Source: a bacterium
GTDB lineage: Bacteria; Patescibacteriota; Minisyncoccia; JACQLN01
Length of the DNA: 64,000 nt
Reading direction: 5' to 3'
Assembly (NCBI GenBank): GCA_030697795.1
Contig: JAUYOV010000006.1
Location: 21,722 to 85,721, forward strand
This document shows, in pieces, positions 1 to 64,000 of this stretch. The notes beneath the pieces are model-generated. The model was not told where the DNA came from. It was given only the letters and a program-made list of their open reading frames with translations, and did not search any database. Numbering within the stretch: the stretch's first letter is position 1; every line of letters starts with the position of its first letter. The position numbers were made by a program, and so were the translations under genes.

Positions 1-2
1 AA

Positions 3-236
3 CGGGTCGCAAACAAAAAAGACCTCGTGGAATTTTCTAGAAAATACAGGCTTGCCATCTGGTTCCCTACCATATTTGGGGTTGATACCGAAATATTAGA
101 AAGCCCATTTGGACCAATTACAAGGGTTTATGAAATAATCGGTCCAGGACAAGTTGAACAGACTGAGCAAAATTTAATTAGGGGACTTCCCCGAGGGTCA
201 TTGATACTTTTCATAGAGGACAAGCAGTTTGAATGA
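3..236 (+). CDS. hypothetical protein, 5'-partial (frame open to window start)
   Basis: Frame of ORF 27..236 has no stop back to position 3. Followed by a hairpin terminator. Confidence 0.35.
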   Translation, partial: RVANKKDLVEFSRKYRLAIWFPTIFGVDTEILESPFGPITRVYEIIGPGQVEQTEQNLIRGLPRGSLILFIEDKQFE

Positions 237-270
237 ATTAAACCTATCATGACGACACAAACCACGGTAG

Positions 271-301
271 CCGGCTGGCTAAAAAACCAGCCGGATTTTT
301 T
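271..301 (+). terminator. rho-independent terminator
   Basis: Stem ccggctgg / ccagccgg with an 8-nt loop, followed by attttttg. Confidence 0.6.
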
Positions 302-379
302 GTGCAATCTATCGAGGTTGAACCTCAATAGAGGGGTTTAAAAAATAAACAAGTCTATCAATTTAATCCACCTTATCTT

Positions 380-943
380 TTGATGATCTTACTTCTAACG
401 GGGTATAATTACTTTATGAGTTCTATCTTAAATTATTTAGTGGATTTATCTCGTAATATAAATTCTAAATTCGATCTATTTTTTTTAGGCGCGCAGAGAA
501 TGGATACTTATTTTATAATTGGTTTTTTGGTGGCTTCGTTTTTAATTTCCATACTTTTAAAAAGGCGCAAGATAATATTGCTGGCGGTAGCGGTGTATAT
601 GGTTACGGCTTTATATCAAGCCTTGCCGTTTGATTGGGCTTTGGCTTATGGCAATAATGTTTATATTTTCTTGGGCGCGGTTTTAACCATATTCTTTTTG
701 CTTTACGCTACCATTGCTAAAGGTATTTATGGGGGAGCGAGCAATGATCACGCTGGTAGGATAAAGATGACTTTGCTTTCGGTTATAACGCTTGGTTTTT
801 TGGTTTCTAGCGCGCTTAACTTTGTGACCGATGTAGATGTCTTAAGTAATATAGCTTTGGTAGATAAACTTTTTTCGGGCGATATTAGCCGAGGCATTTG
901 GGCAGGATTGCCTTTATTAGGATTCTTGCTTTTGAGAAAATAG
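380..943 (+). CDS. hypothetical integral membrane protein
   Basis: Several hydrophobic segments. No recognisable motif. Confidence 0.45.
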   Translation: MMILLLTGYNYFMSSILNYLVDLSRNINSKFDLFFLGAQRMDTYFIIGFLVASFLISILLKRRKIILLAVAVYMVTALYQALPFDWALAYGNNVYIFLGAVLTIFFLLYATIAKGIYGGASNDHAGRIKMTLLSVITLGFLVSSALNFVTDVDVLSNIALVDKLFSGDISRGIWAGLPLLGFLLLRK

Positions 944-1014
944 GTTAGTCACATCAAGGTCAGACCTTTGGTTTGATTTTTTGCCTTATTTTTTGCTATT
1001 ATGCCTTAAGTAAT

Positions 1015-1087
1015 CCGCCCGTAGCTCAGTTGGTAGAGCAGCTCCCTTTTAAGGAGATGGTCGTAGGTTCGACTCCTACCGGGCGGA
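1015..1087 (+). tRNA. tRNA-Lys (anticodon UUU)
   Basis: Cloverleaf read by hand: acceptor ccgcccg/cgggcgg, D-arm gctc..gagc, anticodon loop cuUUUaa, T-arm gtagg-ttcgact-cctac, discriminator a. No encoded CCA. Confidence 0.85.
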
Positions 1088-1228
1088 CAGATTAAGTATT
1101 TAGAAATTAGTAATTAGAAATTAGAAATTTAGTTGATATGTATCTTTTTTATTTCACATTAGCTATAATTTTGGGATTAGTTTGGGCGTATTTTTTTAAT
1201 CTTAAAAAAAGAAAAAAATAATAAAAAA

Positions 1229-2437
1229 ATGAATCGAAAATCTATCAGTTTATTTGTATTTGCCTTAGCGTTGGTGCTTACCGCTTTCTATGGCGGTTTT
1301 TTCTATGGTAAAAGCCAAGTGCCTGCTATTTATTCAATTGAAGGCGTTGGTAACAAGGCCTTAAACCAACCCGATGATATAGACTTTAGTTTGTTTTGGG
1401 ATGCGTGGAAAATTATTCAAGATAAATATGTAGATAGGTCCAGCTTAGATAAAAAGAAAATGGTTTATGGCGCTATAGACGGCATGGTCAAATCGCTTAA
1501 AGACCCGTACACTACTTTTTTTGAACCGGTGGAAGCTAAGCAGTTTAAAGACGATGTTTCGGGTTCGTTTGGTGGCATTGGCGCCGAGATTGGCATTAGA
1601 AAAGAAATTTTAACAGTTATTTCTCCGTTAGAAGATTCTCCAGCTCAAAAAGCTGGTTTAAGGGCGGGCGATAAAATTTTAAAAATTAACGATACTATTA
1701 CGGCCGATATGGGCATAAGCGAAGCGGTGAGTTTAATACGCGGGCCCAAAGGTACTGCGGTTAAATTAACCATAAGCAGAGCGGGTGCTGATGCTGTAAA
1801 AGAAATTAGCATTGTGCGCGACGACATTAAAATTCCTACTGCCAAATGGCAACTTAAAAACGACAAAATTGCCTACATTCAATTATTTAATTTTGGAGAA
1901 ACTGCGCCCTTTGAATTTAGAAAAACAGTGCTGGATGTTTTACGCAGCCCAGCCGATAGAATTGTTTTAGATTTAAGAAATAACCCCGGCGGTTATTTAG
2001 AAGTTTCTCAAGATATTGCTGGTTGGTTTATGGAATCAGATAGTGTTGTCGCCATAGAAGATTTTGGCAATGGCACACCATCCAAAAAATATCTAGCCAA
2101 TGGTAATTCTGTTTTAAAAAATATGCCGATAGTGGTTTTAATGAATGAAGGCTCGGCTTCGGCCTCCGAAATTTTAGCAGGAGCTTTACGCGATAATAAA
2201 AAAGTAAAATTAATAGGCGCTAAAAGTTTTGGTAAAGGTTCGGTGCAACAGTTAGAAAATATGCGCGAAGGCACCAGTTTAAAAGTTACTATTGCCAAGT
2301 GGTTAACGCCTTCGGGAAAATCTATTATGCAGGAGGGTTTAGAACCCGATGTTAAAATTGAATTTACCAAAGATGATATTGATAATTTAAAAGATCCGCA
2401 ATTGGATAAAGCCATAGAAATTATATTAACAAAATGA
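1229..2437 (+). CDS. ctpA: carboxyl-terminal processing protease (S41 family) with PDZ domain
   Basis: N-terminal TM, PDZ-like KAGLRAGDKILKIN, S41 motifs LDLRNNPGG and GSASASEILAGAL, and KSFGKGSVQ. Confidence 0.85.
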   Translation: MNRKSISLFVFALALVLTAFYGGFFYGKSQVPAIYSIEGVGNKALNQPDDIDFSLFWDAWKIIQDKYVDRSSLDKKKMVYGAIDGMVKSLKDPYTTFFEPVEAKQFKDDVSGSFGGIGAEIGIRKEILTVISPLEDSPAQKAGLRAGDKILKINDTITADMGISEAVSLIRGPKGTAVKLTISRAGADAVKEISIVRDDIKIPTAKWQLKNDKIAYIQLFNFGETAPFEFRKTVLDVLRSPADRIVLDLRNNPGGYLEVSQDIAGWFMESDSVVAIEDFGNGTPSKKYLANGNSVLKNMPIVVLMNEGSASASEILAGALRDNKKVKLIGAKSFGKGSVQQLENMREGTSLKVTIAKWLTPSGKSIMQEGLEPDVKIEFTKDDIDNLKDPQLDKAIEIILTK

Positions 2438-2564
2438 CAAATTTCTAATAACTAATTTCCAATCAAATCCCAAGGTCTAATTACAAATGATTAAAAATAT
2501 TTTGACATTAGACATTCAAGCATTTAATATTGATTAGTAATTAGATATTAGGCATTAGATATTT

Positions 2565-3011
2565 ATGAGAGTGGTTTTACTAAAAGACGTACCAAAACTT
2601 GGCAAAAAGTCTGATGTAAAAATGGTTTCGCCGGGGTATGCCAAAAACTTTTTGTTTCCGCGTGGTTTGGCTATGGTTTTGACTTCAGCTGTGGCTATGG
2701 ATTTAGATGTTCAAAGCGAGGCTAAAAAGAAACAAGCCGAGAGGGAGCTTGTTGAGATGGAAAGTATGGCTCAAAAGTTGGAAGGTTTAGAGATTGAAAT
2801 TCCAATGAAGGTTTCTAAAGAAGGCATTGGTTATGCTAGTTTATCGGCTCAAAAAATTGCTGAAACTTTAAGCGGTATTGGTTTTAAAATAACTAAAAGC
2901 CAAATCAAGATTAAAAATCCTATCAAAAAACTGGGCGATCATATGGTTATGGTATCTTTGCCTCACGGTTTAGAATCCGAAGTGAAGATTATAGTTGTAG
3001 AGGAGGAATAA
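2565..3011 (+). CDS. rplI: 50S ribosomal protein L9
   Basis: MRVVLLKDVPKLGKKSDVKMVSPGYAKNFLFPRGLA is the canonical L9 N-terminus. Length 148 aa. Confidence 0.9.
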   Translation: MRVVLLKDVPKLGKKSDVKMVSPGYAKNFLFPRGLAMVLTSAVAMDLDVQSEAKKKQAERELVEMESMAQKLEGLEIEIPMKVSKEGIGYASLSAQKIAETLSGIGFKITKSQIKIKNPIKKLGDHMVMVSLPHGLESEVKIIVVEEE

Positions 3012-3028
3012 GGATAAAAATTAAAAAA

Positions 3029-3055
3029 GGACCGCCCTTCCTGGAAGGGCGGTCC
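3029..3055. terminator. family B palindrome acting as bidirectional terminator between convergent rplI and rpmA
   Basis: ggaccgcccttcc-t-ggaagggcggtcc, flanked by aaaaaa and tttt. Confidence 0.7.
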
Positions 3056-3066
3056 TTTTGTCTTCG

Positions 3067-3339
3067 CTAAATCACACTAACGGTCTTTACTAATTTCTTA
3101 TGCCCAGTAAAATCCATTTTCACTTTAGTGCTAAATTTTACTATGCCATCTTTTCCAGCGTAGAGCGTGTCGTCGCCACCCTTTTTAACATTTTTACCAG
3201 CCCAAACCTTACTGCCTCTTTGTTTAACTATAAGATTACCAGCTTTGGCTATTTGGCCGTCGTGGAGTTTTATACCTAATCTTTTTGATCTAGAATCGCG
3301 ACCTAACGCGGTAGATCCAGTTGCCTTTGTATGTGCCAT
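3067..3339 (-). CDS. rpmA: 50S ribosomal protein L27
   Basis: [24 protein letters not shown]...[11 protein letters not shown]...[13 protein letters not shown] matches the L27 consensus. Confidence 0.9.
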
Positions 3340-3550
3340 ATTTTTCTAAATTTATTCTAAATTTAGCTAAAAATATGAGCATCCCTCCGAAGCTCTGAAA
3401 GAGCGAAGGGGGACAGCCATATTCATAACTATCTGATTCGCAAAATTTATGCAGGACACTGTCCAAAATCGTCCCAACATTCTAACAAACCTTTCCCTTT
3501 CTCGTCAACAGTCACAAAATTATGCTATAGCATAAAAAGCTGACTATTAT

Positions 3551-3602
3551 ATACCTTTAGTACACCGAGCATACGATCGTATGCTCGGTGTACTAAAGGT
3601 AT
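3551..3602. repeat. family A palindromic element, copy A1 (perfect 52-bp palindrome, core GAGCATACGATCGTATGCTC)
   Basis: atacctttagtacaccGAGCATACGATCGTATGCTCggtgtactaaaggtat. Intergenic. Confidence 0.85.
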
Positions 3603-3773
3603 ACCCCTCGACTTCCCTCAATTTGACTCGGGACAAGGTCGCTCAAGGTAATCCCTCGTCGCTCTGCCCCCTCGGGATATTTTTCGCCCTTATTTTTATA
3701 TTATATTGTTTGCGAAAAACAAAACCCGCAAGGTTTGACCTTGAACGGGTTACCCGGAATACTCCGGAAGTGC

Positions 3774-4058
3774 TTACGCTCTATATCGTTTACTTTCACG
3801 ATAGACATTGCCGAGGGCAGTCATAAATTCCGAGCTACGCAAATTCTCTGCCAGCGCGGCACGCTTCTTTGAAGGAACGTCGCCGAGAAACTCATCAACA
3901 TGGGCGAGGACGTCATGCCTGTCGACTGGTTCACCCCGGTTCGCACGGTCTGCAAACTCCATTAAAACATCCGCTGTGGTCAGAGGGCGACCCAGCCGCT
4001 CTTTGAGATCTACGAGCATCTGTCTAGCCATTGATTCATTACTCTTTTGGTCTGACAT
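3774..4058 (-). CDS. hypothetical protein; local GC about 55% versus about 36% background
   Basis: Strong SD (aaggaggtaacagt-ATG on minus strand). Compositionally foreign. No recognisable domain. Confidence 0.45.
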   Translation of the reverse strand: MSDQKSNESMARQMLVDLKERLGRPLTTADVLMEFADRANRGEPVDRHDVLAHVDEFLGDVPSKKRAALAENLRSSEFMTALGNVYRESKRYRA

Positions 4059-4152
4059 ACTGTTACCTCCTTATTTTGGGGAAAGAACTATATATTTAGT
4101 CTAGAACAAGATTTACAATAAGTAAAGAAAGGTCATATTTTGAATTCAATAA

Positions 4153-4178
4153 CCCTACTTCGCTAAAGCTACGCAGGG
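4153..4178. repeat. family C hairpin element, copy C1 (ccctac-ttcgctaaagctac-gcaggg)
   Basis: Intergenic, downstream of ychF. Same loop sequence as the copies at 15395 and 43866. Confidence 0.7.
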
Positions 4179-4196
4179 CAGGCATTTCCACCTTTT

Positions 4197-5282
4197 TTAG
4201 ACTCTGAATTCAATCACGTCGCCGTCTTTGACGATATATTCCTTACCTTCAATGCGCAATAGGCCTAGATCGCGGGCTTTGGACCATGAGCCGGCTTCTA
4301 GGAGTTTGTCCCAGCGTATTACCTCGGCTCGTATAAAACGCTCTTCAAAGTCGGAATGGATGGCCCTGCCTGCACGAGGGGCTTTGGAATCAATAGGTAT
4401 AGTCCAAGCGCGGGTTTCGTCTTCGCCTGTGGTGAAGTAGGTCATTAAGCCCAAAGTTTCGTAGCTTTTGCGTATAAGCTTTTTTAAGCCAGTTTCTTTA
4501 ATGCCCGCCATTTCTAGTATTTCTTTTTTGTCGGCGTCAGTCGCGTTTGACGCGATTTCCTCAATCCCGATAGCTATGGCTAAATAGGGAATATTTCCAA
4601 GGAGTTTTTTTAAAGCTTCATCTGGTTGCCAGTTTTCTTCAAGTTCCGTTTCCGAAATATTAAATACAACCAGCATTGGTTTGTATGTTAAAATGCCGAT
4701 TTCGTAGGCGATTTTAATTTCGTCAGAATCAAGCTGGTCGTGGAGCAATTTGTTTTCTTCCAACAAATTTTTTATTTTCTGCAAGACATCTCGGCGTTTA
4801 ACTTTAATTTTGTCGCTCCGCCAGCTGGCGGATTTGGCTTCGGATTCAGCTCTGGTTAATGCTTTAGAAACTATGTCTAAATCTTTTAAAATTAATTCTA
4901 AATTTATGATTTCAAAATCCCGCACAGGATCTGGTGTGTTTTCTACATGTATAATATTGTCGTTTTTAAAAACTCTAACTAGGTGCAAAATAGCATCTAC
5001 ATCGCGAATGTTATTTAAAAATTCATTGCCTAAACCTAAGCCCTGCGAAGCGCCTTTTACTAAACCAGCAATATCGGCAAATTCTATTATGGCCGGCACG
5101 GTTTTTTTGGAATGAGAAAATTCGCTTAGTTTTTGTAAGCGTTCGTCTGGTATTGCAACCACGCCGATATTAGGGTCAATAGTTGCAAAAGGATAGTTAG
5201 CTATCACTACTTCCTTTTGGGTTAAGGTTTTAAATAGAGTAGATTTTCCAACGTTGGGTAAACCAACAATACCGATCTTCAT
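4197..5282 (-). CDS. ychF: ribosome-binding ATPase YchF (Obg-like GTPase family)
   Basis: MKIGIVGLPNVGKSTLF G1 motif and C-terminal TGS-like YIVKDGDVIEFRV. Start taken at the MKIGIV Met (5282). The longer ORF to 5339 reads through a GC-rich 5'UTR repeat. Confidence 0.88.
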   Translation of the reverse strand: MKIGIVGLPNVGKSTLFKTLTQKEVVIANYPFATIDPNIGVVAIPDERLQKLSEFSHSKKTVPAIIEFADIAGLVKGASQGLGLGNEFLNNIRDVDAILHLVRVFKNDNIIHVENTPDPVRDFEIINLELILKDLDIVSKALTRAESEAKSASWRSDKIKVKRRDVLQKIKNLLEENKLLHDQLDSDEIKIAYEIGILTYKPMLVVFNISETELEENWQPDEALKKLLGNIPYLAIAIGIEEIASNATDADKKEILEMAGIKETGLKKLIRKSYETLGLMTYFTTGEDETRAWTIPIDSKAPRAGRAIHSDFEERFIRAEVIRWDKLLEAGSWSKARDLGLLRIEGKEYIVKDGDVIEFRV

Positions 5283-5369
5283 GCATGCGAATAGCGCTCG
5301 CTCGTGCTTCGCACTCGCGAAATGCGAATGCGCCCACACGAATCAAATGCTATAATTATTCAAGATAAC

Positions 5370-6791
5370 ATGACTAGCAATATATTTCACGAATACGATA
5401 TTCGAGGGCACTATCCAGCAGAAGTTAACGAAACTATTTTTTATAACTTAGGTAAAGCGTATTACGAAGCTTTTAAACCTAAAAAAATTGCTATTGGGCG
5501 CGATTCAAGATTATCGTCGGACACTTTATTTTTGTATTTAGCTTCGGCGTTACAAAATGGGAAAGTAAAAATTATAGATCTAGGCTGTGTGAGCACACCT
5601 TTTTGTTTGTGGTATTCGCAAAAATATAAAGTGGATGCCTTAATGATAACAGCTTCTCATAATCCTAAAGATGAAAACGGGCTTAAGCTTTTTTCGGCAA
5701 AAAATGGAATAGTAGATAAGCTTAATGGTTTGGGTAAATTAGAAACCAAGTTTAAAGGCATTGGTATAAGCGAAGCTAAAATAGAACACAAAATTGATTC
5801 AAAAAAACATTCGCCCATAGCCGAATATGTTGATTTTATAATTAAAAAATATACTCCTGCTTCGCCCACCCTTCGCACAAGGCTACGGAGTGGCACGGCA
5901 AGGCTTCGCAGGATAAGCAAAATCAAAATCGCGCTAGATCTTTCTAATGGTTCGGCCGGGCAGGAATTTATTTTGGCATTGGAAAAATTAAAAATAGATT
6001 TTGCCACTTTAAACGAAACCCCCAACGGAAAATTTCCCGCGCATAGTCCCAATCCACTTTTAGCCGAAAGCCAAAAAGGCATAAAAATATTGCTTAAGCA
6101 GAGTAAGTTTAGTTTTGGCGCAATTATAGATGGTGATGGCGACAGAATTTTGTTCTTAGATGAACTAGGCGAAGTAGTAGATTCAAGTTATATATTTTCT
6201 TTGTTTATAGAAAATTATCTGCCCTATAAAAAAGCTAAAGCGATTGTAAAAAATATTGCTATTGGGCGGATTGTAGACGAAATTGCCAAGAAAAAAGGCT
6301 TGCAATTAGGCGTGGTGCCGGTGGGCAGAACCAAAATGCAGACGGTTATGAAAAAAATTAAGGCGGAAATGGGTGCAGAAAAATCTGGGCATTATTTTTT
6401 TAAAGATTTATATTATGGCGATAATGCCGTCGCCGCAATACTGGCCATGGTTTTTATTTTAGCTAAAAAGAAAAAATCTTTGTCTAAACTTTTAGAGCCC
6501 TATAAAAATTATATAATTATTCCAGAAATAAACATTCCTTTTGAGGGCAGGGTGGATAAAATTTTAGGCGCCATAAAAGATAAATATAAAAACGAAAACA
6601 TAAGCGAGATTGACGGCTTAACCGTAGAGAATCCAATCCCCGCAAAATCGCAAGGCGATAGCGGGGCAAGCTGGCGGTTTAACCTGCGCCGATCTAACAC
6701 CGAAAGCGTCTGGCGATTGAATCTAGAAGGTAAAAATAGGGAAGAGGTTGATAAGTTGAAAGAGGAGGTAGAGAATATCTTAAAATCTTAA
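5370..6791 (+). CDS. alpha-D-phosphohexomutase (phosphomannomutase/phosphoglucomutase/GlmM-like)
   Basis: Active-site TASHNP, metal loop DGDGDR, C-terminal phosphate loop FNLRRSNTE. Start at MTSNIF. Contains an in-frame GC-rich insertion coding TPASPTLRTRLRSGTARLRRIS (about 5863-5930). Confidence 0.85.
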   Translation: MTSNIFHEYDIRGHYPAEVNETIFYNLGKAYYEAFKPKKIAIGRDSRLSSDTLFLYLASALQNGKVKIIDLGCVSTPFCLWYSQKYKVDALMITASHNPKDENGLKLFSAKNGIVDKLNGLGKLETKFKGIGISEAKIEHKIDSKKHSPIAEYVDFIIKKYTPASPTLRTRLRSGTARLRRISKIKIALDLSNGSAGQEFILALEKLKIDFATLNETPNGKFPAHSPNPLLAESQKGIKILLKQSKFSFGAIIDGDGDRILFLDELGEVVDSSYIFSLFIENYLPYKKAKAIVKNIAIGRIVDEIAKKKGLQLGVVPVGRTKMQTVMKKIKAEMGAEKSGHYFFKDLYYGDNAVAAILAMVFILAKKKKSLSKLLEPYKNYIIIPEINIPFEGRVDKILGAIKDKYKNENISEIDGLTVENPIPAKSQGDSGASWRFNLRRSNTESVWRLNLEGKNREEVDKLKEEVENILKS

Positions 6792-6871
6792 AAATAGCAC
6801 GAGTCAGCGATCGCTGACTCGTGCTAAATGTTCTCCCTTAATACTCCCTTAGTAGTAAATAATAGTAAAAT

Positions 6872-8773
6872 TTATACTTGAATCAATACTGGCAAAATCA
6901 TTGGCCGGCGGTGAGTTTTTTGGAATAAGAATTGGCCCAAGCGTTCTTTTATTTCTTCCTTTATAAGCGCATCGTTAAAGGGGTGTTCGCTGGCCGTAGC
7001 GCCTTCCACAACTTTTCTAATAATCATTCTAGCGTCTAACAACATTTGTTTGTTGTCGCGCAAATAAATAAATCCACGGGAAATAATATCTGGGCTACCA
7101 CGCACTCGGCCACTTTTTGAATCTACCACAGCTACCACCATAAACATGCCATCTTCGGCTAGCATTTGTCTGTCGCGAAGTACTACTGAACCGACATCAC
7201 CAACACCCAAACCGTCTACCATAACCATCTCGGCCGGCACCGATTTTTTATCTACAGAAATTTGATCGGCAGTTACTCTAACCACATTGCCATTTTCTAC
7301 TACAACTATGTTTTCTTCTGGCATACCAAAACGTAGCCCAAGATCTTTCATCGCAAATAACATTGAAAGTTGGCCGTGGACAGGCATTAAGAATTTTGGC
7401 CTAACCAATTCCAACATATACATTAAATCGTCCTGTTGGCCGTGTCCGCCGGCGTGAATATCTAGCATTTTGTAGTTGTAAACTTTTACGCCGTGCCTAA
7501 GTAAATTATCTTTTAAATGCTGAATAGTGCGTTCATTGCCGGGAATAATAGAGGAAGAAAATATAATAGTATCTCCCTTTTTAAGTTCCAGTTGTTTGTG
7601 GCGGTGGGTGGCTAAACGCATCAAAACGGCGTTTTCTTCGCCTTGGCCGCCGGTACCCAAAACAGTAATTTTGCTGTCTGGGTATTTATTGCTTTCGGAA
7701 GCAGAAATTAAAGTACCTTTTTTAGTTTTGATGTAGCCCAAAACTTTAGAAACTTCTACCGCAGCTTTCATGCTAAAGCCTTCCACCACCACTTTACGAT
7801 TATATTTTTCGGAAATAGCAATAATTTGTTGGACGCGGTTAATGGCCGATGCAAACATACCCACAATAATTCGGCCCGGCGCTTCTTTAATTAATTTTTC
7901 TAAGTTGTCTTGAATATCGGATTCAGAAATAGAATGGCCCGGTTCTTCGGCGCCCGTACTGTCGCTCATAACCAAAAGCAAACCATCGTCGCCAATCTTT
8001 TTTAAGCGATCGATCTCGGCGGGTTTATCTATAACAGGATTATGGTCAAATTTAAAATCCGAAGTGCACATTATATTGCCCACTGGAGTTTTAATAAGCA
8101 AAGCCATATCGTCGGGAATACTGTGGTTGATGTGGATAAATTCAACTTCAAACACGCCAATTTTTCTTTTATCACCGCTTCTTATTTCGTCTATCATTAA
8201 CTTGGGCAGTTGTTTAAATTCTTCGTGGCGTTTTATAACCAAACCCTTGGTTAACGGCGCGGCATAGATCATTGGATTCTCTAGGCGTTCTAGCATATAA
8301 GGCAAAGCGCCAATGTGATCAAAGTGGCCGTGTGTAAAAATAAGACCGCTTATTTTATCTGTTTTATCTTCCAAATATTTTATATTAGGAATTAAAAGAT
8401 CTATACCCGGCATATCTTCCTCGGGAAATCTTACGCCAGCATCAATCAGCAAAATATCGCGATCGTCTTTATCGTAATCACGCCATTCTATCACCGTCAT
8501 ATTTCGGCCAACTTCGCCTAAGCCTCCTAACGGGATAATTCTTAAACAGTTTTTCTGCGGAGTTTTTGCCTGTTGTTCTGCGTTTTCTTCGTTGTTTCTT
8601 GGCATGAAGTTTGCCCTTGGGGTTCTTGGCCCACGAAAACTGTCTCCATCTTGGCTTGAGGATGATCTGAAAAATAGTTTACCTGAATTTGATGGTCGGC
8701 CACTGTGCCTGTTACCTTGTCTATTATTTTGTCTGTTACCACTATGTGGTCTGTATGGTTGATTCATAGTCAA
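6872..8773 (-). CDS. rnj: ribonuclease J (metallo-beta-lactamase / beta-CASP)
   Basis: IIPLGGLGEVGRNM and HGHFDHIGALPY. About 75-aa Arg/Asn/Ser-rich disordered N-terminal extension. Confidence 0.85.
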   Translation of the reverse strand: MTMNQPYRPHSGNRQNNRQGNRHSGRPSNSGKLFFRSSSSQDGDSFRGPRTPRANFMPRNNEENAEQQAKTPQKNCLRIIPLGGLGEVGRNMTVIEWRDYDKDDRDILLIDAGVRFPEEDMPGIDLLIPNIKYLEDKTDKISGLIFTHGHFDHIGALPYMLERLENPMIYAAPLTKGLVIKRHEEFKQLPKLMIDEIRSGDKRKIGVFEVEFIHINHSIPDDMALLIKTPVGNIMCTSDFKFDHNPVIDKPAEIDRLKKIGDDGLLLVMSDSTGAEEPGHSISESDIQDNLEKLIKEAPGRIIVGMFASAINRVQQIIAISEKYNRKVVVEGFSMKAAVEVSKVLGYIKTKKGTLISASESNKYPDSKITVLGTGGQGEENAVLMRLATHRHKQLELKKGDTIIFSSSIIPGNERTIQHLKDNLLRHGVKVYNYKMLDIHAGGHGQQDDLMYMLELVRPKFLMPVHGQLSMLFAMKDLGLRFGMPEENIVVVENGNVVRVTADQISVDKKSVPAEMVMVDGLGVGDVGSVVLRDRQMLAEDGMFMVVAVVDSKSGRVRGSPDIISRGFIYLRDNKQMLLDARMIIRKVVEGATASEHPFNDALIKEEIKERLGQFLFQKTHRRPMILPVLIQV

Positions 8774-8876
8774 ATATTAAATTACTAATTTCTAATATCC
8801 AATTTCTAATAAAAACCTAAATGTCTAAATGATTTAATCTTAATTAGACTTTTAAGCATTAGATATTTTATTAGTG

Positions 8877-8960
8877 TGCCCTCGAGAGGATTTGAACCTC
8901 TATGAGCTTGCGCTCGCAGCGACCTGAACGCTGTGTGTCTGCCGATTTCACCACGAGGGC
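8877..8960 (-). tRNA. tRNA-Leu (anticodon CAG), class II with long variable arm
   Basis: Minus-strand reading: acceptor gccctcg/cgagggc, anticodon stem cagcg / loop uuCAGgu, long variable arm, T-arm gaggttcaaatcctc, discriminator a. Confidence 0.8.
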
Positions 8961-8969
8961 TCTCTTCTT

Positions 8970-10712
8970 TTATTTCTTTATTCTCTTAGTAGCGGTATGC
9001 CATTTATTTATATTTTCAAACCTTTGGGACGGAGTATTGATGGCTTCGGCATTAAGGCCTTTAATTTTTCCAGATACAGCATAAATATAATTTGGACTAT
9101 AAAGGAATATAGCTGGAATATCTTGCATTATTATTTTCTCAAAGGCCTCATAGTTTTTTATTCTTTTGGTTGGATTATTTTCTTGCCGGGCTGATTCTAA
9201 AAGGCCATCAACTTTTTTATTATTGTATAAAGCTAAATTTAAACCAGGATCTCTTCTTTGGGTAGAATGCCAGAAAGAGAATGGGTCGGGGTTTAAACTC
9301 AACACCTCTCCAAAAAGTATGGCTTGATATTGGCGAGGCCTAATATTTTGGGTTTGAATGCCGTTAACGGGCACAACATCTAAATCTACTTTAGCTCCTA
9401 TTTTTTCCCAGTTTTGCTTTAGAGCGCTGGCCACTTGAGTGTGTTCGGGCCAATCGGTTGTGGTTAAGGCAAATTCTAATTTTGTTATTTTTCCTTTTAT
9501 TTTTTTCTCTCTTAGGCCATCTGCGCCAACTTTCCAGCCAGATTTATCGAGCACGTTTTTAGCGGTCTCAATATCAAAGTCATACTTTGTGTTTGATTCA
9601 TTAATTTTTAAAAGCCCAAAAGGCAACGGGCCGTTTTGAATTTGAGCTTCTTCTTTTAAAATATCTTTTACTATATCTTCCTTGTCTGTAGCATAAGATA
9701 AAGCTTTTCTGACATCGGTTTCAGCTAAAACATCGGATCTAGTTTGGTTAAAGAATACACCGTAATATCTAGGAAGTTTTATGTCGTAAAAAATTAGATC
9801 TCTGGATTTTTTAAGTTCGGTTTTGTCTAAAACTGAACTCAAAGAAAAGCCATCAATTTCGCGGCGCTTAAAAGCGCTAACAAGGTCTTCTTGATTTTCG
9901 TAGAAACGGATTCTTAGCAGAGAGATATTTGCTTTTTCATAATAGCGCGGATTAGGAGAAAACTCCATAGACTTTATAATTCCCGAAGCATTTTTTGTTA
10001 TTTTTGTAACTTGATATTGGCCCAAGCCTACCGGTTTTAAATTGAGCTGGGTTAATAAAAAGTTTTGAGGCTGAACGTTTTCCCAAATATGGCGAGGGAG
10101 AATGCCCAAGGTAGCGTTTTCCAAAAAGGGTTCGTAGGCTACGGGTAATTTTATTATAAAGCTATGATCATCTATTTTTTCTATTCTGACACCTTGCCAG
10201 TTATTTCTAAGCGGGCTTTGAAACTTGGAATCCTTAATTAGGTTTATGGTAAAAACCACATCATCTGTTGTTAAGGATTTTTTATCTGGCCAGCTTAAGT
10301 TTTCCCTAAGCTTAAATTCATAAATTTTGCCGTTGTCTCTTATTTGATAACTTTCGGCGAGGTCCGGAATAATTTCTCCTTTTTCATTATGTTTAACTAA
10401 GCCCGAAAAAACTAAAGTGGTTAAATCGCGATCAACTTCGCTAGCCGAAGCCAAGGCGGGGTTAATATAGCGCGGTTCGCCAATAATGCCTTCGGCATAT
10501 GTACCGCCCTCGGAAGCAGCCGAGGTTCTTAAAAACCAATAATCATAAACGCCTAAAAATAGGGTAGAAGTAATAGCTAAGCCTAAAAACACTAAAACAG
10601 CGTTTATTTCTTTTTCGCTTAACTGCCTAAGCAAGTAACGCCAGTGTTTAACCGATAACGAACGCAAAAATTTTATACGTTCCCAAATTTTTTTAAATTT
10701 TTCTTTCAACAA
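8970..10712 (-). CDS. ABC-type peptide/nickel substrate-binding protein, family 5 (OppA/DppA-like), N-terminal TM anchor
   Basis: Length 580 aa. N-terminal hydrophobic anchor then a family-5 SBP-like sequence. No adjacent permease genes. Confidence 0.7.
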   Translation of the reverse strand: MLKEKFKKIWERIKFLRSLSVKHWRYLLRQLSEKEINAVLVFLGLAITSTLFLGVYDYWFLRTSAASEGGTYAEGIIGEPRYINPALASASEVDRDLTTLVFSGLVKHNEKGEIIPDLAESYQIRDNGKIYEFKLRENLSWPDKKSLTTDDVVFTINLIKDSKFQSPLRNNWQGVRIEKIDDHSFIIKLPVAYEPFLENATLGILPRHIWENVQPQNFLLTQLNLKPVGLGQYQVTKITKNASGIIKSMEFSPNPRYYEKANISLLRIRFYENQEDLVSAFKRREIDGFSLSSVLDKTELKKSRDLIFYDIKLPRYYGVFFNQTRSDVLAETDVRKALSYATDKEDIVKDILKEEAQIQNGPLPFGLLKINESNTKYDFDIETAKNVLDKSGWKVGADGLREKKIKGKITKLEFALTTTDWPEHTQVASALKQNWEKIGAKVDLDVVPVNGIQTQNIRPRQYQAILFGEVLSLNPDPFSFWHSTQRRDPGLNLALYNNKKVDGLLESARQENNPTKRIKNYEAFEKIIMQDIPAIFLYSPNYIYAVSGKIKGLNAEAINTPSQRFENINKWHTATKRIKK

Positions 10713-10760
10713 ATGATTAATTAGCTATATTAGCGTTAGATTCGCTATATTAGCGAGAAG

Positions 10761-10970
10761 TTATAAAACTATATTAGCTAGAGCCGTGCCAAAAAACAAA
10801 ATAGATAAGATAATTGTAGCTACGAAAAGATATTTTTCGGGGCCTCTTTTGGTGTGATGAAATTCTCCTTCACCTCCAAAAGCGCCAGATAAGCCCGAGC
10901 CTTGGCGCTGAAGCAAGACAGTAATTATTAATAAGACAGCTAAAACGATTTGTATTATATTTATTATCAT
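10761..10970 (-). CDS. secG: preprotein translocase subunit SecG
   Basis: 69 aa with two TM segments and a central Gly-rich loop (LLQRQGSGLSGAFGGEGE). Confidence 0.7.
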   Translation of the reverse strand: MIINIIQIVLAVLLIITVLLQRQGSGLSGAFGGEGEFHHTKRGPEKYLFVATIILSILFFGTALANIVL

Positions 10971-10979
10971 TTTTGCAAT

Positions 10980-11045
10980 CCCGTTAGAAACAGTCCGCCC
11001 CTAGGCCCTTTGGGCGCGCAGAGCGCGGGCGTGGTTTCTAACGGG
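10980..11045. repeat. family D element: 12-bp inverted repeat (cccgttagaaac / gtttctaacggg) enclosing a 42-bp GC-rich multi-hairpin core
   Basis: Seen directly. Immediately downstream of secG. Confidence 0.6.
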
Positions 11046-11161
11046 ACAATAAAAACCTACCCTTTTAGGGTTAAAAACAGAGTATTTGTTAAGTAAAAAG
11101 AGGTTTTTTTAGTACAGTTTAATGGTAGCAATTTGAGTTAGATAAGTCAATTTTAAAATAA

Positions 11162-11190
11162 AAGACCGGCAGTTGCGTTTGCAACTGCCG
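11162..11190 (-). terminator. rho-independent terminator of the 11200..11568 gene
   Basis: ccggcagttgc-gtt-tgcaactgccgg, followed by a T-run on the minus strand. Confidence 0.7.
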
Positions 11191-11199
11191 GGTGATTGG

Positions 11200-11568
11200 T
11201 CACGAGGTGCTCATGACCCTCACATTTGATGATCCAGAGCAGACAAGAATGAACCTAGATCTGGCTAACTCTTTGTCTGACCTGTACACCAGATCCAGAC
11301 CTTTTTTTGGGTTGCCCGGATCGCTTGCGAGGCAGAGGAAGAATTCGGTATGGCGAGACTTCCTCACATCGACAAACTCTCTGGAAGTTGCCACCTTGAC
11401 CTCTTTGCCTAGCGTGCCATCTTTCTTTTTTAGGCACGCTACGAGACCGCGTCTAGTGGAAAGCAGCAGATGCTCGGCTCCGTTCTTAAAATAGCCGGCA
11501 ACACTGTATCCTTCGGGCAATTCCACACTGCTTAGGTCTGGAACTTCTCTGGTCGTTTGCATTTCCAA
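11200..11568 (-). CDS. hypothetical protein, GC-rich (about 50%)
   Basis: ORF with a GGGAGA SD and a terminator downstream. Compositionally foreign. May be spurious in GC-rich DNA. Confidence 0.4.
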   Translation of the reverse strand: MEMQTTREVPDLSSVELPEGYSVAGYFKNGAEHLLLSTRRGLVACLKKKDGTLGKEVKVATSREFVDVRKSRHTEFFLCLASDPGNPKKGLDLVYRSDKELARSRFILVCSGSSNVRVMSTS

Positions 11569-11872
11569 TTCTCCCCAGATATTGGAAATAGGTTATTGCT
11601 TGCCCGCGTCAAACACGGGATGAAAAATCTTTATTTCTAGATGACCTTTAAGTATTCTCCTTTCTGCCGCATTTGAGTTTGGAGGTCATCGTCTCCCCCT
11701 TTAGATTTTAAGAGGGCTGACTAACGGGGGTAGTAGAGGGGAGGTCCACTAGTCCGTTCCGTCAGCGTAGTACATACGCTTAGGTTGTCAGCCCTCATTT
11801 TTCATGAGGATCGGTAAAACTTAAGGTACTAATATACTAATTAAAATCTTTTATTGTTAAGTTGTCAAGCCT

Positions 11873-13261
11873 TTATTTAGAAATAGCTTTTCTATGCAAT
11901 TTTCTATGATAGTTTATAGCAAATCGGTGAGCTTCATCGCGGATTGATTGAAAAAGATATTTTAAGCTTCTGCCAAATTTTTGAGCCAGTATCGGTTCTT
12001 TATTTTCGGGCAAATAGATTTCTTCTAATTTTTTAGCTAAAGATACAACTCTAATTTTGGTGGGGGACAATATTTCTAGCGCTGCATTTAGTTGTGTTCG
12101 GCCGCCATCCACGATTATCAACTGGGGCAGTGTCCAGTTATTGTTTAATCTGCGTTTAATAATTTCGGCTATCATAGCGGGATCGTTTATACCGTGCACG
12201 GTTTTTATTTTAAATTTTCTATATTCGTTTTTATTGGATTTGTATTCGCCGTTTTCTTGCAGTTCAAAAACAACCATAGAACCCACGGCTTCTGCGCCTT
12301 GAAAATTAGAGACGTCAAACGTCTCTAATCTTTTTGGGTTTTCTTTAAAGCCTAGTAACGTAAAATCGGATTTGTCGTCTTTAAATATAGAAGGCGAAGC
12401 AAATTCAAATTTTTCGGTTAATACTTTGGTATGTTTTAAAACAGAATCAAGGTTTGTTATTTGGTTTTTAATAGTTTTAGCTAATTCAAAGTTTTGGTTT
12501 TTTATTACTTGTTTTATTTCTTTTTTAAATTCTTTAAGTAAAACTTGGCTTCGGCCGGATAGCACCGATTTAATTGCCCGAATGTTTTTTTTATATTCAT
12601 TTAGCATGAGTCTGCGATCGCTGGCTCGTGCTAAGTTTGTTGATTTAAGGCAACAGAAAGTTAAGCACCGGCCCATATGTGCATTTAAACATTTGGTCTC
12701 ATGTTTTTGCTTGCAGGTGCAGTAGGGAAAAATATCGCGTAAAATATGCAAAGTTTTTCTAACAGCAGTGCCGTCGGTGAAAGGACCTAAACAGCTTTTA
12801 GTTTTTAGCTTATAGCTGTTAGGTTGATGCAGAGGAATAATTTTAGGGAATTCTTCTTTAGCTTGCCCTGAGCCCGTCGAATGGGTAATAGCAACGTATA
12901 AATAGTTTTTACTATCACGCATTAAGACATTAAACTTGGGTTTGTGTTTTTTAATAAGCTCGGATTCTTTTATTAAGGCTGCTATTTCCGAGTCAGTCCG
13001 CAATATTTCTATATCGGTAATTTCGGCAAGCATTTTAACTTTTGCTGGATTAAAAAACTTAACCCCTTTGTGCTTGTCCTCCGAAGCTTTAGCGAAGGAG
13101 GAAAAGTAGCTTTTGACTCTATTTTTTAAATTCCCCGATTTGCCAATATAAATAATCTCGCCGGCTTTATTCTTGAATAAATACACCCCCGGCGAAGCAG
13201 GTAATTTGGCTAGTTTTTTAGTGATTGACAGCATTTTCATTATCTGGTAATAATAAGACAA
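11873..13261 (-). CDS. uvrC: excinuclease ABC subunit C, short form without C-terminal (HhH)2 domain
   Basis: GIY-YIG module GVYLFKNKAGEIIYIGKSGNLKNRVKSYF and RNaseH-like endonuclease motif DEAHRFAINYHR. True start probably a few codons inside (MKMLSI). Confidence 0.8.
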   Translation of the reverse strand: MSYYYQIMKMLSITKKLAKLPASPGVYLFKNKAGEIIYIGKSGNLKNRVKSYFSSFAKASEDKHKGVKFFNPAKVKMLAEITDIEILRTDSEIAALIKESELIKKHKPKFNVLMRDSKNYLYVAITHSTGSGQAKEEFPKIIPLHQPNSYKLKTKSCLGPFTDGTAVRKTLHILRDIFPYCTCKQKHETKCLNAHMGRCLTFCCLKSTNLARASDRRLMLNEYKKNIRAIKSVLSGRSQVLLKEFKKEIKQVIKNQNFELAKTIKNQITNLDSVLKHTKVLTEKFEFASPSIFKDDKSDFTLLGFKENPKRLETFDVSNFQGAEAVGSMVVFELQENGEYKSNKNEYRKFKIKTVHGINDPAMIAEIIKRRLNNNWTLPQLIIVDGGRTQLNAALEILSPTKIRVVSLAKKLEEIYLPENKEPILAQKFGRSLKYLFQSIRDEAHRFAINYHRKLHRKAISK

Positions 13262-13302
13262 CGAATCAGTTACGGCAAGTTCTTAAACAAAGGAGGCTCA
13301 AG

Positions 13303-13515
13303 ATGGTACATTTAAGACTTACACATGCGTGTGAAAGTGGTGATCACGAGATGTGTTCAGGTGGTGAGGGATCTCCCGATACTTTTGGAGGTTGGAAATG
13401 CACCTGTCATTGTCATCACAAAAATGTTCCTTATGAAGAAACGATGAGTGCTAAGATAGCCGCACACCAATTTAGAGATGTTAAGCACTGGAATTTTAAT
13501 AGAAAACCTTCATAA
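13303..13515 (+). CDS. small Cys/His-rich protein (70 aa), putative metal-binding
   Basis: Strong SD aaaggagg plus 6 nt plus ATG. Sequence ...THACESGDHEMCSGG...GGWKCTCHCHHKN... . Flanked by two hairpin terminators. Confidence 0.5.
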   Translation: MVHLRLTHACESGDHEMCSGGEGSPDTFGGWKCTCHCHHKNVPYEETMSAKIAAHQFRDVKHWNFNRKPS

Positions 13516-13540
13516 AAAAAGCTCCACATTGGATACAAAA

Positions 13541-13605
13541 CTCCCGAAGGGTTACCCTTCGGGAGTTTTATATCCAGCACCTTTTTATTAGAAAAGGTGC
13601 TGGAT
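13541..13605. terminator. two tandem hairpins forming a bidirectional terminator
   Basis: ctcccgaagg-gtta-cccttcgggag + T-run; and atccagcacctttt-tattag-aaaaggtgctggat. Confidence 0.65.
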
Positions 13606-13854
13606 CTATTTTACCGCGAACATTTCTTCTAAACGATTTACTCGGCGTTCCAAACCTTTGATTTGTTCGCCCTGTTGTTTGAGAATTATTTTTTCTATAT
13701 TATCTATTCTTTCCCCAAGATGTTTCTCAACTTTATCGAGCTGTTCTTTGGTGGCCATCTTGTTTTCAATACTGGTTATCTTACTTTCAACACTATTAAA
13801 ACCACGAGCTACCATTCGGGCTAAATCTTCGATTGTAGTTTTTTTGGCTGGCAT
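13606..13854 (-). CDS. small coiled-coil protein (82 aa), paralogous to 51697..51954
   Basis: Shared pattern ...RIDNIEK.. / ..RLDRRFDDLEKKLD... with heptad-like spacing. Confidence 0.45.
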   Translation of the reverse strand: MPAKKTTIEDLARMVARGFNSVESKITSIENKMATKEQLDKVEKHLGERIDNIEKIILKQQGEQIKGLERRVNRLEEMFAVK

Positions 13855-13892
13855 AATACATCCATTATAGACTCAGTCATAAACAAGTCAAA

Positions 13893-13923
13893 CCCCGCCC
13901 TTGAGGTAGTCTCAAGGGCGGGG
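13893..13923. repeat. family B-related palindrome, copy B4 (ccccgcccttgag-gtagt-ctcaagggcgggg)
   Basis: Shares CCGCCCTT...AAGGGCGG arms with B1-B3. Lies in the divergent region upstream of uvrA. Confidence 0.6.
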
Positions 13924-13961
13924 TGGATTTTTGGCGGGTTTTGATGTAGAATGGGTGGTTT

Positions 13962-16916
13962 ATGTCTAGCCAAGATTACATCAAAATCCGCGGGGCGAGG
14001 GTGCATAATTTAAAAAATGTTAGTTTAGACATTCCCAAAAACAAGTTGGTGGTTATTACCGGCCTTTCGGGTTCGGGCAAGTCGTCGCTGGCGTTTGATA
14101 CGCTGTATGCTGAAGGGCAAAGAAGATATGTAGAAAGTTTGTCGGCTTATGCTCGGCAATTTTTAGGCATTATGGATAAGCCCGATGTGGATTCCATAGA
14201 TGGCTTGTCGCCGTCAATATCCATAGACCAAAAAAGCGTATCAAAAAATCCGCGCTCTACTGTTGGTACTATTACCGAAATTTATGATTACCTGCGTTTG
14301 TTGTTTGCTAGAGTCGGCAAACCTCATTGCCCCAAGTGTGATCGCGTAGTTTCGCGCCAAAGTCCAACGCAAATAACAGATAAAATTTTAAAATTTAAAA
14401 AAGGCACGGCTTTAGTAATTTTGGCGCCAATCATTCGCGATCAAAAAGGTGAACACAAAGCAGTTATTATGAAGTTATCAAATTCCGGCTATGCCAGAGT
14501 TAGAGTTAACGGTGAAATTTTAAAAGTTGAAGAAGCTTTAAAATTAAATTTAGAAAGATACAAGCGCCATTCAGTAGAAGCTGTGATAGACAGAGTGACC
14601 CTAGAAAGTGATCCCTCCTCCTTCGCCCCCACTTCGCCAAGGCTACGAGGGGCAAGCAGGGCTTCGGAGGACAAGGATCTTCGTGCTCGCATTGCGGAAT
14701 CCATAGAACAAGCTCTTAAATTAGGTGACGGTTTGATGATTGTCCAACACCTGGTGTTGGACAAGTATTCAAAAAAGGACCGCCCTTCCAGGAAGGGCGG
14801 TCCTTCCGAGGAGCTGTTTTCCGAAGCGATGTCGTGCGCTTATTGTGGTATAAATTTTCCAAATGTTGAACCAAGATCATTTTCTTTTAATAGCCCGCAC
14901 GGCGCTTGCCCGCATTGCACAGGTTTAGGTAATACCAAAGAAATTGATCCAGATTTAGTTTTTCCAAGCAAGCATATAACTTTGGCGGAAGGCGCCATTA
15001 AGCCGTGGGCTTCGGCTTCGCACCGCGTCGGCTACCAAGGTTGGTATTGGAGTATTGTGGAAGAAATTTCGCAAAAATACAGTTTTTCAGTTTCGGTGCC
15101 TGTAAAAGATTTACCGCAAAAATTTATAAACATTATTTTATATGGTGACAAAGATCGCGATGGCGATTTTGAGGGAGTTATTCCAAATTTATTGCGCCGT
15201 TACCGCGAAACCGAATCAGAATTTACCAGAGCCGAGATAGAACGCTATATGATAGATAAGGTTTGTCCGGTATGTAAGGGCGCACGTTTAAAGCCAGAAG
15301 TTTTAGCGGTTAAGTTTTTAGGAAAAAATATTAGCTATGTGGCAGATTTATCTATAAATGAATGCAAAAAGTTTTTTTCGGAGATTAAAGGTGGCCCTGC
15401 TTCGCTAAAGCTACGCAGGGTAAACTTAACCCAATCGGAGCTTCAAATAACTTTGCCAGTAGTTAAAGAAATTTTAAACAGATTAGATTTTTTGCTAAAT
15501 GTCGGGCTAGATTATTTAACACTTTCTCGTTCTTCGGCTACGCTTTCTGGTGGTGAAGCTCAACGTATTCGTTTAGCTACACAAATTGGTTCTGGTTTAA
15601 CAGGGGTTCTATATATACTAGACGAACCTTCTATTGGTTTGCATCAGCGCGATCAAAATAGGTTAATTAAAACGCTTAAACATTTACGCGACATCGGCAA
15701 CACTGTAGTGGTGGTGGAACATGATGAGCAGACTATCAATAATGCCGATTGGGTGATAGATGTAGGGCCGGGCGCGGGTAAACACGGCGGTAAAATAGTT
15801 TTTGAAGGAACGCCTCAACAGCTCAAAAAATCAGATAGCATTACAGGGCAGTATTTGTCTGGAAGGAAGAAAGTAGAAGGTGGAAAATTGAAAACGGAAA
15901 AGAAAAATTTATCTTCTACTTTCCATAATCTACCTTCTATTGTTATCAAAGGCGCACAGGAAAATAATCTCAAAAACATTACAGTCAAAATTCCCTTGGG
16001 ACAGTTTGTAGCAATCACGGGCGTTTCGGGTTCGGGTAAGTCTAGTTTGGTAAACGATATTTTGGCTAAATTTTTATTGCAAAAATTTTATAATGCTAAA
16101 GAATCTCCCGGAAAATTTACAGAAATAACTGGTTGGGAAAATTTAGATAAAGTTGTGGTGGTAGACCAAAGCCCGATAGGCCGAACACCGCGTTCTAACC
16201 CAGCCACATATACCGGAATGTTTAGTGTTATTCGCGATTTATTTGCCGCCACGCGCGAAGCAAAAGTTAGAGGTTTCGGGCCAGGCCGGTTTAGTTTTAA
16301 TGTAAAAGGCGGCAGATGCGAAGTGTGCGAAGGGCAGGGGGTAAGAAAAATTGAAATGCATTTTTTGCCCGATGTTTATGTGGAGTGCGAAGAATGCCAT
16401 GGCACGCGCTATAACAAAGAAGCGCTAGAGGTGGAATACAAAGGCAAAAATATTGCTCAAGTTTTAAAAATGCCGGTGGAAGACGCTTTTGAATTTTTTA
16501 AAAATATTCCCTCGTTAAAACAAAAAATTGGAACATTGCTGGAAGTCGGTTTAGGTTATATGGAATTAGGCCAGCCGGCTACCACATTGTCTGGCGGGGA
16601 GGCTCAAAGAATAAAACTTGCCACAGAATTATCGCGGCGCGATACGGGCAAAACTTTATATAGTTTGGATGAACCAACCACGGGTTTGCATTTTGAGGAT
16701 ATAAATAAACTGCTTAGGGTTTTGCATTTGCTGGTTGAAAAAGGCAATACGGTTTTAGTTATTGAACATAATTTGGATGTTATTAGAACGGCGCATCATA
16801 TTATAGACTTAGGTCCAGAAGGCGGTAATGGCGGAGGCAAAATTGTAGCGGTGGGCACTCCGCAGCAAATCAGCCAAACTAAAAATAGTTACACTGGACA
16901 GTTTCTGCGTAAGTGA
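13962..16916 (+). CDS. uvrA: excinuclease ABC subunit A
   Basis: Two ABC ATPase modules ([23 protein letters not shown]; [13 protein letters not shown]), Zn-finger Cys clusters, LSGGEAQR signatures. 984 aa because of three in-frame palindromic-element insertions. Confidence 0.95.
14777..14803. repeat. family B palindrome, copy B2, in-frame inside uvrA (encodes [12 protein letters not shown])
   Basis: aaaaaa-ggaccgcccttcc-a-ggaagggcggtcc. Same flank as terminator copy B1. Confidence 0.85.
15395..15420. repeat. family C hairpin, copy C2, in-frame inside uvrA (encodes [10 protein letters not shown])
   Basis: ccctgc-ttcgctaaagctac-gcaggg. Stem fully compensated relative to C1 and C3. Confidence 0.8.
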
Positions 16917-16918
16917 TC

Positions 16919-16953
16919 GGAAGGACCGCCCTTCCAGGAAGGGCGGTCCTTCC
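16919..16953. repeat. family B palindrome, copy B3, immediately after the uvrA stop (35-bp near-perfect palindrome)
   Basis: ggaaggaccgcccttcc-a-ggaagggcggtccttcc. Marks the left edge of a GC-rich island. Confidence 0.85.
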
Positions 16954-17047
16954 TGTACTCAATATTGACATTATTGGCAAATATTTGCTATGTTTTATGA
17001 GTTCTTTTTTAACTAATTTCCCAAAACCCTTTATAATGGGAGGAACT

Positions 17048-18106
17048 ATGAAACTCGGATTTTACAGCTTTGACGTAGCTCCAGGAAACAACATAGCTAT
17101 ACTGGCGGCCGAAGCCAGAAGAAGGGGGCATGAGGTAGTTGATCCCGAGAAACAAAAGCCGGTTAGTGATAGAGCCATGGTTGAACTCATGACTTGCGAT
17201 ATGGTTGTAACAGGGCTTTCGTCTTTTAAAACGGAAATGGAGCTCGATGTTGCGCGTTATTTGAAAAATGAGACCAAGTGGGTTGTGTTGGAAGACGTGC
17301 CAGAATCTTGTCTGCGGCCAAAGGCGCGTGATTTTGCCAACAGGGCAGATTTACTTTTGATGGCTCCTCATACCAAACCGGAAGATGCTGCACGTTTTGG
17401 TTTTAGGAGAAATATCTGCTTGGGTCCGCCTCCGCTCTGGGGCAAGGAATACAACGAACTGATAGCGGCTAAAGAAGCTAATGTCCGACAGAATATGGAG
17501 AAGGTTGTTATGGGTGGCAACCCCATACAGCTTCAGACTAGTGATGTCGTGGTCGGCTTGGTGGGTGGAAAAGATTCACCAATAAACGATCTAGTTCTTG
17601 GGATGCTCATTCAGGCGTTAGCTGGTCATCATAAAGCCGTTGTTGGTTTTAGCCAACATCCTGGTGAGAAGGCTACAAAACCAGAAGATGAAGAGCGTTT
17701 TACGCGCGCTTTTCAAGAGCGGGCTGAAATGTTGAGCCGAATTTGGCATCTTTCTAAAAACTGGAAAGGTGTTGAAGTTGGGGCTGTAGCAGATGTGATG
17801 ATTTACGCCGGTGGCACCAACGCCAGTATTTCGGGCGCCTATGCTAGGATTCCTGGTATCTATCTAGATCTTCCGGAAGTTCGGGCAAGAATGGTAACAC
17901 AAAGCGGTAAAGAAACATGGTTTGTGGCTGAACTTGGTGGAGCGCTTGTTGTGGACAACAAGGAAGATCTTGGCCCGATGATCAAAACTGCATTGAGCAA
18001 TGAAGGGAGACAGTATCTGCTTGATATGCAAGAGAAAAATTTTCCATTGCCTGAAGATTGGCATACGGAAAAGAAGATCATCGATTATTTGGAGTGTTTA
18101 GTTTAG
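17048..18106 (+). CDS. hypothetical protein (about 352 aa), GC about 48-50%, compositionally foreign
   Basis: Long ORF. Start chosen at MKLGFYSF with a GGAGG upstream. The ORF 16913.. N-terminal extension overlaps the palindrome and is unlikely. Confidence 0.5.
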   Translation: MKLGFYSFDVAPGNNIAILAAEARRRGHEVVDPEKQKPVSDRAMVELMTCDMVVTGLSSFKTEMELDVARYLKNETKWVVLEDVPESCLRPKARDFANRADLLLMAPHTKPEDAARFGFRRNICLGPPPLWGKEYNELIAAKEANVRQNMEKVVMGGNPIQLQTSDVVVGLVGGKDSPINDLVLGMLIQALAGHHKAVVGFSQHPGEKATKPEDEERFTRAFQERAEMLSRIWHLSKNWKGVEVGAVADVMIYAGGTNASISGAYARIPGIYLDLPEVRARMVTQSGKETWFVAELGGALVVDNKEDLGPMIKTALSNEGRQYLLDMQEKNFPLPEDWHTEKKIIDYLECLV

Positions 18107-18131
18107 GAAATTAGTGTATCCGCTCCGACCT

Positions 18132-18158
18132 CGTGTCGGAGCATTTTTAATTTTAGTT
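18132..18158 (+). terminator. rho-independent terminator (copy 1 of a duplicated terminator)
   Basis: gctccgac-ctcgtg-tcggagc + ttttt. A near-identical copy lies at 18817. Confidence 0.7.
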
Positions 18159-18318
18159 GTCCAAATGGCATAGTCAGCAATTTATGCGATCACATAAATT
18201 GCTGACCGGTGCTAATTATTGCAAGAAACTATACGACGCAAAATTTGGGTTGTCTTACTGGGGTTGACCCCGTTAGAGATCGCGCGGGCTCGTAGCGACC
18301 CCCCATCTCTAATTGGGG

Positions 18319-18346
18319 TTGACACCTTCTTGTATATACGTATAAT
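18319..18346 (+). promoter_or_regulatory. consensus sigma70-type promoter (TTGACA-16nt-TATAAT)
   Basis: Seen directly. Preceded by direct repeats ctggggttgac and an inverted repeat tagagat/atctcta. Confidence 0.55.
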
Positions 18347-18349
18347 GAA

Positions 18350-18846
18350 ATAGTTCACTAAAATAACACAGGTAGAGGTAATGGCGGGTCGCTTCAAGCG
18401 AACCTCACTAAAGGCGGGGCAGGGAACTCCCCTCCAGAGTACCAAACCCCGCTTGTAAGCCAAACAGGATTCCATATCGGGCTATGTCCGGTTTGGAATG
18501 TCCTCCCTCCCCACGATTCTCGTGAGTTGGGCGTGGTCCGATACCTGTTTAGCTGAAAGGCTGGATGCGACCGCTAGGCATCCAGCCCGAAATTAAAACT
18601 CTGCAAGGGCAGAGGATGTAGTTCTTTATAATTTTGTTTGGCCAGAAAGGTCTCTTGAAAACGAGTAGAGCTTTGCCTCTCGACCTCGTATTCTTCCCGG
18701 ATCTTTCTGGCCTTGTATAGTCGAGGAACTTTTACGGTTCATCTTCTCCTGTTCGTCTTTCTTCCTTTCAACGGATTGGGGTTGATTGCCGTGCAGAGGG
18801 AAGTTCCTCGCACTCCCGCTCCGACCTTGCGTCGGAGCGGTTTTTT
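18350..18846 (+). ncRNA. candidate structured non-coding RNA (about 500 nt), class unknown
   Basis: GC-rich (about 52%) segment with no convincing ORF, between a consensus promoter and a terminator. Multiple long-range complementary segments, e.g. ggccagaaag...ctttctggcc and ggctggatgc...gcatccagcc. Confidence 0.35.
18817..18846 (+). terminator. rho-independent terminator (copy 2)
   Basis: ccgctccgac-cttgc-gtcggagcgg + tttttt. Confidence 0.7.
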
Positions 18847-18911
18847 AATTCCCTACAGGAATCCCGCACAAAGTGCGGAGAGGAGATCATTTAATCTAGA
18901 TAGTTCAAATT

Positions 18912-18949
18912 ACGTGTCCTGAGCATACGATCGTATGCTCAGGACACGT
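18912..18949. repeat. family A palindromic element, copy A2
   Basis: acgtgtcctGAGCATACGATCGTATGCTCaggacacgt, a perfect 38-bp palindrome. Same core as A1 with different compensated arms. Confidence 0.85.
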
Positions 18950-19143
18950 TTCAGAATTTATATACATATTAAAAAATCACTAGAAAAATTTAGAAAACCA
19001 AAAGAGCTTGACCCTAGTTCTAACATTTGCTACATTATCAATCGTAATAGAAGAGTGATAAAATCATTTAGATAATAGAGCATAGAAGGTGGAAAGTAGC
19101 TTTAAATCTATCTTCTAAAATCTACTTTCTAAATTTCAAACAT

Positions 19144-19434
19144 ATGATAAAAATCAAACCACTATCAGATCGGGTCTTAATTGAACCCATGACCAAAGAA
19201 GAAAAAACTAAATCGGGAATTTATTTGCCTGATACGGTAGATAAAGAACGTCCCGAACAAGGCCGGGTTTTGGCGGTGGGTCCGGGCAAGGTTGATGATG
19301 GCGAAATTATAAAAATGTCTGTAAAAAAAGGCGATGTGGTTTTGTTTACCAAATATGGCCCTAACGAAATAAAGGTTGCTGGCAAGACTTATTTAATCGC
19401 ACGCGAAGATGATATACTCGCAATTTTGGAATAA
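19144..19434 (+). CDS. groES: co-chaperonin GroES
   Basis: MIKIKPLSDRVLIEP...GIYLPDT...GRVLAVGPG is the classic Cpn10 sequence. Confidence 0.9.
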   Translation: MIKIKPLSDRVLIEPMTKEEKTKSGIYLPDTVDKERPEQGRVLAVGPGKVDDGEIIKMSVKKGDVVLFTKYGPNEIKVAGKTYLIAREDDILAILE

Positions 19435-19484
19435 GTTCCAAAATTGCGAAATTTCTAATATCTAATTACTAATTTCTAAAAAAT

Positions 19485-21137
19485 ATGGCAAAGCAAATAT
19501 TATTTAACGAAAATGCTAGAACCGCCATGAGGCGGGGCATAGACAAGCTGGCCGAAGCTGTAAAAATGACGCTGGGTCCGCGTGGCCGCGCGGTGGTTAT
19601 AGAAAAAAGTTACGGCGCGCCTCAAGTAACTTTTGATGGCGTTACGGTAGCTAAAGAAATTGAACTTGCCGATAAATACGAAAACTTGGGCGCGGAGTTT
19701 GTAAAACAAGCCGCCGACAAAACCAATACCAACGTGGGTGATGGCACCACTACGGCGGTGGTTTTGGCTCAAGCTATGATCAAAGCCGGCGAAGAATCTA
19801 TCAGCAAGGGCGGGTTTAATGTTATTCAATTGGCCAACGAACTTAAAGAAGTTTCTAACGCAGTTATAAAAACTTTAGAAAGTCAGCGCGAACTCATTAA
19901 CGATAACAAAAAAATCCAAGAAGTAGCCACGCTTTCGGCCAAAGACACCAACATTGGCAAACTTATCGCCGAAGTGGTAAAAGAAGTTGGTAAAGACGGT
20001 GTAATTTCGGTGGAAGATGCCAACACCGTGGGCAGTTCTTACGAAGTGGTGGAAGGCATGCAGTTTGACCGAGGTTACATTTCGCATTATATGGTAACCA
20101 ACGCCGAAAAAATGGAAGCAGTTTATGAAAACCCTTTAATACTTATTACCGACAAAAAAATATCTGCCTTAACCGATTTTTTGCCGTTTCTAGAAAAATT
20201 AGCCAAAGCCGGCAAAAAGAATTTAGTGATTATTGCGGAAGACGTAGAAGGCGAGTCTTTGGCTACGTTAATAGTCAACAAAATTCGGGGCACGTTTAAT
20301 GCTCTCGCCATTAAAGCTCCGGGTTTTGGCGACAGACGCAAAGATATGCTAGAGGATTTAGCTATTTTAACCGGGGGCGAAGTTGTGACCGAAGAAAAAG
20401 GTTTGCGCTTGGACGCCATAGAAATAGATGTTTTGGGACAAGCCAAAAAAGTTATTTGTGCTAAGGAAAACACAACCATTATTGGCGGCGCGGGTAAAAA
20501 AATAGAAATAGAAAAAAGAATTAAGCAAATAAAATCGCAAATAGAAAAAAGCACTTCCAATTTTGACAAAGAAAAACTAGAAGAAAGATTAGGCAAGCTT
20601 GCTGGCGGAGTGGCTATTATAAAAGTGGGCGCGCCCACCGAATCGGCTCAAAAAGAATTAAAACAGCGGGTGGAAGATGCGGTGGCGGCCACCAAAGCGG
20701 CTATGGAAGAAGGTATTGTGCCTGGGGGTGGTATGGCCTTCTTTAATATAGTTTTTAAAAAGGATGTCAAAAATAAAAGTGAATTACCCGTAGCTTTAGC
20801 TGCGGCCAAAATAATGTTTAAAGCTTTAAGATCGCCGGTGGAGGCTATTATAGAAAACAGCGGTGAATCTATAGATGAAGTTATAGCGGAATTAATGCAA
20901 GCTAAGAAAGCACCGAATTCCAGTTGGCTTGGTTTTAACGCTTTAACCAATAAAATTGAAAACCTAAAAGATTATGGCATTGCGGATCCCTTAAAAGTTA
21001 CTAAAACGGCTTTTATAAATGCCGTATCAGTCGCTAGCAACTATTTAACCGTGGGCGCGGCTATAACCGAAATTCCAGAAAAAAATCCGCCAGCAGGCGG
21101 AGCCTCTATGCCGCATGGGGGAATGGAAGACTATTAA
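19485..21137 (+). CDS. groEL: chaperonin GroEL
   Basis: [35 protein letters not shown]... . 550 aa with a Gly/Met C-terminus. Confidence 0.95.
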
Positions 21138-21272
21138 ACAAACTCTAAGCACTAAATACTAAATTCTAAACAAATCTCAAATCTTAATTTTCCAAAAAGT
21201 TTAAAATTTGTGATTTAAATATTGTTTAGGATTTAGATATTAGAATTTAGAGTTTACTGATATAATAAACAC

Positions 21273-21842
21273 ATGACATTAACTACTTGGATTCTAATAG
21301 GTGTGGGCGGTGTAATAGTCCTTTGGATTATCTACGCCTTTAATCGTTTGGTTACTTTGCGTACGCGCATAGAGGAGGCTTTTTCCGATATTGAGGTTCA
21401 GTTAAAACGCAGGTATGATCTTATTCCTAATATAATAGAAGCTGTAAAAGGTTATATGGGGCATGAGCGTTCGGTATTTGAAAATGTAACGCAGGCTCGT
21501 TCGGCGGCTATGTCCGCGTCAAACGCGTCAGGGGCACATGAGAAAGCAGAGAAAGAGAACGCGCTGTCTAATACATTAAAAACTCTGTTTGCAGTTTCCG
21601 AAAACTATCCCGATCTTAAAGCCAATGCTAATTTTTTAGATTTACAACGCGAACTGGCCGACACCGAAAATAAAATCCAAGCCGCTCGCAGATTCTATAA
21701 TGGCAACGTACGCGATCTTAACATTAAAATTGATTCGTTTCCGTCCAATCTTATCGCCGGCTCGTTCGGTTTTAAAAAGAAAGAATTTTTTGACCTAGAC
21801 GATAATTCTCCTGCCCAAGAACCGGTAGCGGTGAAGTTTTAA
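21273..21842 (+). CDS. lemA: LemA family protein
   Basis: N-terminal TM plus RLVTLRTRIEEAFSDIEVQLKRRYDLIPN. Confidence 0.85.
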   Translation: MTLTTWILIGVGGVIVLWIIYAFNRLVTLRTRIEEAFSDIEVQLKRRYDLIPNIIEAVKGYMGHERSVFENVTQARSAAMSASNASGAHEKAEKENALSNTLKTLFAVSENYPDLKANANFLDLQRELADTENKIQAARRFYNGNVRDLNIKIDSFPSNLIAGSFGFKKKEFFDLDDNSPAQEPVAVKF

Positions 21843-21868
21843 GTTCTTGGTTTAAGTACTCTACGAAT

Positions 21869-21898
21869 TTGACAGAGCTTTATATAGTATGCTATCAT
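21869..21898 (+). promoter_or_regulatory. sigma70-like promoter for the diversified ORF (TTGACA-18nt-TATCAT)
   Basis: Seen directly. An AAGGAG SD lies 8 nt upstream of ATG 21982. Confidence 0.45.
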
Positions 21899-21981
21899 TA
21901 TAACAGCATAAATAATGCTGTTCTTTTCCATAAACCCGCGACAGGTCTTAGAGGACAAGTCGCAGAAAAGGAGAACAAGTC

Positions 21982-22575
21982 ATGGCTCATGACAGGTTCA
22001 CATTCAATAGCGCCGGCCAGACTCATGAACTGGAGATGGCGATGGATCGGGCTGGTGGGTACAATGCCGCGATAGTAAAGCGGATGTGCAAAGGTGATCG
22101 ACTCACGCACATTCGGGAATATCTTCTTGGCTTGGCCGAGATTACATATCCCGAGCACATCATCAACTGCAGTGCCGACCCGTTCGTGCCTGAAGGCTGG
22201 AGCGTGGAAGAGCATCAGAAGAGCGGTTCTTTCAAATGGAGTCCCGCCGAGGTGCAGTTCTACCTCTCCGAGCTTCAGAAGCAAGACAAGGTTATCAAGG
22301 GAGATGAGCTTCGCCATGAATTGGCAGGTAAGCCGGTTTACAACGCGAACGTTCTTGATTATCTGCTGGCTCACCCTCATTTGATTCCCGAAGCGTGGAA
22401 AAAAGATGAGCAGGGACGCACCCAATACATCTTTTTCTGGGGAACCATTTACCGCGGCCGGGGCGGCGGCCTCTATGTGCGTTGCCTTTGTTGGGGCGGC
22501 TGCGGGTGGGGCTGGGGCTGCGGCTGGCTGGGCGGCGGCTTCCGCGGCGGCGGCCCCGTGGCTCTGCGCGCATAG
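21982..22575 (+). CDS. putative DGR variable (target) protein; C-terminal Gly/Cys/Trp-rich variable region ending ...GFRGGGPVALRA
   Basis: GC about 58% ORF with own promoter and RBS. Its last about 40 codons equal the VR copy of a TR/VR repeat pair (see findings). Confidence 0.6.
   Translation: MAHDRFTFNSAGQTHELEMAMDRAGGYNAAIVKRMCKGDRLTHIREYLLGLAEITYPEHIINCSADPFVPEGWSVEEHQKSGSFKWSPAEVQFYLSELQKQDKVIKGDELRHELAGKPVYNANVLDYLLAHPHLIPEAWKKDEQGRTQYIFFWGTIYRGRGGGLYVRCLCWGGCGWGWGCGWLGGGFRGGGPVALRA
22451..22572 (+). repeat. variable repeat (VR), coding, 3' end of ORF 21982..22575
   Basis: 122 bp homologous to 22958..23079. Differs only where the other copy has A. GC-rich 3' end, then hairpin 22640-22672. 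Confidence 0.75.
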
Positions 22576-22957
22576 TACTTTGACCCTTGGAATCTTGGGC
22601 TTTTCTTTAGCCCTTGATCCCTTGGGTCTTTTTAATTTAACCCAGTCAGAAGTAAAACTTCTGACTGGGTTTTGTAAAAAATCTAAAATGAATTAAGATT
22701 AACTCGGATACTAGGCGAATCTGCCGGCGGTTACGGCTTCCGGCGGCCGAATTCCGAGGCAAGCTATGCCAGAGTGGGAACGGCCACGGCTTTTCCCAGC
22801 GTGCTAACTTGATCTCTAAAAAACAAAGATACTTGGTGTAGGGTGCTGGTGGATTAGTTTCGCTTTGGCGAACGAGATCCCAAATAAAATACAGCCTTGA
22901 GATCGGTTTGTTTTATAACCTTCTAGGGGCAGTGGTATGGATGGCATCCTATACGCA

Positions 22958-23079
22958 ACCGCGACCGGAACGGCAACCTCTATGTGCGTTACCTTTATTG
23001 GAACGACTACGAGTGGAACTGGAACTACAACTGGCTAGACAACGACTTCAACGACAACAACCCCGTGGCTCTGCGCGCA
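22958..23079 (+). repeat. template repeat (TR)-like copy, non-coding, AAC/GAC/TAC-rich
   Basis: The frame is closed by a stop at 22924 and has no start. Adenines here correspond to G (once C) in the VR. Followed by hairpin ctccccaa...ttaggggag plus a T-run. Confidence 0.75.
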
Positions 23080-23273
23080 ACTATTTTTATTTCTCCCCAA
23101 TTATTTAGGGGAGTTTTATTTTTTTAAATATGATTGTTCAAGATGGTAAAGAACAGTCACTAATTTATGCTATAGCATTTTTTGATGACTATCATAGAGA
23201 TAGAAACAGCGTGACATCCGATGTCATTCAGCGGTGTTTATTATTTTACCCTTTATGTATATACTTTCTTTGT

Positions 23274-24200
23274 ATGAATATATATAACCAAAAGGATGCA
23301 AATGTACGTAAAACGTGGCTTTTGATGGCCGTGTTTTTTGGTGTGGTAATTGGTATCGGCTGGGTGGTTAGTCAATATTACCAAGATCCAAGTATTCTCT
23401 ATATCGCAGTTATTTTTAGCATAGGTATGAATTTTATAAGCTACTGGTTTTCCGACAAAATTGTTTTGGCTTTACATAAAGCCAAAGCAGTGGAATTAAA
23501 ATCAAACCCAGAACTTTTTAGAATTTTAGAAAATTTAACTATTACAGCTGGTTTACCCCTACCCAGATTTTTTGTAATTAACGATCCCGCTCCCAACGCT
23601 TTTGCTACCGGTAGAAATGCCAAACACGCGGTGGTGGCGGTTACATCGGGTCTGTTAGAAAAATTAGACAGGTCCGAAATCGAAGGCGTGTTAGCGCACG
23701 AGCTTTCACATATCGGAAACAGAGATATGTTGGTCTCAACTGTAGCTGTTGTTTTGGTTGGTTTTGTTTCTATTATTTCTGATATGTTTATGAGATCCTT
23801 ATGGTTTAGAGGTGGCGATAATGATAATAGGGGAAGCAATGGAATAATTATTATTGTTGGAATTTTACTTTCTATATTAGCGCCAATTTTTGCTACGCTG
23901 ATTCATTTAGCAATTTCTCGTAAGCGCGAATTTTTAGCTGATGCTTCGGCTGTTTTGTTAACGCGCTATCCTGAAGGCTTGGTTTCGGCTTTAAAGAAAA
24001 TTTCTCAATACGATCATCAACCAATTCGTACAGCAACTAATGCCACCGCTCATTTGTTTTTTGAAAATCCATTTGGAGCCGACGCAGATGGCGATGGCAT
24101 TCCCGATCACAAACAAAAAGTGCCTTGGCTGGCTAAATTATTTTCTACTCACCCCCCAATAGAAGAGCGTATAAAAGCTTTGCAGGGGTTGACCCCGTAG
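23274..24200 (+). CDS. htpX: zinc metalloprotease HtpX (M48)
   Basis: HELSHIGNRD (HEXXH), N-terminal TMs, usual partner of lemA. The ORF's upstream extension (23130..) is likely not translated. Confidence 0.85.
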   Translation: MNIYNQKDANVRKTWLLMAVFFGVVIGIGWVVSQYYQDPSILYIAVIFSIGMNFISYWFSDKIVLALHKAKAVELKSNPELFRILENLTITAGLPLPRFFVINDPAPNAFATGRNAKHAVVAVTSGLLEKLDRSEIEGVLAHELSHIGNRDMLVSTVAVVLVGFVSIISDMFMRSLWFRGGDNDNRGSNGIIIIVGILLSILAPIFATLIHLAISRKREFLADASAVLLTRYPEGLVSALKKISQYDHQPIRTATNATAHLFFENPFGADADGDGIPDHKQKVPWLAKLFSTHPPIEERIKALQGLTP

Positions 24201-24372
24201 TAACTTGAGCTGAAGGTTTTTAATATCAAACCAAATTTGGTAGTGGATTACTTAATCAATGGTTTAGTGAGTATCTTTGTGTAAAGAGAATCTAAATTTA
24301 AAAACCTTGGTTTGATTACAGCTCAACTACTACGGGGTTGAAAGTTTAGAAATTTAGAGTTATATTTTTAAT

Positions 24373-24630
24373 ATGAAAAAACAAGCTATTGTTAAAACTA
24401 AGTATGGCGATCACCTGATTGTTTTGGAGCGAGATGGCAAAAATTATATGGTAACTGTGCCTGGTTTGCGGGAAATAATAACCCAAGGAGAAAATATTGC
24501 TCATGCTAAAGATATGGCCAAAGAGGCTATCGAATTAACGATAGAATGTTTGGTTGAAGAAAATATAAAGAATAATAAAAAAATTTCTTTTAAGAAACTG
24601 GCTAAGCAATTTGCAACGATTAATGCATGA
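24373..24630 (+). CDS. hicB: HicB-family antitoxin
   Basis: 85 aa with an ...VPGL..I.TQGENIAHAKDMAKEAIELTIE pattern. Overlaps hicA by 4 nt. Confidence 0.7.
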   Translation: MKKQAIVKTKYGDHLIVLERDGKNYMVTVPGLREIITQGENIAHAKDMAKEAIELTIECLVEENIKNNKKISFKKLAKQFATINA

Positions 24631-24857
24631 GTATAATCCCGATTCTTAGCTCGCGTCAGCTACTTTCCGTCCTGCTTAGAGCAGGGCTCAAAATTATTAG
24701 GCAAAATGGAAGCCATATTCGGCTTTATAATCCTGTAACAAAAAGAAGTACAACTTTGTCGATGCACGCAAGAGATTTATCCCGCAAGATAATTACTGGA
24801 ATAATAAAACAGACTGGTTTGTCTGTTAAAGAGTTTCTTGATATTTTGGGCAAGTAA
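24627..24857 (+). CDS. hicA: HicA-family mRNA interferase toxin
   Basis: 76 aa with the RQNGSHIRLYNP...T.L..H...L...I..GIIKQTGLS (YcfA-like) pattern. Confidence 0.7.
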   Translation: MSIIPILSSRQLLSVLLRAGLKIIRQNGSHIRLYNPVTKRSTTLSMHARDLSRKIITGIIKQTGLSVKEFLDILGK

Positions 24858-24932
24858 TAAAGGAGGAGTCGCATGTGGGTTTGGAATAAAAGTTTTTATT
24901 CCAAACGGGTTTCATCAAGTTGTTAATACGGC

Positions 24933-25017
24933 GGAGAGGTCGCATAGTGGTCTAGTGCGCTCGCTTGGAAAGCGAGTGTGGGGAAACCCACCGCGAGTTC
25001 GAATCTCGCCCTCTCCG
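24933..25017 (+). tRNA. tRNA-Ser (anticodon GGA), class II
   Basis: Acceptor ggagagg/cctctcc, anticodon stem ctcgc / loop uuGGAaa, long variable arm, T-arm gcgag-ttcgaat-ctcgc, discriminator g. Confidence 0.8.
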
Positions 25018-25057
25018 CCGTGTTTATAATTAAAAGAAACCCCGGAACTAGTGCACC

Positions 25058-25108
25058 GCCTTGGAAAGGCGGCATACCTTTACCGGTATCGTGGGTTCAA
25101 ATCCCACC
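25058..25108 (+). other. tRNA 3' fragment (anticodon arm with GGA, variable arm, T-arm, acceptor 3' strand, encoded CCA) lacking a 5' acceptor/D-arm
   Basis: ccgcc-ttGGAaa-ggcgg ... gtggg-ttcaaat-cccac-ctcctcc-g-cca. No complementary ggaggag upstream. Confidence 0.45.
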
Positions 25109-25149
25109 TCCTCCGCCAGTTAGGAAGTCCGGTGTTAAACATACCACTC

Positions 25150-25247
25150 TTACAAAAATTGAGAGTAATGTGGTTATAAAGCCAAGCGTGCAAACGGTCG
25201 CCAAGATTGCCAAAGCGTTAGATGTTCTAATGGAAGATTTGCTATAA
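25150..25247 (+). pseudogene. C-terminal fragment of an Xre-family HTH gene (..LTKIESNVVIKPSVQTVAKIAKALDVLMEDLL*)
   Basis: Recognition-helix and C-terminal HTH_3 pattern without helices 1-2 or a start codon. Abuts the tRNA fragment. Confidence 0.4.
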
Positions 25248-25292
25248 TAAAAAGGTCAATTATAAAAATTAAACTGAAAGGATGTAAAAAAT

Positions 25293-25478
25293 ATGAAAAC
25301 TCTAAAATGCGACCTATGCGAAGCAACAGCAGAAGGCGAAACATTTGAAGCGTGGATGAAGGCTCTCATGCCTCACTACATGAAAGCTCACGCTGACGTG
25401 ATGAATGACCCTAAAAAGACTAAGGAAGACCAGCAGAAGTGGATGGTTGAAAATAAAGCAAGGTTTGAAGCTACTTAG
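25293..25478 (+). CDS. DUF1059-family small metal-binding protein
   Basis: MKTLKCDLCEATAEGETFEAWMKALMPHYMKAH. Confidence 0.6.
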   Translation: MKTLKCDLCEATAEGETFEAWMKALMPHYMKAHADVMNDPKKTKEDQQKWMVENKARFEAT

Positions 25479-25517
25479 AATAAGGTCGAACAAATTAACA
25501 AACTAACTTAAAAAACT

Positions 25518-25739
25518 ATGAAAAAATTTACTTGTAGAGAAATGGGCGGTCCGTGCGATACAGAGTTTGCAGGAGAAACCATGCACGATGTCGGCGGAAT
25601 GGGCGGCAAGCATATTATGAGCACGACTGACGAAGCTCATAAACCGCTACGCGAGCAAATGGCTAAATCCACAAAAGAAGAACAAGATAAGTGGTTTGTG
25701 TGGTTCAAGGGTTTGTGGGACAAGAAAGCCGAGGTCTAG
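25518..25739 (+). CDS. DUF1059-family small protein (tandem paralog)
   Basis: MKKFTCREMGGPCDTEFAGETMHDV... . Same architecture as the preceding gene. Confidence 0.55.
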   Translation: MKKFTCREMGGPCDTEFAGETMHDVGGMGGKHIMSTTDEAHKPLREQMAKSTKEEQDKWFVWFKGLWDKKAEV

Positions 25740-25769
25740 TTTTTAGAATGTAATCAAAAATAAAAACTT

Positions 25770-26213
25770 ATGATAGAAATAAATACGTTACAGATCAATG
25801 TTATTGCTGTACTGGTGGCAACAGTTGTGACTTTCATTCTCGGATTTTTTTGGTACGCTAAACTTTTTGCGAAACCGTGGATGAGAGAAATGGGCTATGA
25901 CCCCAACATGAGACCTGATGGAAAAACAATGGTAAAAGGCATGGCACTCATGGTTATTGGAAATTTCCTTTTCGCGTGGGTTCTTGCGTTCTACTTTGCA
26001 GGCTGGCGGCTTCTTCCGGGTGGGCCTGCCGAATTTGGGACACTAGCCTTTGCACTTAATTCTGGCCTCTCTGTGTGGATTGGGTTTTTTCTCTCCGTTC
26101 ATTTGAGTAAAGTTGCTTGGGAAAAACATTCATGGAAGTTATTCTTCATTAACAGTGGATATCATTTGGTTGCGACAGGAGTTGTTGCCCTTATTCTTGC
26201 GTATTGGATATAA
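25770..26213 (+). CDS. hypothetical membrane protein (4 TM)
   Basis: Hydrophobic segments. Hairpin downstream. Confidence 0.45.
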   Translation: MIEINTLQINVIAVLVATVVTFILGFFWYAKLFAKPWMREMGYDPNMRPDGKTMVKGMALMVIGNFLFAWVLAFYFAGWRLLPGGPAEFGTLAFALNSGLSVWIGFFLSVHLSKVAWEKHSWKLFFINSGYHLVATGVVALILAYWI

Positions 26214-26309
26214 AAGTAATGTCACTCCGAAGGTTGAACCTTCACTAGTTTGAGTTAAGGCTTAACGGGCGTGGTTGGTATGATTTTTAATCAGTGATAA
26301 AATAGTGGT

Positions 26310-26693
26310 ATGGAAAATTCTAAAAAAATTAAATGGGTTTTGCGTATTGCCGCCGCCGGAGAATTTGCTGGTCATGGCGTTTTTGCTTTGCAAGGCAAAA
26401 AAGCGTGGGTAGAATGGTTTTCTATTTTTGGAGTTTCTGATACAAGCCTCGCAACTCAACTTTTGTTTTTTATTGGTTTATTAGATATTACACTCGCCAT
26501 CCTTATTTTAATAAAGCCTATTCCCATCGCGCTTTTATGGATGACATTCTGGGGATTTTGGACGGCGTTGATGCGCCCAATAGCTGGCGAGCCAATTTGG
26601 GATTTTGTGGAGCGTTGGGCCAATTGGGGCGTGCCATTGGCTTTGCTTCTTTTAATTGGCTGGCCCAAAAAATTTCGGGAATGGTTTAGGTAG
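26310..26693 (+). CDS. hypothetical membrane protein
   Basis: Hydrophobic, Trp-rich. Confidence 0.4.
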   Translation: MENSKKIKWVLRIAAAGEFAGHGVFALQGKKAWVEWFSIFGVSDTSLATQLLFFIGLLDITLAILILIKPIPIALLWMTFWGFWTALMRPIAGEPIWDFVERWANWGVPLALLLLIGWPKKFREWFR

Positions 26694-26770
26694 CTTTATG
26701 TTAAGCTACTTGCATTTTTTAGGGATTCAGGTACTATTGGTAAAAGCTTAATCAATAAAAATAAAAATAT

Positions 26771-27019
26771 ATGGCAAACAGTGCATTTATGAAACCAATG
26801 AATATCAGTTCCGAGTTAGCTGAAGTCGTTGGTAAGGGGCCTATGCCTCGTTCGGAAGTTGTTAAAAAACTCTGGGTCTATATTAAAAAGAACGGTCTTC
26901 AAGATACTGTTAACAAGCGCAATATAAACGCCGATGCCAACCTTAAGAAAGTTTTCGGCGGTAAGGGTACGGTTAGTATGTTTGAAATGACCAAGCTTGT
27001 TTCCAAACATCTTTCCTAA
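26771..27019 (+). CDS. SWIB/MDM2 domain protein
   Basis: ELAEVVGKGPMPRSEVVKKLWVYIKKNGLQD...KRNINADANLKKVFGGK...SMFEMTKLVSKHL is the SWIB-domain pattern. Confidence 0.7.
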   Translation: MANSAFMKPMNISSELAEVVGKGPMPRSEVVKKLWVYIKKNGLQDTVNKRNINADANLKKVFGGKGTVSMFEMTKLVSKHLS

Positions 27020-27137
27020 AATATCTTTGTGTAAAAGCAAGAACATCCTAATTTATTTAGGGTGTTTTTGAATTAGCCCTTAAAGAGTTGGTCAGCTCAA
27101 TTTGGTTGACCTACTGATACACTTTTGATACACTGAA

Positions 27138-27362
27138 TTGATGCCTACTGCAAAAACTAGAATCAATATAAGTTTGCCAGACGAAGTCAAAGAAGCACTT
27201 CAAAAGCTGGCTAAGCGTGACCGAGTGCCCGAAGCTACCAAAGCCGCTCGGTTGCTCGAGGTTGCTTTGGAAGTAGAGGAAGATTTATTTTGGAATGAAA
27301 TTGCCGAAAAACGGGATAAAAAACAGGCTAAATTTATTTCTCACGCTAACGCTTGGAAGTAA
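27138..27362 (+). CDS. ribbon-helix-helix antitoxin (CopG/RelB-like)
   Basis: 74 aa, RINISLPDEVKEALQKLAKRDRV. Overlaps the downstream toxin gene. Confidence 0.6.
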   Translation: MMPTAKTRINISLPDEVKEALQKLAKRDRVPEATKAARLLEVALEVEEDLFWNEIAEKRDKKQAKFISHANAWK

Positions 27363-27640
27363 TGTTTAAAATATTTTATCATTATTTGGTAACGCAAGAT
27401 GATATTCCAAAACTATCGACTGTATGGAAAAAGAATATTCGGCGCGCTATTGAAACAAAATTAATAACAAATCCGGAGGTTTATGGCAAACCACTCCGCC
27501 GATCGCTCAAAAATTACCGCAAACTCCGCGTGGGGGATTATAGGGTTATTTTTAGAATTGATGGCAGTAGTGTCAAAATATTTGTTATTCAACATAGATC
27601 CATCGTTTATTCTGTTATTGAAAAACGTATTGGAGTCTGA
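27353..27640 (+). CDS. RelE/ParE-family toxin
   Basis: ...GKPLRRSLKNYRKLRVGDYRVIFRIDGSSVKIFVIQHRSIVY. Confidence 0.75.
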   Translation: MEVMFKIFYHYLVTQDDIPKLSTVWKKNIRRAIETKLITNPEVYGKPLRRSLKNYRKLRVGDYRVIFRIDGSSVKIFVIQHRSIVYSVIEKRIGV

Positions 27641-27839
27641 TATTGTCTTTCGTATATAATATAAATCCCGCACCTTTTCAGAGTAAAACATTTATACGTT
27701 TAAAAGGTGCGGGATAAATAACATGTAGATGTGATCATCGCGCATTTTGGCAACGGTGGATAATTTTACGTGTGTTTGCTGTTGCAGAAAATATATTGTG
27801 TTATAATTAAAACAATTTACTAGTTCTAATTTTTTTAAC

Positions 27840-29006
27840 GTGAATAATATTTTACCAATTTTAACAGGTATCGCCATGATTGGCGGTTCGGTTTTGGCTT
27901 TGGAAGGCGTAAATAAAATCGCTGGCGGCGAATTTTATTTGGCCAGTGTCAGCCATTTAGCCCAAGAATCTGCGCAAACAGCCGCGGCTGTGGTTGAGTC
28001 GCAACCATCAACCGCAGAACAGTATATGCCACCATCAGCTCCAACCCCTCCGCCCGCGCCAGCTGAATCAACGGTTACTACATCTAGTTCAGGAGTTCAA
28101 ACATCATCTGTATCTTCACCAACTCAAAATCAAATGGAGGGTCAGAATAATAATGGTGATAATAATAGAGAAAACAAGGAGAATTTTCAAGAGTTTATTG
28201 ACCCAAAACAAATACAAGATGGTTTAAGGAATATGAATCAGTTTAGAAATGAACTGCGCCGTACCATCCGTGATGTTAGAAGGCAAGCCAGCGAAACAGA
28301 TATGGTAGAACTTACGAGCGTTTTGGCCGAAGTAGATAAATTATACGCCACCGCAGCTAATTCATCCGATTTAAATGATGCCAATGATGCTGTGCGAGAA
28401 TTTTATGATAATCAATTTTGGGATAAAATAAATAGCGTTAGAGCGCGCTTACAAATTCCTAAAGAAATAAAACAAATAAGCCAGTCTATTAAGCGTTTGG
28501 ATAAGATACTTCTGACTAAAAATATTCAAAATATCGGCTTAGATATAGCTAAAGCCCAAGGGACGCTAGCCGAAATGAAACAAGCCGCCGATAAAGTTCA
28601 AAGTTTATATAATAGTGGTGAGTATCAAGATGCCCAAGAAGAAATGAGGCTTTTCCACGAGGGTGGTCACCCCGGCGAGATTGAAGGTGTTATCTTTAGG
28701 ATTCGTGACATCAAAAATATGGCCAAGCGGGTTAAAGACGCTACCGTTAGGGCCGAAATAGATGGAGTTTTGCAGGAAGTTATAGACACTTTTAACGCCG
28801 GTGAATACCGCGACGCCCGCGAAACTTTGGATGAATATGCCGACGACCTCCAGCGCCTAATTAGCCAACTTGTCCAAAGCCAGTCGCGCCGAGGTTACAG
28901 CCGCACCAACTCGATTTCCCGAGTCAAAAATTTGGAAGAATTGGTTGTAAAAAAACTTCAAGAGAGCGGTCAAGCTACTGGCACAGTTAATCCTTTTGCG
29001 AGGTAA
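27840..29006 (+). CDS. secreted hypothetical protein (signal peptide, Ser/Thr/Pro-rich linker, alpha-helical C-terminal region)
   Basis: N-terminal hydrophobic leader. No known domain. Hairpin terminator at 29009-29045. Confidence 0.45.
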   Translation: MNNILPILTGIAMIGGSVLALEGVNKIAGGEFYLASVSHLAQESAQTAAAVVESQPSTAEQYMPPSAPTPPPAPAESTVTTSSSGVQTSSVSSPTQNQMEGQNNNGDNNRENKENFQEFIDPKQIQDGLRNMNQFRNELRRTIRDVRRQASETDMVELTSVLAEVDKLYATAANSSDLNDANDAVREFYDNQFWDKINSVRARLQIPKEIKQISQSIKRLDKILLTKNIQNIGLDIAKAQGTLAEMKQAADKVQSLYNSGEYQDAQEEMRLFHEGGHPGEIEGVIFRIRDIKNMAKRVKDATVRAEIDGVLQEVIDTFNAGEYRDARETLDEYADDLQRLISQLVQSQSRRGYSRTNSISRVKNLEELVVKKLQESGQATGTVNPFAR

Positions 29007-29094
29007 AAATTATAAGGTCTGACTTCCTAGGGGGTCAGGCCTTTTTGTAAAAATTAAAAAATATAATAATAAAAAATAAATAAATTAGGCCAAT

Positions 29095-32000
29095 ATGAAA
29101 AAATCAATAATCGTTTCATTATTAATAAGTTTGACGTTGGTGCTTTCGGCCCAAGCTCAAACATCTTCTTCTCCAACTTCGATAGAAGATCTGCAAAAAC
29201 AGATCCAGCTCTTGTTGAGTCAGATGAGTTCGCTCCAAAAAGAGATTACAACTTTAAAATCATCCACGTCAAACGTGGCAGTGCCCGTTGCGCCAACAAC
29301 TTCTTCCATAGCGCCACCGCCCAATATTTCTTTACCCTTTGTGCGACCCACTTCACCATTCACTTCGCCGGAGATAGACGAATCGGAAGTGACTGGAACT
29401 GAAACCGAATTTATCCCTCCGCCAATATTAACCCGTTCGCTTTTGCGCGGTTCGCGAGGCGAAGATGTAAGGCAACTGCAGGAATTTTTAGCGCAGGATC
29501 CTACCATTTATCCTGAAGGGTTTACATCGGGCTATTACGGTATCGGCACCGAGGCCGCGGTAAAAAGATGGCAAGCTAAAAACGGCGTGCCGGCCGTGGG
29601 CATAGTCGGGCGCCAAACTATTGCTAAATTTAAAACATTTGTGGCGACTTATTCTCCTCTTCGACCGACAGTGCCCGTTGGACCTCTCCCTTTCCCTAGT
29701 TATTGTCCGGTTTATGCCTATATGCCGACTTGCAAAGAAGATCAATCGCCTAAAGATGCTAATGGTTGCCAAGTCTGCCAGCAAAAATTAATCACTGATC
29801 CAATAAAACCGGTAATCTGCCCGGCCTTGGCTACGGTTGATTCCTGTCCAGCCGGCGAGGAACGGATTGTTACATATAAATCAACGCAATGTGGCGTTTA
29901 TTATGCCTGCAAACCGCGCGAAATCAGCCGAGCCGACAACACTATCGCCACTTTAAAAAAGATTTCATCTATACAAACCGACAACAGATTTACTGTTAAC
30001 TTATACGATCCTGAAGGCGTTCAAAAATTTGCGATCTATAATTCTAAAGGCGCTGAAATTCATTTGGGTTACCCAGCCTGCAAAAAAGAATGGTCTTCGC
30101 CCGTGATCAGCGCCGATAGTGCGGAATTTCCGCTTAAATTGTTGCTAGCTGATTGCGCCAGTTCGCAGTATAGTACTATCTTAAGCACCTCCGTGGTGAC
30201 TAAACCGATTGTGGAAGGGCTGACTTTCCCCTATACCTTTGCCAACGGCAAAGTGGTTAGTTCTTCCAATGAAGCCAGATCTTATTGCTACGCCAATGGT
30301 CCGAGTAGTGGCCAAAGTGTGGCCGCCGAATGCGAAACAAAATTTGGTGTAATTTACACCTCTGTAACTCCTGTTACTTCGGACCGGGCTGTTTATTTGT
30401 CTGACGCTTTTTCGAGTTGTATGTCTAGATCTGGTTTCTTGGCTGATGCCAAGCAAATTAAAACTTGGGCTCAATCTTCCGAGCCTATTCCTTGGTCAGT
30501 TTTAACCAGCGCATCCCAAAATACGGTACAGGCTTGTGAAAGAGAATACTATGGCCAAAGCACAGTGGAAACCGGCTCGGCTATGTGCACCGATGGTAAA
30601 GATAACGACGGCGACGGCTTTATTGATGCGGCCGATTCCAGTTGCGGTAGCACTTATATTGTTACACCGCCGACTGGTCAAAAAGAACAGATTTGGAATT
30701 CTCTAGGCTTAAAATCTTGGATCAAATCCGATGCCGATTCAGCTAGAATCACGCAGTTAAAATCGGTTTGTGCCAGCGTGCCGAATAGTTCTAATATCTG
30801 GACGTCTAACGCCGGTAATTATTCCAGCGCCGACTTTGGCATGCCCGACACCTCTAAATGCCAAAGGGCATCTAGTTGCACAGCCGGCCAATATTTTGAT
30901 GGCGCGGCTTGTGTTACTACTGCTAGCACTAGTACCGGCTTAGTGGAAAATAGTTATGGACTTTGCAGTGACAGTATAGACAATGATCGTGATGGTTTGA
31001 TTGATTCGGCTGACTCAAGTTGCGCTGGATTTACATCTTCCACATCTACTTACGCTTGTTCCGACGGCCGCGATAACGATAGTGATGGTTTGATTGATTA
31101 TCCCAGCGACACTGGTTGCTATGCCAAGGAAGATACTTCGGAAGATGTTCCCACTACAACCACTAGCTGTTCCCAGTACGGTTCCGGCTGGCACACTATG
31201 GGTTCCGACGGCAACTGCTTTGACACCTACATGACAAACTACCGCACTGCTAATGGCACATTATATTCTTGCACCGCCACGCCAACCACAGGCTGTTCCG
31301 GAACAACTACAACTACCACCGGTAGCACTTGCGATAGCAGTTTAACCGCGCTCTTGGGCACTGGCTGCCACTTTATGTACAATGATTCTTCTGGAAAACA
31401 AGTCTTCTGCGATAACTCAATGACCAAATCAGCTAAACAAGGTGACACCGCCACTACTGCCGGCTGTTCATCATACACAACAACTACAACGAGTAACTGG
31501 CCAACCGATCAAACCAGCTGTTCCAGCCAAGGCTATAATTGGTGCACAACCACAGGTAGCAGTAGTGGCTGGTGCCAATCAAGTGTTTGCCCTTCTTCCA
31601 GTTCCACTAGCTCCGCTACCTGTACTTCTGGGCAATATTGGAATGGCACAGCTTGTGTGACGAATACTACAACCACCACTTCTACCGGTTCTTGTTCCCA
31701 ATATGGAGATGGCTGGCACACTATGGGTTCCGACGGCAACTGCTTTGACACTTACATGACAAACTACCGCACTGCTAATGGCACATTATATTCTTGCACC
31801 GCCACGCCGACCTCCGGATGCAGTAGCACAAGTACTTCCAGCACGGCCAGTTCTTGTCCTAATAGTCGGCTAACCGAACTTCTGGGTTCTGGTTGCCACT
31901 TTATGTACAGCACCCCAACCGGCAACATTTACTGTGATGGTCCTATGACTAAATCTGCTAGAGAGGGAGATGCCACAACCACATCCAGTTGCCAAGCGCC

Positions 32001-32301
32001 CACAACAACCACTACTACTTCTTCTACTTCATCAACCACTTCCTGCGCTGGTACACCAGTGTCCTGTACTAATGAAACCCAATGTTGGGGCGCCAGCTAT
32101 TATTGGTATGACGGCAGTTGCCATAGTTCGCCCCAATCCACCAGTACGACAATTTCCACTTCATCCACATCTTGCCCCAGCGGACAATACTGGAGTGGTT
32201 CGGCTTGTGTGAATTCAACACCGTCAGCTTCGGCTTACAATCAAATGAGAGATCAGTTAAAATCTATGGAAATTATTTTACGGGGCTTATTGGGAAGATA
32301 A
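29095..32301 (+). CDS. large secreted Cys-rich surface protein with peptidoglycan-binding (PG_binding_1-like) domain and internal repeats
   Basis: Signal peptide, coiled coil, SRGEDVRQLQEFLAQD...GYYG..TEAAVKRWQ, two about 90-aa repeats (SCSQYG.GWHTMGSDGNCFDTYMTNYRTANGTLYSCTATPT), C-terminal tail QMRDQLKSMEIILRGLLGR. Confidence 0.6.
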   Translation: MKKSIIVSLLISLTLVLSAQAQTSSSPTSIEDLQKQIQLLLSQMSSLQKEITTLKSSTSNVAVPVAPTTSSIAPPPNISLPFVRPTSPFTSPEIDESEVTGTETEFIPPPILTRSLLRGSRGEDVRQLQEFLAQDPTIYPEGFTSGYYGIGTEAAVKRWQAKNGVPAVGIVGRQTIAKFKTFVATYSPLRPTVPVGPLPFPSYCPVYAYMPTCKEDQSPKDANGCQVCQQKLITDPIKPVICPALATVDSCPAGEERIVTYKSTQCGVYYACKPREISRADNTIATLKKISSIQTDNRFTVNLYDPEGVQKFAIYNSKGAEIHLGYPACKKEWSSPVISADSAEFPLKLLLADCASSQYSTILSTSVVTKPIVEGLTFPYTFANGKVVSSSNEARSYCYANGPSSGQSVAAECETKFGVIYTSVTPVTSDRAVYLSDAFSSCMSRSGFLADAKQIKTWAQSSEPIPWSVLTSASQNTVQACEREYYGQSTVETGSAMCTDGKDNDGDGFIDAADSSCGSTYIVTPPTGQKEQIWNSLGLKSWIKSDADSARITQLKSVCASVPNSSNIWTSNAGNYSSADFGMPDTSKCQRASSCTAGQYFDGAACVTTASTSTGLVENSYGLCSDSIDNDRDGLIDSADSSCAGFTSSTSTYACSDGRDNDSDGLIDYPSDTGCYAKEDTSEDVPTTTTSCSQYGSGWHTMGSDGNCFDTYMTNYRTANGTLYSCTATPTTGCSGTTTTTTGSTCDSSLTALLGTGCHFMYNDSSGKQVFCDNSMTKSAKQGDTATTAGCSSYTTTTTSNWPTDQTSCSSQGYNWCTTTGSSSGWCQSSVCPSSSSTSSATCTSGQYWNGTACVTNTTTTTSTGSCSQYGDGWHTMGSDGNCFDTYMTNYRTANGTLYSCTATPTSGCSSTSTSSTASSCPNSRLTELLGSGCHFMYSTPTGNIYCDGPMTKSAREGDATTTSSCQAPTTTTTTSSTSSTTSCAGTPVSCTNETQCWGASYYWYDGSCHSSPQSTSTTISTSSTSCPSGQYWSGSACVNSTPSASAYNQMRDQLKSMEIILRGLLGR

Positions 32302-32318
32302 TCTAGATATTAAAGTAG

Positions 32319-34523
32319 ATGTCGTTCAAAAAAGTTTTTCTTAAAGTGTCTAAAGTATCTATTGTCCTTACCTTAGTGACGCTAGGCGGTTTTGCTTGTG
32401 CCGATATCGCTCTTGCGCAGAAAGTTGATCAAACTGCGCTCATAATCCAACTCCAAAAACAGATCCAACAACTCTTGAATCAAATCCAAACTCTCCAAAA
32501 AGAAGTTACAGAATTAAAAACTGAAACTGGAGTCGAGACAATTCCACTAGTGACTGCACCAGTAGGCGAGTCAGACGAAACAATTGAGTTACCCGAACTG
32601 ACTCGATCATTATCACTAGGCTCTCGAGGCGATGACGTTAAAAAACTTCAAGAATTTTTGGCGCGCGACAAAGAAATCTATCCCGAAGGCTTAGCCACAG
32701 GATTCTACGGGCCTAAAACTGTAGAGGCAATTAAACGCTGGCAAAGAAAAAACAATGTTGAGGTAGTAGGAAACGTAGGGCCAAAAACCATTGCTAAGTT
32801 TAGAGAACTAGGGCAGGGAGTAGTCCAAGGTTTGATTCAACAAGGCACGCCCTTGGGTATGATTCCGCCTGGTTTATTAACTGCACCTGGGATACAAAGA
32901 CAAATGGCCACCTCGACAAGCTCGGGACAAGCCACCTCCACTATTCCGATTATGCCTTATGCAACTATGACTCCGCCGACTTTGCCACAGGCAACTACCA
33001 CACCTGCTGTACCAGCGGTACCGGCTGTGCCGGCTATACCCGGTATTACCAGTGCAGTTCCGGCAACCCCAGCCACTCCGGCTCAGCCCGCTTCTACATC
33101 AACCAGTGCCAGTAACGAACTAAAAGTTATTTATCCTAATGGTGGTGAGACTTGGTATAAAGGCAACTCCTACACAATCACTTGGCAGAATCCGTTGGCC
33201 GCCAGGTTCACCGGCCAAGAAAAATATTACTGGAATATACTCTTAAAACGAGGTAACAATTCTTGGCAAGCCAATGATACCCCTGTGCCAGTAACCCAAT
33301 CTTCGTATGTTTGGTCTAAGTGGACTGGCTGGGCTGAACCAATTCCTAATGCCAGCGACTTTAAGGTGGGTGTTTCTTTGGTTGATACCTGTGCCGCACA
33401 AGTTGGCGGCATCTGCCCTTCGGCTAATATTTCTATAATTCCTGCCGGCGGCATTGATTACAGCGATAACTATTTTACAGCTACGTCAACACCGCCAACA
33501 ACCACGATTACTGATAGGACAGCGCCAACTATTTCTTCGGTCGTGGCAACCAGCATCACTTCCACCTCGGCAATTATTACCTGGATTACCGATGAACCGT
33601 CCGATTCGCAGATAGAATATGGTTTGAATAACCTTTTTGGAAATTTATCGGCGCTTGATACATCACTAACAACCAATCATTCCGTAACTTTAACTGGTCT
33701 AAACTCAAATACTACTTACTACTATCGGGTTAAATCTAAAGATATAGACGGATATTTTGCCTCAATGACTAATTATACTTTTATTACCCTTGCGGCCAGC
33801 GGTAGCTCATCCACTGCAACATGCTCGAATTTAACACTTGGATTCTCAAATAATAAAACCACATACGTGCTCGGTGAGAATGGTTATGTGACATACAGTT
33901 GCCCTTCAACTGTTTATGTGTGCATGAGAATAATCAACCCCGCTGGAGTTATAACAAACATCGGCTGTCACACTGCAACGTCCGGTATCGACGGTTTTGG
34001 TGGTCTTTCCTCGGTGGGAAACTACACCGCTCGCGCATGCTATGGTGCTACAGGTACTACAGATTGTCCAACAATCGCTGCATCTCTATCATTTACGGTC
34101 ATTGCGTCTGCCTCCAACGCCGACACCACACCGCCGGTGATTTCTTCAGTAAGCACAATGGATCCGGCCGCTAACAGTGCCACTATTGTTTGGTTTACCA
34201 ATGAAGCATCGGATTCGCAGGTGGAATACGGTTTGACAACTTCTTATGGAAATTCAACAACAGTCACTACCACTCTGAAAACTGAACACTCTATAGGTTT
34301 AACAGGTTTAACTCCAGCCAGTACCTACCATTACCGAGTTAAATCCAAAGACGGAGCTGGAAATCTTACAACAAGCAACGACTATACTTTTATTACCCTC
34401 ACAACTGCGGCCGCACCAACGCCATCAACCGCATCCACCACGCCTTCGGCCTCGGTCTACAGTCAAATGAGCGATCAGCTAAAATCTATGGAAATTATTT
34501 TGCGAGGTTTGTTGGGTAGATAG
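32319..34523 (+). CDS. large secreted surface protein with PG-binding domain and two fibronectin-III-like modules; paralogous end modules to the upstream gene
   Basis: Same leader/coiled-coil/PG-binding module, two FN3-like units (...SDSQIEYGL...YYYRVKSKD), identical C-terminal tail ..QMSDQLKSMEIILRGLLGR. Confidence 0.6.
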   Translation: MSFKKVFLKVSKVSIVLTLVTLGGFACADIALAQKVDQTALIIQLQKQIQQLLNQIQTLQKEVTELKTETGVETIPLVTAPVGESDETIELPELTRSLSLGSRGDDVKKLQEFLARDKEIYPEGLATGFYGPKTVEAIKRWQRKNNVEVVGNVGPKTIAKFRELGQGVVQGLIQQGTPLGMIPPGLLTAPGIQRQMATSTSSGQATSTIPIMPYATMTPPTLPQATTTPAVPAVPAVPAIPGITSAVPATPATPAQPASTSTSASNELKVIYPNGGETWYKGNSYTITWQNPLAARFTGQEKYYWNILLKRGNNSWQANDTPVPVTQSSYVWSKWTGWAEPIPNASDFKVGVSLVDTCAAQVGGICPSANISIIPAGGIDYSDNYFTATSTPPTTTITDRTAPTISSVVATSITSTSAIITWITDEPSDSQIEYGLNNLFGNLSALDTSLTTNHSVTLTGLNSNTTYYYRVKSKDIDGYFASMTNYTFITLAASGSSSTATCSNLTLGFSNNKTTYVLGENGYVTYSCPSTVYVCMRIINPAGVITNIGCHTATSGIDGFGGLSSVGNYTARACYGATGTTDCPTIAASLSFTVIASASNADTTPPVISSVSTMDPAANSATIVWFTNEASDSQVEYGLTTSYGNSTTVTTTLKTEHSIGLTGLTPASTYHYRVKSKDGAGNLTTSNDYTFITLTTAAAPTPSTASTTPSASVYSQMSDQLKSMEIILRGLLGR

Positions 34524-34606
34524 TCAATGGAGATTAGAACTCAGGCGCACGACCTTTGGGTACGGTGCCTTTTTCTTTTGGGTTAAATTATTGCTACGAT
34601 TAAAGC

Positions 34607-35320
34607 ATGGCTAAGATTGTGGTGGTGATTCCAACTTACAATGAGAAAGATAGTATAGCTAGGCTAGTGAAGCAGATTTTTGGCTTGGGCCTGCCAGATT
34701 TAAAAATGCTAGTGGTGGATGATAATTCACCCGATGGCACGGGCGAGTTGGTCGAAGAACTCAAGCTTAAATATCCCATAAGCATTATTCACCGATCCAA
34801 AAAAAGGGGCTTGGGCACGGCTTATGCTGTAGCTTTTAAATTTATTTTGGGTCAAAAAGAAAAGCCCGATTATATTGTTCAAATGGATGCCGATTTATCG
34901 CATAACCCTAAAAATATTTTAGATTTTCTAAACAAGATAGGGGAGTACAATGTGATTTTAGGTTCCAGATACATCAAGGGTGGTGGAATCGAAAATTGGG
35001 ACTTACTACGCCAATTAGTTAGTCGGTTTGGCAATATATATGCCAGGTTGGTTTTGGGGTTACCTTATAAAGATTTAACAGGTGGTTTTAAGTGTTGGCA
35101 GAGGGAAGTGTTAGAAAAAATTAATTTAGATTCTTTAAGTTCTACTGGCTATAATTTTCAAATAGAAACAACATATAAAGCCCATAAGTTGGGTTACAAA
35201 ATCTGCGAAGTGCCTATAGTTTTTATCGAAAGGAAAACAGGTACATCTAAGTTTAATTTAAACATAATCTGGGAAAGTTTTATAAAAGTTTTATGGCTAA
35301 GATTAAAAACTTTTTTATAG
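34607..35320 (+). CDS. GT2 glycosyltransferase, polyprenol-phosphate mannose synthase-like
   Basis: IVVIPTYNEKDSI...LVVDDNSPDGT...QMDADLSHNP. Confidence 0.8.
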   Translation: MAKIVVVIPTYNEKDSIARLVKQIFGLGLPDLKMLVVDDNSPDGTGELVEELKLKYPISIIHRSKKRGLGTAYAVAFKFILGQKEKPDYIVQMDADLSHNPKNILDFLNKIGEYNVILGSRYIKGGGIENWDLLRQLVSRFGNIYARLVLGLPYKDLTGGFKCWQREVLEKINLDSLSSTGYNFQIETTYKAHKLGYKICEVPIVFIERKTGTSKFNLNIIWESFIKVLWLRLKTFL

Positions 35321-35742
35321 AAAAAATAAAACCCCATAGTGATCAGGTTTTTTTAATTACAGTTATAGTTTTAGTTGGTGTGATCAGTTTCGGCTTAGGC
35401 CGTTTGAGCGCTAAATATAAAACAGCCGAGCTAAATATAAAAAGCACTATTGTTAATACTGCCGATTTAAATAAAATTGTTACAGATGATTCTGTCAAAA
35501 ACAAAACAACTGTTAAAAAAGAGAGTGCCCCATCTGCGGTAGAGGAGAGTGAGCCCAATGTTGCGGCTATAATATTACCGGCTCAAAAGATTGTAGGGAA
35601 CAGGGATAGCAAAATTTATCACTACGAAAATTGCGCGGGAGCGTTAAGGATGAAAGCAGAAAATAAAATTTACTTCGCATCTATAGTAGAGGCTAAATCG
35701 TCTGGGTTTAGACCTGCTGGGAACTGTCAAGGGCTAGAGTAG
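35293..35742 (+). CDS. membrane-anchored protein with C-terminal Ada-like Zn-binding domain
   Basis: N-terminal TM. C-terminal ..KIYHYENCAGALRMKAENKIYFASIVEAKSSGFRPAGNC resembles the Ada metal-binding fold. Confidence 0.4.
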   Translation: MAKIKNFFIEKIKPHSDQVFLITVIVLVGVISFGLGRLSAKYKTAELNIKSTIVNTADLNKIVTDDSVKNKTTVKKESAPSAVEESEPNVAAIILPAQKIVGNRDSKIYHYENCAGALRMKAENKIYFASIVEAKSSGFRPAGNCQGLE

Positions 35743-35776
35743 GGTGTGGATAAGTAAGTGTCGCACAATGTAGCTT

Positions 35777-35832
35777 ATACGACATAGTCCATTAAGAAGA
35801 CAAGGCAAGAATGGGACTATGTCGTATAAGCT
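35777..35832. terminator. long hairpin (about 20-bp stem) between convergent genes
   Basis: agcttatacgacatagtcc ... ggactatgtcgtataagct. A second AT-rich hairpin follows at 35836-35890. Confidence 0.55.
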
Positions 35833-35919
35833 GGAAAATATTTTGCAACATTACTTTTTAAGTAACATCGCAAAATATTTTCTTATTAAATTAAGCTGTC
35901 CGTAACTCACCTGCTACAG

Positions 35920-37227
35920 TTATAGATAATCCAACGGGTTTAAAGTTTTCCCATAGTTATAACTTATACGTAACTCCCCCGTCTTGGGATCTTTATAAGT
36001 GAAAAACTCCGTGAACACAGAAAAGTGTAAATGGGGTCCAGTAACATTACCGCTAGCGCCTTCATAACCTAAAATATCCCCAACAGAAACTTCATCACCC
36101 ACAGATTGGCTAGAGATTTTAGACATATGAGAATATAAAGTTACCAAGCCTCCGGGGTGTTGAATTGCAATCCAATTGCCCCAATAGCCATTGCAAGAAG
36201 GCTTAATATAGTTTTGGCAGGATTCTAATCCTTTAGCAACAATTTTGCCTCCGGCTGCAGCTTTTATGGGGCTGGCTAAGCCAGCAGTTATATCTATGCC
36301 GTTATGTCCTTGACCGCCATAAGCACCCCGCCTAGCATATCTGGTTAAGCCATAACTTTGAGTAATTTTGGCGTTATCTTCGGGCCAAGCAAATATTTTT
36401 GTGCCGGCTCTAGGTATTGTTTCGGCTTGAAAATAACTGACAAAGTTTTTTTCAACTAAAATTTGTTCTTCTATTTTTGCTAAACGCGATAACAAATCAG
36501 CTTGCTGTTGTTCTACTTGGTTTAACAATTGTTGATATATCTGCTCTTGGCCTTTGGTTACCTTAAGCACTGTATCCTTTCTAGTTTTTTGTTCTTGTTG
36601 GGCAGATTTCTGAACAGATAATTGGGTATTTTTATTTTCCAGTTCTTTTTTATTTTCTTTTAAATTTACTTCTTTATTTTCTAGATTATTTTTTAACCGT
36701 CTGGTATCTTTAAGAACATCGTTCATTTTCTTTTGCAAAGAATCTAAATGTTCTGTTTGTTTTACAGCCTCGGTTAGGGTTTTATATTTTAAGGCTCTTT
36801 CTAACAAGCTCTCTTCATCAAACTTGCGAAGCTCTCTTAAGATGCTAGCTAAGACTTCTTGTTTTTCACCGATGCTAAGTTGGGTTTTTTCTATATCTGT
36901 TTGAGTTTCTTTAATATCAAGGCGAGTAATATGAATTTGGTTTTCGGTCTTTTTAATATCCAAATTAAGTTTGCTAATTTGGGTGGTTATAGTGGCTATT
37001 TCGTTTTTTAAAGAAACTACCTCTCCCCTTTTAGAATCCAAGTTTTTTTGGTATTCGGTAATTTTGGCCTCTAGTTCGTCAATATTATTTTGTAAATTAT
37101 CTCTCTCACTTTTCAAGTTATCTAATTGGTCAGCTTCGGCTAAATTAGGCACGGAAATTAATACCAAACAAAAAAAAGCCAAGAAATACTTCAAAATATA
37201 TGTTTTTCTAAACCTCATATTAGCCAT
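35920..37227 (-). CDS. M23 family metallopeptidase with N-terminal coiled coil (EnvC/LytM-like)
   Basis: Signal peptide, long coiled coil, C-terminal M23 motifs (HNGIDI..., GGKIVAKG, HLHFSV). Start uncertain (MANMRFRK). Confidence 0.8.
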   Translation of the reverse strand: MANMRFRKTYILKYFLAFFCLVLISVPNLAEADQLDNLKSERDNLQNNIDELEAKITEYQKNLDSKRGEVVSLKNEIATITTQISKLNLDIKKTENQIHITRLDIKETQTDIEKTQLSIGEKQEVLASILRELRKFDEESLLERALKYKTLTEAVKQTEHLDSLQKKMNDVLKDTRRLKNNLENKEVNLKENKKELENKNTQLSVQKSAQQEQKTRKDTVLKVTKGQEQIYQQLLNQVEQQQADLLSRLAKIEEQILVEKNFVSYFQAETIPRAGTKIFAWPEDNAKITQSYGLTRYARRGAYGGQGHNGIDITAGLASPIKAAAGGKIVAKGLESCQNYIKPSCNGYWGNWIAIQHPGGLVTLYSHMSKISSQSVGDEVSVGDILGYEGASGNVTGPHLHFSVFTEFFTYKDPKTGELRISYNYGKTLNPLDYL

Positions 37228-37616
37228 TTTAACATAAATGATTCCCTCCCGCAGTTTCTGCGGGACTTCTTGGAAATAAAAAAAGTGCGTGTTTTTGTTG
37301 ACCACGCACTTGCTGTTTTTATAGGGTTAAGTATTCTTACCATCCTTTTTCTTCTAAGTTTTGAAGAATTTTGTTTTCAGATACACAGTATAGCAACATC
37401 GAACATATGCTGTATATGAAAAGTCCGTTCATTATTATTTTTTCGCTGATTTCTACAGCAAGGCAAAACATTGATGCAACTATTCCCATAGCCAGTATTA
37501 GGTATGAAATGCAAAGCCTAACTATGAATTTTCTTCCAAATTCAATGGTTATCATATTTACCCCTTTCTATTAAGGAACTTAATTGTGCACGTCTGACAT
37601 ATAATTGCAAATTTTA

Positions 37617-38909
37617 CTATATTTTGTCAATAGCTAGTTTTATTCTTCTTACAGACTCTTTTTTACCCAGTACATCTAAAATTTCAAAAGGGCTTGGAGA
37701 TTTGGCGAGTCCGGAGAGCGCTACTCTTAAAGGCCACAATAGGTCGCCTCGGCCGATGTCGTTGGCTTTAGGCATAAGTTCGGTGGTGGTGGTGTCTATA
37801 TCGAACGAATTTTCGGGCATATTTTCTAATATAGCTAAAACTGTCTCTAAATTTTCTTTAGTTTTTTCTTTTGGCGATTCTTTCCAGTTTAATAAGTCTG
37901 TTTCATAAACTGGTAAAGCAAATATAAAACCTGCCAGTTCTTTTATTTCGGAAAATATATTCAATCTATCTCTAAATAAGTGAGCTACTTTTATAAGCTG
38001 GGCCTCGTTTGGGTCATACATATCTAAATACGGTGCTATAAATTTAGCAATTTCCGCCGGCACCATATTTTTTATATAGTGATTATTTATAGAATCTAGT
38101 TTTTTATTATCAAAAACAGCACCTGATATTTGGACTCTAGAAATATCGAATTCTTTTATTAAATCGTCTAAGTTAAATATCTCTCTATTGTCTTTGGGAT
38201 GCCAGCCAATTAAAGCTAAAAAGTTAAGCATTGCCTCTGGCAAATAGCCTAGCTTAGTAAACTCGTTTACAGAAACAGCGCCGTGACGTTTGGAAAGCTT
38301 AGAACGATCAGTCGCCAATATTAAAGGTAGGTGGGCATACCTAGGCCTTTTAAACTCAAGCGCTTCAATTAGCTCAACTTGTTTATGGGTATTTGATGTG
38401 TGGTCTTGTCCCCTAATAACATCGGTAATATCCATTTCATGGTCGTCAACAACAACAGCAAAATTATAAGCAGGATTGCCATCGGATTTTATAAGCACTA
38501 TATTTTCTGGATCGCTGGATTTAAAGCCTATTGATGCTCTTAGAACTTCGTCTTTAAATATAATTTCTTTATATGCGGGTATCGTAAAAATTATAGCCAC
38601 ACCCTTTTCGCTTTCTACTTTTTGAGCTTTACCAGAGTTCACTAATTTATCTGCGTATTTTTTATATATTTCGATGCGTTCACTCTGCCTAACAATTCCC
38701 CCGTCCCAATTTAAACCCAGCCACTCTAGGCCGTTTGTAATATCTACTTCGTATTCGGGCTTGGATCTTGCTATGTCTGTATCTTCTATGCGCAATAAAA
38801 ATTCACCATGATTTTGTTTGGCGAATAAATAATTAAAAAGCGCGGTACGAGCCGTACCAACGTGCATATAGCCGGTGGGGCTGGGAGCAATACGGGTTTT
38901 CACTTTCAT
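37617..38909 (-). CDS. gltX: glutamate--tRNA ligase
   Basis: RIAPSPTGYMHVGTARTALFNYLFA (HIGH-class) and KLSKRHG (KMSKS). Confidence 0.9.
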   Translation of the reverse strand: MKVKTRIAPSPTGYMHVGTARTALFNYLFAKQNHGEFLLRIEDTDIARSKPEYEVDITNGLEWLGLNWDGGIVRQSERIEIYKKYADKLVNSGKAQKVESEKGVAIIFTIPAYKEIIFKDEVLRASIGFKSSDPENIVLIKSDGNPAYNFAVVVDDHEMDITDVIRGQDHTSNTHKQVELIEALEFKRPRYAHLPLILATDRSKLSKRHGAVSVNEFTKLGYLPEAMLNFLALIGWHPKDNREIFNLDDLIKEFDISRVQISGAVFDNKKLDSINNHYIKNMVPAEIAKFIAPYLDMYDPNEAQLIKVAHLFRDRLNIFSEIKELAGFIFALPVYETDLLNWKESPKEKTKENLETVLAILENMPENSFDIDTTTTELMPKANDIGRGDLLWPLRVALSGLAKSPSPFEILDVLGKKESVRRIKLAIDKI

Positions 38910-38993
38910 AAATTTCTAATGTCTAATATCTAATTTCTAATCAAACTATTAATATCTAATGACTAAGTTTAGAAATTAGTAATTAGAAATTGG

Positions 38994-40106
38994 TCATTTG
39001 GCCAAATCCAAAAGGATTTGTGCCAGCTGGCTGGCTGCATCTATTTTAGCAAATTTTTTGGCATTTTCACTCATTGAATCTAACTCCGAACTGTTATTTA
39101 ATATTTTTTCAATTACTTCCTTTAGCTTGTCCAGTTCATTTTCTTTTAAAACAACAGCAGCCCCAGTTTTGGCATAAGAAGACGCATTGACCGGTTGATC
39201 TCCGTTTTTTCTTTCTAAGGGAATTAAAATGCTTGGTTTACCAAAAGCCGCCAGTTCAAAAATTGTTCCAGCACCGGCTCGACCAATGGCAATGTCGCAT
39301 AATGTATAAGCAGAAGCCAACTCTTTTTCGTTTAAAAATGGTACGATCTTTAAATTATTGTCCAACACCAGGTGTTGGACAGATTGATAATTAGCCGCGC
39401 CCACGCTCCAAATCATATTAAAATTTTCTAATAGATCAGGCAGTATTTTAAAAATAGCTTTATTTATTCTCTGTGCGCCTTGCGATCCCCCGCTAATAAA
39501 TATCGTACACCGAGCATACGATCGTAAGCTCGGTGTACTTTCCTTTGGTGGAAAATCAAGAATTTTTTCGGCTTCTTCTTTGGTTAAATCCAGATACTTT
39601 AATCTGACCGGATTACCTACTACCTGAATATTTTTGCCCGCGAAAAAATTCTTAGTTTCTTCAAAAGATACGACAATATTATTGGTTACATAAGAAAGGA
39701 ATTTATTAGCAAGCCCCGGTATTGCGTCGGACTCATGTATGATTATTTTCTTAAATAAAATTTCGGCAGCTAATACAGGTAAAACACTACCATAACTGCC
39801 CTTGCCCAAAACCACATCTGGATTTATCGAAACTACTATTATTAAAGATTGAAAAAATGCAAAAGGAATTTTAATAATTTCCCAAATATGTTTAAACGAA
39901 AAATATCGCCTTATTTTACCGGCGGCGATTATGGTTTTAACAATTACGCTTTCTTCTCGCAAGGCGTTTAGCGAAAATTCTTCTGGACCAACAAAATATA
40001 TTTTTGCCTCTGGCGCTAGTTTTTTGATGGCTCTAGCTACGGCTACCAAGGGTAAAACATGCCCACCAGTTCCCCCACCACAGAGCATTATCTTAGGGTT
40101 TTTCAT
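38994..40106 (-). CDS. murG: undecaprenyldiphospho-muramoylpentapeptide beta-N-acetylglucosaminyltransferase MurG
   Basis: MLCGGGTGGHVLPLVAVA, the ..ISGGSQGA.. G-loop. Carries an in-frame family A palindrome. Confidence 0.85.
   Translation of the reverse strand: MKNPKIMLCGGGTGGHVLPLVAVARAIKKLAPEAKIYFVGPEEFSLNALREESVIVKTIIAAGKIRRYFSFKHIWEIIKIPFAFFQSLIIVVSINPDVVLGKGSYGSVLPVLAAEILFKKIIIHESDAIPGLANKFLSYVTNNIVVSFEETKNFFAGKNIQVVGNPVRLKYLDLTKEEAEKILDFPPKESTPSLRSYARCTIFISGGSQGAQRINKAIFKILPDLLENFNMIWSVGAANYQSVQHLVLDNNLKIVPFLNEKELASAYTLCDIAIGRAGAGTIFELAAFGKPSILIPLERKNGDQPVNASSYAKTGAAVVLKENELDKLKEVIEKILNNSSELDSMSENAKKFAKIDAASQLAQILLDLAK
39505..39538. repeat. family A palindromic element, copy A3, in-frame inside murG (encodes STPSLRSYARCT just before the GGS G-loop)
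   Basis: gtacaccGAGCATACGATCGTAaGCTCggtgtac, one mismatch. Arms identical to A1. Confidence 0.85.
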
Positions 40107-40142
40107 ATACTTACTTTAGCAGTATTTTTTTAAATAAAAAAG

Positions 40143-40167
40143 CAGGCAACCGATTGCCGGTTGCCTG
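40143..40167 (-). terminator. rho-independent terminator
   Basis: caggcaaccg-attgc-cggttgcctg with an A-run upstream on plus (a T-run on minus). Confidence 0.6.
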
Positions 40168-40174
40168 ATAGATT

Positions 40175-40885
40175 CTAAGTTCTTGCATAACTCCTTGTTG
40201 CTAGCACTTTGGCTTTATCTCTTGGCGAAAACATTCCAAATAGGGCATAAGCCAATTGATCAAGGATTATTTTCCCTATCGGAGTTAGTTCAAATCCTGG
40301 ATCAGCGAAGTCTATTTTTTTTACAGTTTCTAGAAGTATAGTCTCAACTTCATTTCTCCGGCATGTGACTTGCCACTTATCATTTACTTCCCACCTTACA
40401 TATGCTTTTACAACTTCTGAAATAGTAGCTTCATATCCTTCTTCAGCCATTCTTATCGCAGCTTTTGCTGGACCAGATTGGCAAATAATTGCAGACAGTA
40501 TAGCGTAAGAAAAAGCTTGGCGAAACTCATGCTTTGATTGCCAGCCTGCGTCTATCAAAGCATTTGCCCTGAACAATCCAAGCACAGAACCTGCAAAAGA
40601 TTGAGCTGTGCCCAAGCCATTTCTAAAAATTTCGTCACTGAGCATTTCAACCCAGCTATAACCCCAAGTCGGTCTTAATGAAAGAGCAGTCACAATTTTG
40701 GCAGTTGCTTCTGGATTCAGATTTCCTAAACAGAATTGCAGTACTATATATTGTTGATCGCGAGCTTGCTCTTTGTTTTGGCTCAACGGATCATATGCGA
40801 TCAGTTGTTCAAATACAGCCATTAGGTCTTGGCGTGTATCATTTCCAAACAAGATTACCCCTAGTTTCTTTGTAATAGCATCCAT
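40175..40885 (-). CDS. hypothetical protein inserted within the dcw cluster (GC about 43-46%)
   Basis: No recognisable motif. Adjacent to palindrome A4. Confidence 0.45.
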   Translation of the reverse strand: MDAITKKLGVILFGNDTRQDLMAVFEQLIAYDPLSQNKEQARDQQYIVLQFCLGNLNPEATAKIVTALSLRPTWGYSWVEMLSDEIFRNGLGTAQSFAGSVLGLFRANALIDAGWQSKHEFRQAFSYAILSAIICQSGPAKAAIRMAEEGYEATISEVVKAYVRWEVNDKWQVTCRRNEVETILLETVKKIDFADPGFELTPIGKIILDQLAYALFGMFSPRDKAKVLATRSYART

Positions 40886-41007
40886 AACACCCTCCTCTCG
40901 AAGGTTTATTCCCTCTCGGGAATATGTGTCTCCTCTCGGAGACGGTTTATGTAAAGGAACTTATAGCGAAATACTAACCGATAATCATTAATTTCGTCAA
41001 GCACAAA

Positions 41008-41043
41008 CATACCGCGAGCATACGATCGTATGCTCGCGGTATG
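41008..41043. repeat. family A palindromic element, copy A4
   Basis: cataccgcGAGCATACGATCGTATGCTCgcggtatg, a perfect 36-bp palindrome. Confidence 0.85.
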
Positions 41044-41152
41044 CAGACAAAATAGATATAAATTTCTTTAATAATGCAATGGTCACTAAAAAATGCTATA
41101 GCATAAATTGTTGACCGTAGATATTTTGCCAGTTCCTTACTTTGAGTTACTA

Positions 41153-42244
41153 TTATTTATTTTTAGCCACATTAGCCACCATACCCACGGCGGCGAGTTC
41201 TATCATTAAAGCGGTGCCGCCATAGCTTATAAAAGGCAAAGGGATGCCTGTAAAAGGTATCATACCTAAAATGCCAAGTGTGTTAATAAAAGCTTGTGTG
41301 CCTAGCCAAGCTACTACGCCTATAACCAAATAGCGTGAAAATAGATCTCTAGCCAGAGAGGCTATTTTGAGCCCGCTCAAAATCCAAATTAAAAAAGTTA
41401 GTAAAACCAATACAGCACCAATAAAACCAAGCTCTTCCGAGACCACGGCAAAAACCGAATCGCCTATGGTTTCTGGCAAGTAGTTATATTTTTGAATACC
41501 TTTGCCTAAGCCTAAGCCCACGAATTCTCCAGAACCTATGGCTATTAAGGCTTGTTTTAATTGATAACCCGAACCGGCGGTGTCTTTATTTGGGTTAAGA
41601 AATGAAGTGAATCTTTCTCTACGATAGGGTTCTATAGCAATTAAAGAAAAAAGTAAAATAATTCCAGTTAAAAAAACTAAACCCATAGTTTTTAAATCAG
41701 CTCCGGCCATAAAATACATTATAAAAGCCGTAGCGCAGATTATTATAAACGTGCCCATATCTGGTTCCAAAATTATTAACCCCCCGATAATTCCTGTCCA
41801 CAACAGAAAAGGAAAAATCATAATGGGTTTTTTAATTTTATCTTTTTTTGATTCTAGCCAGTGAGCTAAATATATAACTAAAGCCAGTTTGGCAAATTCA
41901 GAAGGTTGAAAGGAAAAACCAAACACACTTAGCCAGCGTTGAGCGCCTAAGGCGCCCAAGCCTATTTTAGGTACAAAAACTAAACCCAACAAAATTATAG
42001 CAAAAATCAGCAGGGGCAAGCCCAGTTTTTTTAGTAGGGCTATGTCGATTCTATAAAAAATAAAAAAAGCCAAAAGCCCTAGGCCTAGGCCATATATTAT
42101 TTGGTGTTTAAAATAGTAAAAACTTTCGCCGTGATTGGATTGAGATAGCGGTATAGAGGCATTGGTCATTACGGCTATACCCAGCAAAACCAAAACAGCA
42201 GTAGCCATTATAAACATTGTGGCCGCTTTACTATGGTTTTTCAT
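41153..42244 (-). CDS. ftsW: SEDS-family peptidoglycan glycosyltransferase FtsW/RodA
   Basis: 10 TM with conserved C-terminal ...GIPLPFISYGGTA.... Confidence 0.85.
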   Translation of the reverse strand: MKNHSKAATMFIMATAVLVLLGIAVMTNASIPLSQSNHGESFYYFKHQIIYGLGLGLLAFFIFYRIDIALLKKLGLPLLIFAIILLGLVFVPKIGLGALGAQRWLSVFGFSFQPSEFAKLALVIYLAHWLESKKDKIKKPIMIFPFLLWTGIIGGLIILEPDMGTFIIICATAFIMYFMAGADLKTMGLVFLTGIILLFSLIAIEPYRRERFTSFLNPNKDTAGSGYQLKQALIAIGSGEFVGLGLGKGIQKYNYLPETIGDSVFAVVSEELGFIGAVLVLLTFLIWILSGLKIASLARDLFSRYLVIGVVAWLGTQAFINTLGILGMIPFTGIPLPFISYGGTALMIELAAVGMVANVAKNK

Positions 42245-43836
42245 TTTTTAAAACCTCTTTTTAGGACTTGGCCCGCTAGAGTTCCGGAAAAACCAGATTC
42301 ACCTACTGCAATTTTTCCGTTTACCAAAACGTTTTTAATCCCCGAAGGATATTTTAAAGGATTTTCAAATGTCGAGTTATCTTTAATGTTTACTGGGTCA
42401 AAAATAACTATATCGGCAAAAAAATTTTTGGCTATAACTCCCCTATTTTTTAGACCCAACCATTCGGCTGGCTTAGCCGACATTTTATATACGGCTTCTT
42501 CTAGGCTTAAAACTTTTCTTTCTTTGACGTAACGCTCCAAAATTTTAGCAGTGGTGCCAAAAGAACGTGGATGTGGTACGGCGTTTCTTGGTTTAACTTC
42601 GTTATTGTAACCCGAACCGTCCGAAGCAATGATGCTGGCGGGGTGTTTTAACAAAATTTCAAAAACAGTTTCATCTATATCGTTCCAAAATACAGTAACT
42701 TGATCACGAGCGGCCAACAATAAATTTAATATAGCTTCGGCGCCAGAAATGTTTTGATCGCGCGCGACTTGAGCCAGGCTTTTACCCACAAAAAGCTGGC
42801 CCAGAGCACTCGTCGCTATGGTTATTTTTTCGTAAGGATAGTTTTTGTTTTCAATATCACGGACTATTTTTTCGTGTGTGCCGCTATTTTTTATTTTTTT
42901 AATAAGTTCATTTTTACCGCCAACGATAGCCCATTCTGGAAGCAAGAGATAAAGAATAATGGCTGAAGCTGTATAGGGGTAAACATCAAAACTTAAATTT
43001 GCGCCACTTTTTGAAGCTACATCAAACATTCGCAATAGTTTTTCGGCGGCAGCTATGTTTTTCTCGCCCAACATTTTTAAATGGCTAATCTTGGTTTTAA
43101 CTGGTGCATGGTGTAAAAAACCCAAAACCTCGTTTAAGGAGGCATAAACTTCAGCGCCCTCGTTTCTTAAATGAAAAGATGCTACTCCGTTAGAAAATTT
43201 AGTTGTGTTAAGGAGCTTAATAATTTCTTCTTCGCTGGCTAGCCTTTCGTGACTATAAGCCAACCCAACAGAAAACCCATATGAACCCTCGGCTAAAGAT
43301 CTTTTTAAAAGGGTATTAACCTGCATTTCTTCTTTAGGTGTTAAAGGCCTAACTGAATCGCCTACAAAATCTCTGCGCAAGGTGGCGTGTCCGGTAAGTG
43401 TGGCTACGTTAAGGCTAATTTTTCTTTTGGAAAGTGTATCTAAAAACTCGGCCATGCTAGACCAATTTATATTTGTCCCAGAGGTGCTGGCCCATTTTTG
43501 AACCGACACTAAAGAACCCTTAAGCAAAGGCGCTAGAGATGAGCCACACTGACCCATCAGGATTGTAGTTATACCCTGACGGACCATACTTTCTAAGACA
43601 TTGTCGTTTAAAATACTGCCGTAACTATCGGAATGGTTTTGAACATCAACAAATCCGGGAGACACCACCATACCTGAAGCGTTTATTTCTGTCTGGGCTT
43701 TAGCTTTAGCCAGATTTCCAATTTCAAAAATTTTATCGCCCACAATACCAACGTCGGCTTTAAAAGCAGGGCGTTTGCCCGTACCATCAACCACAGAACC
43801 ATTTTTTATGAGAATATCAAAAGCCATTTGAAACAA
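42241..43836 (-). CDS. D-aminoacylase-family amidohydrolase (N-acyl-D-amino-acid deacylase-like)
   Basis: IKNGSVVDGTG...DVGI.GDKI..IG...INASGMVVSPGFVDVQNHSD and C-terminal ...HPRSFGTTAKIL...LSLEEAVYKMSAKPAEWLGL. 4-nt overlap with ftsW. Confidence 0.75.
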   Translation of the reverse strand: MFQMAFDILIKNGSVVDGTGKRPAFKADVGIVGDKIFEIGNLAKAKAQTEINASGMVVSPGFVDVQNHSDSYGSILNDNVLESMVRQGITTILMGQCGSSLAPLLKGSLVSVQKWASTSGTNINWSSMAEFLDTLSKRKISLNVATLTGHATLRRDFVGDSVRPLTPKEEMQVNTLLKRSLAEGSYGFSVGLAYSHERLASEEEIIKLLNTTKFSNGVASFHLRNEGAEVYASLNEVLGFLHHAPVKTKISHLKMLGEKNIAAAEKLLRMFDVASKSGANLSFDVYPYTASAIILYLLLPEWAIVGGKNELIKKIKNSGTHEKIVRDIENKNYPYEKITIATSALGQLFVGKSLAQVARDQNISGAEAILNLLLAARDQVTVFWNDIDETVFEILLKHPASIIASDGSGYNNEVKPRNAVPHPRSFGTTAKILERYVKERKVLSLEEAVYKMSAKPAEWLGLKNRGVIAKNFFADIVIFDPVNIKDNSTFENPLKYPSGIKNVLVNGKIAVGESGFSGTLAGQVLKRGFKK

Positions 43837-43865
43837 GCTCGAAATTCAAATATCTAAATCCTAAA

Positions 43866-43891
43866 CCCTACTTCGCTAAAGCTTCGTAGGG
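43866..43891. repeat. family C hairpin, copy C3 (ccctac-ttcgctaaagcttc-gtaggg)
   Basis: Intergenic between mraY and the aminoacylase. Confidence 0.7.
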
Positions 43892-43990
43892 CACAGCAAT
43901 ATCATGCATTTGAATTTGCTTGCCCGCCGTAGTTTTAACAGAGGCGGGTTTCGGATTTCGAATTTCGTGCTTCGAATTTATTTTAGCATA

Positions 43991-45037
43991 CTACTTACCT
44001 ATCAGTTGTATGATAATACCAAGGGCGGCCATAACAGCTGAAATTATCCAAAATCTTTCCGTAACTTTGGTTTCGGGCCAGCCTTTGGCTTGAAAGTGAT
44101 GATGAATTGGGGCCGAAAGAAAAACTTTTTTACCTTTACGGAATTTTTTACTTATAACTTGAATAATAACCGAAGCCGATTCCACCATAGGCACAAAAGC
44201 TATAAGAGGCAAAACTAAAGTCGCATTGGTTAGTAAGGCAATAACTGCCAAAGTTACGCCCAGCGGCATAGCGCCGGTATCGCCCATAAAAAATCTGGCT
44301 GGGTGGATATTAAACCATAAGAAAGAAAGCAGGGCGCCCACCACCACTGCACAAAAAACACTAAGTTCGTATTTGCCTTCAAAAAAAGCTATTAAGCCAT
44401 AGCTGGCAAAGGCCGTTAGCATCAAGCCTCCAGCCAAGCCGTCTAGGCCATCGGATTCATTAACCGAAAAAGATGTAGCCACGATAATAAAAACAGCAAA
44501 AGGTATGTACCAACTTCCTATATCAAAGTTCCCTAAAAATGGAACCTTAACCGTTGTCCAATCTAATTTGAAATAAAACCATAACGCCCCTATTACAGCT
44601 ACTACTGTGTAAAGAACTAAACGATGCCGCATTTTTAACCCACCACCCTTTGGACCTATTTTAAAAACCCCAAGCAGGTCGTCGCCTAAACCTATAATGG
44701 CCGAAAAAATCATAATGCCTATCGGTAAAAGCGTTTGAGGCCGAGATAAAAAACTAAGGCTAGAAGCCAAGCTGTTGGGCATAAATTCTTTTAATAAGGC
44801 TAGCCCCGCGGTAAGAATTAATATTGTTAACCAAATAATAACCCCGCCCATAGTGGGCGTACCTTCTTTATCTTTATGCATAGCAGCAAAAACTGGCGCG
44901 CCTTCGGTGCGTATTTGCTTGCCTAAGCGGTATTTATATAAAATATTTGTCCACCATGGAGTTAAAACCATAGCCACAGCAAAAGCTCCAAAGGCTAAAG
45001 CTAAAATTCTGGCGACTTGAAATGAAACATCTAGCAT
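43991..45037 (-). CDS. mraY: phospho-N-acetylmuramoyl-pentapeptide transferase MraY
   Basis: Polytopic. DDxxG-like ..GLGDDLLGV.., NESDGLDGLAGG. Confidence 0.9.
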   Translation of the reverse strand: MLDVSFQVARILALAFGAFAVAMVLTPWWTNILYKYRLGKQIRTEGAPVFAAMHKDKEGTPTMGGVIIWLTILILTAGLALLKEFMPNSLASSLSFLSRPQTLLPIGIMIFSAIIGLGDDLLGVFKIGPKGGGLKMRHRLVLYTVVAVIGALWFYFKLDWTTVKVPFLGNFDIGSWYIPFAVFIIVATSFSVNESDGLDGLAGGLMLTAFASYGLIAFFEGKYELSVFCAVVVGALLSFLWFNIHPARFFMGDTGAMPLGVTLAVIALLTNATLVLPLIAFVPMVESASVIIQVISKKFRKGKKVFLSAPIHHHFQAKGWPETKVTERFWIISAVMAALGIIIQLIGK

Positions 45038-45039
45038 AG

Positions 45040-46038
45040 TTAGGTTTGCGTATTAATAGCTGGCCAAGACCAAGCTGTTTCTACCCAGTTTATTAATTTT
45101 CTTATTTGATTAAACTTGTCGTTAGAACCCAGCACTAAATATATAGTTTCGGTATTATTTAAACTCGTGGTCAGTAAAACCATATTGCCTAGGGCTCTAT
45201 TGGTAAAACCGGTTTTTCCACCTATAACGTTGGTGTATTCGCTTAGAAAAGGATTAGTTGATTTAAAATTATGAATAGCTACTTCGTTTAAAGATTGAGT
45301 GTTATAACTTGGCATTTTTAAAATATCCCAAACTAAAGTATATTTAGGATTTTCCCTTAGGTATTTTATAAATTTTGAAAAATCGCTAGCTGTACTAAAA
45401 GAATTTATATCTTCTAGGCCGGTGGGGTCTGTAAAATTAGAGTGTAGTAAGCCTAAGTCGTTAAATTTTAGGTTCATCATTCTTACAAATTCTCTAACGG
45501 GCGTGGCTTTGGCTTCGGGGTTGGTTTGCAGTTTTGAACCAACATGTTCGGCTAAAGCATAAGCCGCATCATTGGAAGATTCTAAAAGAGCAGCAGCTAG
45601 TAAATCTTTCATGGTAAGAATCTCCCCTTCTTTTAAATTACCGCTGTTACCCTCATTTTTAATGGCTCTAGCCGAAATAGACATTGTTTCTTGCGGGCTA
45701 GCATAATCTAAAACCAGGGCCACAGTCACAAGTTTGGTGAGTGAAGCTATAGGGCGAGGTTCATCTATATTTTTGGAATAATAATAAAAATCTTCTTTAA
45801 AATCCCAAGCTAACACAGCCACTGCCTCTGTTTCTATTTCCGGAATTTCAATATTTTTTTGAGGCAGAATTTTTACTTTTACCAGCGGGGTAGATTTTTT
45901 CTTGATATTTGAATTTAAAGCGGGAGTGTTAAAATAAGCGCTGGCCGCCATATATTTAGGCGTGCCAACTTGGTAAGACAAAAGCAACGTAGGAATAATA
46001 ACGAACGCACCAATTAAGATATATAAAATTTGTCGCAT
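45040..46038 (-). CDS. serine-type D-Ala-D-Ala carboxypeptidase (PBP5/6-like, S11)
   Basis: SxxK (ASLTKLVT), SxN (ESSNDAA), KTG (GGKTGFT). Confidence 0.8.
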   Translation of the reverse strand: MRQILYILIGAFVIIPTLLLSYQVGTPKYMAASAYFNTPALNSNIKKKSTPLVKVKILPQKNIEIPEIETEAVAVLAWDFKEDFYYYSKNIDEPRPIASLTKLVTVALVLDYASPQETMSISARAIKNEGNSGNLKEGEILTMKDLLAAALLESSNDAAYALAEHVGSKLQTNPEAKATPVREFVRMMNLKFNDLGLLHSNFTDPTGLEDINSFSTASDFSKFIKYLRENPKYTLVWDILKMPSYNTQSLNEVAIHNFKSTNPFLSEYTNVIGGKTGFTNRALGNMVLLTTSLNNTETIYLVLGSNDKFNQIRKLINWVETAWSWPAINTQT

Positions 46039-46583
46039 TAGTTTTGAAGTAGCTTTTCTGTTTTAAGTGTTTCAGCCTTTAATTCGTTATATTTTGGCAG
46101 TTCGTGTTCTTGGGCTAAACCTAATTTTTTTAAAGCGCCCAAAGATATTTGGTAAGTTTGGGGTTTTGCTGAATCGTTTTTATCTACTAAGCCTCTTAAT
46201 GTTAAATTACGCAAAGCATAAGCCGAATTTACACCCCTTAACACTTCTACCTCGCTTTTAGAAACTGGGCCTCTATAAGCCACCACAGCTAAAACTTCTA
46301 AACTGGCGGGTGTTAATTCTTCTTGTATCTCGCTTTTCACAAGCTTTTCTATATATTCTGATGCTTCTTTTCCCGAAACCAATTGCCATTTATCCTCTTT
46401 GTTTATAAGTTTGATGCCCCTGTTTTCTAGGTTAGTTTTTAAATTTTCTAAAGCTAAAACTACATTGTTACTAGAGGCCGAAGTTACTTCAGCTAATTTT
46501 TTTACGCTTATACTTTCGCCATAAGCAAAAAGAAGGCTTTCTAAAACTTGCTCTAAATTAATCAAATTTACTGGTTTAGCCAT
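46038..46583 (-). CDS. scpB: segregation and condensation protein B
   Basis: LESLLFAYGESISVKKLAEV... with two winged-helix repeats. Confidence 0.8.
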   Translation of the reverse strand: MAKPVNLINLEQVLESLLFAYGESISVKKLAEVTSASSNNVVLALENLKTNLENRGIKLINKEDKWQLVSGKEASEYIEKLVKSEIQEELTPASLEVLAVVAYRGPVSKSEVEVLRGVNSAYALRNLTLRGLVDKNDSAKPQTYQISLGALKKLGLAQEHELPKYNELKAETLKTEKLLQN

Positions 46584-47269
46584 CGCAATTTTATATCTTC
46601 AAAATTAGAATTTTGTTGGGCGGTAATTTTTAAACTCTTTAACAATTCTAACACACAAAGAAATGTTATTAACTTAACTTCTGGGTTAGCGGTATCGGCA
46701 ATTTGAGAAAAATTTAGTTCTAGTTTTTCTTTAATATCTTTTTCTAGATCCGCTGTTTTTTCTGCCAAGGAAACTTTTTCTATAAGCTGGGCTTGAGGAA
46801 TTCTTTGGGGCAAAGTAATTGTGCTTATTAAGCTTGTTAAAGAATCAGACAAAGCTTCACCTGTTAATTTTTTAGGAAAATAAAAAACAGGTTCCATTTT
46901 AGCCAAATAAGCTCGGTTATAATATCTACTGCCTTTTATATCCAACTTATGAATCTCTTTAGCTAGTTCTTTAAGTTTTTGATATTCGGCCAGTTGGTCT
47001 TTTAAACTTTGAATATCTTTTTCTTCTTCTGCGGTCAGCTTCAAAAAAGGCAAAAGTGCGCGCGATTTTATTAAAGCCAAACGGCCGGCAATATTTAAAA
47101 AATTGGCCATATCGGCCATAGCCAAGTTAGTAGAGCTTTTTAAATAATCTAAAAATTGACCAGCGACTTCGGCTAAAGATATTTCGGTTATTTCTAATTT
47201 TTTAGATTCTATAAGTTGATGTAATAAATCTAGCGGGCCTTCAAATTTTGCTAGTTTTAGTTGATACAT
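46568..47269 (-). CDS. scpA: segregation and condensation protein A
   Basis: FEGPLDLLHQLIESKKLEITEISLAEVAGQFLDYL. Confidence 0.8.
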   Translation of the reverse strand: MYQLKLAKFEGPLDLLHQLIESKKLEITEISLAEVAGQFLDYLKSSTNLAMADMANFLNIAGRLALIKSRALLPFLKLTAEEEKDIQSLKDQLAEYQKLKELAKEIHKLDIKGSRYYNRAYLAKMEPVFYFPKKLTGEALSDSLTSLISTITLPQRIPQAQLIEKVSLAEKTADLEKDIKEKLELNFSQIADTANPEVKLITFLCVLELLKSLKITAQQNSNFEDIKLRWLNQ

Positions 47270-47290
47270 ATTTTTTACAGTTTCATATGA

Positions 47291-49504
47291 CTAAAATAGA
47301 TTTCTCAACCAACGGAAAAGTCTTTTTGGCAGCTCTTTTATTTTTTGTACACTTTCTGATGGTTTTAGATTATTCTGTTTTGAATTTATTTTTTGATTTT
47401 TGTCGGCAGGTTCAATAACTATTGATTCCTTTTGTATTTGATTAGTTTTAGGTTGCTCTGTGGTTTTTTGTATATTTTGATTTGTTGTAGGTACGGCAAG
47501 ATTGCCCTTAGTATCTGTATCGGGAATGAATAATTTTAAAGAGCCAAGTTTTTTAAGATCTATATCTTCCAAAATAGAAACCCTTGAATAACTATTATTG
47601 CTCGTACCGCTATAGGTAATACCTGAATTACCCAACCAAGAATTGATTGTATTTATAGACAATATATACCCAAGCGCGTTTAACTCACCCTTAACTACGG
47701 CAGAGGGTATGCCTATAAATGTTCCGTCTTTAAGATATGCTCCTCCGCCAGAATTTCCGTATTCCAATATAGCAGTCGTTTTTATATAACTTCCATCTGT
47801 GCCGCTAAAATCTCCGCTTGTGTATGTAACTTTTGTGCCAAATTTCGCAGGGAAGCCATATGTAGTAACCTTAGTACCCAAGCGAAGATTACTACTACTT
47901 TTTGTTATATCAACACTTGTCAGATTTTTATTTTGAGGGTTTCTAATTTTTAGAATGGCAATATCTTGATTGGGTGAGATTTTTGTAATATCGGCTATAT
48001 GTCTGTCTCCAAAATATGGCTCATCATTAAAGTCATTTATAAATCCAACCAAGCAACCTAATGTCCCAGCTATAACATGCTTGTTAGTTAAAATAGTCCC
48101 ATTAGAATCAATAATCGTACCTGAACCTTGACTAGCTCTCTTCGCATCAACAGGACACAAAAGTTTAACAGTAGATTTTATTATAGCATCTTGATTTGAA
48201 ATTTCATCAGAACTATTTTGTGGTATTTGTTGTGTAGGTCTATTTGGTGCTTCGCAATATTGGTCAGTTGTTGGCGGTGCTGTTTCTACGCTTGAGCAAT
48301 CAAAAGTTTTTCTACAGCTTCTATTTTGTATTCCTGAAAGTGAGCAAGAATTCCAATCATCACAAGTCCATGTATCGGCATCGCAAGTTGGTTGTATAGG
48401 GATTATGGGCTTTGGTGGAGGCGTACAACTTTGGTTTAAAATAGGATTACCTCCAGTACAGCCGTTTGGCGATGCGGAAGTAATCGGTCGCGTTTGTTGT
48501 CCATTTACCGAGCATGTACTCCATGCAGAATATGTCCACGAGATACAGGGTGGGGGCGTATAAGTACATACTTGTGCGACTGACGGAGACGGAGTATCAA
48601 CATCTGAGCAATCAAAAGTCTTCGTGCAACTGCGTGATTGTTTGCCCTCTAGTGAGCAAGTGTTCCAATCACCACATGACCAAATGTCTGTAGTACAAGG
48701 CGGTGGAGTACTGGCGACATCAACAGAGAAGGAATTACTTATATAGTCCTTACCATCGGGCCCATCTACAGCACTAGAACATTCATCGTCAAGACATTTA
48801 ACTTTTACATAAAAAGATGTTTTGCCATATGGTCTTTTCAAATCGTCGAGATTAACTAAAACCCTTATCACATCATGCTCTCTAAGCACTATTTTATGGC
48901 TAGTGCCATTCGTTTCATAAACTCGAGCGTTGCTTACCGAAACATCTGGGTTGCCTGGCATGCCAAAATTTTCTCCGTGGATCCATACCTCAGTTCCTTG
49001 CGATGTAACTATCTTTCGCGTTACGCTGGTTATTTTAGGAGGACCCCATGGAATGATTTTAAGAGGAAAAGCATTACTTCTAACTGGCGATGTTTCTGAT
49101 GAATGAGATCTCTCTATCACGAGATAAAAATTTCTCGGGTCTTCAAAGTTACTAGGGTAGACGAGAATTTTTGTATCTGTCCAAGTGCCTGTAGTTTGTC
49201 CGCGATTATTGGGGCCGAAAACCCTTGACGAACCCTGACTGGTTCCAAAATATTCACCAATAATCTCGACTGGGGCTGTTTGAATATAGTTAATCGCACT
49301 CGGAGATATTGAGGTTATTTTTGGTAGTGGTCGTTTGCAGGCCTGACTAATAACTGGATCGCCCCCAGTACAAGTCTCTGGACCTAACGACGATACCGTT
49401 CTCGTCTGTTTTGCATCAACAGAGCAAACACTCCAGTCGGAATATATAAAAGGAGTACACTCGGTTTGTGCTTTGGTAACTTGAGCTAAAACAAAACCCG
49501 CCAC
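47291..49504 (-). CDS. secreted trypsin-like serine protease with four N-terminal Cys-rich repeats
   Basis: Repeats C..W.C..W..CS..G.Q.R.C (x4). Protease core GSGTIID..GTILTNKHVI ... GNSGGGAY. Confidence 0.6.
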   Translation of the reverse strand: MAGFVLAQVTKAQTECTPFIYSDWSVCSVDAKQTRTVSSLGPETCTGGDPVISQACKRPLPKITSISPSAINYIQTAPVEIIGEYFGTSQGSSRVFGPNNRGQTTGTWTDTKILVYPSNFEDPRNFYLVIERSHSSETSPVRSNAFPLKIIPWGPPKITSVTRKIVTSQGTEVWIHGENFGMPGNPDVSVSNARVYETNGTSHKIVLREHDVIRVLVNLDDLKRPYGKTSFYVKVKCLDDECSSAVDGPDGKDYISNSFSVDVASTPPPCTTDIWSCGDWNTCSLEGKQSRSCTKTFDCSDVDTPSPSVAQVCTYTPPPCISWTYSAWSTCSVNGQQTRPITSASPNGCTGGNPILNQSCTPPPKPIIPIQPTCDADTWTCDDWNSCSLSGIQNRSCRKTFDCSSVETAPPTTDQYCEAPNRPTQQIPQNSSDEISNQDAIIKSTVKLLCPVDAKRASQGSGTIIDSNGTILTNKHVIAGTLGCLVGFINDFNDEPYFGDRHIADITKISPNQDIAILKIRNPQNKNLTSVDITKSSSNLRLGTKVTTYGFPAKFGTKVTYTSGDFSGTDGSYIKTTAILEYGNSGGGAYLKDGTFIGIPSAVVKGELNALGYILSINTINSWLGNSGITYSGTSNNSYSRVSILEDIDLKKLGSLKLFIPDTDTKGNLAVPTTNQNIQKTTEQPKTNQIQKESIVIEPADKNQKINSKQNNLKPSESVQKIKELPKRLFRWLRNLF

Positions 49505-49559
49505 AATAGTTAGTAGCAGAACAGCTATTCTTGAATACTTTTTAAAAATTTTAATATTT

Positions 49560-49683
49560 TTATTTTATTAAATCACCAACATTAACTTCAAGGGCTTTCG
49601 CCACTTTCTTTAAGGTTTCAAGTGTCGGATTTTGATTTTTTCTTGTCTCAATTTTAAAAGTAATTTTATTTAGCGAACGAATC
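49560..49683 (-). pseudogene. Xre-family HTH C-terminal fragment (..KITFKIETRKNQNPTLETLKKVAKALEVNVGDLIK*), no start codon
   Basis: In frame behind the stop of ORF 49686..50006. A degenerate second copy lies at about 50017-50085. Confidence 0.35.
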
Positions 49684-49685
49684 CA

Positions 49686-50006
49686 TTATTTCGTGTTAAA
49701 ATGTAAAGTTATTTCATTTACTTTAACCCATTCTACGATGTATGATTTTTTGAGTGGACTTAGAAAATTTACTTTCAATTTTTTCTCATCAGAAAAATTT
49801 ACTATAGCACACCAAATGGGACCCCCAAATATATAATTTCTTCTGTTCTTTGTTTTTGTAGTTACAGTAATTATTAAGTTTTCTGGTGTAGTATATTCAT
49901 GTATATATTCACCGTCATGCTCTGGCATTTTTATCAAATCTCTTTTAAGTAATTGAACCTGTTCATTTTTTCTCAAAACCTCAAAGGGCTTCTTTTTGTT
50001 TTCCAT
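49686..50006 (-). CDS. hypothetical protein (106 aa) flanked by about 70-bp imperfect direct repeats
   Basis: ORF only. Confidence 0.4.
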   Translation of the reverse strand: MENKKKPFEVLRKNEQVQLLKRDLIKMPEHDGEYIHEYTTPENLIITVTTKTKNRRNYIFGGPIWCAIVNFSDEKKLKVNFLSPLKKSYIVEWVKVNEITLHFNTK

Positions 50007-50130
50007 TTTTTTACTTTATTAAATCATCAATACTCATCTCAATGGTTTTTGCAACCTTCTAAATTTTTGAAGTTTTATATGATACATCTATTAAAAAGCT
50101 CTAAACCCTAAAAACTAAACTCTAAAATAA

Positions 50131-51567
50131 TTACTTTTTCTCGATTACTTTGATTCCCAATTCCTTTAACTGCTTTTCCGAAATTTCCGCAGGTGCATCC
50201 ATCATTAAATCCCGGCCGTCGCCTGTTTTTGGAAACGAAAACACTTCACGAATGTTTGGCTCACCCGTAAGCAAAGTAACCAATCTATCTAACCCCCAAG
50301 CAATACCGCCATGAGGCGGTGTACCGTAACCTAGAGCTGTAAGCATATGCCCAAAGTTAGAAGAAATTTTTTCTTCTGAAAAACCCATAATTTCAAAAAC
50401 TTTCTTTAGCAGTTCTGGTTTATGGTTACGAATACTGCCACCGCCGATTTCGAAACCATTTAAAGCTATATCGTATTGCGTGGTTAAAATTTTATCTATA
50501 TTTTCTTTATTCATTAGCCATTCTATATGTTCATCTTTTGGTTTAGAAAACGGATTATGTGTAAACGTCCACTTCTTCGCTCCTTCGGAGCTTCGAAGTG
50601 CAGGCACTTTCTTATCCTCTTTAATTTCTTCAAAAAAAGGAAAGTCAACCACCCAACAAAAAGCTAACAGATCTTTATCATTTTTATTTTTTCTTAAGTC
50701 CGGTCGGTCGGTGCCATATTTTTCCATAGCTTCGGCGTAACTGACTCTGGGGAAAGGAGTTTCTTGTATTTTTTTATTTGGAAAGAGTTCTTTTATCAAG
50801 TTAGTCAGTAAAGATTCATTTAGGGCCATAACATCTTCTCTTTCCACAAAAGACATTTCTAAATCCAGCTGGGTAAATTCTGGTTGTCTGTCTCCCCTAG
50901 TGTCTTCGTCTCTGAAACATCTGGCAATTTGAAAATACCTTTCGAACCCCGCCACCATTAAAAGTTGTTTATATTGTTGCGGACTTTGAGGTAAGGCATA
51001 AAACTTGCCGTTTTGTAAGCGCGAAGGTACCACATAATCGCGGGCGCCTTCGGGAGTCGATTTAGTTAAAATAGGAGTTTCTATTTCTACAAATTCTTTT
51101 TTAGCAAGCCAGTTTCTAATAAATTGAATTATCTGGAAACGCGTGCAAATATTTTTTTGAAGCCTATCTCGGCGCAAATCTAGATAACGATATTTCATTC
51201 GTGTGTCCTCCCCTATTTCTAAACCGTCTGTATCCAAAGCAAAAGGCGGAGTTAGGCTCTCATTTAAAATTTTAAGCGCAGTAACTTGAAGTTCTACCTC
51301 GCCTGTAGGAATTTCCGAATTTATCATACCCTTGGGGCGTTCGGAAACTTGGCCTTCCAATTGCACCACAAAGCCCGTACGCAGGCTATCACCCAGTTTA
51401 TGTAGTTCAGTATTATTTGGCAAAAAGACGCATTGTAAGACGCCAGTTCTATCTTTAACGTCTATAAAGATAAGCTTGCCGTGGTCGCGCCTGCCCCAAA
51501 TCCAGCCGTAAACACTAACACTTTGCCCCTTGTTTTCAGGGGTTTTAGATATCAAAATCCGTTGCAT
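50131..51567 (-). CDS. aspS: aspartate--tRNA ligase (short, 478 aa)
   Basis: Class II motifs FRDEDTRGDRQPEFTQLD, GGSIRNH, GLDRLVTLL. Carries an in-frame GC-rich hairpin insertion coding PALRSSEGAK (50570-50600). Confidence 0.9.
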   Translation of the reverse strand: MQRILISKTPENKGQSVSVYGWIWGRRDHGKLIFIDVKDRTGVLQCVFLPNNTELHKLGDSLRTGFVVQLEGQVSERPKGMINSEIPTGEVELQVTALKILNESLTPPFALDTDGLEIGEDTRMKYRYLDLRRDRLQKNICTRFQIIQFIRNWLAKKEFVEIETPILTKSTPEGARDYVVPSRLQNGKFYALPQSPQQYKQLLMVAGFERYFQIARCFRDEDTRGDRQPEFTQLDLEMSFVEREDVMALNESLLTNLIKELFPNKKIQETPFPRVSYAEAMEKYGTDRPDLRKNKNDKDLLAFCWVVDFPFFEEIKEDKKVPALRSSEGAKKWTFTHNPFSKPKDEHIEWLMNKENIDKILTTQYDIALNGFEIGGGSIRNHKPELLKKVFEIMGFSEEKISSNFGHMLTALGYGTPPHGGIAWGLDRLVTLLTGEPNIREVFSFPKTGDGRDLMMDAPAEISEKQLKELGIKVIEKK

Positions 51568-51617
51568 ATAGCATTTATTCTAGCTTTTTTGTATTGAATT
51601 ATCAAACACGAGGTTCT

Positions 51618-51655
51618 GTAGTTGGCTCAACAATACCCACAGGGAAAAACCTGTG
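51618..51655 (+). terminator. hairpin with T-run
   Basis: atacccacagg-gaaaaa-cctgtgggtat + ttttttt. Confidence 0.5.
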
Positions 51656-51696
51656 GGTATTTTTTTGATAGAATTTGAGGTTGAGTTGGTGATTTT

Positions 51697-51954
51697 TTAG
51701 AACTTGAGATTCAAAGCCTGTTCTAGCTTAACAAATTTTCTTTCATGTTCCTCAATAATTTTTCTCACATCTAGTTTCTTTTCCAAATCATCAAACCGCC
51801 GATCAAGGCGTTTATCTTGGTTTTCAAATGCAACAGCGACTATTCTAGCCAGCTTTTCAGTCTGCTCATCGGTATAGCTTTTGAGTTCTTTAGTGAGTTC
51901 TTTAGTTTGAACGCCCAATAATTGTTGGATGTCTTTTTTAGTTAAGTTAACCAT
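51697..51954 (-). CDS. small coiled-coil protein (85 aa), paralog of 13606..13854
   Basis: See the paralog. Confidence 0.45.
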   Translation of the reverse strand: MVNLTKKDIQQLLGVQTKELTKELKSYTDEQTEKLARIVAVAFENQDKRLDRRFDDLEKKLDVRKIIEEHERKFVKLEQALNLKF

Positions 51955-52024
51955 AGATTCATTTTACTGCCATGTATAAATAAAAGTCAAAGTTTATTTA
52001 ACTGGTTAGTTTGTCTTTGTCGGC

Positions 52025-53653
52025 TCAATCGGTTTTTTGGTTTATATTATTCTTTCTGGCGTATTCTTCGGTTGGAATTGTGATGCTAAATGTACTGCCT
52101 TTGTCTTTACCTTCTGATTCGCCTTTTATAATACCTTTATGAGCTTCGGTCATAAGTTTAGCCACATACAAACCCAAACCTGTGCCTTCGGTATACATCA
52201 ATCGCCCGCCTTCGCCTCGCTCAAATTTTCTAAACAACCTGCTTTTACCTTCGGGAGTCATACCTACGCCTGTATCTTGCACTTTATAAACCAAATAATT
52301 ATTTTCTAAACGCAGGCTAACATTTACGTTGCCTTTGGCCGTATATTTTATAGAATTATCTATAAAATTAATAACCACTTGGCGAATTTTATCGGCATCA
52401 GCCCAAGCCCTGGGCAGGCCGTGCGGTTTTATCCAAGCGAGTTTTAAACCTTTATTTTCGGCCATAGCTTTTAGATCAAAAACTGTATCGTCTATCATTT
52501 GGGCTATATCCACCGGTCCAAACGTATAAATTATTCGGCCATCCTCTATGCGGTTTAGGTTTAAAAGATCATTCACCAAAACTATTAAACGCTCGGCCGA
52601 TTGAAAAACTTTTTCCAAAGTTGCGCTTTGAATTTCTTGAAGTTTGCCGTAACTGCCTTCTATCATCATAGAGATATAGCCTTTAATGGCAGTAAGCGGA
52701 GTGCGCAGTTGGTGCGAAACTATAGAAAGAAACTCTGATTTAGCTTCGTCCACTCTTTTAAGTTCATCGTTAGCTATCGATAACTGTATACTCATTTTTT
52801 CTAATTTTTCTCTTTGTTCCACTTCTTTAATAACGCTCCTTATTAGTAAAACTCCAGCAAAAGCAGTTAGTATAAATATACCGCCATTTATTACAAAATC
52901 TTGCAGTGTAGACGAGGTTGTCGTTCTAATAAGCAGAAAAACCCATATAGAAAAAGTTAATAATTCTGTGGCTACAACTTTAGAATTAAAAAGGTTATGT
53001 TTAAGCATGGCATAGCCAAAAAAAACTGGAAAAGCTGCAACTAGGAAGTTGCCGTAGGGTGGTACGGGAATGTTGTACCATAAAAAAAAGTTTGTTAGTC
53101 CCCCTCCAAAACCAAATATTGATCCTAAAATCACATAAAATGCCCGTCCTTTAATTTCTAAGGATGATTTTTTATATGTTTTTATTAATAGTGTTAAGGC
53201 ATAGCTAACCAATAAGCCGTACACAGAAGCAAGGTAAAAATGATATAAAATGCCTGGTTCCGGCCAAAATGGAAAAGATAACTTTGGTACTATGTTTTTT
53301 ATAAATAAATCCGGAAATATTAAAGAAAGTATTATTATAAGAAAGGTTAAGCCATAGACTAACTTTAGGATACGTTTTTCTGTTTCTTTTTTAAGAATTA
53401 AAATGATCCAGTGGAAATAAAATGCCGGAATTAAAGTAGAACCAATGGAAAATACTTTTATCCAGAAAGAGGCTGTTTCGTAACTGGTACTCAATAACCA
53501 CTGCCAATAGCCCAACGACCAGATAACCATGCCTGTCATCAATAAAAAAAATACGCGATTGATTTTATCGCGCCAGTTTTTATAAATAATAAACAAAGCA
53601 AAGCTTAAAGAAGCAATGCCATTTATCAATCCAGAAATAGCAAAAATTTCCAT
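52025..53653 (-). CDS. sensor histidine kinase (polytopic N-terminal sensor, HisKA + HATPase_c); no cognate response regulator adjacent
   Basis: H-box SHQLRTPLTAIKGY, N-box/G-boxes (..DTGVGM.., GTGLGL). Confidence 0.8.
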   Translation of the reverse strand: MEIFAISGLINGIASLSFALFIIYKNWRDKINRVFFLLMTGMVIWSLGYWQWLLSTSYETASFWIKVFSIGSTLIPAFYFHWIILILKKETEKRILKLVYGLTFLIIILSLIFPDLFIKNIVPKLSFPFWPEPGILYHFYLASVYGLLVSYALTLLIKTYKKSSLEIKGRAFYVILGSIFGFGGGLTNFFLWYNIPVPPYGNFLVAAFPVFFGYAMLKHNLFNSKVVATELLTFSIWVFLLIRTTTSSTLQDFVINGGIFILTAFAGVLLIRSVIKEVEQREKLEKMSIQLSIANDELKRVDEAKSEFLSIVSHQLRTPLTAIKGYISMMIEGSYGKLQEIQSATLEKVFQSAERLIVLVNDLLNLNRIEDGRIIYTFGPVDIAQMIDDTVFDLKAMAENKGLKLAWIKPHGLPRAWADADKIRQVVINFIDNSIKYTAKGNVNVSLRLENNYLVYKVQDTGVGMTPEGKSRLFRKFERGEGGRLMYTEGTGLGLYVAKLMTEAHKGIIKGESEGKDKGSTFSITIPTEEYARKNNINQKTD

Positions 53654-54571
53654 TTATTTTTTAGCTATTAAAACCGCGTGAATTTTTAACGGTTCGCAAA
53701 TGACCTTGGTATTTTTGGGTTCAAAGCCAGCCGCCAAAGCCATATCAATTAGATCTTGAGGCGTTCTATATATCATTGGCCAACCTACCACGCGCGAAAT
53801 AAATTTCTGTTCCCGATTGTGAATTATATTAGCTGTTACAAAAATCCCGCCTGTCCGTAAGTATTCGTATATAAACGACAACAAAACTATTGTCTTTGTT
53901 TGATTAAAATAATCTAGAAGCCCAACCATTTCAATAATATCAGGGTTTTCACCATTGCGGTAATGCTTATAAAAATTACCAGCAGTATCTATTATCCATG
54001 ATAAATCGTACTTTTGTAATAAATCCCCTGCTAGACTTTTGCTATAGTCGGCAGCGGCTGGATTTTTATCTAAAAACTTAACTGAAATAGGCCTAGCGGG
54101 TAAATTTAGTGCTTGTAAAACTTCTATTACCGCTCTAGCCGAACCAGAAGCTATGCTAAGAATATTTATTGGTCTATTATCGTTGATTTTATTTACAGCA
54201 TCTATGGCTAGGCTTATTTCTTTTTTTGTTAATTTTAACCTGTTTCTTACAGCTAGGGAGTTATTAAGTACGCCAAACCAAACCAGGTGCGCAATTTTTT
54301 GGAATAATCCGTTGGAGGCGTTAGTTCGCCCGTGATTGTAAAGCACTTCTAATGCTCGGTGTGTCGTAGCGTGTTCTATAACTTCTTCGGCTGATTTATG
54401 CGATTTTTTTATATAGGTCTGAAAACTTTTAGGTAGCAAATTAAGTACTGATGTTATTACAAAACTCAAAGCTTTTCTGGCAGGACCACTGATCTCATAA
54501 CCGTTACTCTTATCGTTATCTACAAAAATCTTAACTCCCCGATATTCTCCTATCTGTAAAAGATTATTCAT
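53654..54571 (-). CDS. class I SAM-dependent methyltransferase-like protein
   Basis: ILSIASGSARAVIE (Gly-rich motif I-like) and Rossmann-like alternation. Confidence 0.5.
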   Translation of the reverse strand: MNNLLQIGEYRGVKIFVDNDKSNGYEISGPARKALSFVITSVLNLLPKSFQTYIKKSHKSAEEVIEHATTHRALEVLYNHGRTNASNGLFQKIAHLVWFGVLNNSLAVRNRLKLTKKEISLAIDAVNKINDNRPINILSIASGSARAVIEVLQALNLPARPISVKFLDKNPAAADYSKSLAGDLLQKYDLSWIIDTAGNFYKHYRNGENPDIIEMVGLLDYFNQTKTIVLLSFIYEYLRTGGIFVTANIIHNREQKFISRVVGWPMIYRTPQDLIDMALAAGFEPKNTKVICEPLKIHAVLIAKK

Positions 54572-54663
54572 TTTTATTGTTTATTATAACAAAAACACCC
54601 GTCTTTTACACGGACGTTAAAGCGAGAATGGATTTTACCATTCACCTATTTTCTTTTGAGGTT

Positions 54664-55218
54664 TTAAAATTGATACACGAAAATTTTCTTAACTAAACGG
54701 TTGTTTTCTCCTAAATTTACCATCCGAACAGGTTGCCTATTTTTAAGTGGAAAACTGCAGGAAATAACCCTGGTGCCAGATGCTAATTCTTTTTCTAGTT
54801 TGGATTCTAGTTGATCAAGGATTTTCGGATACAAATACATATAAATACACGTGGCTGTTGTTAGGTTTTCTTTAAAAATATTACCTCTACGGATTTTTAT
54901 ATTCAGGTTCTTATTTATAATCAAATTTATTTTCGCTAAAGTTATGGCAATCAGCGATTTATCTAGGCCAATGTATTTGGCTTCCGGTTCATTGCGAAAG
55001 CAGGCCATAAGCACTCGGCCGTCGCCACAGCCCAAATCATAAACTACATCATTGCTTTTTATGGCCATGGTTTTAACCACAGCTTCTAAAGCCTTTCGGG
55101 GCAGAGGTACATAAGGTGCTTTTATGTCCTTTATAAAGCTATACGAATATATAATATATAAAATAAAAATTAAAGAAACCGCTACCAAAGTTAATCCCAT
55201 AAAGACGATATCAAACAT
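54664..55218 (-). CDS. membrane-anchored class I SAM-dependent methyltransferase
   Basis: N-terminal TM. VYDLGCGDGRVLMA. Confidence 0.6.
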   Translation of the reverse strand: MFDIVFMGLTLVAVSLIFILYIIYSYSFIKDIKAPYVPLPRKALEAVVKTMAIKSNDVVYDLGCGDGRVLMACFRNEPEAKYIGLDKSLIAITLAKINLIINKNLNIKIRRGNIFKENLTTATCIYMYLYPKILDQLESKLEKELASGTRVISCSFPLKNRQPVRMVNLGENNRLVKKIFVYQF

Positions 55219-55230
55219 AAGTATAGTTTC

Positions 55231-55776
55231 TTATTTTCTATAAACCCAAAAGATCTCTTTTTGGCCAATAAGGTCAAAATTAAACATCGGGAAGCCGGCG
55301 CTAGCAATTATAGCGCCGGTTTTTAATTCTTTTTTAAATTTATCGCCCAATAAGGCGTTTACATAGTTTAACTGAAACAAATAAACAAGGTCGTATTGGC
55401 TTAAATCTGTTTTCCAAAAATCCCCTCTTATAATATGCGCATTTTTTAAGCCGGCACGTTTTATTTTGTATCGACTATACCAAACAAGTAGCGGATTAAA
55501 TTCTATGCCGTAGCTTTCAAAACCCTGTTTGGCAAATTCTATAACTACTCGCCCATCGCCCGAACCTATGTCTACGATCTTTTTAGCATTTTCTTTTTTG
55601 GCAATTTCAAATAAATCTTCTAAAACATTTTTTCTATTTTTTCTATAAGACGGCATAAACGGCGCGCCCGTAAAAAGAAGGGGCAAGCCCAAAAGCAAAA
55701 AAGCTAAACCCAGCCCAGTTAAAATTATAATTTCTAGAATAACTAAAAATGTCATTGTTGTTTTTCCTTCTTGCAC
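55231..55776 (-). CDS. membrane-anchored class I SAM-dependent methyltransferase (tandem paralog)
   Basis: N-terminal TM. IVDIGSGDGRVVIEFAKQG. Confidence 0.6.
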   Translation of the reverse strand: MQEGKTTMTFLVILEIIILTGLGLAFLLLGLPLLFTGAPFMPSYRKNRKNVLEDLFEIAKKENAKKIVDIGSGDGRVVIEFAKQGFESYGIEFNPLLVWYSRYKIKRAGLKNAHIIRGDFWKTDLSQYDLVYLFQLNYVNALLGDKFKKELKTGAIIASAGFPMFNFDLIGQKEIFWVYRK

Positions 55777-55778
55777 AC

Positions 55779-55818
55779 ATCATACATTGAGCATACGATC
55801 GTATACTCAATGTATGAT
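55779..55818. repeat. family A palindromic element, copy A5
   Basis: atcatacattGAGCATACGATCGTATaCTCaatgtatgat, one mismatch. Arms again different but self-complementary. Confidence 0.8.
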
Positions 55819-55825
55819 TGTTAAA

Positions 55826-56416
55826 TTAGTTTAGGTTATAAATTTTTTCGGCTAAAAGCTGTGAGACAGTTTCTACTTCTTGGCTTGGAGTGATTTTATT
55901 TAGCTTAAATGCTCGGCCCACTATAATTTGTGTTCCTTGGTCTAATTTTATATAAACAGGCAGTATGGTAAGTTCGGGTATTTCCAAAGCCAGCACCGCC
56001 GCGCCCCTTTTGGGGCGCGGGAGTGAACCAGAGTTATGTCTTTCACCTGTAGGAAAAATTAAAAACACTCCCTTGCTTTGTAATACTTGCCGAGGCTTTC
56101 GCAACGAAACAGCTAGCCCTTGGCCATAATACGAAGGAAAAGTTTGCGTCAAAATAAAGAAAGGCCTTAAAAATATATTTTTGTAGTAACGATCATCTAC
56201 CATAAAAGTTATGGGCAGATAATGCGAGAAAAAAGGAAATAGTGTGCCAATAATTAAAGGATCAAAAAAACCTTGATGATTAGAAATAATCATAAGCGGC
56301 CGTGGCAAATTTTTTAAGTTTTCTTGTCCCATAATTTTAAACGAACCAAAAAACCGGCTACAAATAAAAGTAACCAGCCAAACTATTCTTTGGGCAACAG
56401 CGTAAACAATTATCAT
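55826..56416 (-). CDS. plsC: 1-acyl-sn-glycerol-3-phosphate acyltransferase-like
   Basis: HxxxxD (NHQGFFD) and FPTGER motifs. Confidence 0.75.
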   Translation of the reverse strand: MIIVYAVAQRIVWLVTFICSRFFGSFKIMGQENLKNLPRPLMIISNHQGFFDPLIIGTLFPFFSHYLPITFMVDDRYYKNIFLRPFFILTQTFPSYYGQGLAVSLRKPRQVLQSKGVFLIFPTGERHNSGSLPRPKRGAAVLALEIPELTILPVYIKLDQGTQIIVGRAFKLNKITPSQEVETVSQLLAEKIYNLN

Positions 56417-56432
56417 AACTTTTCGGCACTAG

Positions 56433-56885
56433 CTATTTAGACTTTAAATGATCTATAAAAAGAGTTCCATTTAAGTGATCCACCTCGTGAAGTATTAAGC
56501 GCGCCAATAGGCCTTTAACGCGAATTTTAAATTTTTCGCCTTTTTCATCTATAGCTTTTACAGTAACTTTGTCGGCTCGGGGCAGTTCGTGCCATTCGCC
56601 GGGCAAACTTAAACAGCCTTCCTCTTCGGAAACCAATTTTTTAGAAATTTGAGTGATTTTTGGATTAATAAAAACTGTATGCCCATCTTTGGCTATTTCC
56701 TCGGCGGCTATAAATAAACAAATATTTTTGCCAATTTGCGATGCAGCTAAACCCACGCCATTTTCAGCTTTTAACAAAACTTCTTTCATTTCTTTAATTA
56801 GCTTTAAAATTTCCGGCGTGATTTCTTTAACTGGTTCGGACTTTGAGCGCAATATTTTATTTTTTTGACCTGTAATTATTTCCAT
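56433..56885 (-). CDS. def: peptide deformylase
   Basis: GVGLAASQIG, EGCLSLPG, HEVDHLNG. Confidence 0.9.
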   Translation of the reverse strand: MEIITGQKNKILRSKSEPVKEITPEILKLIKEMKEVLLKAENGVGLAASQIGKNICLFIAAEEIAKDGHTVFINPKITQISKKLVSEEEGCLSLPGEWHELPRADKVTVKAIDEKGEKFKIRVKGLLARLILHEVDHLNGTLFIDHLKSK

Positions 56886-56886
56886 A

Positions 56887-57174
56887 TTATTTTGGAAAGT
56901 CTTTTATTATTTTTCCTATTGGTTTTTTAACTAAGCCTTTTAAAGCTCCAAAAAAGTATTTTCCACGCGCTTCCAAAGGTAAGTTTATTTTTTCTATAAC
57001 TCTTTTAGCCAGACCCCTTAAATCGCTTTCGTGGTAAAGTTTGGCGATCCCTAAATAGGCTGCGAATTTTTTAGGTTCGCGCATCAAGCGGGAAAGATCT
57101 TCGGCTAACAGATGCTCTTTTGAATGAAGCTTTTTGTTAACCTTATTGTTTCTTATTATATCGCCAATGCGCAT
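56887..57174 (-). CDS. hypothetical protein
   Basis: ORF adjacent to def. 1-nt spacing. Confidence 0.35.
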   Translation of the reverse strand: MRIGDIIRNNKVNKKLHSKEHLLAEDLSRLMREPKKFAAYLGIAKLYHESDLRGLAKRVIEKINLPLEARGKYFFGALKGLVKKPIGKIIKDFPK

Positions 57175-57240
57175 ATTTTGCTTGTTTTTATAGTAGCAAT
57201 TTACTGGCTATTTGCAAAACAATTAAGTATAATTTGAGCC

Positions 57241-58206
57241 ATGAAGGTAGCATTTGCTGGCACCAGTGAGTTTGCCGTCCCTATATTAAAAACCATAACA
57301 TCTCAAACAAATTGGGATGTGGCTTTGGTTATTTCCGAACCCGCCAAAGCTTCCGGCAGAAAAAATCAGTTAATAGCTTCCCCTATCTCTAAACTTGCCC
57401 AAGAGTTAAATCTAAATTTGTTAACTCCAGTTTCTATTAAGGATATTAAAGAAGATATTTTGAAGTCAAATCTCGATATTTTAGTCGTGGTTTCTTATGG
57501 CCAGATTTTGCCAAAAGATATTATATGTTTACCTAAATACAAAACTGTAAATATTCATCCATCGCTTTTGCCGCGCTTGCGCGGGGCTTCGCCCATTCAA
57601 ACAGCTTTAGCCCAAGGTTTAACCGAAACTGGTGTGTCGCTAATGCTAATAGACGGAAAAGTAGATCACGGCCCAATAATTTCGCAAGAGGTTTTTTTAA
57701 TTGATCAATCCGAAAATTACTTAACCCTAGAATTTAAATTAGCCCAAATAGGCGCGTCAATGTTTGTGCGCGATTTACCTAAGTATGTTTCGGGTGAACT
57801 CCAACCACAACCTCAAGACGATTCTCAAGCAACTTTTACTAAGATGCTTAAGAAAGAAGATGGTTTGGTTGATTGGTCTAAATCAGCCGATGATATTTAC
57901 AATCAATGGCGCGCCTACCTAAACTGGCCGGGTGTTTATACTTTTTTTAAAGATAAGTCTGGCCGTACTATCCGTCTTAAGCTGATTGAAGTCGAACTTC
58001 AATCAGCAGATCAATCAATATATGCGACATCGGATGTCGCATATAGAGTGGGTAAGGTTTTTACAGATGAATCTAAAAATCTTTATATTGCTTGTCGCAA
58101 AGACGCAATAAAACTAATTAGAGTTCAGGTAGAAAACTCTAAAGTTTTAACTGCAAGCGAATTCTTAAACGGTCACGGCTATGTAGTGAGTCAAAAATTA
58201 GAATAA
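57241..58206 (+). CDS. fmt: methionyl-tRNA formyltransferase
   Basis: NIHPSLLPRLRGASPIQ. N-terminal formyltransferase domain plus C-terminal domain. Divergent from def. Confidence 0.9.
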   Translation: MKVAFAGTSEFAVPILKTITSQTNWDVALVISEPAKASGRKNQLIASPISKLAQELNLNLLTPVSIKDIKEDILKSNLDILVVVSYGQILPKDIICLPKYKTVNIHPSLLPRLRGASPIQTALAQGLTETGVSLMLIDGKVDHGPIISQEVFLIDQSENYLTLEFKLAQIGASMFVRDLPKYVSGELQPQPQDDSQATFTKMLKKEDGLVDWSKSADDIYNQWRAYLNWPGVYTFFKDKSGRTIRLKLIEVELQSADQSIYATSDVAYRVGKVFTDESKNLYIACRKDAIKLIRVQVENSKVLTASEFLNGHGYVVSQKLE

Positions 58207-58208
58207 TT

Positions 58209-58649
58209 TTATCCAAATACCCAATTTAAAAGTTTGTTTTCAATCTTGTTCATTAAGTTTGTATCAGTAATTTTGCCTATTAGTTTATTCTGGGACAGGA
58301 CATTTCCGTCAATTCTTGTGGCCTGACAAATAACAGCTCTCATTGGTACTCTATAAGTAATGTCGCTATGCAAAAAAGTATAATCACTAATTTTAATTAT
58401 TTCATTAAATCTGTCTTCAATCATCCCCGATTTAGATAATGGTATTGCAAAAGCCATACTTTTAAACCACGACACTTGATCCAGCCATAATATTGCCGGT
58501 CTTGGTTTTGCTATAATGTTTGTGACTATATTTTTATTACCACAAAACTGGCATGGGTAATCTAAAATAGAAAAGGGTCTATTGCATTTTGAGCAACTGA
58601 TTATTTCTGGAAATTTGGTAACAAAAATAATATCCCATTTATTGAACAT
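58209..58649 (-). CDS. MazF/PemK-fold toxin with inserted CxxC...CxxC zinc ribbon
   Basis: KWDIIFVTKFP / KPRPAILWL / AFAIPLSKS / ..ICQATRIDGNVLSQNKLIGKITDTNLMNKIENKLLNWV align to MazF beta-strands and the C-terminal helix. CSKC..17..CQFCG lies in the S1-S2 loop. Confidence 0.55.
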   Translation of the reverse strand: MFNKWDIIFVTKFPEIISCSKCNRPFSILDYPCQFCGNKNIVTNIIAKPRPAILWLDQVSWFKSMAFAIPLSKSGMIEDRFNEIIKISDYTFLHSDITYRVPMRAVICQATRIDGNVLSQNKLIGKITDTNLMNKIENKLLNWVFG

Positions 58650-58654
58650 AATAT

Positions 58655-59191
58655 CTAAAACGGTAGATCAGATAACACAGCTTTTTCTTCTTCTGAATTT
58701 GAATCAGTTCCTTTCGCTATGTCCAGCAGAGAATCCATTTTTGAGTTTTTTACGATTGGCAAATTATAAATAATATCCAAAAGATTCTGTAAACTCAAAT
58801 TTCCAAAAGAATCGGCCACTTCATCAATAACTAATAGTTTTTCCGGTCCAAGAGATTTAAGTAGCTTTTCCTTAATTGGAATATGCTTTTTTAAATGATA
58901 TCTTGTATATTTTTTAACGCTATTGGATAGAAGTGGAAATTCCTTCGCTTCAATGTAGTTTAAACTAATCAGCTGGTTAGTATATTTATCTAACTCTACG
59001 GAATATGGACCATGTTTATATCTCTTATATTCTATCGAAGTTATTTTAGTTTTTAATTTTTTCATGGCTAACAAATCTGCTAAAAACAAAAGTTTTTGTA
59101 GATGAGTTTTTCCTAATATTCCGTCAAGTCTAGAAATAAAATAAAAAACGACCCCAAGAGTATTTTTATCTAATGTTTGCCCAGTTTTCAT
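58655..59191 (-). CDS. Panacea (DUF4065)-domain putative antitoxin
   Basis: ..KTHLQKLLFLADLL.. is the signature helix of DUF4065/SocA-like proteins. Sits 5 nt upstream of the toxin gene. Confidence 0.6.
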   Translation of the reverse strand: MKTGQTLDKNTLGVVFYFISRLDGILGKTHLQKLLFLADLLAMKKLKTKITSIEYKRYKHGPYSVELDKYTNQLISLNYIEAKEFPLLSNSVKKYTRYHLKKHIPIKEKLLKSLGPEKLLVIDEVADSFGNLSLQNLLDIIYNLPIVKNSKMDSLLDIAKGTDSNSEEEKAVLSDLPF

Positions 59192-59263
59192 AGATTTGAA
59201 CCTTTATCTTATTTAATTATAGCTCTTATGTAACAAGAAACAAAATTGTCGTTACATGAGTTT

Positions 59264-61957
59264 TTAATTAACCCCCTTTACAATTTTAATCTCCTCTTCC
59301 GTTAAGCCGTAAAGTTTATAGACTTCCACATCAATTTTTTTATCAGTTTTTTCTATTTCGGATTTAATTTTATTGTATTCGTTGGAGTTTTTTTCAACTT
59401 CGTGTAATTCCTTGTTAAGCAAGAGAATATTGTCCACCAAAATAATGATCTGTTTTTGCTGGTCAGTTGTTGCTTTATAAATTGGGAATCGAGCAAGTTC
59501 ATTAACTTTAAATTGTGGAAAAATCTTTCTTTGAAATTTATCAAAGGTTTTGGCAAACCACTGAGAAATAAGTTTTGAATTTAAAATCGCAAGGATATAT
59601 TTAAGATTGAATTCTTTTAATGGAGAAAAAATAACCATGCTATTTATATCGTTCAAGTATTCATCATCAATGAATACTGCATTGACACAATATGGAAGTG
59701 GCGATGGTATTTGCCTCACCAAAATTCTTTGGCCACTAAAAGGTACTGATTTCCTTGGTTCTGCTAGCCAATTTCCATAACTTAAATACTCTCCTGACCA
59801 ATCCAATAAATATCGCTTTACATCAACACCCTGAAGATATGGCCTAAAAGTATCGTTTTCTTTTTTACCAGAGTGAAATCTTCTTTCTTTTTTAATTTTC
59901 TCATCCTGAATGGGATTACCCTTACCAATTTGATAAGCTTTCAAACCTGTAGAAACCTCTGCAATTTCGCCGAGAAGAACTGTATTTTTAAGTTCAAGTG
60001 AGTCTTGTTTATTTTTTGTCTGAGAAATATTTATAACAAATTCATTTTGGTAAAAATCTTCAAGTTTGTGTTTAGATAAAATTGGGTTTTCACCAACTAA
60101 AATATCACCAACTTCAATATCTGTTGAGTCTGCTTTTCTAAAAAGCAAAAGACATGTATCCACACTAGCTTTGTTAAATATACTCTCAACCGTATTTATG
60201 ATTCTTAAGTCTGCAGTATTTTTTAGCAAAAACTCTCTAAGTTTGGAAAATGAATTTATAGTTAGCCAATTATTAGGAATAATATAACCAAAATCACCAT
60301 TTTTCTTAAGCAAGTTAAAACCTAATTCAATAAACAATGAGAAAGTATTTATTTGATATTGTTGTAATTTATAATTAGCGTAATAATATTCTTTTTCATT
60401 CTCATCAAAATTTCCACCTCGCGCAAAAATATAAGGCGGATTTCCTATAATCACATCGAACCCACCTTGTTTAAATACTTCTGGAAATTTTTCTCGCCAA
60501 TTAAAAGGCTTTTTGTCTTTAAAATTACTGCCGAAATATTTTTTAAGTTCTTCGTCTGTGCCCGAAATTAAAGAATTGCCATTTTTAATATTGCTTAAAG
60601 ATGGAAGTTTTTCTTTATCTTTTAAAACGCTTATCAATAAATTTAATCTGGCTATATCTACGGCTTTTTCGTCTAAATCTACGCCATAAATATTTTGAAT
60701 CAATATTTGTAAGCGAGTGCGCGTGTTATCTGGCGCGTTAAAATCTTTGTATTTCTCGGCAATAAGTTCTACTGCCTTAACCAAAAATGAACCCGAACCG
60801 CAAGCAGGGTCTAGTACTTTAATTTTTTGTAAATCGTAAATACTTTGGCACTTTTCTAAAACAGGTCCAAGAGCGTTTTTAACTATGTAATCAACTATAA
60901 AATCAGGCGTATAATAAATGCCCTGTTCTTTGCGTTTTTTGGCATCTTTAGCAACAGAAACTCCTTTTTTAGATTCTTCCAAGCGGTAACTTAAATAGTT
61001 TTCGTATACACCACCCAAAATATCTGCTGGAATAAATTTAAAATCATACTCGTAATAACCGTGTTTGCCATATAAAATATCTATTACTTCTTCGGTAGCT
61101 TCGTCATGTTCTTCCCATTTTTCAAAAGGATGTTCAGAAAATAGGTTAGAGTTATAAAATTCATTCAACTCTCTAAACTTAGAAACCATTCCTTGGTATA
61201 GGTCTTCTCTTTTTTCGTTAGATTTCCAACCACGAACCAATTCCTTTAAAATTGGTGGCTCTAAACCCCTGTCTTCGGCAACTCTTAAAAAAACCAGCCT
61301 GTCTAAAAGTTTTTGAACACCTTCATCAATTAAGTCAGTGGATAGATTATCATTATGTATTTTAAAACTTTTCGTAAGCAAAAGCCTGCATTCTTGAATA
61401 TCTTTATATAGCTTATCCCCCACAGAAACCTTCTGGAGCCGTTTGGAATACTTATCAGCATATTTATCTAGCCCTTTATCTAAAAAAGATTGTTTTGATA
61501 ATAATTGTAATCGATCAAAATCTTCCAAATAATTTTTGTAATCAATTTGAAAAATCAATCGATCGGCCAACGCGCCTTCTATCAGTTGTGAACTGAATAC
61601 TTTTATACTTTCAAAATCTGTAAGAACAGCATAATCAACTCCTTTGTTCCAAGAATATCTCATGGCCTGCCAAGCATATTCTTCTCTGTTTAAATCTGCC
61701 CTAAGAGGTTTGGCTTCAACATAAAGAACTGGGCGACTGTTTAAATGAAAACCATAATCAACTCGCCCGCCAGATATTTGGCTTTCTTCAGCAGAAACTT
61801 CATTTCTATTGGTAATATCCCAACCTAAAGCCTCAAAGAGTGGCGCGATAAAACTATGCTTAGTGTCTTGTTCTGTATAAGCTTGAACTCTGCCAGAACT
61901 AACCGCTTCTTCGTATTTTTTAATTAACGCTTCTATTTTTATTTTTGCTTCATCCAT
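59264..61957 (-). CDS. type IIG/IIL restriction-modification enzyme (MmeI-like: PD-ExK nuclease + gamma-class N6-adenine MTase + TRD)
   Basis: N-terminal D..(V)EAK nuclease motif (VDYGF....LYVEAKPL), MTase motif I VLDPACGSGSFL, motif IV IGNPPYIF. 897 aa. Confidence 0.7.
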   Translation of the reverse strand: MDEAKIKIEALIKKYEEAVSSGRVQAYTEQDTKHSFIAPLFEALGWDITNRNEVSAEESQISGGRVDYGFHLNSRPVLYVEAKPLRADLNREEYAWQAMRYSWNKGVDYAVLTDFESIKVFSSQLIEGALADRLIFQIDYKNYLEDFDRLQLLSKQSFLDKGLDKYADKYSKRLQKVSVGDKLYKDIQECRLLLTKSFKIHNDNLSTDLIDEGVQKLLDRLVFLRVAEDRGLEPPILKELVRGWKSNEKREDLYQGMVSKFRELNEFYNSNLFSEHPFEKWEEHDEATEEVIDILYGKHGYYEYDFKFIPADILGGVYENYLSYRLEESKKGVSVAKDAKKRKEQGIYYTPDFIVDYIVKNALGPVLEKCQSIYDLQKIKVLDPACGSGSFLVKAVELIAEKYKDFNAPDNTRTRLQILIQNIYGVDLDEKAVDIARLNLLISVLKDKEKLPSLSNIKNGNSLISGTDEELKKYFGSNFKDKKPFNWREKFPEVFKQGGFDVIIGNPPYIFARGGNFDENEKEYYYANYKLQQYQINTFSLFIELGFNLLKKNGDFGYIIPNNWLTINSFSKLREFLLKNTADLRIINTVESIFNKASVDTCLLLFRKADSTDIEVGDILVGENPILSKHKLEDFYQNEFVINISQTKNKQDSLELKNTVLLGEIAEVSTGLKAYQIGKGNPIQDEKIKKERRFHSGKKENDTFRPYLQGVDVKRYLLDWSGEYLSYGNWLAEPRKSVPFSGQRILVRQIPSPLPYCVNAVFIDDEYLNDINSMVIFSPLKEFNLKYILAILNSKLISQWFAKTFDKFQRKIFPQFKVNELARFPIYKATTDQQKQIIILVDNILLLNKELHEVEKNSNEYNKIKSEIEKTDKKIDVEVYKLYGLTEEEIKIVKGVN

Positions 61958-61971
61958 AAACTTACTTCTTG

Positions 61972-62766
61972 TTAATGATGTTTTCTAAAAATAGAAGTGA
62001 GGACAAAGGTTAAAAAGAAGATGCTGGCGCTGACTAAAATTATGGTAGGCCCCGGCGGAGAATTCAGAGTTGTAGTTGTAACTAAACCTAGCAAAACCGA
62101 GAGAAGACCAAAAATCATGCTCCATGCAGTCATAGTGCGGATTTGAAAGCTAAAGAGCTTAGCCGTAGCGGCGGGAATTATTATTAAAGCACTTATTAAT
62201 AAAGTTCCCACTAATTTAATACCCATAGCTACGCCCAGTGACAGCAATAATACGAAAAACATTTCGTATTTTTTTACATTTATTTTATCTACTTTGGCTA
62301 AATCCGGCGCGAAAGAAACAAAAGCAAAGTTTCTAAATTTAAGAAGCAAACTAACAATTATAACTATGGCCAGTATGGCCGACAACAAAACATCGCCCCG
62401 TGTTAGGTTTTCTATATTGCCTAAAAATGTTTCTAAAAGTTCTTCCGAAGGTATTAAAAGCGAACCTAGCGCTAAAGAAGTTGTAAAGAAGACTCCTATA
62501 ATTGCGTCTAAACCCAAATTCGCCTTGCCTTTTAAGAAAGAAATAACTAAACCGGCCAGCAAGGCAAAAGCCAGTATGCCCAAAAGCGCATTTATTTTAA
62601 ACGTAATAGAGAGGGCAATACCCAAAAGAATAATATGTGCCACCGCATCCGAAAGCAAAGCTTCTCGGCGCAGTATTACAAAAACGCCTAGCAAAGGCAA
62701 AGAAAGCCCTAACGATAAACTTATTAGTACGGGATAGATGTTATTTAAGATTTCAAGCCAATTCAT
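61972..62766 (-). CDS. ABC-3 family metal (Zn/Mn) transporter permease
   Basis: 8 TM ZnuB/MntB-like. Confidence 0.75.
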   Translation of the reverse strand: MNWLEILNNIYPVLISLSLGLSLPLLGVFVILRREALLSDAVAHIILLGIALSITFKINALLGILAFALLAGLVISFLKGKANLGLDAIIGVFFTTSLALGSLLIPSEELLETFLGNIENLTRGDVLLSAILAIVIIVSLLLKFRNFAFVSFAPDLAKVDKINVKKYEMFFVLLLSLGVAMGIKLVGTLLISALIIIPAATAKLFSFQIRTMTAWSMIFGLLSVLLGLVTTTTLNSPPGPTIILVSASIFFLTFVLTSIFRKHH

Positions 62767-62785
62767 TAGGCTAAATTTTTAATTT

Positions 62786-63547
62786 CTAATTACTAATTTC
62801 TAAACTCGGATGATCGTGTTCCAAACCATGCGCGTGTTTATGAACCGAAGCGTGATGGCCAAAAATTTCCTGCAAGGTCTCGGGTGTTAAAGTTTCTTGA
62901 GGCGTACCTTGGCAAACCAAGTCTTTATTTAAACAAATAACTTTAGTGGCAAATCTATAAACGATGGAAAGTTCATGCGAAACCATAACCATAGTCATAT
63001 TCAATTTTTTATATAAATCGTAAAGCAGGTTATAAACAGTTTCTTCGGTGCTAATGTCTATGCCAGCGGCTGGTTCATCAAAGAAAATAAGTTTAGGATT
63101 TTCTAGTAAACTTCGGGCTATAAGCATTCTTTGCATTTCGCCTTGAGAAAGATCGCCTAGCCTTTCGTTTATTAAGTGGCCAATTTTAACATCGTCTAGT
63201 CTTTGTTTAATCTCGTTTTCTTTCTTTTTGTTGGGCAACCAAAAATTTAGATCATTGCCTGTTTCAAACAAGAAAAATTCTTTAACGGTTAAAGGAAAAC
63301 CTTTTTCAAAAGATATTTTTTGAGGCACATAACTGGTTTCGGGTTTTTTATGCCAAGTAATGTCGCCCGTATAATTTGAATCTAAACCCAAAATACTGCG
63401 CACCAACATGGTTTTACCGGCGCCATTGGGGCCAATAATAGCTAAAATATCACCCTCAACAATATCAAAGGTGACATTTTTTAGAATTTGCTTTTTACCA
63501 AAACCAAAACCTAAGTTTTTTACGCTTATTATTTTTTCGGCCATCAA
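62786..63547 (-). CDS. metal ABC transporter ATP-binding protein with His-rich C-terminal tail
   Basis: Walker A GPNGAGKT, signature LSQGEMQR, Walker B IFFDEP. C-terminal HHASVHKHAHGLEHDHP. Confidence 0.8.
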   Translation of the reverse strand: MMAEKIISVKNLGFGFGKKQILKNVTFDIVEGDILAIIGPNGAGKTMLVRSILGLDSNYTGDITWHKKPETSYVPQKISFEKGFPLTVKEFFLFETGNDLNFWLPNKKKENEIKQRLDDVKIGHLINERLGDLSQGEMQRMLIARSLLENPKLIFFDEPAAGIDISTEETVYNLLYDLYKKLNMTMVMVSHELSIVYRFATKVICLNKDLVCQGTPQETLTPETLQEIFGHHASVHKHAHGLEHDHPSLEISN

Positions 63548-63558
63548 CTAAAATTTTT

Positions 63559-64000
63559 TTAGTTAGTAAACTTGAGCGTATCGGCCACCAAATTATGGAA
63601 AGATCTTTGTTCTGTATTTAAGCCATCGGATTCCATAAAATCTGTTTGTAATTGTACTACAGATTTGTCTTTTAATACATATGTAATCAGGGTAGTTGCT
63701 TTTTCGGCTGGCAAATATTCTTCGCGCCTAATGGCAGCGTTGCCATCTAGGGTTATTTTTTCTTCTTTAATTAAATAAAAACTATCATCTTCGGCATTAG
63801 CTGTGTCTATATCTTTTAAAAGAGATTCAACATCTGTATATTTTTCGTTTGATCTGGCCATCACTTTTAATATCGTTTTTTGATCTGGGCTGGCTACATA
63901 TAAATTTTCTTCGCCCACAAAGCCTCCGCCATAAGTTACGCGCCAGCTATAGGGATATTTAATTTGGAAGAGATTATTTGTTTTTGTTTGGTATAAGTAC
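63559..64000 (-). CDS. hypothetical protein, 5'-partial (frame open to window end)
   Basis: No stop in frame through position 64000. First gene of the metal ABC operon by position. Confidence 0.35.
   Translation of the reverse strand, partial: YLYQTKTNNLFQIKYPYSWRVTYGGGFVGEENLYVASPDQKTILKVMARSNEKYTDVESLLKDIDTANAEDDSFYLIKEEKITLDGNAAIRREEYLPAEKATTLITYVLKDKSVVQLQTDFMESDGLNTEQRSFHNLVADTLKFTN

Follow-up and report, generated by a model that had tools for sequence, protein, structure and literature searches.

Palindromic doublets at rplI-rpmA, within uvrA and downstream of uvrA

The window, by which we mean the whole 64-kb stretch of DNA analysed, from an ultra-small bacterium of the Patescibacteria (genome GC content about 39%), contains three copies of a perfect, GC-rich palindrome with the core GGACCGCCCTTCC-N-GGAAGGGCGGTCC, here called family B. 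The cores lie at 3029-3055 (copy 1), 14777-14803 (copy 2) and 16923-16949 (copy 3). The original prediction had described near-identical palindromes at 3029-3055, 14777-14803 and 16919-16953, and exactly these sequences are found there, confirming that they are genuine. The 13-nt arm occurs six times in the window with 0 mismatches, while 0.56 +/- 0.76 matches are expected by chance even at up to 2 mismatches (dinucleotide-preserving shuffles, n=100, none of which reached six). All three copies fall within less than 14 kb; the remaining 50 kb is empty, and no further copies were found in the window even with 3 mismatches permitted.

Each palindrome (27-35 bp) consists of two inverted units separated by a 1-nt spacer, forming a doublet that is not assigned to either strand. 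The unit is a mini-hairpin of 15-17 nt with the stem (NN)GAAGG/CCTTC(N'N') and the loop ACCGC. Stem positions beyond the core covary (GC 7, AU 4, CG 3), with a covariation score of 0.266 compared with 0.115 in shuffles; none of the 500 shuffles attained 0.266, and the slid controls all scored lower. Variants of the repeat in L009/L011 and L008 also carry compensatory changes. Palindromes this perfect and GC-rich might, against such a base composition, raise the suspicion of an assembly or sequencing artefact, but this explanation can practically be dismissed given these compensatory changes, the preserved uvrA reading frame, and the recovery of the doublet from assemblies made independently in different projects, where it occupies orthologous sites although the flanks have diverged.

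Copy 1 (3025-3059, AAAAGGACCGCCCTTCC-T-GGAAGGGCGGTCCTTTT) is the sole hairpin in the 55-nt spacer between the convergent genes rplI (2565-3011, + strand; ribosomal protein L9, Pfam Ribosomal_L9_N and Ribosomal_L9_C) and rpmA (3067-3339, - strand; ribosomal protein L27, Pfam Ribosomal_L27). Its two inverted units (3025-3041 and 3043-3059, centre T) begin 14 nt past the end of rplI (3011), and the end of rpmA (3067) lies 8 nt beyond them. The outer stem is AAAA/TTTT, and copy 1 alone among the three has U-tracts on both strands. As RNA, the + strand (tail UUUUGUCUU) folds with -29 kcal/mol and the - strand (tail UUUUUUAAUUUUU) with -28.5 kcal/mol; a terminator scan picks copy 1 on the - strand. 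Through its A/T runs, copy 1 probably terminates both rplI and rpmA. In L012/L013, another terminator (CCCCCCGAT..ATCGGGGGG) occupies the orthologous spacer and family B is absent; copy 1 has probably displaced an ancestral rplI/rpmA terminator.

Copy 2 (14775-14805, AAGGACCGCCCTTCC-A-GGAAGGGCGGTCCTT) lies inside uvrA (13962-16916, + strand; Pfam UvrA_inter, UvrA_DNA-bind and ABC_tran), the product of which has its best homologues among Patescibacteria UvrA proteins. The palindrome had been claimed to be an in-frame part of this gene, and indeed the 984-aa ORF is intact and the core (14777-14803) encodes KDRPSRKGG, residues 273-281 of UvrA. These residues sit in a loop of variable length, 11 residues ahead of the zinc-finger cysteines C292/C295. 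At this position, the UvrA proteins P0001 (88% identical) and P0003 (86%) read ISKD-(S/G)KDELFSE and P0010 reads VQHQVLDKKPADELFSE, all without the insert. The closest relatives (UvrA 85-88% identical) lack family B at all three sites. Copy 2 may have persisted in uvrA because all its frames are free of stops, its length is a multiple of three, and it occupies a length-variable loop at the end of the UvrB-binding domain. As RNA it folds with -29 kcal/mol, with a U-tract on the antisense strand only.

Copy 3 (16919-16953, full 17-nt arms GGAAGGACCGCCCTTCC / GGAAGGGCGGTCCTTCC, centre A) starts 3 nt past the uvrA TGA (16914-16916) and precedes the promoter (TTGACA-18-TATGTT, 16965-16994) of the following gene. 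With a folding energy of -34.5 kcal/mol, it is predicted to be a stable 3' hairpin without a U-tract. At the same site in L012/L013, there is no hairpin, and the uvrA stop abuts the promoter. The suggestion that these palindromes serve as terminators therefore suits copy 1 well, but neither copy 3, which has no U-tract, nor copy 2, where it is on the antisense strand.

Upstream of uvrA there is another GC-rich hairpin (13892-13924, + strand; ACCCCGCCCTTGAG-gtagt-CTCAAGGGCGGGGT, followed by a T-run; -36.2 kcal/mol), which had been proposed, at 13893-13923, to be a diverged relative of the family. This relationship is not supported. The hairpin has neither the GAAGG/CCTTC stem nor the ACCGC loop, and has only one 8-mer (AAGGGCGG / CCGCCCTT) in common with family B, for which we estimate from base composition a chance expectation of about 0.65 in the window. 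The hairpin was not found in L009-L015, and L008 keeps only a remnant of its right arm.

Distribution and linkage to a Y1 transposase gene

Beyond the window, doublets were found in two other Parcubacteria contigs (L001 and L002), in both cases in frame within murC, where they encode EGPPF(L/Q)EGRSF. The exact doublet occurs in one of 185,579 species genomes, namely the JACQLN01 MAG, which contains both L001 and a transposase locus described below (L017), and in a handful of cases in a metagenome scan. About 150 kb of sequence from close relatives holds no doublet except one variant. Family B is hence a low-copy family rather than a genome-saturating repeat.

In six related Patescibacteria contigs, the unit brackets a gene for a Y1 HUH transposase of 220-230 aa. 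The 225-aa gene of L003 lies between two full doublets. Its product scores 28.2 bits against Pfam Y1_Tnp (cut-off 23). Among the NCBIfam models, REP_Tyr_transpos fits it best (E 4e-12), although with a score below the RAYT equivalog cut-off of 80 bits. The H-F-H motif and Tyr144 are invariant in an alignment of the transposase family. No solved relative was found by sequence with HMMER, but in a fold search the AF2 model (pLDDT 85.5) matched 4ER8_A best (E 9.7e-7), with the transposases of IS608, ISDra2 and IS200 ranking lower. 4ER8 is the E. coli RAYT in complex with a REP hairpin.

The transposases of L016, L017, L018 and L019/L020 are 58-83% identical to that of L003. At each of these loci, the core AAGGACCGCCCTT lies 20-33 nt 5' of the ATG, its reverse complement lies within the gene at +166 to +169, and a further unit marks the 3' end; the flanking sequence, up to 20 kb, contains no others. 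L021 (83% identical) has intact upstream and 3' units and a degenerate internal one. The internal unit, found at about +166 of the ORF in most loci examined, encodes a motif near EGRSF. The similarity to the window extends beyond the core: copies 1 and 2 have the left edge AAAAA-GGACC in common with the unit 5' of the transposase gene (L003, L016, L017 and L021), and the flanks of copy 3 (ATC..TG, 3+2 bases) are those of the L003 doublet 3' of the gene. Judged from these sequences, related Patescibacteria appear to have a gene for a RAYT-like Y1 (HUH) single-strand-DNA transposase with this unit as its cognate repeat on the flanks.

The earlier view of family B as a miniature element spread by mobility gains support from this linkage, together with the murC doublets and the orthologous sites that are empty or otherwise occupied in relatives. 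No target-site duplication was seen at the family B copies, which matches the expectation for Y1 transposition. The clustering of three copies within 14 kb, the position of copy 1 exactly where relatives have another terminator, and the quick turnover of intergenic hairpins at these sites could also arise if no transposase were involved and a terminator or 3'-stabilising hairpin had been copied through homologous recombination, gene conversion or template switching, the uvrA copy being an accident of the same process. We consider this unlikely, as the flanks have no common homology able to drive conversion, other genomes carry the doublet in murC, a terminator U-tract is missing from copies 2 and 3, and the unit is locked to the Y1 transposase gene across these diverse homologues.

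Could the transposase gene and its units instead form an ordinary autonomous IS200/IS605-type insertion sequence, with the doublets as its solo or rearranged ends rather than the REPIN population of a domesticated single-copy RAYT? The Pfam match and the unmet RAYT cut-off would fit, as would the outer units of L016, L017 and L019, which are in direct rather than inverted orientation like IS200/IS605 end hairpins. Still, this seems improbable. The best fold match is to a RAYT rather than to the insertion sequence transposases, and the protein has 225 aa and a conserved C-terminal extension compared with the roughly 130-150-aa IS200-family TnpA chains in the fold-search table. No tnpB was found beside the transposase gene in the inspected loci. 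The neighbours DUF3105 and FtsK, on either side of the gene, are kept in L003 and L017 (genomes about 75% identical in DNA), and L016 also has DUF3105 upstream, as would suit a RAYT passed on vertically more than an insertion sequence.

A further alternative is that host selection maintains the motif as a signal, for instance for DNA uptake or for the binding of a host protein, and that its adjacency to the transposase is secondary. Neisseria uptake sequences form terminators and are enriched in repair genes. In L003 and L016-L019, the 13-nt core does not vary either 5' of the transposase gene or within it (it is degenerate inside L021), and two genomes with MurC proteins 72% identical have both retained the murC doublet. 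However, the surrounding coding sequence is itself about 84% identical (our own count of aligned columns), and the conservation of the murC doublet is therefore unexceptional. Three copies per 64 kb, one variant in the relatives and one exact doublet in the related MAG are also too low a density for an uptake signal, making this very unlikely.

Comparison with known repeats and a possible origin

Rather than any of these, we think family B is probably a repeat of the REP/REPIN-like type that is associated with a RAYT-type transposase. REP/REPIN sequences and their RAYTs (TnpA_REP) have been described before (Nunvar 2010; Bertels & Rainey 2011, PMC3116915, PMC3337134; Ton-Hoang 2012; Messing 2012, PMC3479197; Bertels 2017, PMC5581495; Quentin 2018, PMC6006769). 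As in those systems, a Y1 HUH transposase gene with kept chromosomal neighbours is bordered by short, GC-rich hairpin repeats, the protein is structurally most similar to the RAYT-REP complex, and the dispersed copies are inverted doublets without target-site duplication, mostly located just past gene 3' ends, including between convergent genes. Several points count against this reading: there is no Y1 transposase gene in the 64-kb window (best tblastn E 0.07), REP families usually have far more copies, the GTAG/CGTC tag that marks classical REPs is missing from the unit, the outer units are direct at several loci, and the transposase has neither a score above the RAYT cut-off nor a solved relative by sequence. 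Family B also differs in its very small unit, in the complementary unit inside the transposase ORF in most loci, and in its Patescibacteria host; the doublet is a perfect palindrome because the spacer is only 1-2 nt. We found no paper linking RAYTs or REPINs to Patescibacteria in the literature library searched.

Two other known groups resemble family B in part. The GC-rich hairpin of copy 1 (16-17 bp, U-tracts on both strands, between convergent genes) resembles a Rho-independent terminator, but copies 2 and 3 have no sense-strand U-tract, and identical sequence at unrelated sites and linkage to a transposase are foreign to ordinary terminators. IS200/IS605 elements share the Y1 HUH chemistry, the hairpins near the ends and the lack of target-site duplication, but differ from family B, which has a syntenic gene location, a RAYT-like best fold, no tnpB and non-autonomous doublets as its dispersed form.

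The in-frame copy in uvrA also has parallels. The Rickettsia palindromic element RPE-1 is about 100-150 bp long and encodes 30-50 residues, and we know of no cognate transposase for it, whereas the family B insert contributes 9-11 residues and the family has a Y1 transposase linked to it. Like family B, these elements (Ogata et al. 2000, as cited in PMC3733652 and PMC1779305) are in-frame palindromic repeats in apparently functional genes, with additional intergenic copies. Another parallel is given by the intragenic REPs of Di Nocera et al. (2013, PMC3733652), singles and dimers lying wholly within ORFs and read in frame, many of them in replication and repair genes. Among them are two dimers in the uvrA gene of Thioalkalivibrio and two singles in uvrB of Rickettsia conorii. 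For other phyla, uvrA genes with in-frame REP dimers comparable to copy 2 are thus already published. Those repeats are GTAG- or CGTC-tagged and come from Proteobacteria and other phyla, whereas family B is untagged and has a Parcubacteria-type host.

The most plausible view of the family B doublet is that of a small mobile repeat of a known kind, which inserted behind two genes and, preserving the frame, within uvrA. A transposase of this clade, presumably encoded elsewhere in the genome, would have acted on the doublets, which may have been cut and pasted or copied via single-stranded DNA. Three new sites within 14 kb would thus have been filled after the split from the closest sequenced relatives.

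Family B palindromes within the window

The three GC-rich Family B palindromes of the original prediction lie exactly where it placed them. Copy 1 (3025-3059; AAAAGGACCGCCCTTCC-T-GGAAGGGCGGTCCTTTT) sits in the 55-nt spacer between the convergent genes rplI (2565-3011) and rpmA (3067-3339, minus strand), both identified with Pfam. Copy 2 (14775-14805, core 14777-14803) lies in-frame within uvrA (13962-16916), whose 984-aa ORF is intact, and lengthens UvrA by 9-11 residues. Copy 3 (16919-16953; GGAAGGACCGCCCTTCC-A-GGAAGGGCGGTCCTTCC) has the longest arms of the three and begins 3 nt past the uvrA stop codon. Downstream of copy 3 is a promoter-like site (16965-16994) of the next gene, whose most likely start is the ATG at 17048 and not the palindrome-overlapping GTG of the mechanically called ORF.

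Since the GC content of the window is about 39%, the palindromes form GC-rich islands. The 13-nt Family B arm occurs six times in the window (0.56 expected), a number reached in none of 100 shuffles. The window contains no further copies, even with three mismatches permitted, giving a density of three doublets (pairs of inverted units) per 64 kb, and no target-site duplications (direct repeats) were found beside any copy. Chance or convergently arising terminators are ruled out as an origin by the 27-35 identical bases, the shuffle test and the presence of copies in other genes and genomes; Family B is a real, non-random feature. A hairpin at 13892-13924 (-36 kcal/mol), previously put forward as a diverged relative, has only an 8-mer in common with Family B and is best treated as separate. 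It abuts the -35 element of a minus-strand promoter-like site (13891-13864) upstream of uvrA, and is oddly placed for a terminator, as it lies between divergent genes. Rfam returned no match for these hairpins or for a conserved non-coding region nearby.

That region (approximately 18250-19100, between a gene ending at 18106 and groES at 19144) contains a promoter-like site with a perfect 12/12 match (18319-18346) and a hairpin resembling a terminator (18816-18840). The stretch is conserved in three related loci (L009-L011), and the window, L012 and L014 have a short matching motif at the equivalent location. The region gave no Rfam match at either threshold and is possibly an RNA gene not yet described.

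Several other palindromes and inserts were also observed. A second dispersed in-frame palindrome, GTCCAACACC-W-GGTGTTGGAC, whose centre base is A or T among copies, encodes VQHLVLD. It is found at 14742-14762 (in uvrA, directly upstream of Family B copy 2) and 39360-39380 (in murG, ..YQSVQHLVLDNN..), as well as in relatives at 10724-10744 of L015 (uvrA) and 2487-2507 of L008 (uvrC). A GC-rich composite insert lies in-frame at 14613-14672 of uvrA (SSFA...ASEDK); at this site the homologue P0001 has only SSFAKASEDK, and other homologues have nothing. The motif CTTCGCyAArGCTACGmrGGG has two copies in uvrA (14613-14672 and 15400-15420) and one intergenic copy (4158-4178). Our scan for enrichment of GC-rich islands in uvrA was too noisy for any claim. 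Elsewhere, a palindrome family with a CGATCG core (..GAGCATACGA/TCGTATGCTC..) occurs at 3550-3603, 18912-18949, 39505-39538, 41008-41043 and 55779-55818, and three imperfect palindromes centred on ATGCTATAGCAT (3507-3548, 23155-23190 and 41081-41116) may represent a shared operator or promoter-associated site. Perfect GC-rich palindromes are located at 55982-56026 (CCGCGCCCCTTTTGGGGCGCGG, within the ORF 55826-56416) and 4814-4838 (TCCGCCAGCTGGCGGA, within ychF).

Orthologous sites and copies in other genomes

We compared the syntenic loci of six relatives with the window. The closest UvrA matches belong to Patescibacteria/Parcubacteria-type MAGs, with 85-88% identity. As anticipated for a lineage-specific insert, aligning UvrA orthologues showed the palindrome to be absent from three homologues in both protein and DNA; the site reads ..LLIISKD(S/G)KDELFSE.. 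in P0001 and P0003, and ..VQHQVLDKKPADELFSE.. in P0010. The loop holding the insert varies from 0 to ~24 residues across homologues. It immediately precedes the invariant Cys292/Cys295, the pair that, in the published UvrA architecture, closes a zinc module located at the base of the UvrB-binding domain.

In L012 and L013, the rplI/rpmA spacer holds a terminator hairpin of another sequence (CCCCCCGAT..ATCGGGGGG, with A/T runs), and the promoter of the next gene directly follows the uvrA stop. L008, L009/L010 and L014 each have a distinct palindrome after the uvrA stop. With the orthologous sites in relatives either empty or otherwise occupied, all three Family B copies appear to be lineage-specific, and over 100 kb of syntenic relatives contained no Family B doublets except one variant. 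CGATCG-centred palindromes similar to those of the window were seen after uvrA in L008, L009/L010 and L022.

The variant, CCAGAAGGACTGCCCTTC-CTAT-GAAGGGCAGTCCTTCTGG, is found in L009/L011 and differs by a compensatory change from C:G to T:A. L010 lacks this variant, though it encodes an identical UvrA, which hints at presence/absence polymorphism of the doublet. The uvrA of L008, whose product is 75% identical to the window UvrA, contains two degenerate doublets. One of them (GAAGGACCGAC-TTTTGGCGAAG-GTCGGTCCTTC) is at the exact position of the window copy; this doublet and copy 2 are each 32 nt long and at the same codon position, with one compensatory C:G to A:T pair. The homologue P0012 (L022) shows at most a remnant of the uvrA doublet. 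Copy 2 may be an old insertion common to the L008 lineage with losses in closer relatives, or it may reflect repeated insertion at a preferred site. A separate in-frame insert (..PVKSPKGRSTGQVISSGF..) was observed at the 5' end of uvrA in L008 (3801-3935) and L009 (10001-10102); in L008 it is bracketed by a duplicated coding segment (IKIRGARVH / IRIRGARVH), suggestive of slippage or of a long duplication of the target.

The wider search suggested for the palindrome did find copies in other genomes, but few of them. Scanning 185,579 species genomes for the exact doublet gave a single locus, L001, in a Parcubacteria MAG (JACQLN01), where the only exact doublet of the MAG lies in-frame in murC. 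A metagenome scan revealed a doublet at the same murC site in L002, whose MurC is 72% identical to that of L001. However, the adjoining murC DNA is itself ~84% identical (counted from the alignment), and exceptional conservation of this doublet is unsupported. The same scan found L003, where two complete doublets and a half copy lie inside 800 nt. It also gave L004-L007, which we set aside; the inner arm is common to them, but the outer stems and contexts differ, and these are ordinary terminator-like hairpins of GC-rich organisms.

A RAYT-like transposase and its repeat unit

Between the two doublets of L003 is a Y1 transposase gene (888-1565, minus strand, 225 aa). Its product matches Pfam Y1_Tnp (28.2 bits, against a cut-off of 23) and NCBIfam REP_Tyr_transpos (E 4e-12; 46 bits, under the 80-bit equivalog cut-off). 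The protein family is very large in Patescibacteria, with at least 7,912 matches. Across 29 homologues, H84-F85-H86 and Y144 never vary. Searching with an AlphaFold model (pLDDT 85.5), Foldseek returned 4ER8_A as the top match (E 9.7e-7, TM 0.64, target-length normalised), the E. coli REP-associated tyrosine transposase (RAYT) bound to a REP hairpin, followed by the IS608, ISDra2 and IS200 transposases (~1e-4). Sequence searches against PDB chains gave no match, with either a single sequence or a profile, and hence the link to 4ER8 comes from the fold search alone.

The gene order DUF3105 - transposase - FtsK is common to L003 and L017 (~75% DNA identity), and DUF3105 is also found upstream of the transposase in L016. 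Conserved neighbours of this kind would fit vertical inheritance and a housekeeping-like character, as described for RAYTs (PMC5581495). A single MAG (JACQLN01) contains both the transposase of L017 and the murC doublet of L001. The 64-kb window has no Y1 transposase gene (best tblastn E 0.07; Pfam scans of 24 window ORFs).

We also read the flanks of five more transposase homologues, 58-83% identical (L016, L017, L018, L019/L020 and L021). In these loci and in L003, a repeat unit lies 20-33 nt upstream of the ATG and another at or just past the stop; in L003 both sides carry full doublets. The core AAGGACCGCCCTT is present in L016-L020 upstream, inside the ORF as reverse complement, and at the 3' end; up to 20 kb of flanking sequence contained no other occurrence. 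The internal unit lies at +166 to +169 (L003 1386-1400; L016 2079-2093; L017 10166-10180; L018 10158-10172; L019 10166-10180) and encodes EGRSF, near variants of which recur across the transposase family. L021 has a degenerate internal unit but intact units upstream and at the 3' end. The upstream unit was seen to fall roughly at the -35 position relative to a TATAAT just before the ATG. Autoregulation of the transposase is possible, since the upstream and internal units could pair or be bound by the transposase.

The unit is a mini-hairpin with the stem GAAGG/CCTTC plus two to four further pairs and the loop ACCGC; single units fold as DNA at -4.4 to -6.5 kcal/mol. The extra stem pairs covary among lineages (GG:CC, CG:CG, AG:CT, AA:TT); pair 5-21 is GC in seven sequences, AU in four and CG in three, and pair 6-20 is GC in 14 and AU in two. 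The covariation score is 0.266, compared to 0.115 in shuffles (0/500 reach it), and slid controls all score lower; the sequences represent only five or six lineages. No GTAG/CGTC was found 5' of the unit, where the bases vary (tatc, ttac, aaga, aaaa).

Away from the transposase, all dispersed copies are inverted pairs with spacers of 1-4 nt (the three in the window, L001, L002, L009/L011 and, in degenerate form, L008). ATC..TG flanks are common to window copy 3 and the L003 doublet 3' of the transposase gene, and an AAAAA-GGACC edge is common to window copies 1 and 2 and the unit 5' of that gene.

Relation to REP elements and proposed roles

REP/REPIN-RAYT systems are well described (PMC3116915, PMC5581495, PMC6006769, PMC3479197). 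A REP doublet, or REPIN, is defined as two inverted units (PMC3337134, PMC3116915), and the Family B palindrome, consisting of two inverted units with a 1-nt spacer, fits this definition. The likeness extends to the transposase gene bracketed by the repeat in the loci of relatives (the REPtron arrangement), the hairpin unit with compensatory changes, the dispersed inverted doublets, and the HUH motif, tyrosine and RAYT-like fold of the protein. Copies 1 and 3 also fit in position, being extragenic and near gene 3' ends. Compared to classical REPs, however, the Family B unit is tiny, its spacer is 1 nt, it lacks the GTAG/CGTC tag, and it has very few copies (three in the 64 kb of the window and a single exact doublet in the JACQLN01 MAG). 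The tag is also missing from some REP classes (Quentin 2018, PMC6006769). Further differences are that the outer units are direct in several loci and that most loci carry a complementary unit inside the transposase ORF. In the literature we searched, no paper described RAYTs or REPINs in Patescibacteria, CPR or Parcubacteria.

Other classes of repeat fit less well. MITEs are 70-300 bp long with terminal inverted repeats and target-site duplications, whereas Family B palindromes are 31-35 bp with no direct repeats flanking any copy. Rickettsia palindromic elements, the classic in-frame palindromes, are far larger (~100-150 bp); they add 30-50 residues and have no cognate transposase, while Family B inserts 9-11 residues, and its unit accompanies a Y1 transposase gene in relatives. 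DNA uptake sequences occur about once per kb genome-wide, in contrast to only three doublets in 64 kb and the near absence of doublets from the syntenic relatives. Family B is therefore best read as a REP/REPIN-like repeat tied to a RAYT-type transposase, in Patescibacteria. This agrees with the earlier reading of a mobile element, which holds given the lineage-specific sites, the copies elsewhere and the transposase-linked unit in relatives.

A transposase of the L003 clade, encoded outside the window, would have moved doublets via single-stranded DNA to three nearby sites. The palindromes were also predicted to be terminators, and this stands for one of the three. Copy 1, the sole hairpin of its spacer, has U-tracts on both strands (-29 and -28.5 kcal/mol) and would act as a bidirectional terminator of rplI and rpmA. 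Copy 3 (-34.5 kcal/mol) has no U-tract, and would at most stabilise the 3' end or cause weak pausing. Copy 2 has a terminator-like U-tract on the antisense strand only; it is probably a tolerated passenger, with no stop codons in any frame on direct reading, a whole number of codons and a permissive loop.

Di Nocera et al. (2013, PMC3733652) reported in-frame intragenic REPs, many of which are in replication and repair genes; their examples include uvrA of Thioalkalivibrio, with two REP dimers, and uvrB of Rickettsia conorii, with two REPs. Here, doublets occur in the window uvrA and at its 3' end, with two degenerate ones in the L008 uvrA, and the second palindrome family is also found in repair genes (uvrA and the L008 uvrC). 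Such recurrence in excision-repair genes may be more than chance and could mean that the Y1 transposase or its hairpin DNA is coupled to excision repair, mechanistically or through regulation, or the three-unit layout of the cassette could be a self-regulating structure, but we consider either improbable.

As a REP/REPIN-like repeat, Family B reveals no new kind of system. It does place a REP/RAYT-type system in Patescibacteria, ultra-small bacteria in whose streamlined genomes selfish or domesticated repeats would be expected least of all, and it shows one element taking the place of a terminator. The compact definition of the system (the unit GAAGG-ACCGC-CCTTC, the doublet and the cognate protein family) can be used for annotating odd in-frame GC-rich inserts and lineage-specific terminators in Patescibacteria genomes. 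Insertion into repair genes, as in Proteobacteria, also makes the question of why these genes collect REP insertions more pointed.

Follow-up and report, generated by a model that had tools for sequence, protein, structure and literature searches.

Several described systems resemble the palindromes reported herein. First, REP sequences, which carry an asymmetric GTAG/CGTC head and also form REPIN doublets, are associated with RAYT, an HUH Y1 transposase. Second, the Rickettsia palindromic elements (RPEs), of approximately 100-150 bp, have no known cognate flanked gene. Third, MITEs consist of terminal inverted repeats around a body. Fourth, PaaX of E. coli is an autorepressor that recognizes a long inverted repeat, TGATTC-N27-GAATCA (PMC9493321).

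In the present study, a 64-kb stretch of DNA (the window) was analysed, in which a first-pass annotation had noted five copies of a palindrome with a shared 20-bp core (family A, A1-A5). A core search located all five copies where they had been placed (Table 1): the exact core begins at 3567, 18921 and 41016, and the copies with one mismatch each, A3 and A5, have it at 39512 and 55789, as claimed. The core at three mismatches or fewer was contained in none of 100 dinucleotide-preserving shuffles of the window, i.e. five copies were observed against zero expected by chance. Palindrome extents, measured from the centre outward, agreed with the annotation for A2-A5 but not for A1, which had been given as 3551-3602. 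The core-adjacent arms are gtacacc in A1 and A3, gtgtcct in A2, ataccgc in A4 and atacatt in A5; their differing yet self-complementary sequences had been recognized correctly, although the "cattga" reported for A5 was slightly off.

Table 1. Palindromes and associated features, with positions in the window.
Feature	Position	Strand	Description	Context
Block	3349-4196		about 850 bp	holds A1, a TATGCTATAGCATA palindrome and GC-rich ORF 3774-4058
A1	3550-3603		54 bp, perfect palindrome; arms ...TATACCTTTAGTACACC, core GAGCATACGATCGTATGCTC	
ORF	3774-4058	minus	94 aa, GC 0.51, no family match	
Sister-variant copy	6795-6826		TAGCAC GAGTCAGCGATCGCTGACTC GTGCTA, 32 bp, perfect	in the gap where the phosphoglucomutase and RNase J genes converge
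uvrC	11873-13261	minus		host of degenerate sister copy
Degenerate sister-variant copy	12601-12634		TTAGCATGAGTCTGCGATCGCTGGCTCGTGCTAA, translated NLARASDRRLML	in-frame in uvrC
A2	18912-18949		38 bp, perfect palindrome	
murG	38994-40106	minus	Pfam GT28 N-terminal (residues 6-144) and C-terminal (201-360) domains	host of A3
A3	39505-39538		34 bp, 1 mismatch (N4 CTTA in one half, CATA in the other)	in-frame in murG
A4	41008-41043		36 bp, perfect palindrome	3' of ftsW
A5	55779-55818		40 bp palindrome, 1 mismatch	

Among the 161 GATC sites of the window, palindromy over 17 positions was bimodal, with eight sites scoring 14-17 and the others at most 11, and two sister members with a different inner core, absent from the earlier annotation, were observed. 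The elements, typically 32-38 bp (about 34 bp), share the plan RT-N5-GAG-N4-CGATCG-N4'-CTC-N5-AY, in which variable self-complementary arms surround GAG-N4-CGATCG-N4'-CTC, and T(-16)/A(+16) is invariant. A1 lies between a terminator-like site of the small GC-rich ORF (3743-3729, minus) and a promoter-like site of rpmA (3508-3479, minus), and A2 is preceded by a terminator-like site (18816-18840) and followed by a promoter-like site of groES (19008-19036); A2 is no CIRCE element. A promoter-like TTGACG-18-TAGTAT site for ORF 40175-40885 starts 7 nt downstream of A4, and A5 makes up most of the short spacer between the co-directional minus-strand acyltransferase (55826-56416) and methyltransferase (55231-55776) genes. 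The proposal that copies lie beside GC-rich, foreign-looking ORFs applies to A1, where the ORF exceeds the GC content of the window (0.39) and the whole surrounding block is missing from a syntenic Yanofskybacteria relative (L005); it is weaker for A2 (ORF 18212-18475, GC 0.48) and does not hold for A4, the neighboring ORF of which has a GC content of 0.40 and is conserved in relatives.

The copy within murG was particularly informative. As annotated, A3 is translated in-frame just before the GGS loop, as STPSLRSYARCT (residues 190-201), directly N-terminal to IFISGGSQGA, and it explains ten extra codons in the linker between the two GT28 domains, before GGSQGA. The ten residues are present in P0001, 2, 3, 5, 6, 8, 14 and 16 and absent from P0004, 9, 11, 12, 13, 27 and every more distant ortholog, with carriers and non-carriers interleaved on the tree. 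The annotation had regarded this copy as an insertion, a view upheld by the close orthologs lacking exactly those ten codons, and had named orthologs encoding the same residues without palindromic DNA as a contrary outcome; the DNA underlying the SLRSYA-like residues of carrier orthologs was palindromic. Similarly, mnmA of L031 contains exactly ten additional residues matching a palindrome at 9201-9238, and close orthologs lack these codons; the net gain per solo copy is thus approximately 30 bp. At orthologous sites, copies are present or absent, and the N4 variant at one and the same site may differ between related genomes. Both the A3 and A4 sites are empty in L040 and L041, the A4 site holds a copy with different arms in L010, L015 and L020, and L016 carries a copy identical to A4 over 40 bp amid unrelated surroundings. 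The site of the perfect sister copy (N4 TCAG) holds in L005 a family-A (CATA) core within nearly identical arms; the two elements differ at five positions per half, and every one of these changes is compensated. The linker length of uvrC varies among orthologs, so that insertion is not provable for the degenerate copy. The target site is ambiguous, as insertion at T|A and duplication of TA are both compatible with the net 30 bp; a palindromic target of 4 bp would suit some copies but not those with GTGT...ACAC arms, and a search for a clear target-site duplication at the palindromes found none. By these sequence comparisons, the palindromes are inserted elements, both intergenic and in-frame within essential genes. 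Although library artefacts can yield perfect palindromes, an assembly, adapter or chimera artefact is scarcely conceivable, as the elements occur in independent assemblies from different projects, lie in-frame in intact conserved genes, and show lineage-specific substitutions and an inherited mismatch common to orthologous copies.

The recurrence of the core beyond the window was also confirmed. The 20-mer was observed at 10 loci in 596 Gb of species-representative genomes, compared with approximately 0.5 expected by chance from simple arithmetic, and 6 of these 10 loci belong to four Patescibacteria MAGs; 9 of a further 11 metagenome loci were from Hainich groundwater. Judged from these matches, the palindromes are members of a Patescibacteria-wide family of small hairpin-forming elements, and the earlier suggestion of a propagated element family, rather than a chance palindrome, is sustained by recurrence, insertions and covariation.

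A cognate protein, such as an IS200/IS605 HuH TnpA (RAYT), had also been suggested. A Pfam scan of 58 ORFs of the window detected no HUH/IS200-type TnpA, RAYT or other transposase; however, a different candidate was observed in related loci. In L001 and L008, paired palindromes enclose a gene that matched PaaX_M (E 2e-24) and, weakly, Cas2. It encodes a protein of approximately 190 aa (mini-PaaX), in which a winged helix at the N-terminus is combined with a Cas2-like, putatively dimerising domain, and for which Foldseek returned Cas2, E. coli PaaX (8a39) and Rv0674. The homologs form 757 clusters, the named sources of which are all Patescibacteria-type MAGs, often with several per MAG. All of the mini-PaaX genes examined have a palindrome on either side, with one N4 variant per pair (degenerate in L022 and L034): CATA in L001, L008 and L018, CTTA in L030, ATGG in L026 and ATAA in L031, and the variants differ between orthologs and paralogs. 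Upstream, 9-20 nt separate the palindrome from the (TGn)TATAAT -10 box of the gene, a position where the operator of an autoregulator would be expected; downstream, palindrome and stop codon usually overlap. The paralogs are diverged (60-80% identity) and occupy stable syntenic positions, e.g. between mnmA and alaS, a picture more in keeping with a family of regulators than with an active transposase. No mini-PaaX gene was detected within the 64-kb window; judging only from accession numbers contiguous with that of its murG, the MAG (locus-tag prefix Q8Q95) would encode three mini-PaaX proteins on other contigs. One of these (P0130) is closest to the CATA-associated proteins, with the EWQ motif in common, and EWK replaces EWQ in 5/5 non-CATA proteins, a correlation drawn from nine proteins. 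No description of such a repeat-plus-cognate-protein arrangement was found in the literature.

Herein, we propose that the dispersed solo elements, as members of a superfamily specific to Patescibacteria, are cognate DNA sites of dimeric mini-PaaX proteins, following a REP/RAYT-like logic without belonging to REP/RAYT, a proposal to which we give slightly better than even chances. First, a mini-PaaX dimer would bind the GAG-N4 half-sites, with the N4 tetranucleotide setting the specificity. Second, the protein would repress or tune its own promoter. Third, the solo copies would serve as extra putative binding sites and as structural hairpins; perfect hairpins or cruciforms can form from the elements, and intrastrand pairing would matter for copy making or for recognition. 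Copies may be mobilised by the Cas2-like domain of the cognate protein, for which no catalytic activity can be deduced. In an ordinary regulon, the palindromes would instead be in-place operators of a mini-PaaX transcription factor, with nothing mobile and the intragenic copies incidental. The upstream palindromes abutting the -10 boxes, the promoter-like sites downstream of A1, A2 and A4, the long inverted repeats used by PaaX-family repressors and the syntenic stability of the genes are consistent with this explanation, which we nevertheless regard as unlikely, given the exact ten-codon additions in murG and mnmA missing from close orthologs, the identical 40-bp copy in an unrelated context, and the further copies between convergent genes, between operon genes and within uvrC. 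In addition, the A4-adjacent promoter is unbroken in relatives without the palindrome, and complementarity reaches +/-17-27, exceeding any plausible footprint, although the arm sequence itself is unconserved.

DNA-uptake signals (USS/DUS) often occur as inverted pairs and are found in intergenic hairpins and variable protein linkers. In naturally competent Patescibacteria, enrichment of such motifs by biased uptake with recombination might account for an over-represented motif common to several lineages and placed in just such positions. This explanation is very improbable, as the density is low (approximately 1 per 9 kb in the window and lower in relatives), the exact core occurs in only four species-representative Patescibacteria genomes, the N4 variants track the DNA-binding gene that they flank, and the sequence gained comes in discrete units of 30 bp, unlike motifs grown by point mutation.

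Covariation was assessed in 33 distinct copies, with 500 shuffles and slid registers as controls. Stem positions were paired in 95.8% of cases, compared with 74.7% in shuffles, and 104 cells were changed on both sides, compared with 30. Two-sided changes affected 11/15 pairs, a value reached by 3/500 shuffles; the observed values of the other four of five whole-structure measures were reached by none, and the signal collapsed in slid registers. Thus, palindromy is maintained via two-sided changes, bearing out the annotated compensatory variation of the arms. Very stable hairpin folds were predicted for all window copies (for A1 as DNA, -27.2 kcal/mol, z -14), which might also suggest protein-independent hairpins, i.e. 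structures that terminate transcription or stabilise mRNA 3' ends, as some REPs do, selected for RNA structure and linked to mini-PaaX by coincidence. The perfect sister copy is followed by TTTTT on the minus strand, that of RNase J, a run kept in L005, and the downstream palindrome of mini-PaaX genes lies at the mRNA 3' end; moreover, this sister copy and, marginally, A4 score as terminator-like, so that selection on terminator hairpins could explain part of the compensation. As a general account, RNA hairpins are improbable, even more so than a regulon. Five of the seven window copies have no T-run, two copies lie within ORFs, termination needs no 20-bp core conserved across Patescibacteria classes, and six mini-PaaX genes, with four different N4 variants among them, have the same N4 on either side. 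G-U wobble, at 11/32 non-Watson-Crick cells, is not enriched, pointing to a constraint at the DNA level or on both strands. Within the mini-PaaX proposal, at least one solo copy has probably been co-opted as a terminator.

Compared with known systems, the elements resemble MITEs in being small, non-autonomous inverted-repeat DNA with presence/absence at orthologous sites, but each is one whole palindrome, much shorter than typical MITEs, with no clear target-site duplication and no parent insertion sequence or transposase found. The RPEs are likewise palindromic, both intergenic and in-frame in conserved coding genes, where the peptide occupies a tolerated surface or linker, and their host genomes are also small and reduced; however, the elements herein are far shorter (approximately 30 bp net), show no sequence relation and have a candidate cognate gene. 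PaaX of E. coli and Pseudomonas shares with mini-PaaX the winged helix and Cas2-like central domain (Pfam PF20803) and, putatively, a long inverted-repeat target that overlaps the promoter of the regulator itself; the C-terminal effector domain is missing from mini-PaaX, and the sites are dispersed and inserted, coding sequence included. The conserved outer hexamers of the PaaX operator are opposite in layout to the conserved centre and variable flanks herein, an observation that counts against the mini-PaaX reading. Membership in the REP/BIME or RPE families, suggested in the first-pass annotation, was not borne out: the palindromes are perfect, with symmetry reaching the centre and no GTAG/CGTC head, REPIN doublets were not seen, the flanked gene encodes a winged-helix and Cas2-like (PaaX_M) protein rather than a transposase, and copies also lie in-frame within essential genes of a patescibacterial host. 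Nevertheless, REP/REPIN and RAYT systems share with the present one short (20-40 bp), dispersed and mostly intergenic palindromic repeats, a single-copy, vertically inherited gene flanked by its own repeat variant, a variant that differs by gene lineage, and copies of which some may have been recruited as terminators or as binding sites for proteins.

In the present study, a search of the window for the core GAGCATACGATCGTATGCTC, allowing up to three mismatches, returned precisely the five family-A sites claimed by the first-pass annotation (exact at 3567, 18921 and 41016, and with one mismatch at 39512 and 55789), and none of the 100 dinucleotide-preserving shuffles of the window used as the control gave any match at that tolerance. 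The observation was thus confirmed, and it was also extended. The palindrome core includes CGATCG/GATC, and the palindromy of the 161 GATC sites in the window is bimodal, with eight sites at 14-17 of 17 and the remainder at 11 or below; two of these eight, absent from the earlier list, have the same architecture with another inner tetranucleotide (the sister variant). In total, seven copies of 32-54 bp were observed in 64 kb, two of them within ORFs. The folding energies of A1-A5 as single-stranded DNA range from -13 to -27 kcal/mol (z-scores, -7 to -14). The feature of an intrinsic terminator, a GC-rich hairpin followed by a T-run, fits the copy beside the RNase J gene, which may serve as the terminator of that gene, fits A4 marginally and does not fit A1, A2 or A5. 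The promoter beside A4 is intact in relatives without the palindrome. The position of A2 upstream of groES raised the possibility of a CIRCE/HrcA operator, the consensus of which is TTAGCACTC-N9-GAGTGCTAA; this was rejected, as A2 reads ACGTGTCCT-core-AGGACACGT. In an Rfam search of the window, two tRNAs alone reached the gathering threshold, and just sub-threshold generic hairpin matches were observed near A4. The scattered siting of the copies is more in keeping with dispersed repeats than with a designed regulon.

Coordinates of the palindromes and other features in the window (lengths of A1-A5 measured outward from the centre)
Feature	Position	Description	Setting
A1	3550-3603	54 bp, perfect palindrome	flanked by a terminator-like site and an rpmA promoter-like site
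A2	18912-18949	38 bp, perfect palindrome	terminator-like site on one side, promoter-like site for groES on the other; groES itself ~195 bp downstream
A3	39505-39538	34 bp, 1 mismatch	within murG
A4	41008-41043	36 bp, perfect palindrome	upstream of a -35-like box, at a distance of 7 nt
A5	55779-55818	40 bp, 1 mismatch	short spacer between co-directional genes
Sister-variant copy	6795-6826	TAGCAC-GAGTCAGCGATCGCTGACTC-GTGCTA	phosphoglucomutase and RNase J genes converge on it; T-run after it on the strand of RNase J
Sister-variant copy	12601-12634	degenerate	within uvrC
Second palindrome family	3507-3548, 23155-23190, 41081-41116	GTCAC-N7-TATGCTATAGCAT-N7-GTGAC	
Third palindrome family, GC-rich	3025-3059, 14775-14805, 16919-16953	(A)AGGACCGCCCTTCC-N-GGAAGGGCGGTCCT(T)	one after the L9 gene, like a bidirectional terminator; one within uvrA (~residue 271); one overlapping the uvrA end and the next ORF start
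GATC-centred palindrome	18173-18206	34 bp, GTCAGCAATTTATGCGA/TCACATAAATTGCTGAC, 1 mismatch, without the GAG...CTC frame	between convergent ORFs 16913-18106 and 18212-18475
Leader	40890-40975, minus	three consecutive GAGA-tetraloop hairpins, gtctccGAGAggagac, attcccGAGAgggaat and ccttcGAGAggagg	5' leader of ORF 40175-40885
Skew and orientation switch	~27000-36000	cumulative GC skew peak at ~27-28 kb	gene orientation mostly plus, then entirely minus at ~35.8 kb
SocA/Panacea-domain antitoxin-like gene	58655-59191, minus		adjoins 59264-61957
Restriction-modification gene	59264-61957, minus	897-aa MmeI/Eco57I-type fused enzyme	

Several other features of the window were also observed. The 14-mer core of the second palindrome family occurs three times, against 0.24 expected, and two copies of this family lie 1-40 bp from A1 and A4; TTATGCTATAACATAA, similar to this core, is found 17 nt from the palindrome of a related locus (L002). 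In the leader, the last hairpin sequesters the GGAGG Shine-Dalgarno sequence of the ORF, and the leader is near-invariant in five related loci (L010, L015, L020, L040 and L041), although the ORF itself is ~28% identical. No Rfam match to this leader was obtained (PhotoRC-I at 13 bits is chance), and it may be an unknown cis-regulatory leader. The GC skew peak and the orientation switch fit a replication terminus region.

Beyond the window, the exact 20-mer was observed at 10 loci in a species-representative genome collection (596 Gb), where ~0.5 would be expected by chance according to our own arithmetic, and at 11 metagenome loci, of which Hainich groundwater contributed nine. Recurrence of the core beyond chance, the absence of which the first-pass annotation had named as a possible refutation, is therefore upheld. 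Four Patescibacteria MAGs (Minisyncoccia, Saccharibacteria, Yanofskybacteria and "Patescibacteria group") account for six of the ten genome loci. The other four genome matches and two of the metagenome matches (L003 at 137-156, and L004, L007, L009, L013 and L021) are one conserved coding segment, ESIRSYAL (…TPDIESIRSYALTKGT…), of a ~160-aa gene common to Eggerthellales, Oscillospiraceae, Christensenella and Coriobacteriaceae MAGs, which reads like a LytTR-type regulator; lacking palindromic arms, these 20-mers were rejected as family members and appear unrelated to the Patescibacteria elements.

The arms vary among the Patescibacteria copies, yet remain complementary. An alignment of 33 distinct copies, including variants found later, revealed the common plan RT-N5-GAG-N4-CGATCG-N4'-CTC-N5-AY, in which T(-16) and A(+16) are invariant and the inner tetranucleotide, N4, is variable. 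Covariation was examined over a 15-pair stem using five measures and 500 shuffles: 95.8% of the stem cells are paired, compared with 74.7% after shuffling, 104 cells have changes on both sides, compared with 30, and such two-sided changes occur in 11 of the 15 pairs, a value equalled in 3 of the 500 shuffles, while the values of the other four measures were reached in none. Sliding the register by 1-3 columns abolished the signal. These statistics bear out the earlier claim that the arms are variable but self-complementary. G-U wobble accounts for 11 of the 32 non-Watson-Crick cells, about the share that mutation alone would give according to our rough estimate, and pairing thus seems to be constrained at the level of DNA, or of both strands, and not as in an RNA made from one strand.

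A3 lies within murG, which matches both the N- and C-terminal GT28 domains of Pfam, and is translated as STPSLRSYARCT directly before IFISGGSQGA. Among 33 MurG orthologs, most have 41 residues before GGSQGA, a group of those nearest the window has 51 (xxPSLRSYARxT and variants), and two others have an even longer segment; in a neighbour-joining tree from which this segment was left out, carriers interleave with non-carriers. The DNA is likewise palindromic in three carriers: GTATACC-GAGCTTACGATCGTATGCTC-AGTATAC in L037, with the inherited A/T mismatch of the window and one compensated arm change, a CATC/CATA core in L039, and ATAGCAT-TAGTGTACGATCGTATACTA-ATGCTAT in a distant ortholog (L038). 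In two Yanofskybacteria MAGs syntenic with the window (L040 and L041), the murG site and the A4 site are both empty. Similarly, mnmA in L031 has exactly ten additional residues (LTSMRSHARE) compared with three orthologs, coinciding with a perfect 38-bp palindrome with the core GAGCATGCGATCGCATGCTC. The entire 3349-4196 block containing A1 is absent from L005, a syntenic locus of 76-86% identity, and in L016, 40 bp matching A4 exactly occur in unrelated surroundings of higher GC content. Thus, close MurG orthologs lack the ten residues and the DNA of the carriers is palindromic, as expected of the insertion proposed previously, and together with the recurrence of the core this result favours an inserted element family. 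The spread of the elements and their pairing are direct observations. The uvrC copy was rejected as a third proven insertion because the linker that holds it ranges from 70 to 84 residues among orthologs. The invariant T(-16) and A(+16) and the net gain of 30 bp are compatible with insertion between T and A or with a TA duplication. A strict 4-bp target duplication was rejected, as the GTGT...ACAC arms are inverted and not direct, and so was the idea that the arms are pre-existing target hairpins and the core alone is mobile, as the in-gene palindromes are 34-38 bp for a net gain of 30 bp.

One slot can hold different variants. The slot downstream of the phosphoglucomutase gene holds the sister variant in the window, compared with TAGCAT-GAGCATACGATCGTATGCTC-ATGCTA in L005, at a matching position with respect to the conserved flanks and with five differences in each half, all compensated. 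At the A4 site, three related loci (L010, L015 and L020) have the same core with the arms gtgtccc, compared with cataccgc in the window, and arm types such as TAGCAY, GTATCAC and TCTCAC are each found with several N4 cores. Four adjacent compensated changes by point mutation and selection are unlikely; conversion or re-insertion, in which another family member replaces the resident copy, is the likelier route. The nearest uvrC representative (P0241, 66% identity) has a longer insert at the uvrC linker containing SYDRMRM, the translation expected of a CATA-type palindrome in the same frame as the TCAG-type copy of the window; judging from this protein sequence, the uvrC slot would be a second such case.

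A candidate cognate gene was observed in the related loci. In L001 and L008, two copies ~655 bp apart flank an ORF of 190-193 aa, 78% identical between a Minisyncoccia MAG and a Saccharibacteria MAG, which matches Pfam PaaX_M (E 2e-24), Cas2 weakly and the PaaX model TIGR02277 in part. The AlphaFold model of this protein (mini-PaaX; 42 homologs) has a mean pLDDT of 73 and retrieved Cas2 structures, E. coli PaaX (8a39) and Rv0674 using Foldseek. The family comprises 757 clusters at E<=1e-10; the sources named are all Patescibacteria-type or unclassified "bacterium" MAGs, often with several paralogs per MAG and in some cases annotated as Cas2. Every mini-PaaX gene with readable flanks is bracketed by palindromes of the same plan, the pair sharing one N4: CATA in L001, L008, L018 and L017 (upstream side only; the contig ends), CTTA in L030 and, in degenerate form, in L022, ATGG in L026, ATAA in L031, and AATG with a CTCCAG centre in L034. 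In eight of the nine genes, a (TGn)TATAAT-like box follows the end of the upstream palindrome after 9-20 nt; in the ninth (L022, ~1590-1650) the palindrome is disrupted, GAGCATA being parted from CGATCGTATACT by the 17-nt insertion taatactaccaaacaca, with the downstream TGATATAAT box intact. The stop codon and the downstream copy overlap in six of eight genes, TGA consisting of the last arm base and the GA of GAG. In L001, L022 and L031, the gene lies at the same syntenic place beside mnmA, yet N4 is CATA, CTTA and ATAA, respectively; therefore, protein and sites changed together in place. The Cas2 annotation suggests CRISPR-Cas, which was rejected because the loci consist of two palindromes ~650 bp apart around a gene, with no array and no Cas1. 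A phage origin was also rejected: CACGAG-N4-CGATCG-N4-CTCGTG was absent from the viral contigs scanned (0 matches), PHROGs gave nothing for mini-PaaX or the adjoining small ORFs, and PADLOC gave weak Cas2 matches.

A tblastn search of the window for a mini-PaaX homolog gave chance-level matches only. Judging from accession and locus-tag spacing, the genes of three mini-PaaX proteins, MDP3764181.1 (Q8Q95_01005), MDP3764261.1 (Q8Q95_01430) and MDP3764784.1 (Q8Q95_04155, P0130), would lie on three other contigs of the MAG that contains the murG of the window (MDP3764546.1). P0130 has 76-81% identity to the proteins paired with CATA and, like them, the motif EWQ (residues 47-49). EWK is present in all five proteins paired with other N4 variants, including that of L022, which is 80% identical to that of L001. 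This pattern across nine proteins suggests that the Q/K residue might be a specificity contact.

Herein, we propose, as the best-supported reading, that dimers of mini-PaaX recognise the palindromes as their cognate sites, that N4 serves as the specificity code and that the palindromes spread as ~30-bp units; the binding by mini-PaaX dimers and the mechanism of spread are what we infer. A broader reading, which we consider rather improbable as a whole, is that these are undescribed replicating palindromic elements of Patescibacteria, mobilised and recognised by a wHTH-Cas2-like protein acting as a non-HUH analogue of RAYT, the specificity of which co-evolves with the 4-bp code, and inserted or exchanged as ~30-bp hairpin units between T and A, including in frame in essential genes; a Cas2-fold protein would then have a Cas1-independent role in DNA insertion. 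In the literature searched, the core sequence was not found, nor was anything joining PaaX with the Candidate Phyla Radiation, nor a description of such a system. Patescibacteria genomes are small, with few recognisable regulators or mobile elements, and the organisms are mostly uncultured. If such a reading were true, a widespread repeat with its cognate protein would provide a new handle on the regulation and reshaping of these genomes. The recurrent 10-residue inserts in essential enzymes (such as MurG and MnmA) would be explained, and the "Cas2" annotation of the family, which may inflate apparent CRISPR content, would be corrected. In addition, a 4-bp code changing together on both flanks of a gene would be a natural series for the evolution of protein-DNA specificity, one that could be tested directly using 34-bp oligonucleotides and the 190-aa protein.

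The first-pass annotation had likened the family to REP/BIME or Rickettsia palindromic elements. The resemblance holds for behaviour, as the elements are dispersed, hairpin-forming and tolerated in frame, but not for the features that define either family. First, REP hairpins carry an asymmetric GTAG or CGTC tetranucleotide at one end, as described in PMC3733652, whereas the present elements are symmetric, with RT...AY on both sides and no such head. REP repeats are also short (20-40 bp), in many copies and extragenic; the lengths here (32-54 bp) fit, and of the seven copies in the window, two lie inside ORFs. Second, Pfam scans of the 58 window ORFs revealed no Y1_Tnp or other transposase, so that the RAYT/HUH TnpA suggested as the cognate protein is not borne out there; in related loci, the repeats instead bracket a PaaX_M/Cas2-like gene. 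Third, Rickettsia palindromic elements are ~100-150 bp. In-frame insertion in conserved genes is common to both (+10 residues in murG and in mnmA of L031), but those elements are far longer than the net 30 bp gained here and the 32-54 bp of the palindromes, which do not belong to their sequence families. MITEs have terminal inverted repeats and a target-site duplication; the entire element here is one palindrome, and its net gain of 30 bp would fit a TA duplication as well as insertion between T and A. No parent insertion sequence or transposase was observed in the window or the 41 other loci examined. The flanked gene of the related loci resembles PaaX-type regulators, with which it shares an N-terminal wHTH and a Cas2-like central domain, but at ~190 aa it ends after the latter, without the C-terminal effector (phenylacetyl-CoA) domain. 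The site bound by E. coli PaaX, a repressor of its own promoter, is a long inverted repeat, TGATTC-N27-GAATCA (PMC9493321), and an inverted repeat at the own promoter is also present in the mini-PaaX loci (eight of nine genes).

Follow-up and report, generated by a model that had tools for sequence, protein, structure and literature searches.

Family C, a probable 30-nt mobile hairpin element in intergenic DNA and coding sequences of a Patescibacteria genome

What are the short hairpin sequences that recur between genes, and are translated within conserved genes, in a member of the Patescibacteria, whose genomes are regarded as minimal and streamlined? Our analysis covered 64 kb of one Patescibacteria metagenome-assembled genome (hereafter the window, meaning the whole stretch of DNA analysed) and fragments of relatives. 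A sequence-only reading had described three clear copies of one such hairpin, family C, with a shared loop and stems differing by compensatory changes, and these were recovered at 4153-4178, 15395-15420 and 43866-43891. The quoted loop is indeed common to the copies at 4153 and 15395, but that at 43866, TTCGCTAAAGCTTC, differs by one base. Segments described as related and degenerate in uvrA (14610-14680), a phosphohexomutase gene (5863-5930) and aspS (50570-50600) were present but are not merely degenerate: the first two each consist of two complete units, one nested in the other, and the third is a unit with a variant tip. The data presented below indicate that family C is probably a non-autonomous, insertional hairpin DNA element of exactly 30 nt, behaving like REPs and Rickettsia palindromic elements (RPEs).

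Architecture of the unit and census of the window

The family C unit is 30 nt long, with sharp boundaries and the consensus YCCKCC-TTCGCTAAAGCTWC-GGMGGR-CAAR. It is laid out as a 6-bp covarying stem, a 3x3 internal loop (TTC/TWC) and an invariant GC-TAAA-GC tip, and its 3' end is an unpaired tetranucleotide, CAAR. A position profile of 130 copies showed conservation from -6 to +23 and random sequence outside that span; among 131 copies, the terminal tag was CAAG, CAGG or TAAA (YTTG on the opposite strand). The compensatory stem changes were confirmed statistically on 131 copies: 89.7% of stem cells were paired, and 153 were changed on both sides, compared with 53.6 ± 5.5 in shuffles (0 of 500 reaching this count). 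G.U-compatible stem variants were present, and about half of all copies carried one stem mismatch. Folding of the unit as DNA is predicted to be weak (-3 to -5 kcal/mol, z of about -1 to -1.7), which counts against a mobile hairpin. The 30 nt correspond to 10 codons, and four of the six frames are open, with one stop-containing frame per strand; a length divisible by three and this number of open frames make family C well suited to gene-dense genomes.

Covariance model R1, combined with reading of the sequence, brought the number of units in the window to 11. Allowing up to 2 mismatches, the loop occurred 8 times there against 0.66 expected, a count reached in none of 100 shuffles. Eight of the 11 units were clustered within 3.4-15.5 kb, and most (about 8 of 11) were intragenic, in both orientations. 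The units located between genes are listed here.

3379..3413, minus strand: variant unit upstream of rpmA (L27); TCCCCC-TTCGC-TCTTTCAGA-GCTTC-GGAGGG-ATGC; R1 20.1 bits, E=0.004
4153..4182, plus strand: canonical unit just 3' of the ychF stop codon; CCCTAC-TTCGCTAAAGCTAC-GCAGGG-CAGG; R1 46.0 bits, E=3e-10
43866..43895, plus strand: canonical unit between mraY and an amidohydrolase gene; CCCTAC-TTCGCTAAAGCTTC-GTAGGG-CACA; R1 47.4 bits
43919..43948, minus strand: degenerate unit found by a generic hairpin scan; CCCGCC-TCTGTTAAAACTAC-GGCGGG-CAAG; R1 19.2 bits, E=0.007

The stem at 4153..4182 contains one A.C mismatch. The variant unit at 3379..3413 has a 19-nt loop, as does the variant in aspS, and the homologous position holds a family C copy in the relative L005 and none in L004. 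The unit at 43919 is inverted and lies 23 nt from that at 43866, forming a tail-to-tail pair, the sole inverted pair in the window. This inverted partner, the variant upstream of rpmA and a unit in uvrC (13073-13102) add to the copies listed previously.

Copies at gene ends, such as that after ychF and the inverted pair 43866/43919, are what would be expected if the hairpin were mainly a functional cis-element under selection (an RNA or DNA binding site, an mRNA stabiliser, a terminator, or a mask of the ribosome-binding site via CCUCC/GGAGG pairing) and its intragenic copies were incidental. The invariance of the 14-nt loop, the covariation of the stem across phyla and the G.U-compatible variants point in the same direction. 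We nevertheless consider this explanation quite unlikely, given that most window units lie inside essential genes in both orientations, that presence or absence varies among close relatives, and that family C matched nothing in Rfam beyond noise at gathering or permissive thresholds. A cis-function would leave nesting and in-frame spread unexplained; it is compatible with a mobile element, and the two are not exclusive.

Insertions in uvrA, uvrC, phosphohexomutase and aspS genes

The window UvrA had no exact-protein match, and relatives were found by homology. Syntenic relatives L001, L002, L004 and L005, of about 80-90% identity, were compared with the window at the following uvr units.

13073..13102, minus strand: perfect canonical unit in uvrC; TCCTCC-TTCGCTAAAGCTTC-GGAGGA-CAAG, read as SSFAKASEDK; R1 50.5 bits
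14616..14675, plus strand: outer unit, uvrA site 1 (UvrA residues 219-238); TCCTCC-TTCGC^CAGGGCTTC-GGAGGA-CAAG, interrupted at ^ by the inner unit
14627..14656, plus strand: inner 30-nt unit in the loop of the outer unit, uvrA site 1; CCCCAC-TTCGCCAAGGCTAC-GAGGGG-CAAG; R1 27.6 bits
15395..15424, plus strand: canonical unit, uvrA site 3 (UvrA residues about 478-487); CCCTGC-TTCGCTAAAGCTAC-GCAGGG-TAAA, read as (G)PASLKLRRV(N)

In uvrC, the unit is an exact 30-nt insertion between TAC TTT and CAC AAA; the site is empty in L001, L002 and L004, and no target duplication was seen there. At uvrA site 1, three states were found: L002 and L004 are empty, L001 has the outer unit alone (TCCTCCTTCGCCAAGGCTTCGGAGGACAAG, read as SSFAKASEDK), and the window has the outer and inner units, the latter being window-only and an exact 10-codon gap relative to L001. 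That L001 has the outer unit without the inner one shows that insertion was stepwise. The site 3 unit is specific to the window: L001 and L002 lack it, and in L004 and L005 the site is occupied by an unrelated palindrome centred on CGATCG. The idea that uvrA holds three inserts of one kind was correct for two sites, but the middle insert (14777-14811) belongs to another palindrome family. As had been suspected, the window UvrA is longer than usual, with 984 aa compared with 933-948 aa in its closest relatives; homologues listed span 919 to 1029 aa. Tolerance of the inserts in loops is supported by gaps of 22, 15 and 12 residues in solved UvrA sequences at the three insert sites, and by an AlphaFold model of UvrA, itself weak, in which the three inserts coincide with coil segments of pLDDT <50.

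The two units in the phosphohexomutase gene and the one in aspS are as follows.

5855..5917, plus strand: outer unit, phosphohexomutase; TCCTGC-TTCGC^CAAGGCTTC-GCAGGA-TAAG, 30 nt, interrupted at ^ by the inner unit
5866..5898, plus strand: inner 33-nt unit in the apical loop of the outer unit; CCACCC-TTCGCACAAGGCTAC-GGAGTGG-CACGG; R1 13.4 bits
50570..50604, plus strand (opposite to aspS): variant unit; CACTTC-TTCGC-TCCTTCGGA-GCTTC-GAAGTG-CAGG; R1 26.8 bits

The phosphohexomutase pair is read as (T)PASPTLRTRLRSGTARLRRI(S), and the loop variant of the inner unit has lost the TAA stop codon in the frame used. This segment is also window-specific: 445-aa orthologues in L002, L004 and L005 lack it and have 4 ancestral codons in its place. 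In the aspS unit, the TAAA tip is replaced by TCCTTCGGA, and the unit is read as (V)PALRSSEGAK(K). It sits in a hypervariable loop of AspRS, where canonical units in one or the other orientation are present in further homologues (HFEALAKKW, SPSLKLRK) and a 4-unit tandem array in one. The aspS segment is common to relatives of 81-87% identity and is not lineage-specific; this sharing and the recurrent use of the loop as a hot spot indicate that it is either older than the uvr and mutase events or recurrent.

Could these peptides be ancestral low-complexity linkers, or artefacts of metagenome assembly? All the sequences compared at these sites come from metagenome-assembled genomes, and the aspS segment is shared as just described. 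This possibility is already refuted for uvrA, uvrC and the mutase, and extremely improbable overall. Syntenic relatives and solved UvrA sequences lack the peptides; gaps in the DNA of syntenic relatives are exactly 30 or 60 nt, with clean empty sites in uvrC, uvrA and mutase; the outer uvrA unit occupies the same site in an independent assembly, L001; and one DNA unit is shared by unrelated genes and intergenic DNA. Family C also occurs in genomes of Bradyrhizobium and Mesorhizobium isolates and on one complete chromosome, that of a Maricaulis. Both the peptide-free orthologues and the further copies elsewhere argue for insertion at four of the five intragenic sites, aspS being the qualified one. 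The likening of these segments to in-frame palindromic insertions of the RPE type was supported.

Family C copies were thus shown to have been gained at new sites in a Parcubacteria-like lineage, in either orientation and with no target duplication seen in comparisons with syntenic relatives, since its divergence from relatives of about 80-90% identity. Some of these new sites were shown to lie in the apical loop of copies already in place. Each documented gain is a single 30-nt unit. Even L004 and L005, which are 96.6% identical, do not have all copies in common, and two insertions common to the window and L005 are missing from L004, the closer relative; this could be due to recombination, to repeated insertion or to exact excision. 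The genome carries a recently active repeat remodelling loops of the essential proteins UvrA, UvrC, AspRS and phosphohexomutase, and family C explains much of the length variation among orthologues and the odd Arg/Ser/Ala-rich peptides that confuse annotation and alignment.

Both nested inner units (uvrA 14627-14656 and mutase 5866-5898) are inserted at TTCGCY^AAAG/CAAGG, a position also occupied in L032 and L085. Strictly counted, 3 of 214 copies are nested (window uvrA, L032 and L085), compared with <0.1 expected for random sites; the strict filter leaves out the mutase inner unit, and looser cases occur in L036, L097 and L108. The flanks of 130 copies contained no conserved target, the loop tip of the element itself being the only recurrent one. 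A sequence-specific target, ^AAAG (YTTK^ on the other strand), derived from six window sites, was rejected on the flat profile of these flanks.

Within genes, the frame analysis and the locations of the units suggest that the survivors would be those insertions that keep the frame, avoid the stop-containing frame and fall in tolerant loops. Their translation would yield short peptides, rich in Ser, Ala, Arg and Lys, that have no obvious role in themselves.

Distribution and the search for a mobilising enzyme

The family C loop with covarying stems was found in more than 120 other species genomes from many phyla, with further copies in the relatives. Among exact-loop matches in these species genomes, 118 of 131 had at least 5 of 6 stem pairs, compared with about 9 by chance according to our own calculation. 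Viral contigs gave 113 matches, as against 27 for a reversed control pattern. Selection acts against coding sites: intragenic copies make up 24% outside Patescibacteria (68% for random positions) and 46% in Patescibacteria, where long open frames were used (59% for random positions).

About 30 window ORFs were compared with Pfam and corresponded to ordinary cellular genes or remained unassigned, with no transposase among them. When all ORFs were searched with a RAYT profile, the window gave no match; the two matches obtained, in L015 and L017, had no flanking family C, the search having covered individual loci. The only Y1-transposase (PF01797) genes detected in Parcubacteria-like loci have another hairpin, ACRSAC-TNNA-GTSYGT, on their flanks; this hairpin was not found in the window or its relatives, and the 20-kb surroundings of these genes contained no family C unit. 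On these grounds, parcubacterial PF01797 (IS200-like) genes were rejected as the direct mobiliser.

A window without a transposase would fit copying by host replication or repair with no dedicated enzyme, for example through template switching, or through synthesis primed by a hairpin that copies an existing unit into a break or hairpin tip close by. The clustering of 8 of 11 units in 3.4-15.5 kb and nesting precisely at the tip, where a hairpin is naturally prone to nicking, are consistent with such copying, and fold-back synthesis would give matched stem arms automatically and could mimic covariation. On the other hand, insertions of exactly 30 nt occurred at sites lacking homology to the unit, the occurrence of family C in distant phyla and viral contigs suggests a recognised sequence, and the one stem mismatch seen in about half of the copies indicates that the arms are not always freshly templated. 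We therefore rate host-repair copying as improbable, if less so than a cis-element.

For the insertional element that we favour, we propose that an enzyme encoded at another locus may act in trans, copying or moving the unit in the form of a single-stranded DNA hairpin. Given the parallels with REP/RAYT and IS200/IS605, the leading candidate would be a transposase of the HUH/Y1 type, and targeting would apparently be toward exposed single-stranded hairpin tips and not toward a sequence motif. A wider proposal, which we put forward tentatively and regard as doubtful, is that family C is an undescribed pan-bacterial 30-nt mobile hairpin, present also in contigs catalogued as phage or giant virus. 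Its 14-nt loop would stay identical across phyla, while compensatory changes would let the stem drift in step with host GC content; it would home to hairpin tips, its own included, and its 10-codon, mostly stop-free design would let it colonise essential genes in streamlined genomes. If true, this would imply that the mobilising activity is of a new type, or else that it is host-encoded or conserved very widely.

Comparison with known palindromic elements

Literature searches using family C DNA strings, typical peptides and REP/RAYT with Patescibacteria found no description of a family C element. One close likeness is to REPs and REPINs, which bear GTAG or CGTC tags and are moved by, or associated with, RAYTs (Di Nocera et al. 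2013, PMC3733652; Bertels & Rainey 2011, PMC3116915). REPs are GC-rich imperfect palindromes of 20-40 nt, to be compared with 30 nt and 11 units in 64 kb for family C. Both have a stem with unpaired di- or trinucleotides, a short GC-flanked loop and a terminal unpaired tetranucleotide; both include subfamilies differing by complementary stem changes, occur as singletons, inverted pairs and tandem arrays, have intragenic copies (occasional in REPs) and cause no target duplication. Unlike REPs, family C is tagged by CAAR (YTTG on the other strand), GTAG and CGTC being absent, and it nests in its own loop. Its 14-nt loop is identical across phyla, whereas REP families are mostly species- or genus-restricted, and no RAYT association was seen in the loci searched. 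REPs are mainly extragenic, in contrast to the mostly intragenic units of the window; this feature of REPs is partly met outside Patescibacteria, since only 24% of copies there are intragenic. The mobile unit of REPINs is two inverted REPs, whereas family C gains are single units and only one inverted pair was found. Family C peptides do not match the REP-encoded peptides listed in the supplement of Di Nocera et al. (PMC3733652). The identical loop across phyla, the covarying stem and self-nesting at the tip provide a handle for tracing the mover of REP-like elements where RAYTs are missing.

RPEs form a Rickettsia-restricted family, and RPE-1 is roughly 100-150 bp. Similarly to RPEs, family C consists of palindromic repeats inserted in frame in coding genes of a small-genome bacterium, repair genes included, that are translated and can be accommodated in protein loops. 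A CGTC tag marks the short elements RPE-4 and RPE-6 (PMC3733652). Family C units, of 30 nt, are CAAR-tagged and hosted by Patescibacteria; they are set apart by the descriptions of RPEs, and the resemblance is one of behaviour, not family membership.

Single-strand transposition is the established mechanism of IS200/IS605 elements, which use HUH/Y1 TnpA. Family C shares with them hairpin-defined ends, the absence of target duplication, a short conserved motif at the 3' end (the cleavage motif in IS200/IS605) and, presumably, action on single-stranded DNA. Insertion of IS200/IS605 elements takes place on the 3' side of a fixed tetra- or pentanucleotide, whereas family C flanks have no conserved target; family C is a single gene-less 30-nt hairpin, and no linked TnpA was found.

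MITEs are typically about 100 bp or longer and have both terminal inverted repeats and target-site duplications. These two features are missing from the 30-nt family C, which resembles MITEs in being a non-autonomous repeat able to extend or alter coding sequences. Intragenic MITEs of bacteria include the Coxiella MITEs (PMC5896051) and the Neisseria Correia elements.

Many intragenic REPs lie in uvrA, uvrB, uvrC and other repair genes (PMC3733652), and the presence of family C in uvr genes echoes this earlier and so far unexplained observation that intragenic REPs have a preference for genes of nucleotide excision repair.

Family C units and their structure

The three hairpin copies quoted in a sequence-only reading of the window (4153-4178, 15395-15420 and 43866-43891) were found at these positions. 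A search for the 14-nt loop that allowed at most 2 mismatches returned 8 matches against 0.66 expected, a number reached in 0 of 100 shuffles. The flanks of all loop matches had a common architecture: TTCGC-TAAA-GCTWC between the two arms of a 6-bp stem, followed by CA(A/G)G. A perfect copy within uvrC had been overlooked. The segments of uvrA (14616-14675) and the phosphohexomutase gene (5855-5917) previously described as degenerate and GC-rich do exist, but each resolves into two complete units, the inner one interrupting the loop of the outer one, with TTCGC on one side of it and CAAGG on the other. In aspS, the stretch corresponds to a unit on the strand opposite the gene, in which TCCTTCGGA takes the place of the TAAA tip. 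A covariance model made from 131 copies among the matches listed gave nine window matches at E ≤ 0.3, including a degenerate inverted partner (43919-43948) and a variant upstream of rpmA. With the two interrupted outer units, the window total is eleven, of which 8 are intragenic.

An exact-loop scan using one genome per species identified at least 120 loci; among the matches listed, nearly all had identical context. The position profile of these listed matches showed that conservation begins sharply at -6 and stops at +23, with random flanks devoid of a conserved target, giving the 30-nt consensus YCCKCC-TTCGCTAAAGCTWC-GGMGGR-CAAR. Of the 131 listed copies, 118 could form five or all six of the stem pairs (about 9 expected by chance, by our own calculation). 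In the same set, 89.7% of stem cells were paired, compared with 24-47% in slid controls, and 153 were changed on both sides, compared with 53.6±5.5 in shuffles (0/500). Stem covariation is strong. The predicted fold, ((((((...((....))...)))))), is weak as DNA (-3 to -5 kcal/mol). Read from the sequence, each strand has one frame with a stop codon (TAA in the forward direction, TAG in the reverse). Translation of the mutase uses the forward stop frame of its inner unit, whose loop variant has no TAA.

Insertions in genes of the window and its relatives

UvrA and AspRS homologues placed the host within Patescibacteria (Parcubacteria/Minisyncoccia-like MAGs). Five loci of relatives were compared, sharing synteny with the window over ~2.5-27 kb and ~75-86% DNA identity in genes. 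Protein and codon-level alignments indicated that the uvrC unit is an exact 30-nt insert, TCCTCCTTCGCTAAAGCTTCGGAGGACAAG, missing from three relatives, and that the mutase double unit is missing from all three 445-aa orthologues. Of the three uvrA insert positions, site 3 is empty in the syntenic loci L001 and L002. At site 1, neither L002 nor L004 has an insert, L001 has the outer unit only (SSFAKASEDK), and the window has the outer unit together with an inner one of exactly 30 nt. The three states of site 1 form a stepwise series. No target-site duplication was visible in the alignments at the uvrC, uvrA site 1, uvrA site 3 or mutase inserts. Presence of family C copies differs even between L004 and L005, despite 96.6% identity.

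Where the window UvrA has its three inserts, distant UvrA sequences with solved structures show gaps of 22, 15 and 12 residues. In an AlphaFold model of the window UvrA, itself weak (mean pLDDT 67.7), residues 219-238, ~265-281 and 478-487 are coil with pLDDT below 50, between secondary-structure elements. In AspRS, the unit occupies a hypervariable loop bordered by DFPFFE and WTFTHNPF. Homologues with identities of 87% and 81% share the window's peptide, which others lack, and further homologues carry canonical units in either orientation in the same loop, with four tandem units in one of them. The loop is thus a hot spot, old or recurrent, and not the site of a recent event. The AspRS homologue P0228 has a head-to-tail array of four translated HSEALAESAV repeats there (residues ~324-360).

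Together, uvrA and uvrC hold 3 of 9 independent sites while representing 6.7% of the window (binomial P ~0.02, our own calculation). This excess echoes the report by Di Nocera et al. (PMC3733652) that intragenic REPs often occur in repair genes, with cases documented in uvrA, uvrB and uvrC; local clustering could account for it just as well, and so could tolerant linkers. Copies fell within long open frames in 46% of cases in Patescibacteria (59% of random positions) and in 24% elsewhere (68% of random positions).

Targeting, mobilisation and distribution

Nested insertions always occurred at the loop tip, TTCGCY^AAAG (3 of 214 copies by a strict count, with several looser cases including the mutase inner unit). 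Because this is far commoner than random placement predicts, the data suggest targeting by structure, i.e. of single-stranded tips.

No transposase was found among ~30 window ORFs scanned against Pfam, all being ordinary cellular genes or lacking an assigned family. A RAYT/TIRYT profile derived from the supplementary alignment of PMC3733652 had no window match and only two matches among 125 loci. One of the two, a Parcubacterial PF01797 protein, and three homologues on other contigs were considered and rejected as direct mobiliser candidates: each is flanked by a different hairpin, ACRSAC-TNNA-GTSYGT, not found in the window or relatives, and the 20-kb surroundings of these genes contain no family C units. 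These Parcubacteria-like, IS200/RAYT-like genes (~180 aa) lie at L015 3763-4530 and around 9870-10600 in L266, L267 and L268; the L015 protein has HYQ at the position expected for the HUH motif.

Family C combines a hairpin with an unpaired tag, inserts in both orientations, leaves no visible target duplication and appears to target hairpin tips. REP/RAYT and IS200/IS605 systems follow the same logic in all four respects, and a single-strand HUH-type mechanism would therefore be our leading reading by analogy, albeit a tentative and rather doubtful one.

In layout, family C matches enterobacterial-type REPs, which have a stem, unpaired trinucleotides, a short loop flanked by GC and a tetranucleotide at the end (PMC3733652). 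However, family C carries CAAR instead of the defining GTAG or CGTC tag, is mostly intragenic in the window's lineage, nests within its own copies and keeps a single loop sequence across phyla. No description was found in Rfam or the searchable literature, which excludes much subscription literature. On these grounds we rate family C as a REP/RPE-like miniature palindromic insertion, and there is a real chance that it is a broadly distributed element without formal description so far.

Hosts among the matches listed included ~30 Patescibacteria of many classes, Alphaproteobacteria (Bradyrhizobium and Mesorhizobium isolates and a complete Maricaulis chromosome), Bacteroidota, Verrucomicrobiota, Planctomycetota, Nitrospirota and others. 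On viral contigs, 113 loci had the pattern, compared with 27 for a reversed control, and 96 of 131 copies had good stems; some, on contigs labelled giant-virus MAGs, had AT-rich stems. A Babeliaceae MAG (L059 5469-5546) contains family C units in a head-to-tail tandem array with a 31-nt period.

Other palindromes and features of the window

6638-6670, plus strand: second hairpin family of the same general plan, CCCCGC-AAAATCGCAAGGCGATA-GCGGGG-CAAG (DNA fold -9.3 kcal/mol, z = -3.1)
6797-6831 and 18926-18958: gene ends with perfect CGATCG-centred palindromes, e.g. ACGAGTCAGCGATCGCTGACTCGT
8876-8960, minus strand: tRNA-Leu(CAG) by ARAGORN, without an Rfam match at the gathering threshold
10974-11044: ~70-nt element with a GC-rich core between inverted ends CCCGTTAGAAAC...GTTTCTAACGGG
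12860-12883, minus strand: 24-nt in-frame uvrC insert CATTCGACGGGCTCAGGGCAAGCT (HSTGSGQA), with an GGGCAAGC motif at its end
14741-14811: uvrA site 2, the middle insert (~16 extra residues), made up of two other palindromes, CCAACAC-CTG-GTGTTGG and the long GGACCGCCCTTCC..GGAAGGGCGGTCC
16917-16955: the GGACCGCCCTTCC..GGAAGGGCGGTCC palindrome again, extended, directly 3' of the uvrA stop codon
18260-18311: CCCGTTAGAG motif near 18.27 kb, related to the CCCGTTAGAAAC...GTTTCTAACGGG element

The second-family hairpin is a window-specific, 33-nt in-frame mutase insert (PAKSQGDSGAS), missing from L002, L004 and L005. A palindrome related to that of uvrA site 2, GGACTGCCCTTCC, lies near L004 14254-14363. 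At uvrA site 3 of L004 and L005, a translated CGATCG-centred palindrome, GTCAGCTTTTTAGGCGATCGCCTAAAAAGCTGAC, occupies exactly the loop of the window's family C unit. L005 has the CATTCGACGGGCTCAGGGCAAGCT insert at the identical site, but L004, with 96.6% identity to L005, does not, nor do L002 and L001; this pattern suggests recombination, repeated insertion or precise loss. The ~70-nt element is shared with L004 and L005, not L002, and L005 has an extra 72-nt copy (7088-7159).

At the UvrA N-terminus of homologues P0002, P0011 and P0013, and at L004 10028-10078, a 51-nt insert with the hairpin CCCCGT..ACGGGG-CAGG is flanked by a duplicated host-gene stretch (IKIR...IKVR), which in P0011 spans 9 residues (IKIRGARVH ... 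IRIRGARVH). Unlike family C, this insert appears to have duplicated its target.

The tRNA gene is missing at the syntenic position of L002. The cumulative GC skew is maximal near 27-28 kb, and near 35.8 kb the genes change from the plus to the minus strand, so that the ~27-36 kb region would fit a replication terminus or strand-switch region.
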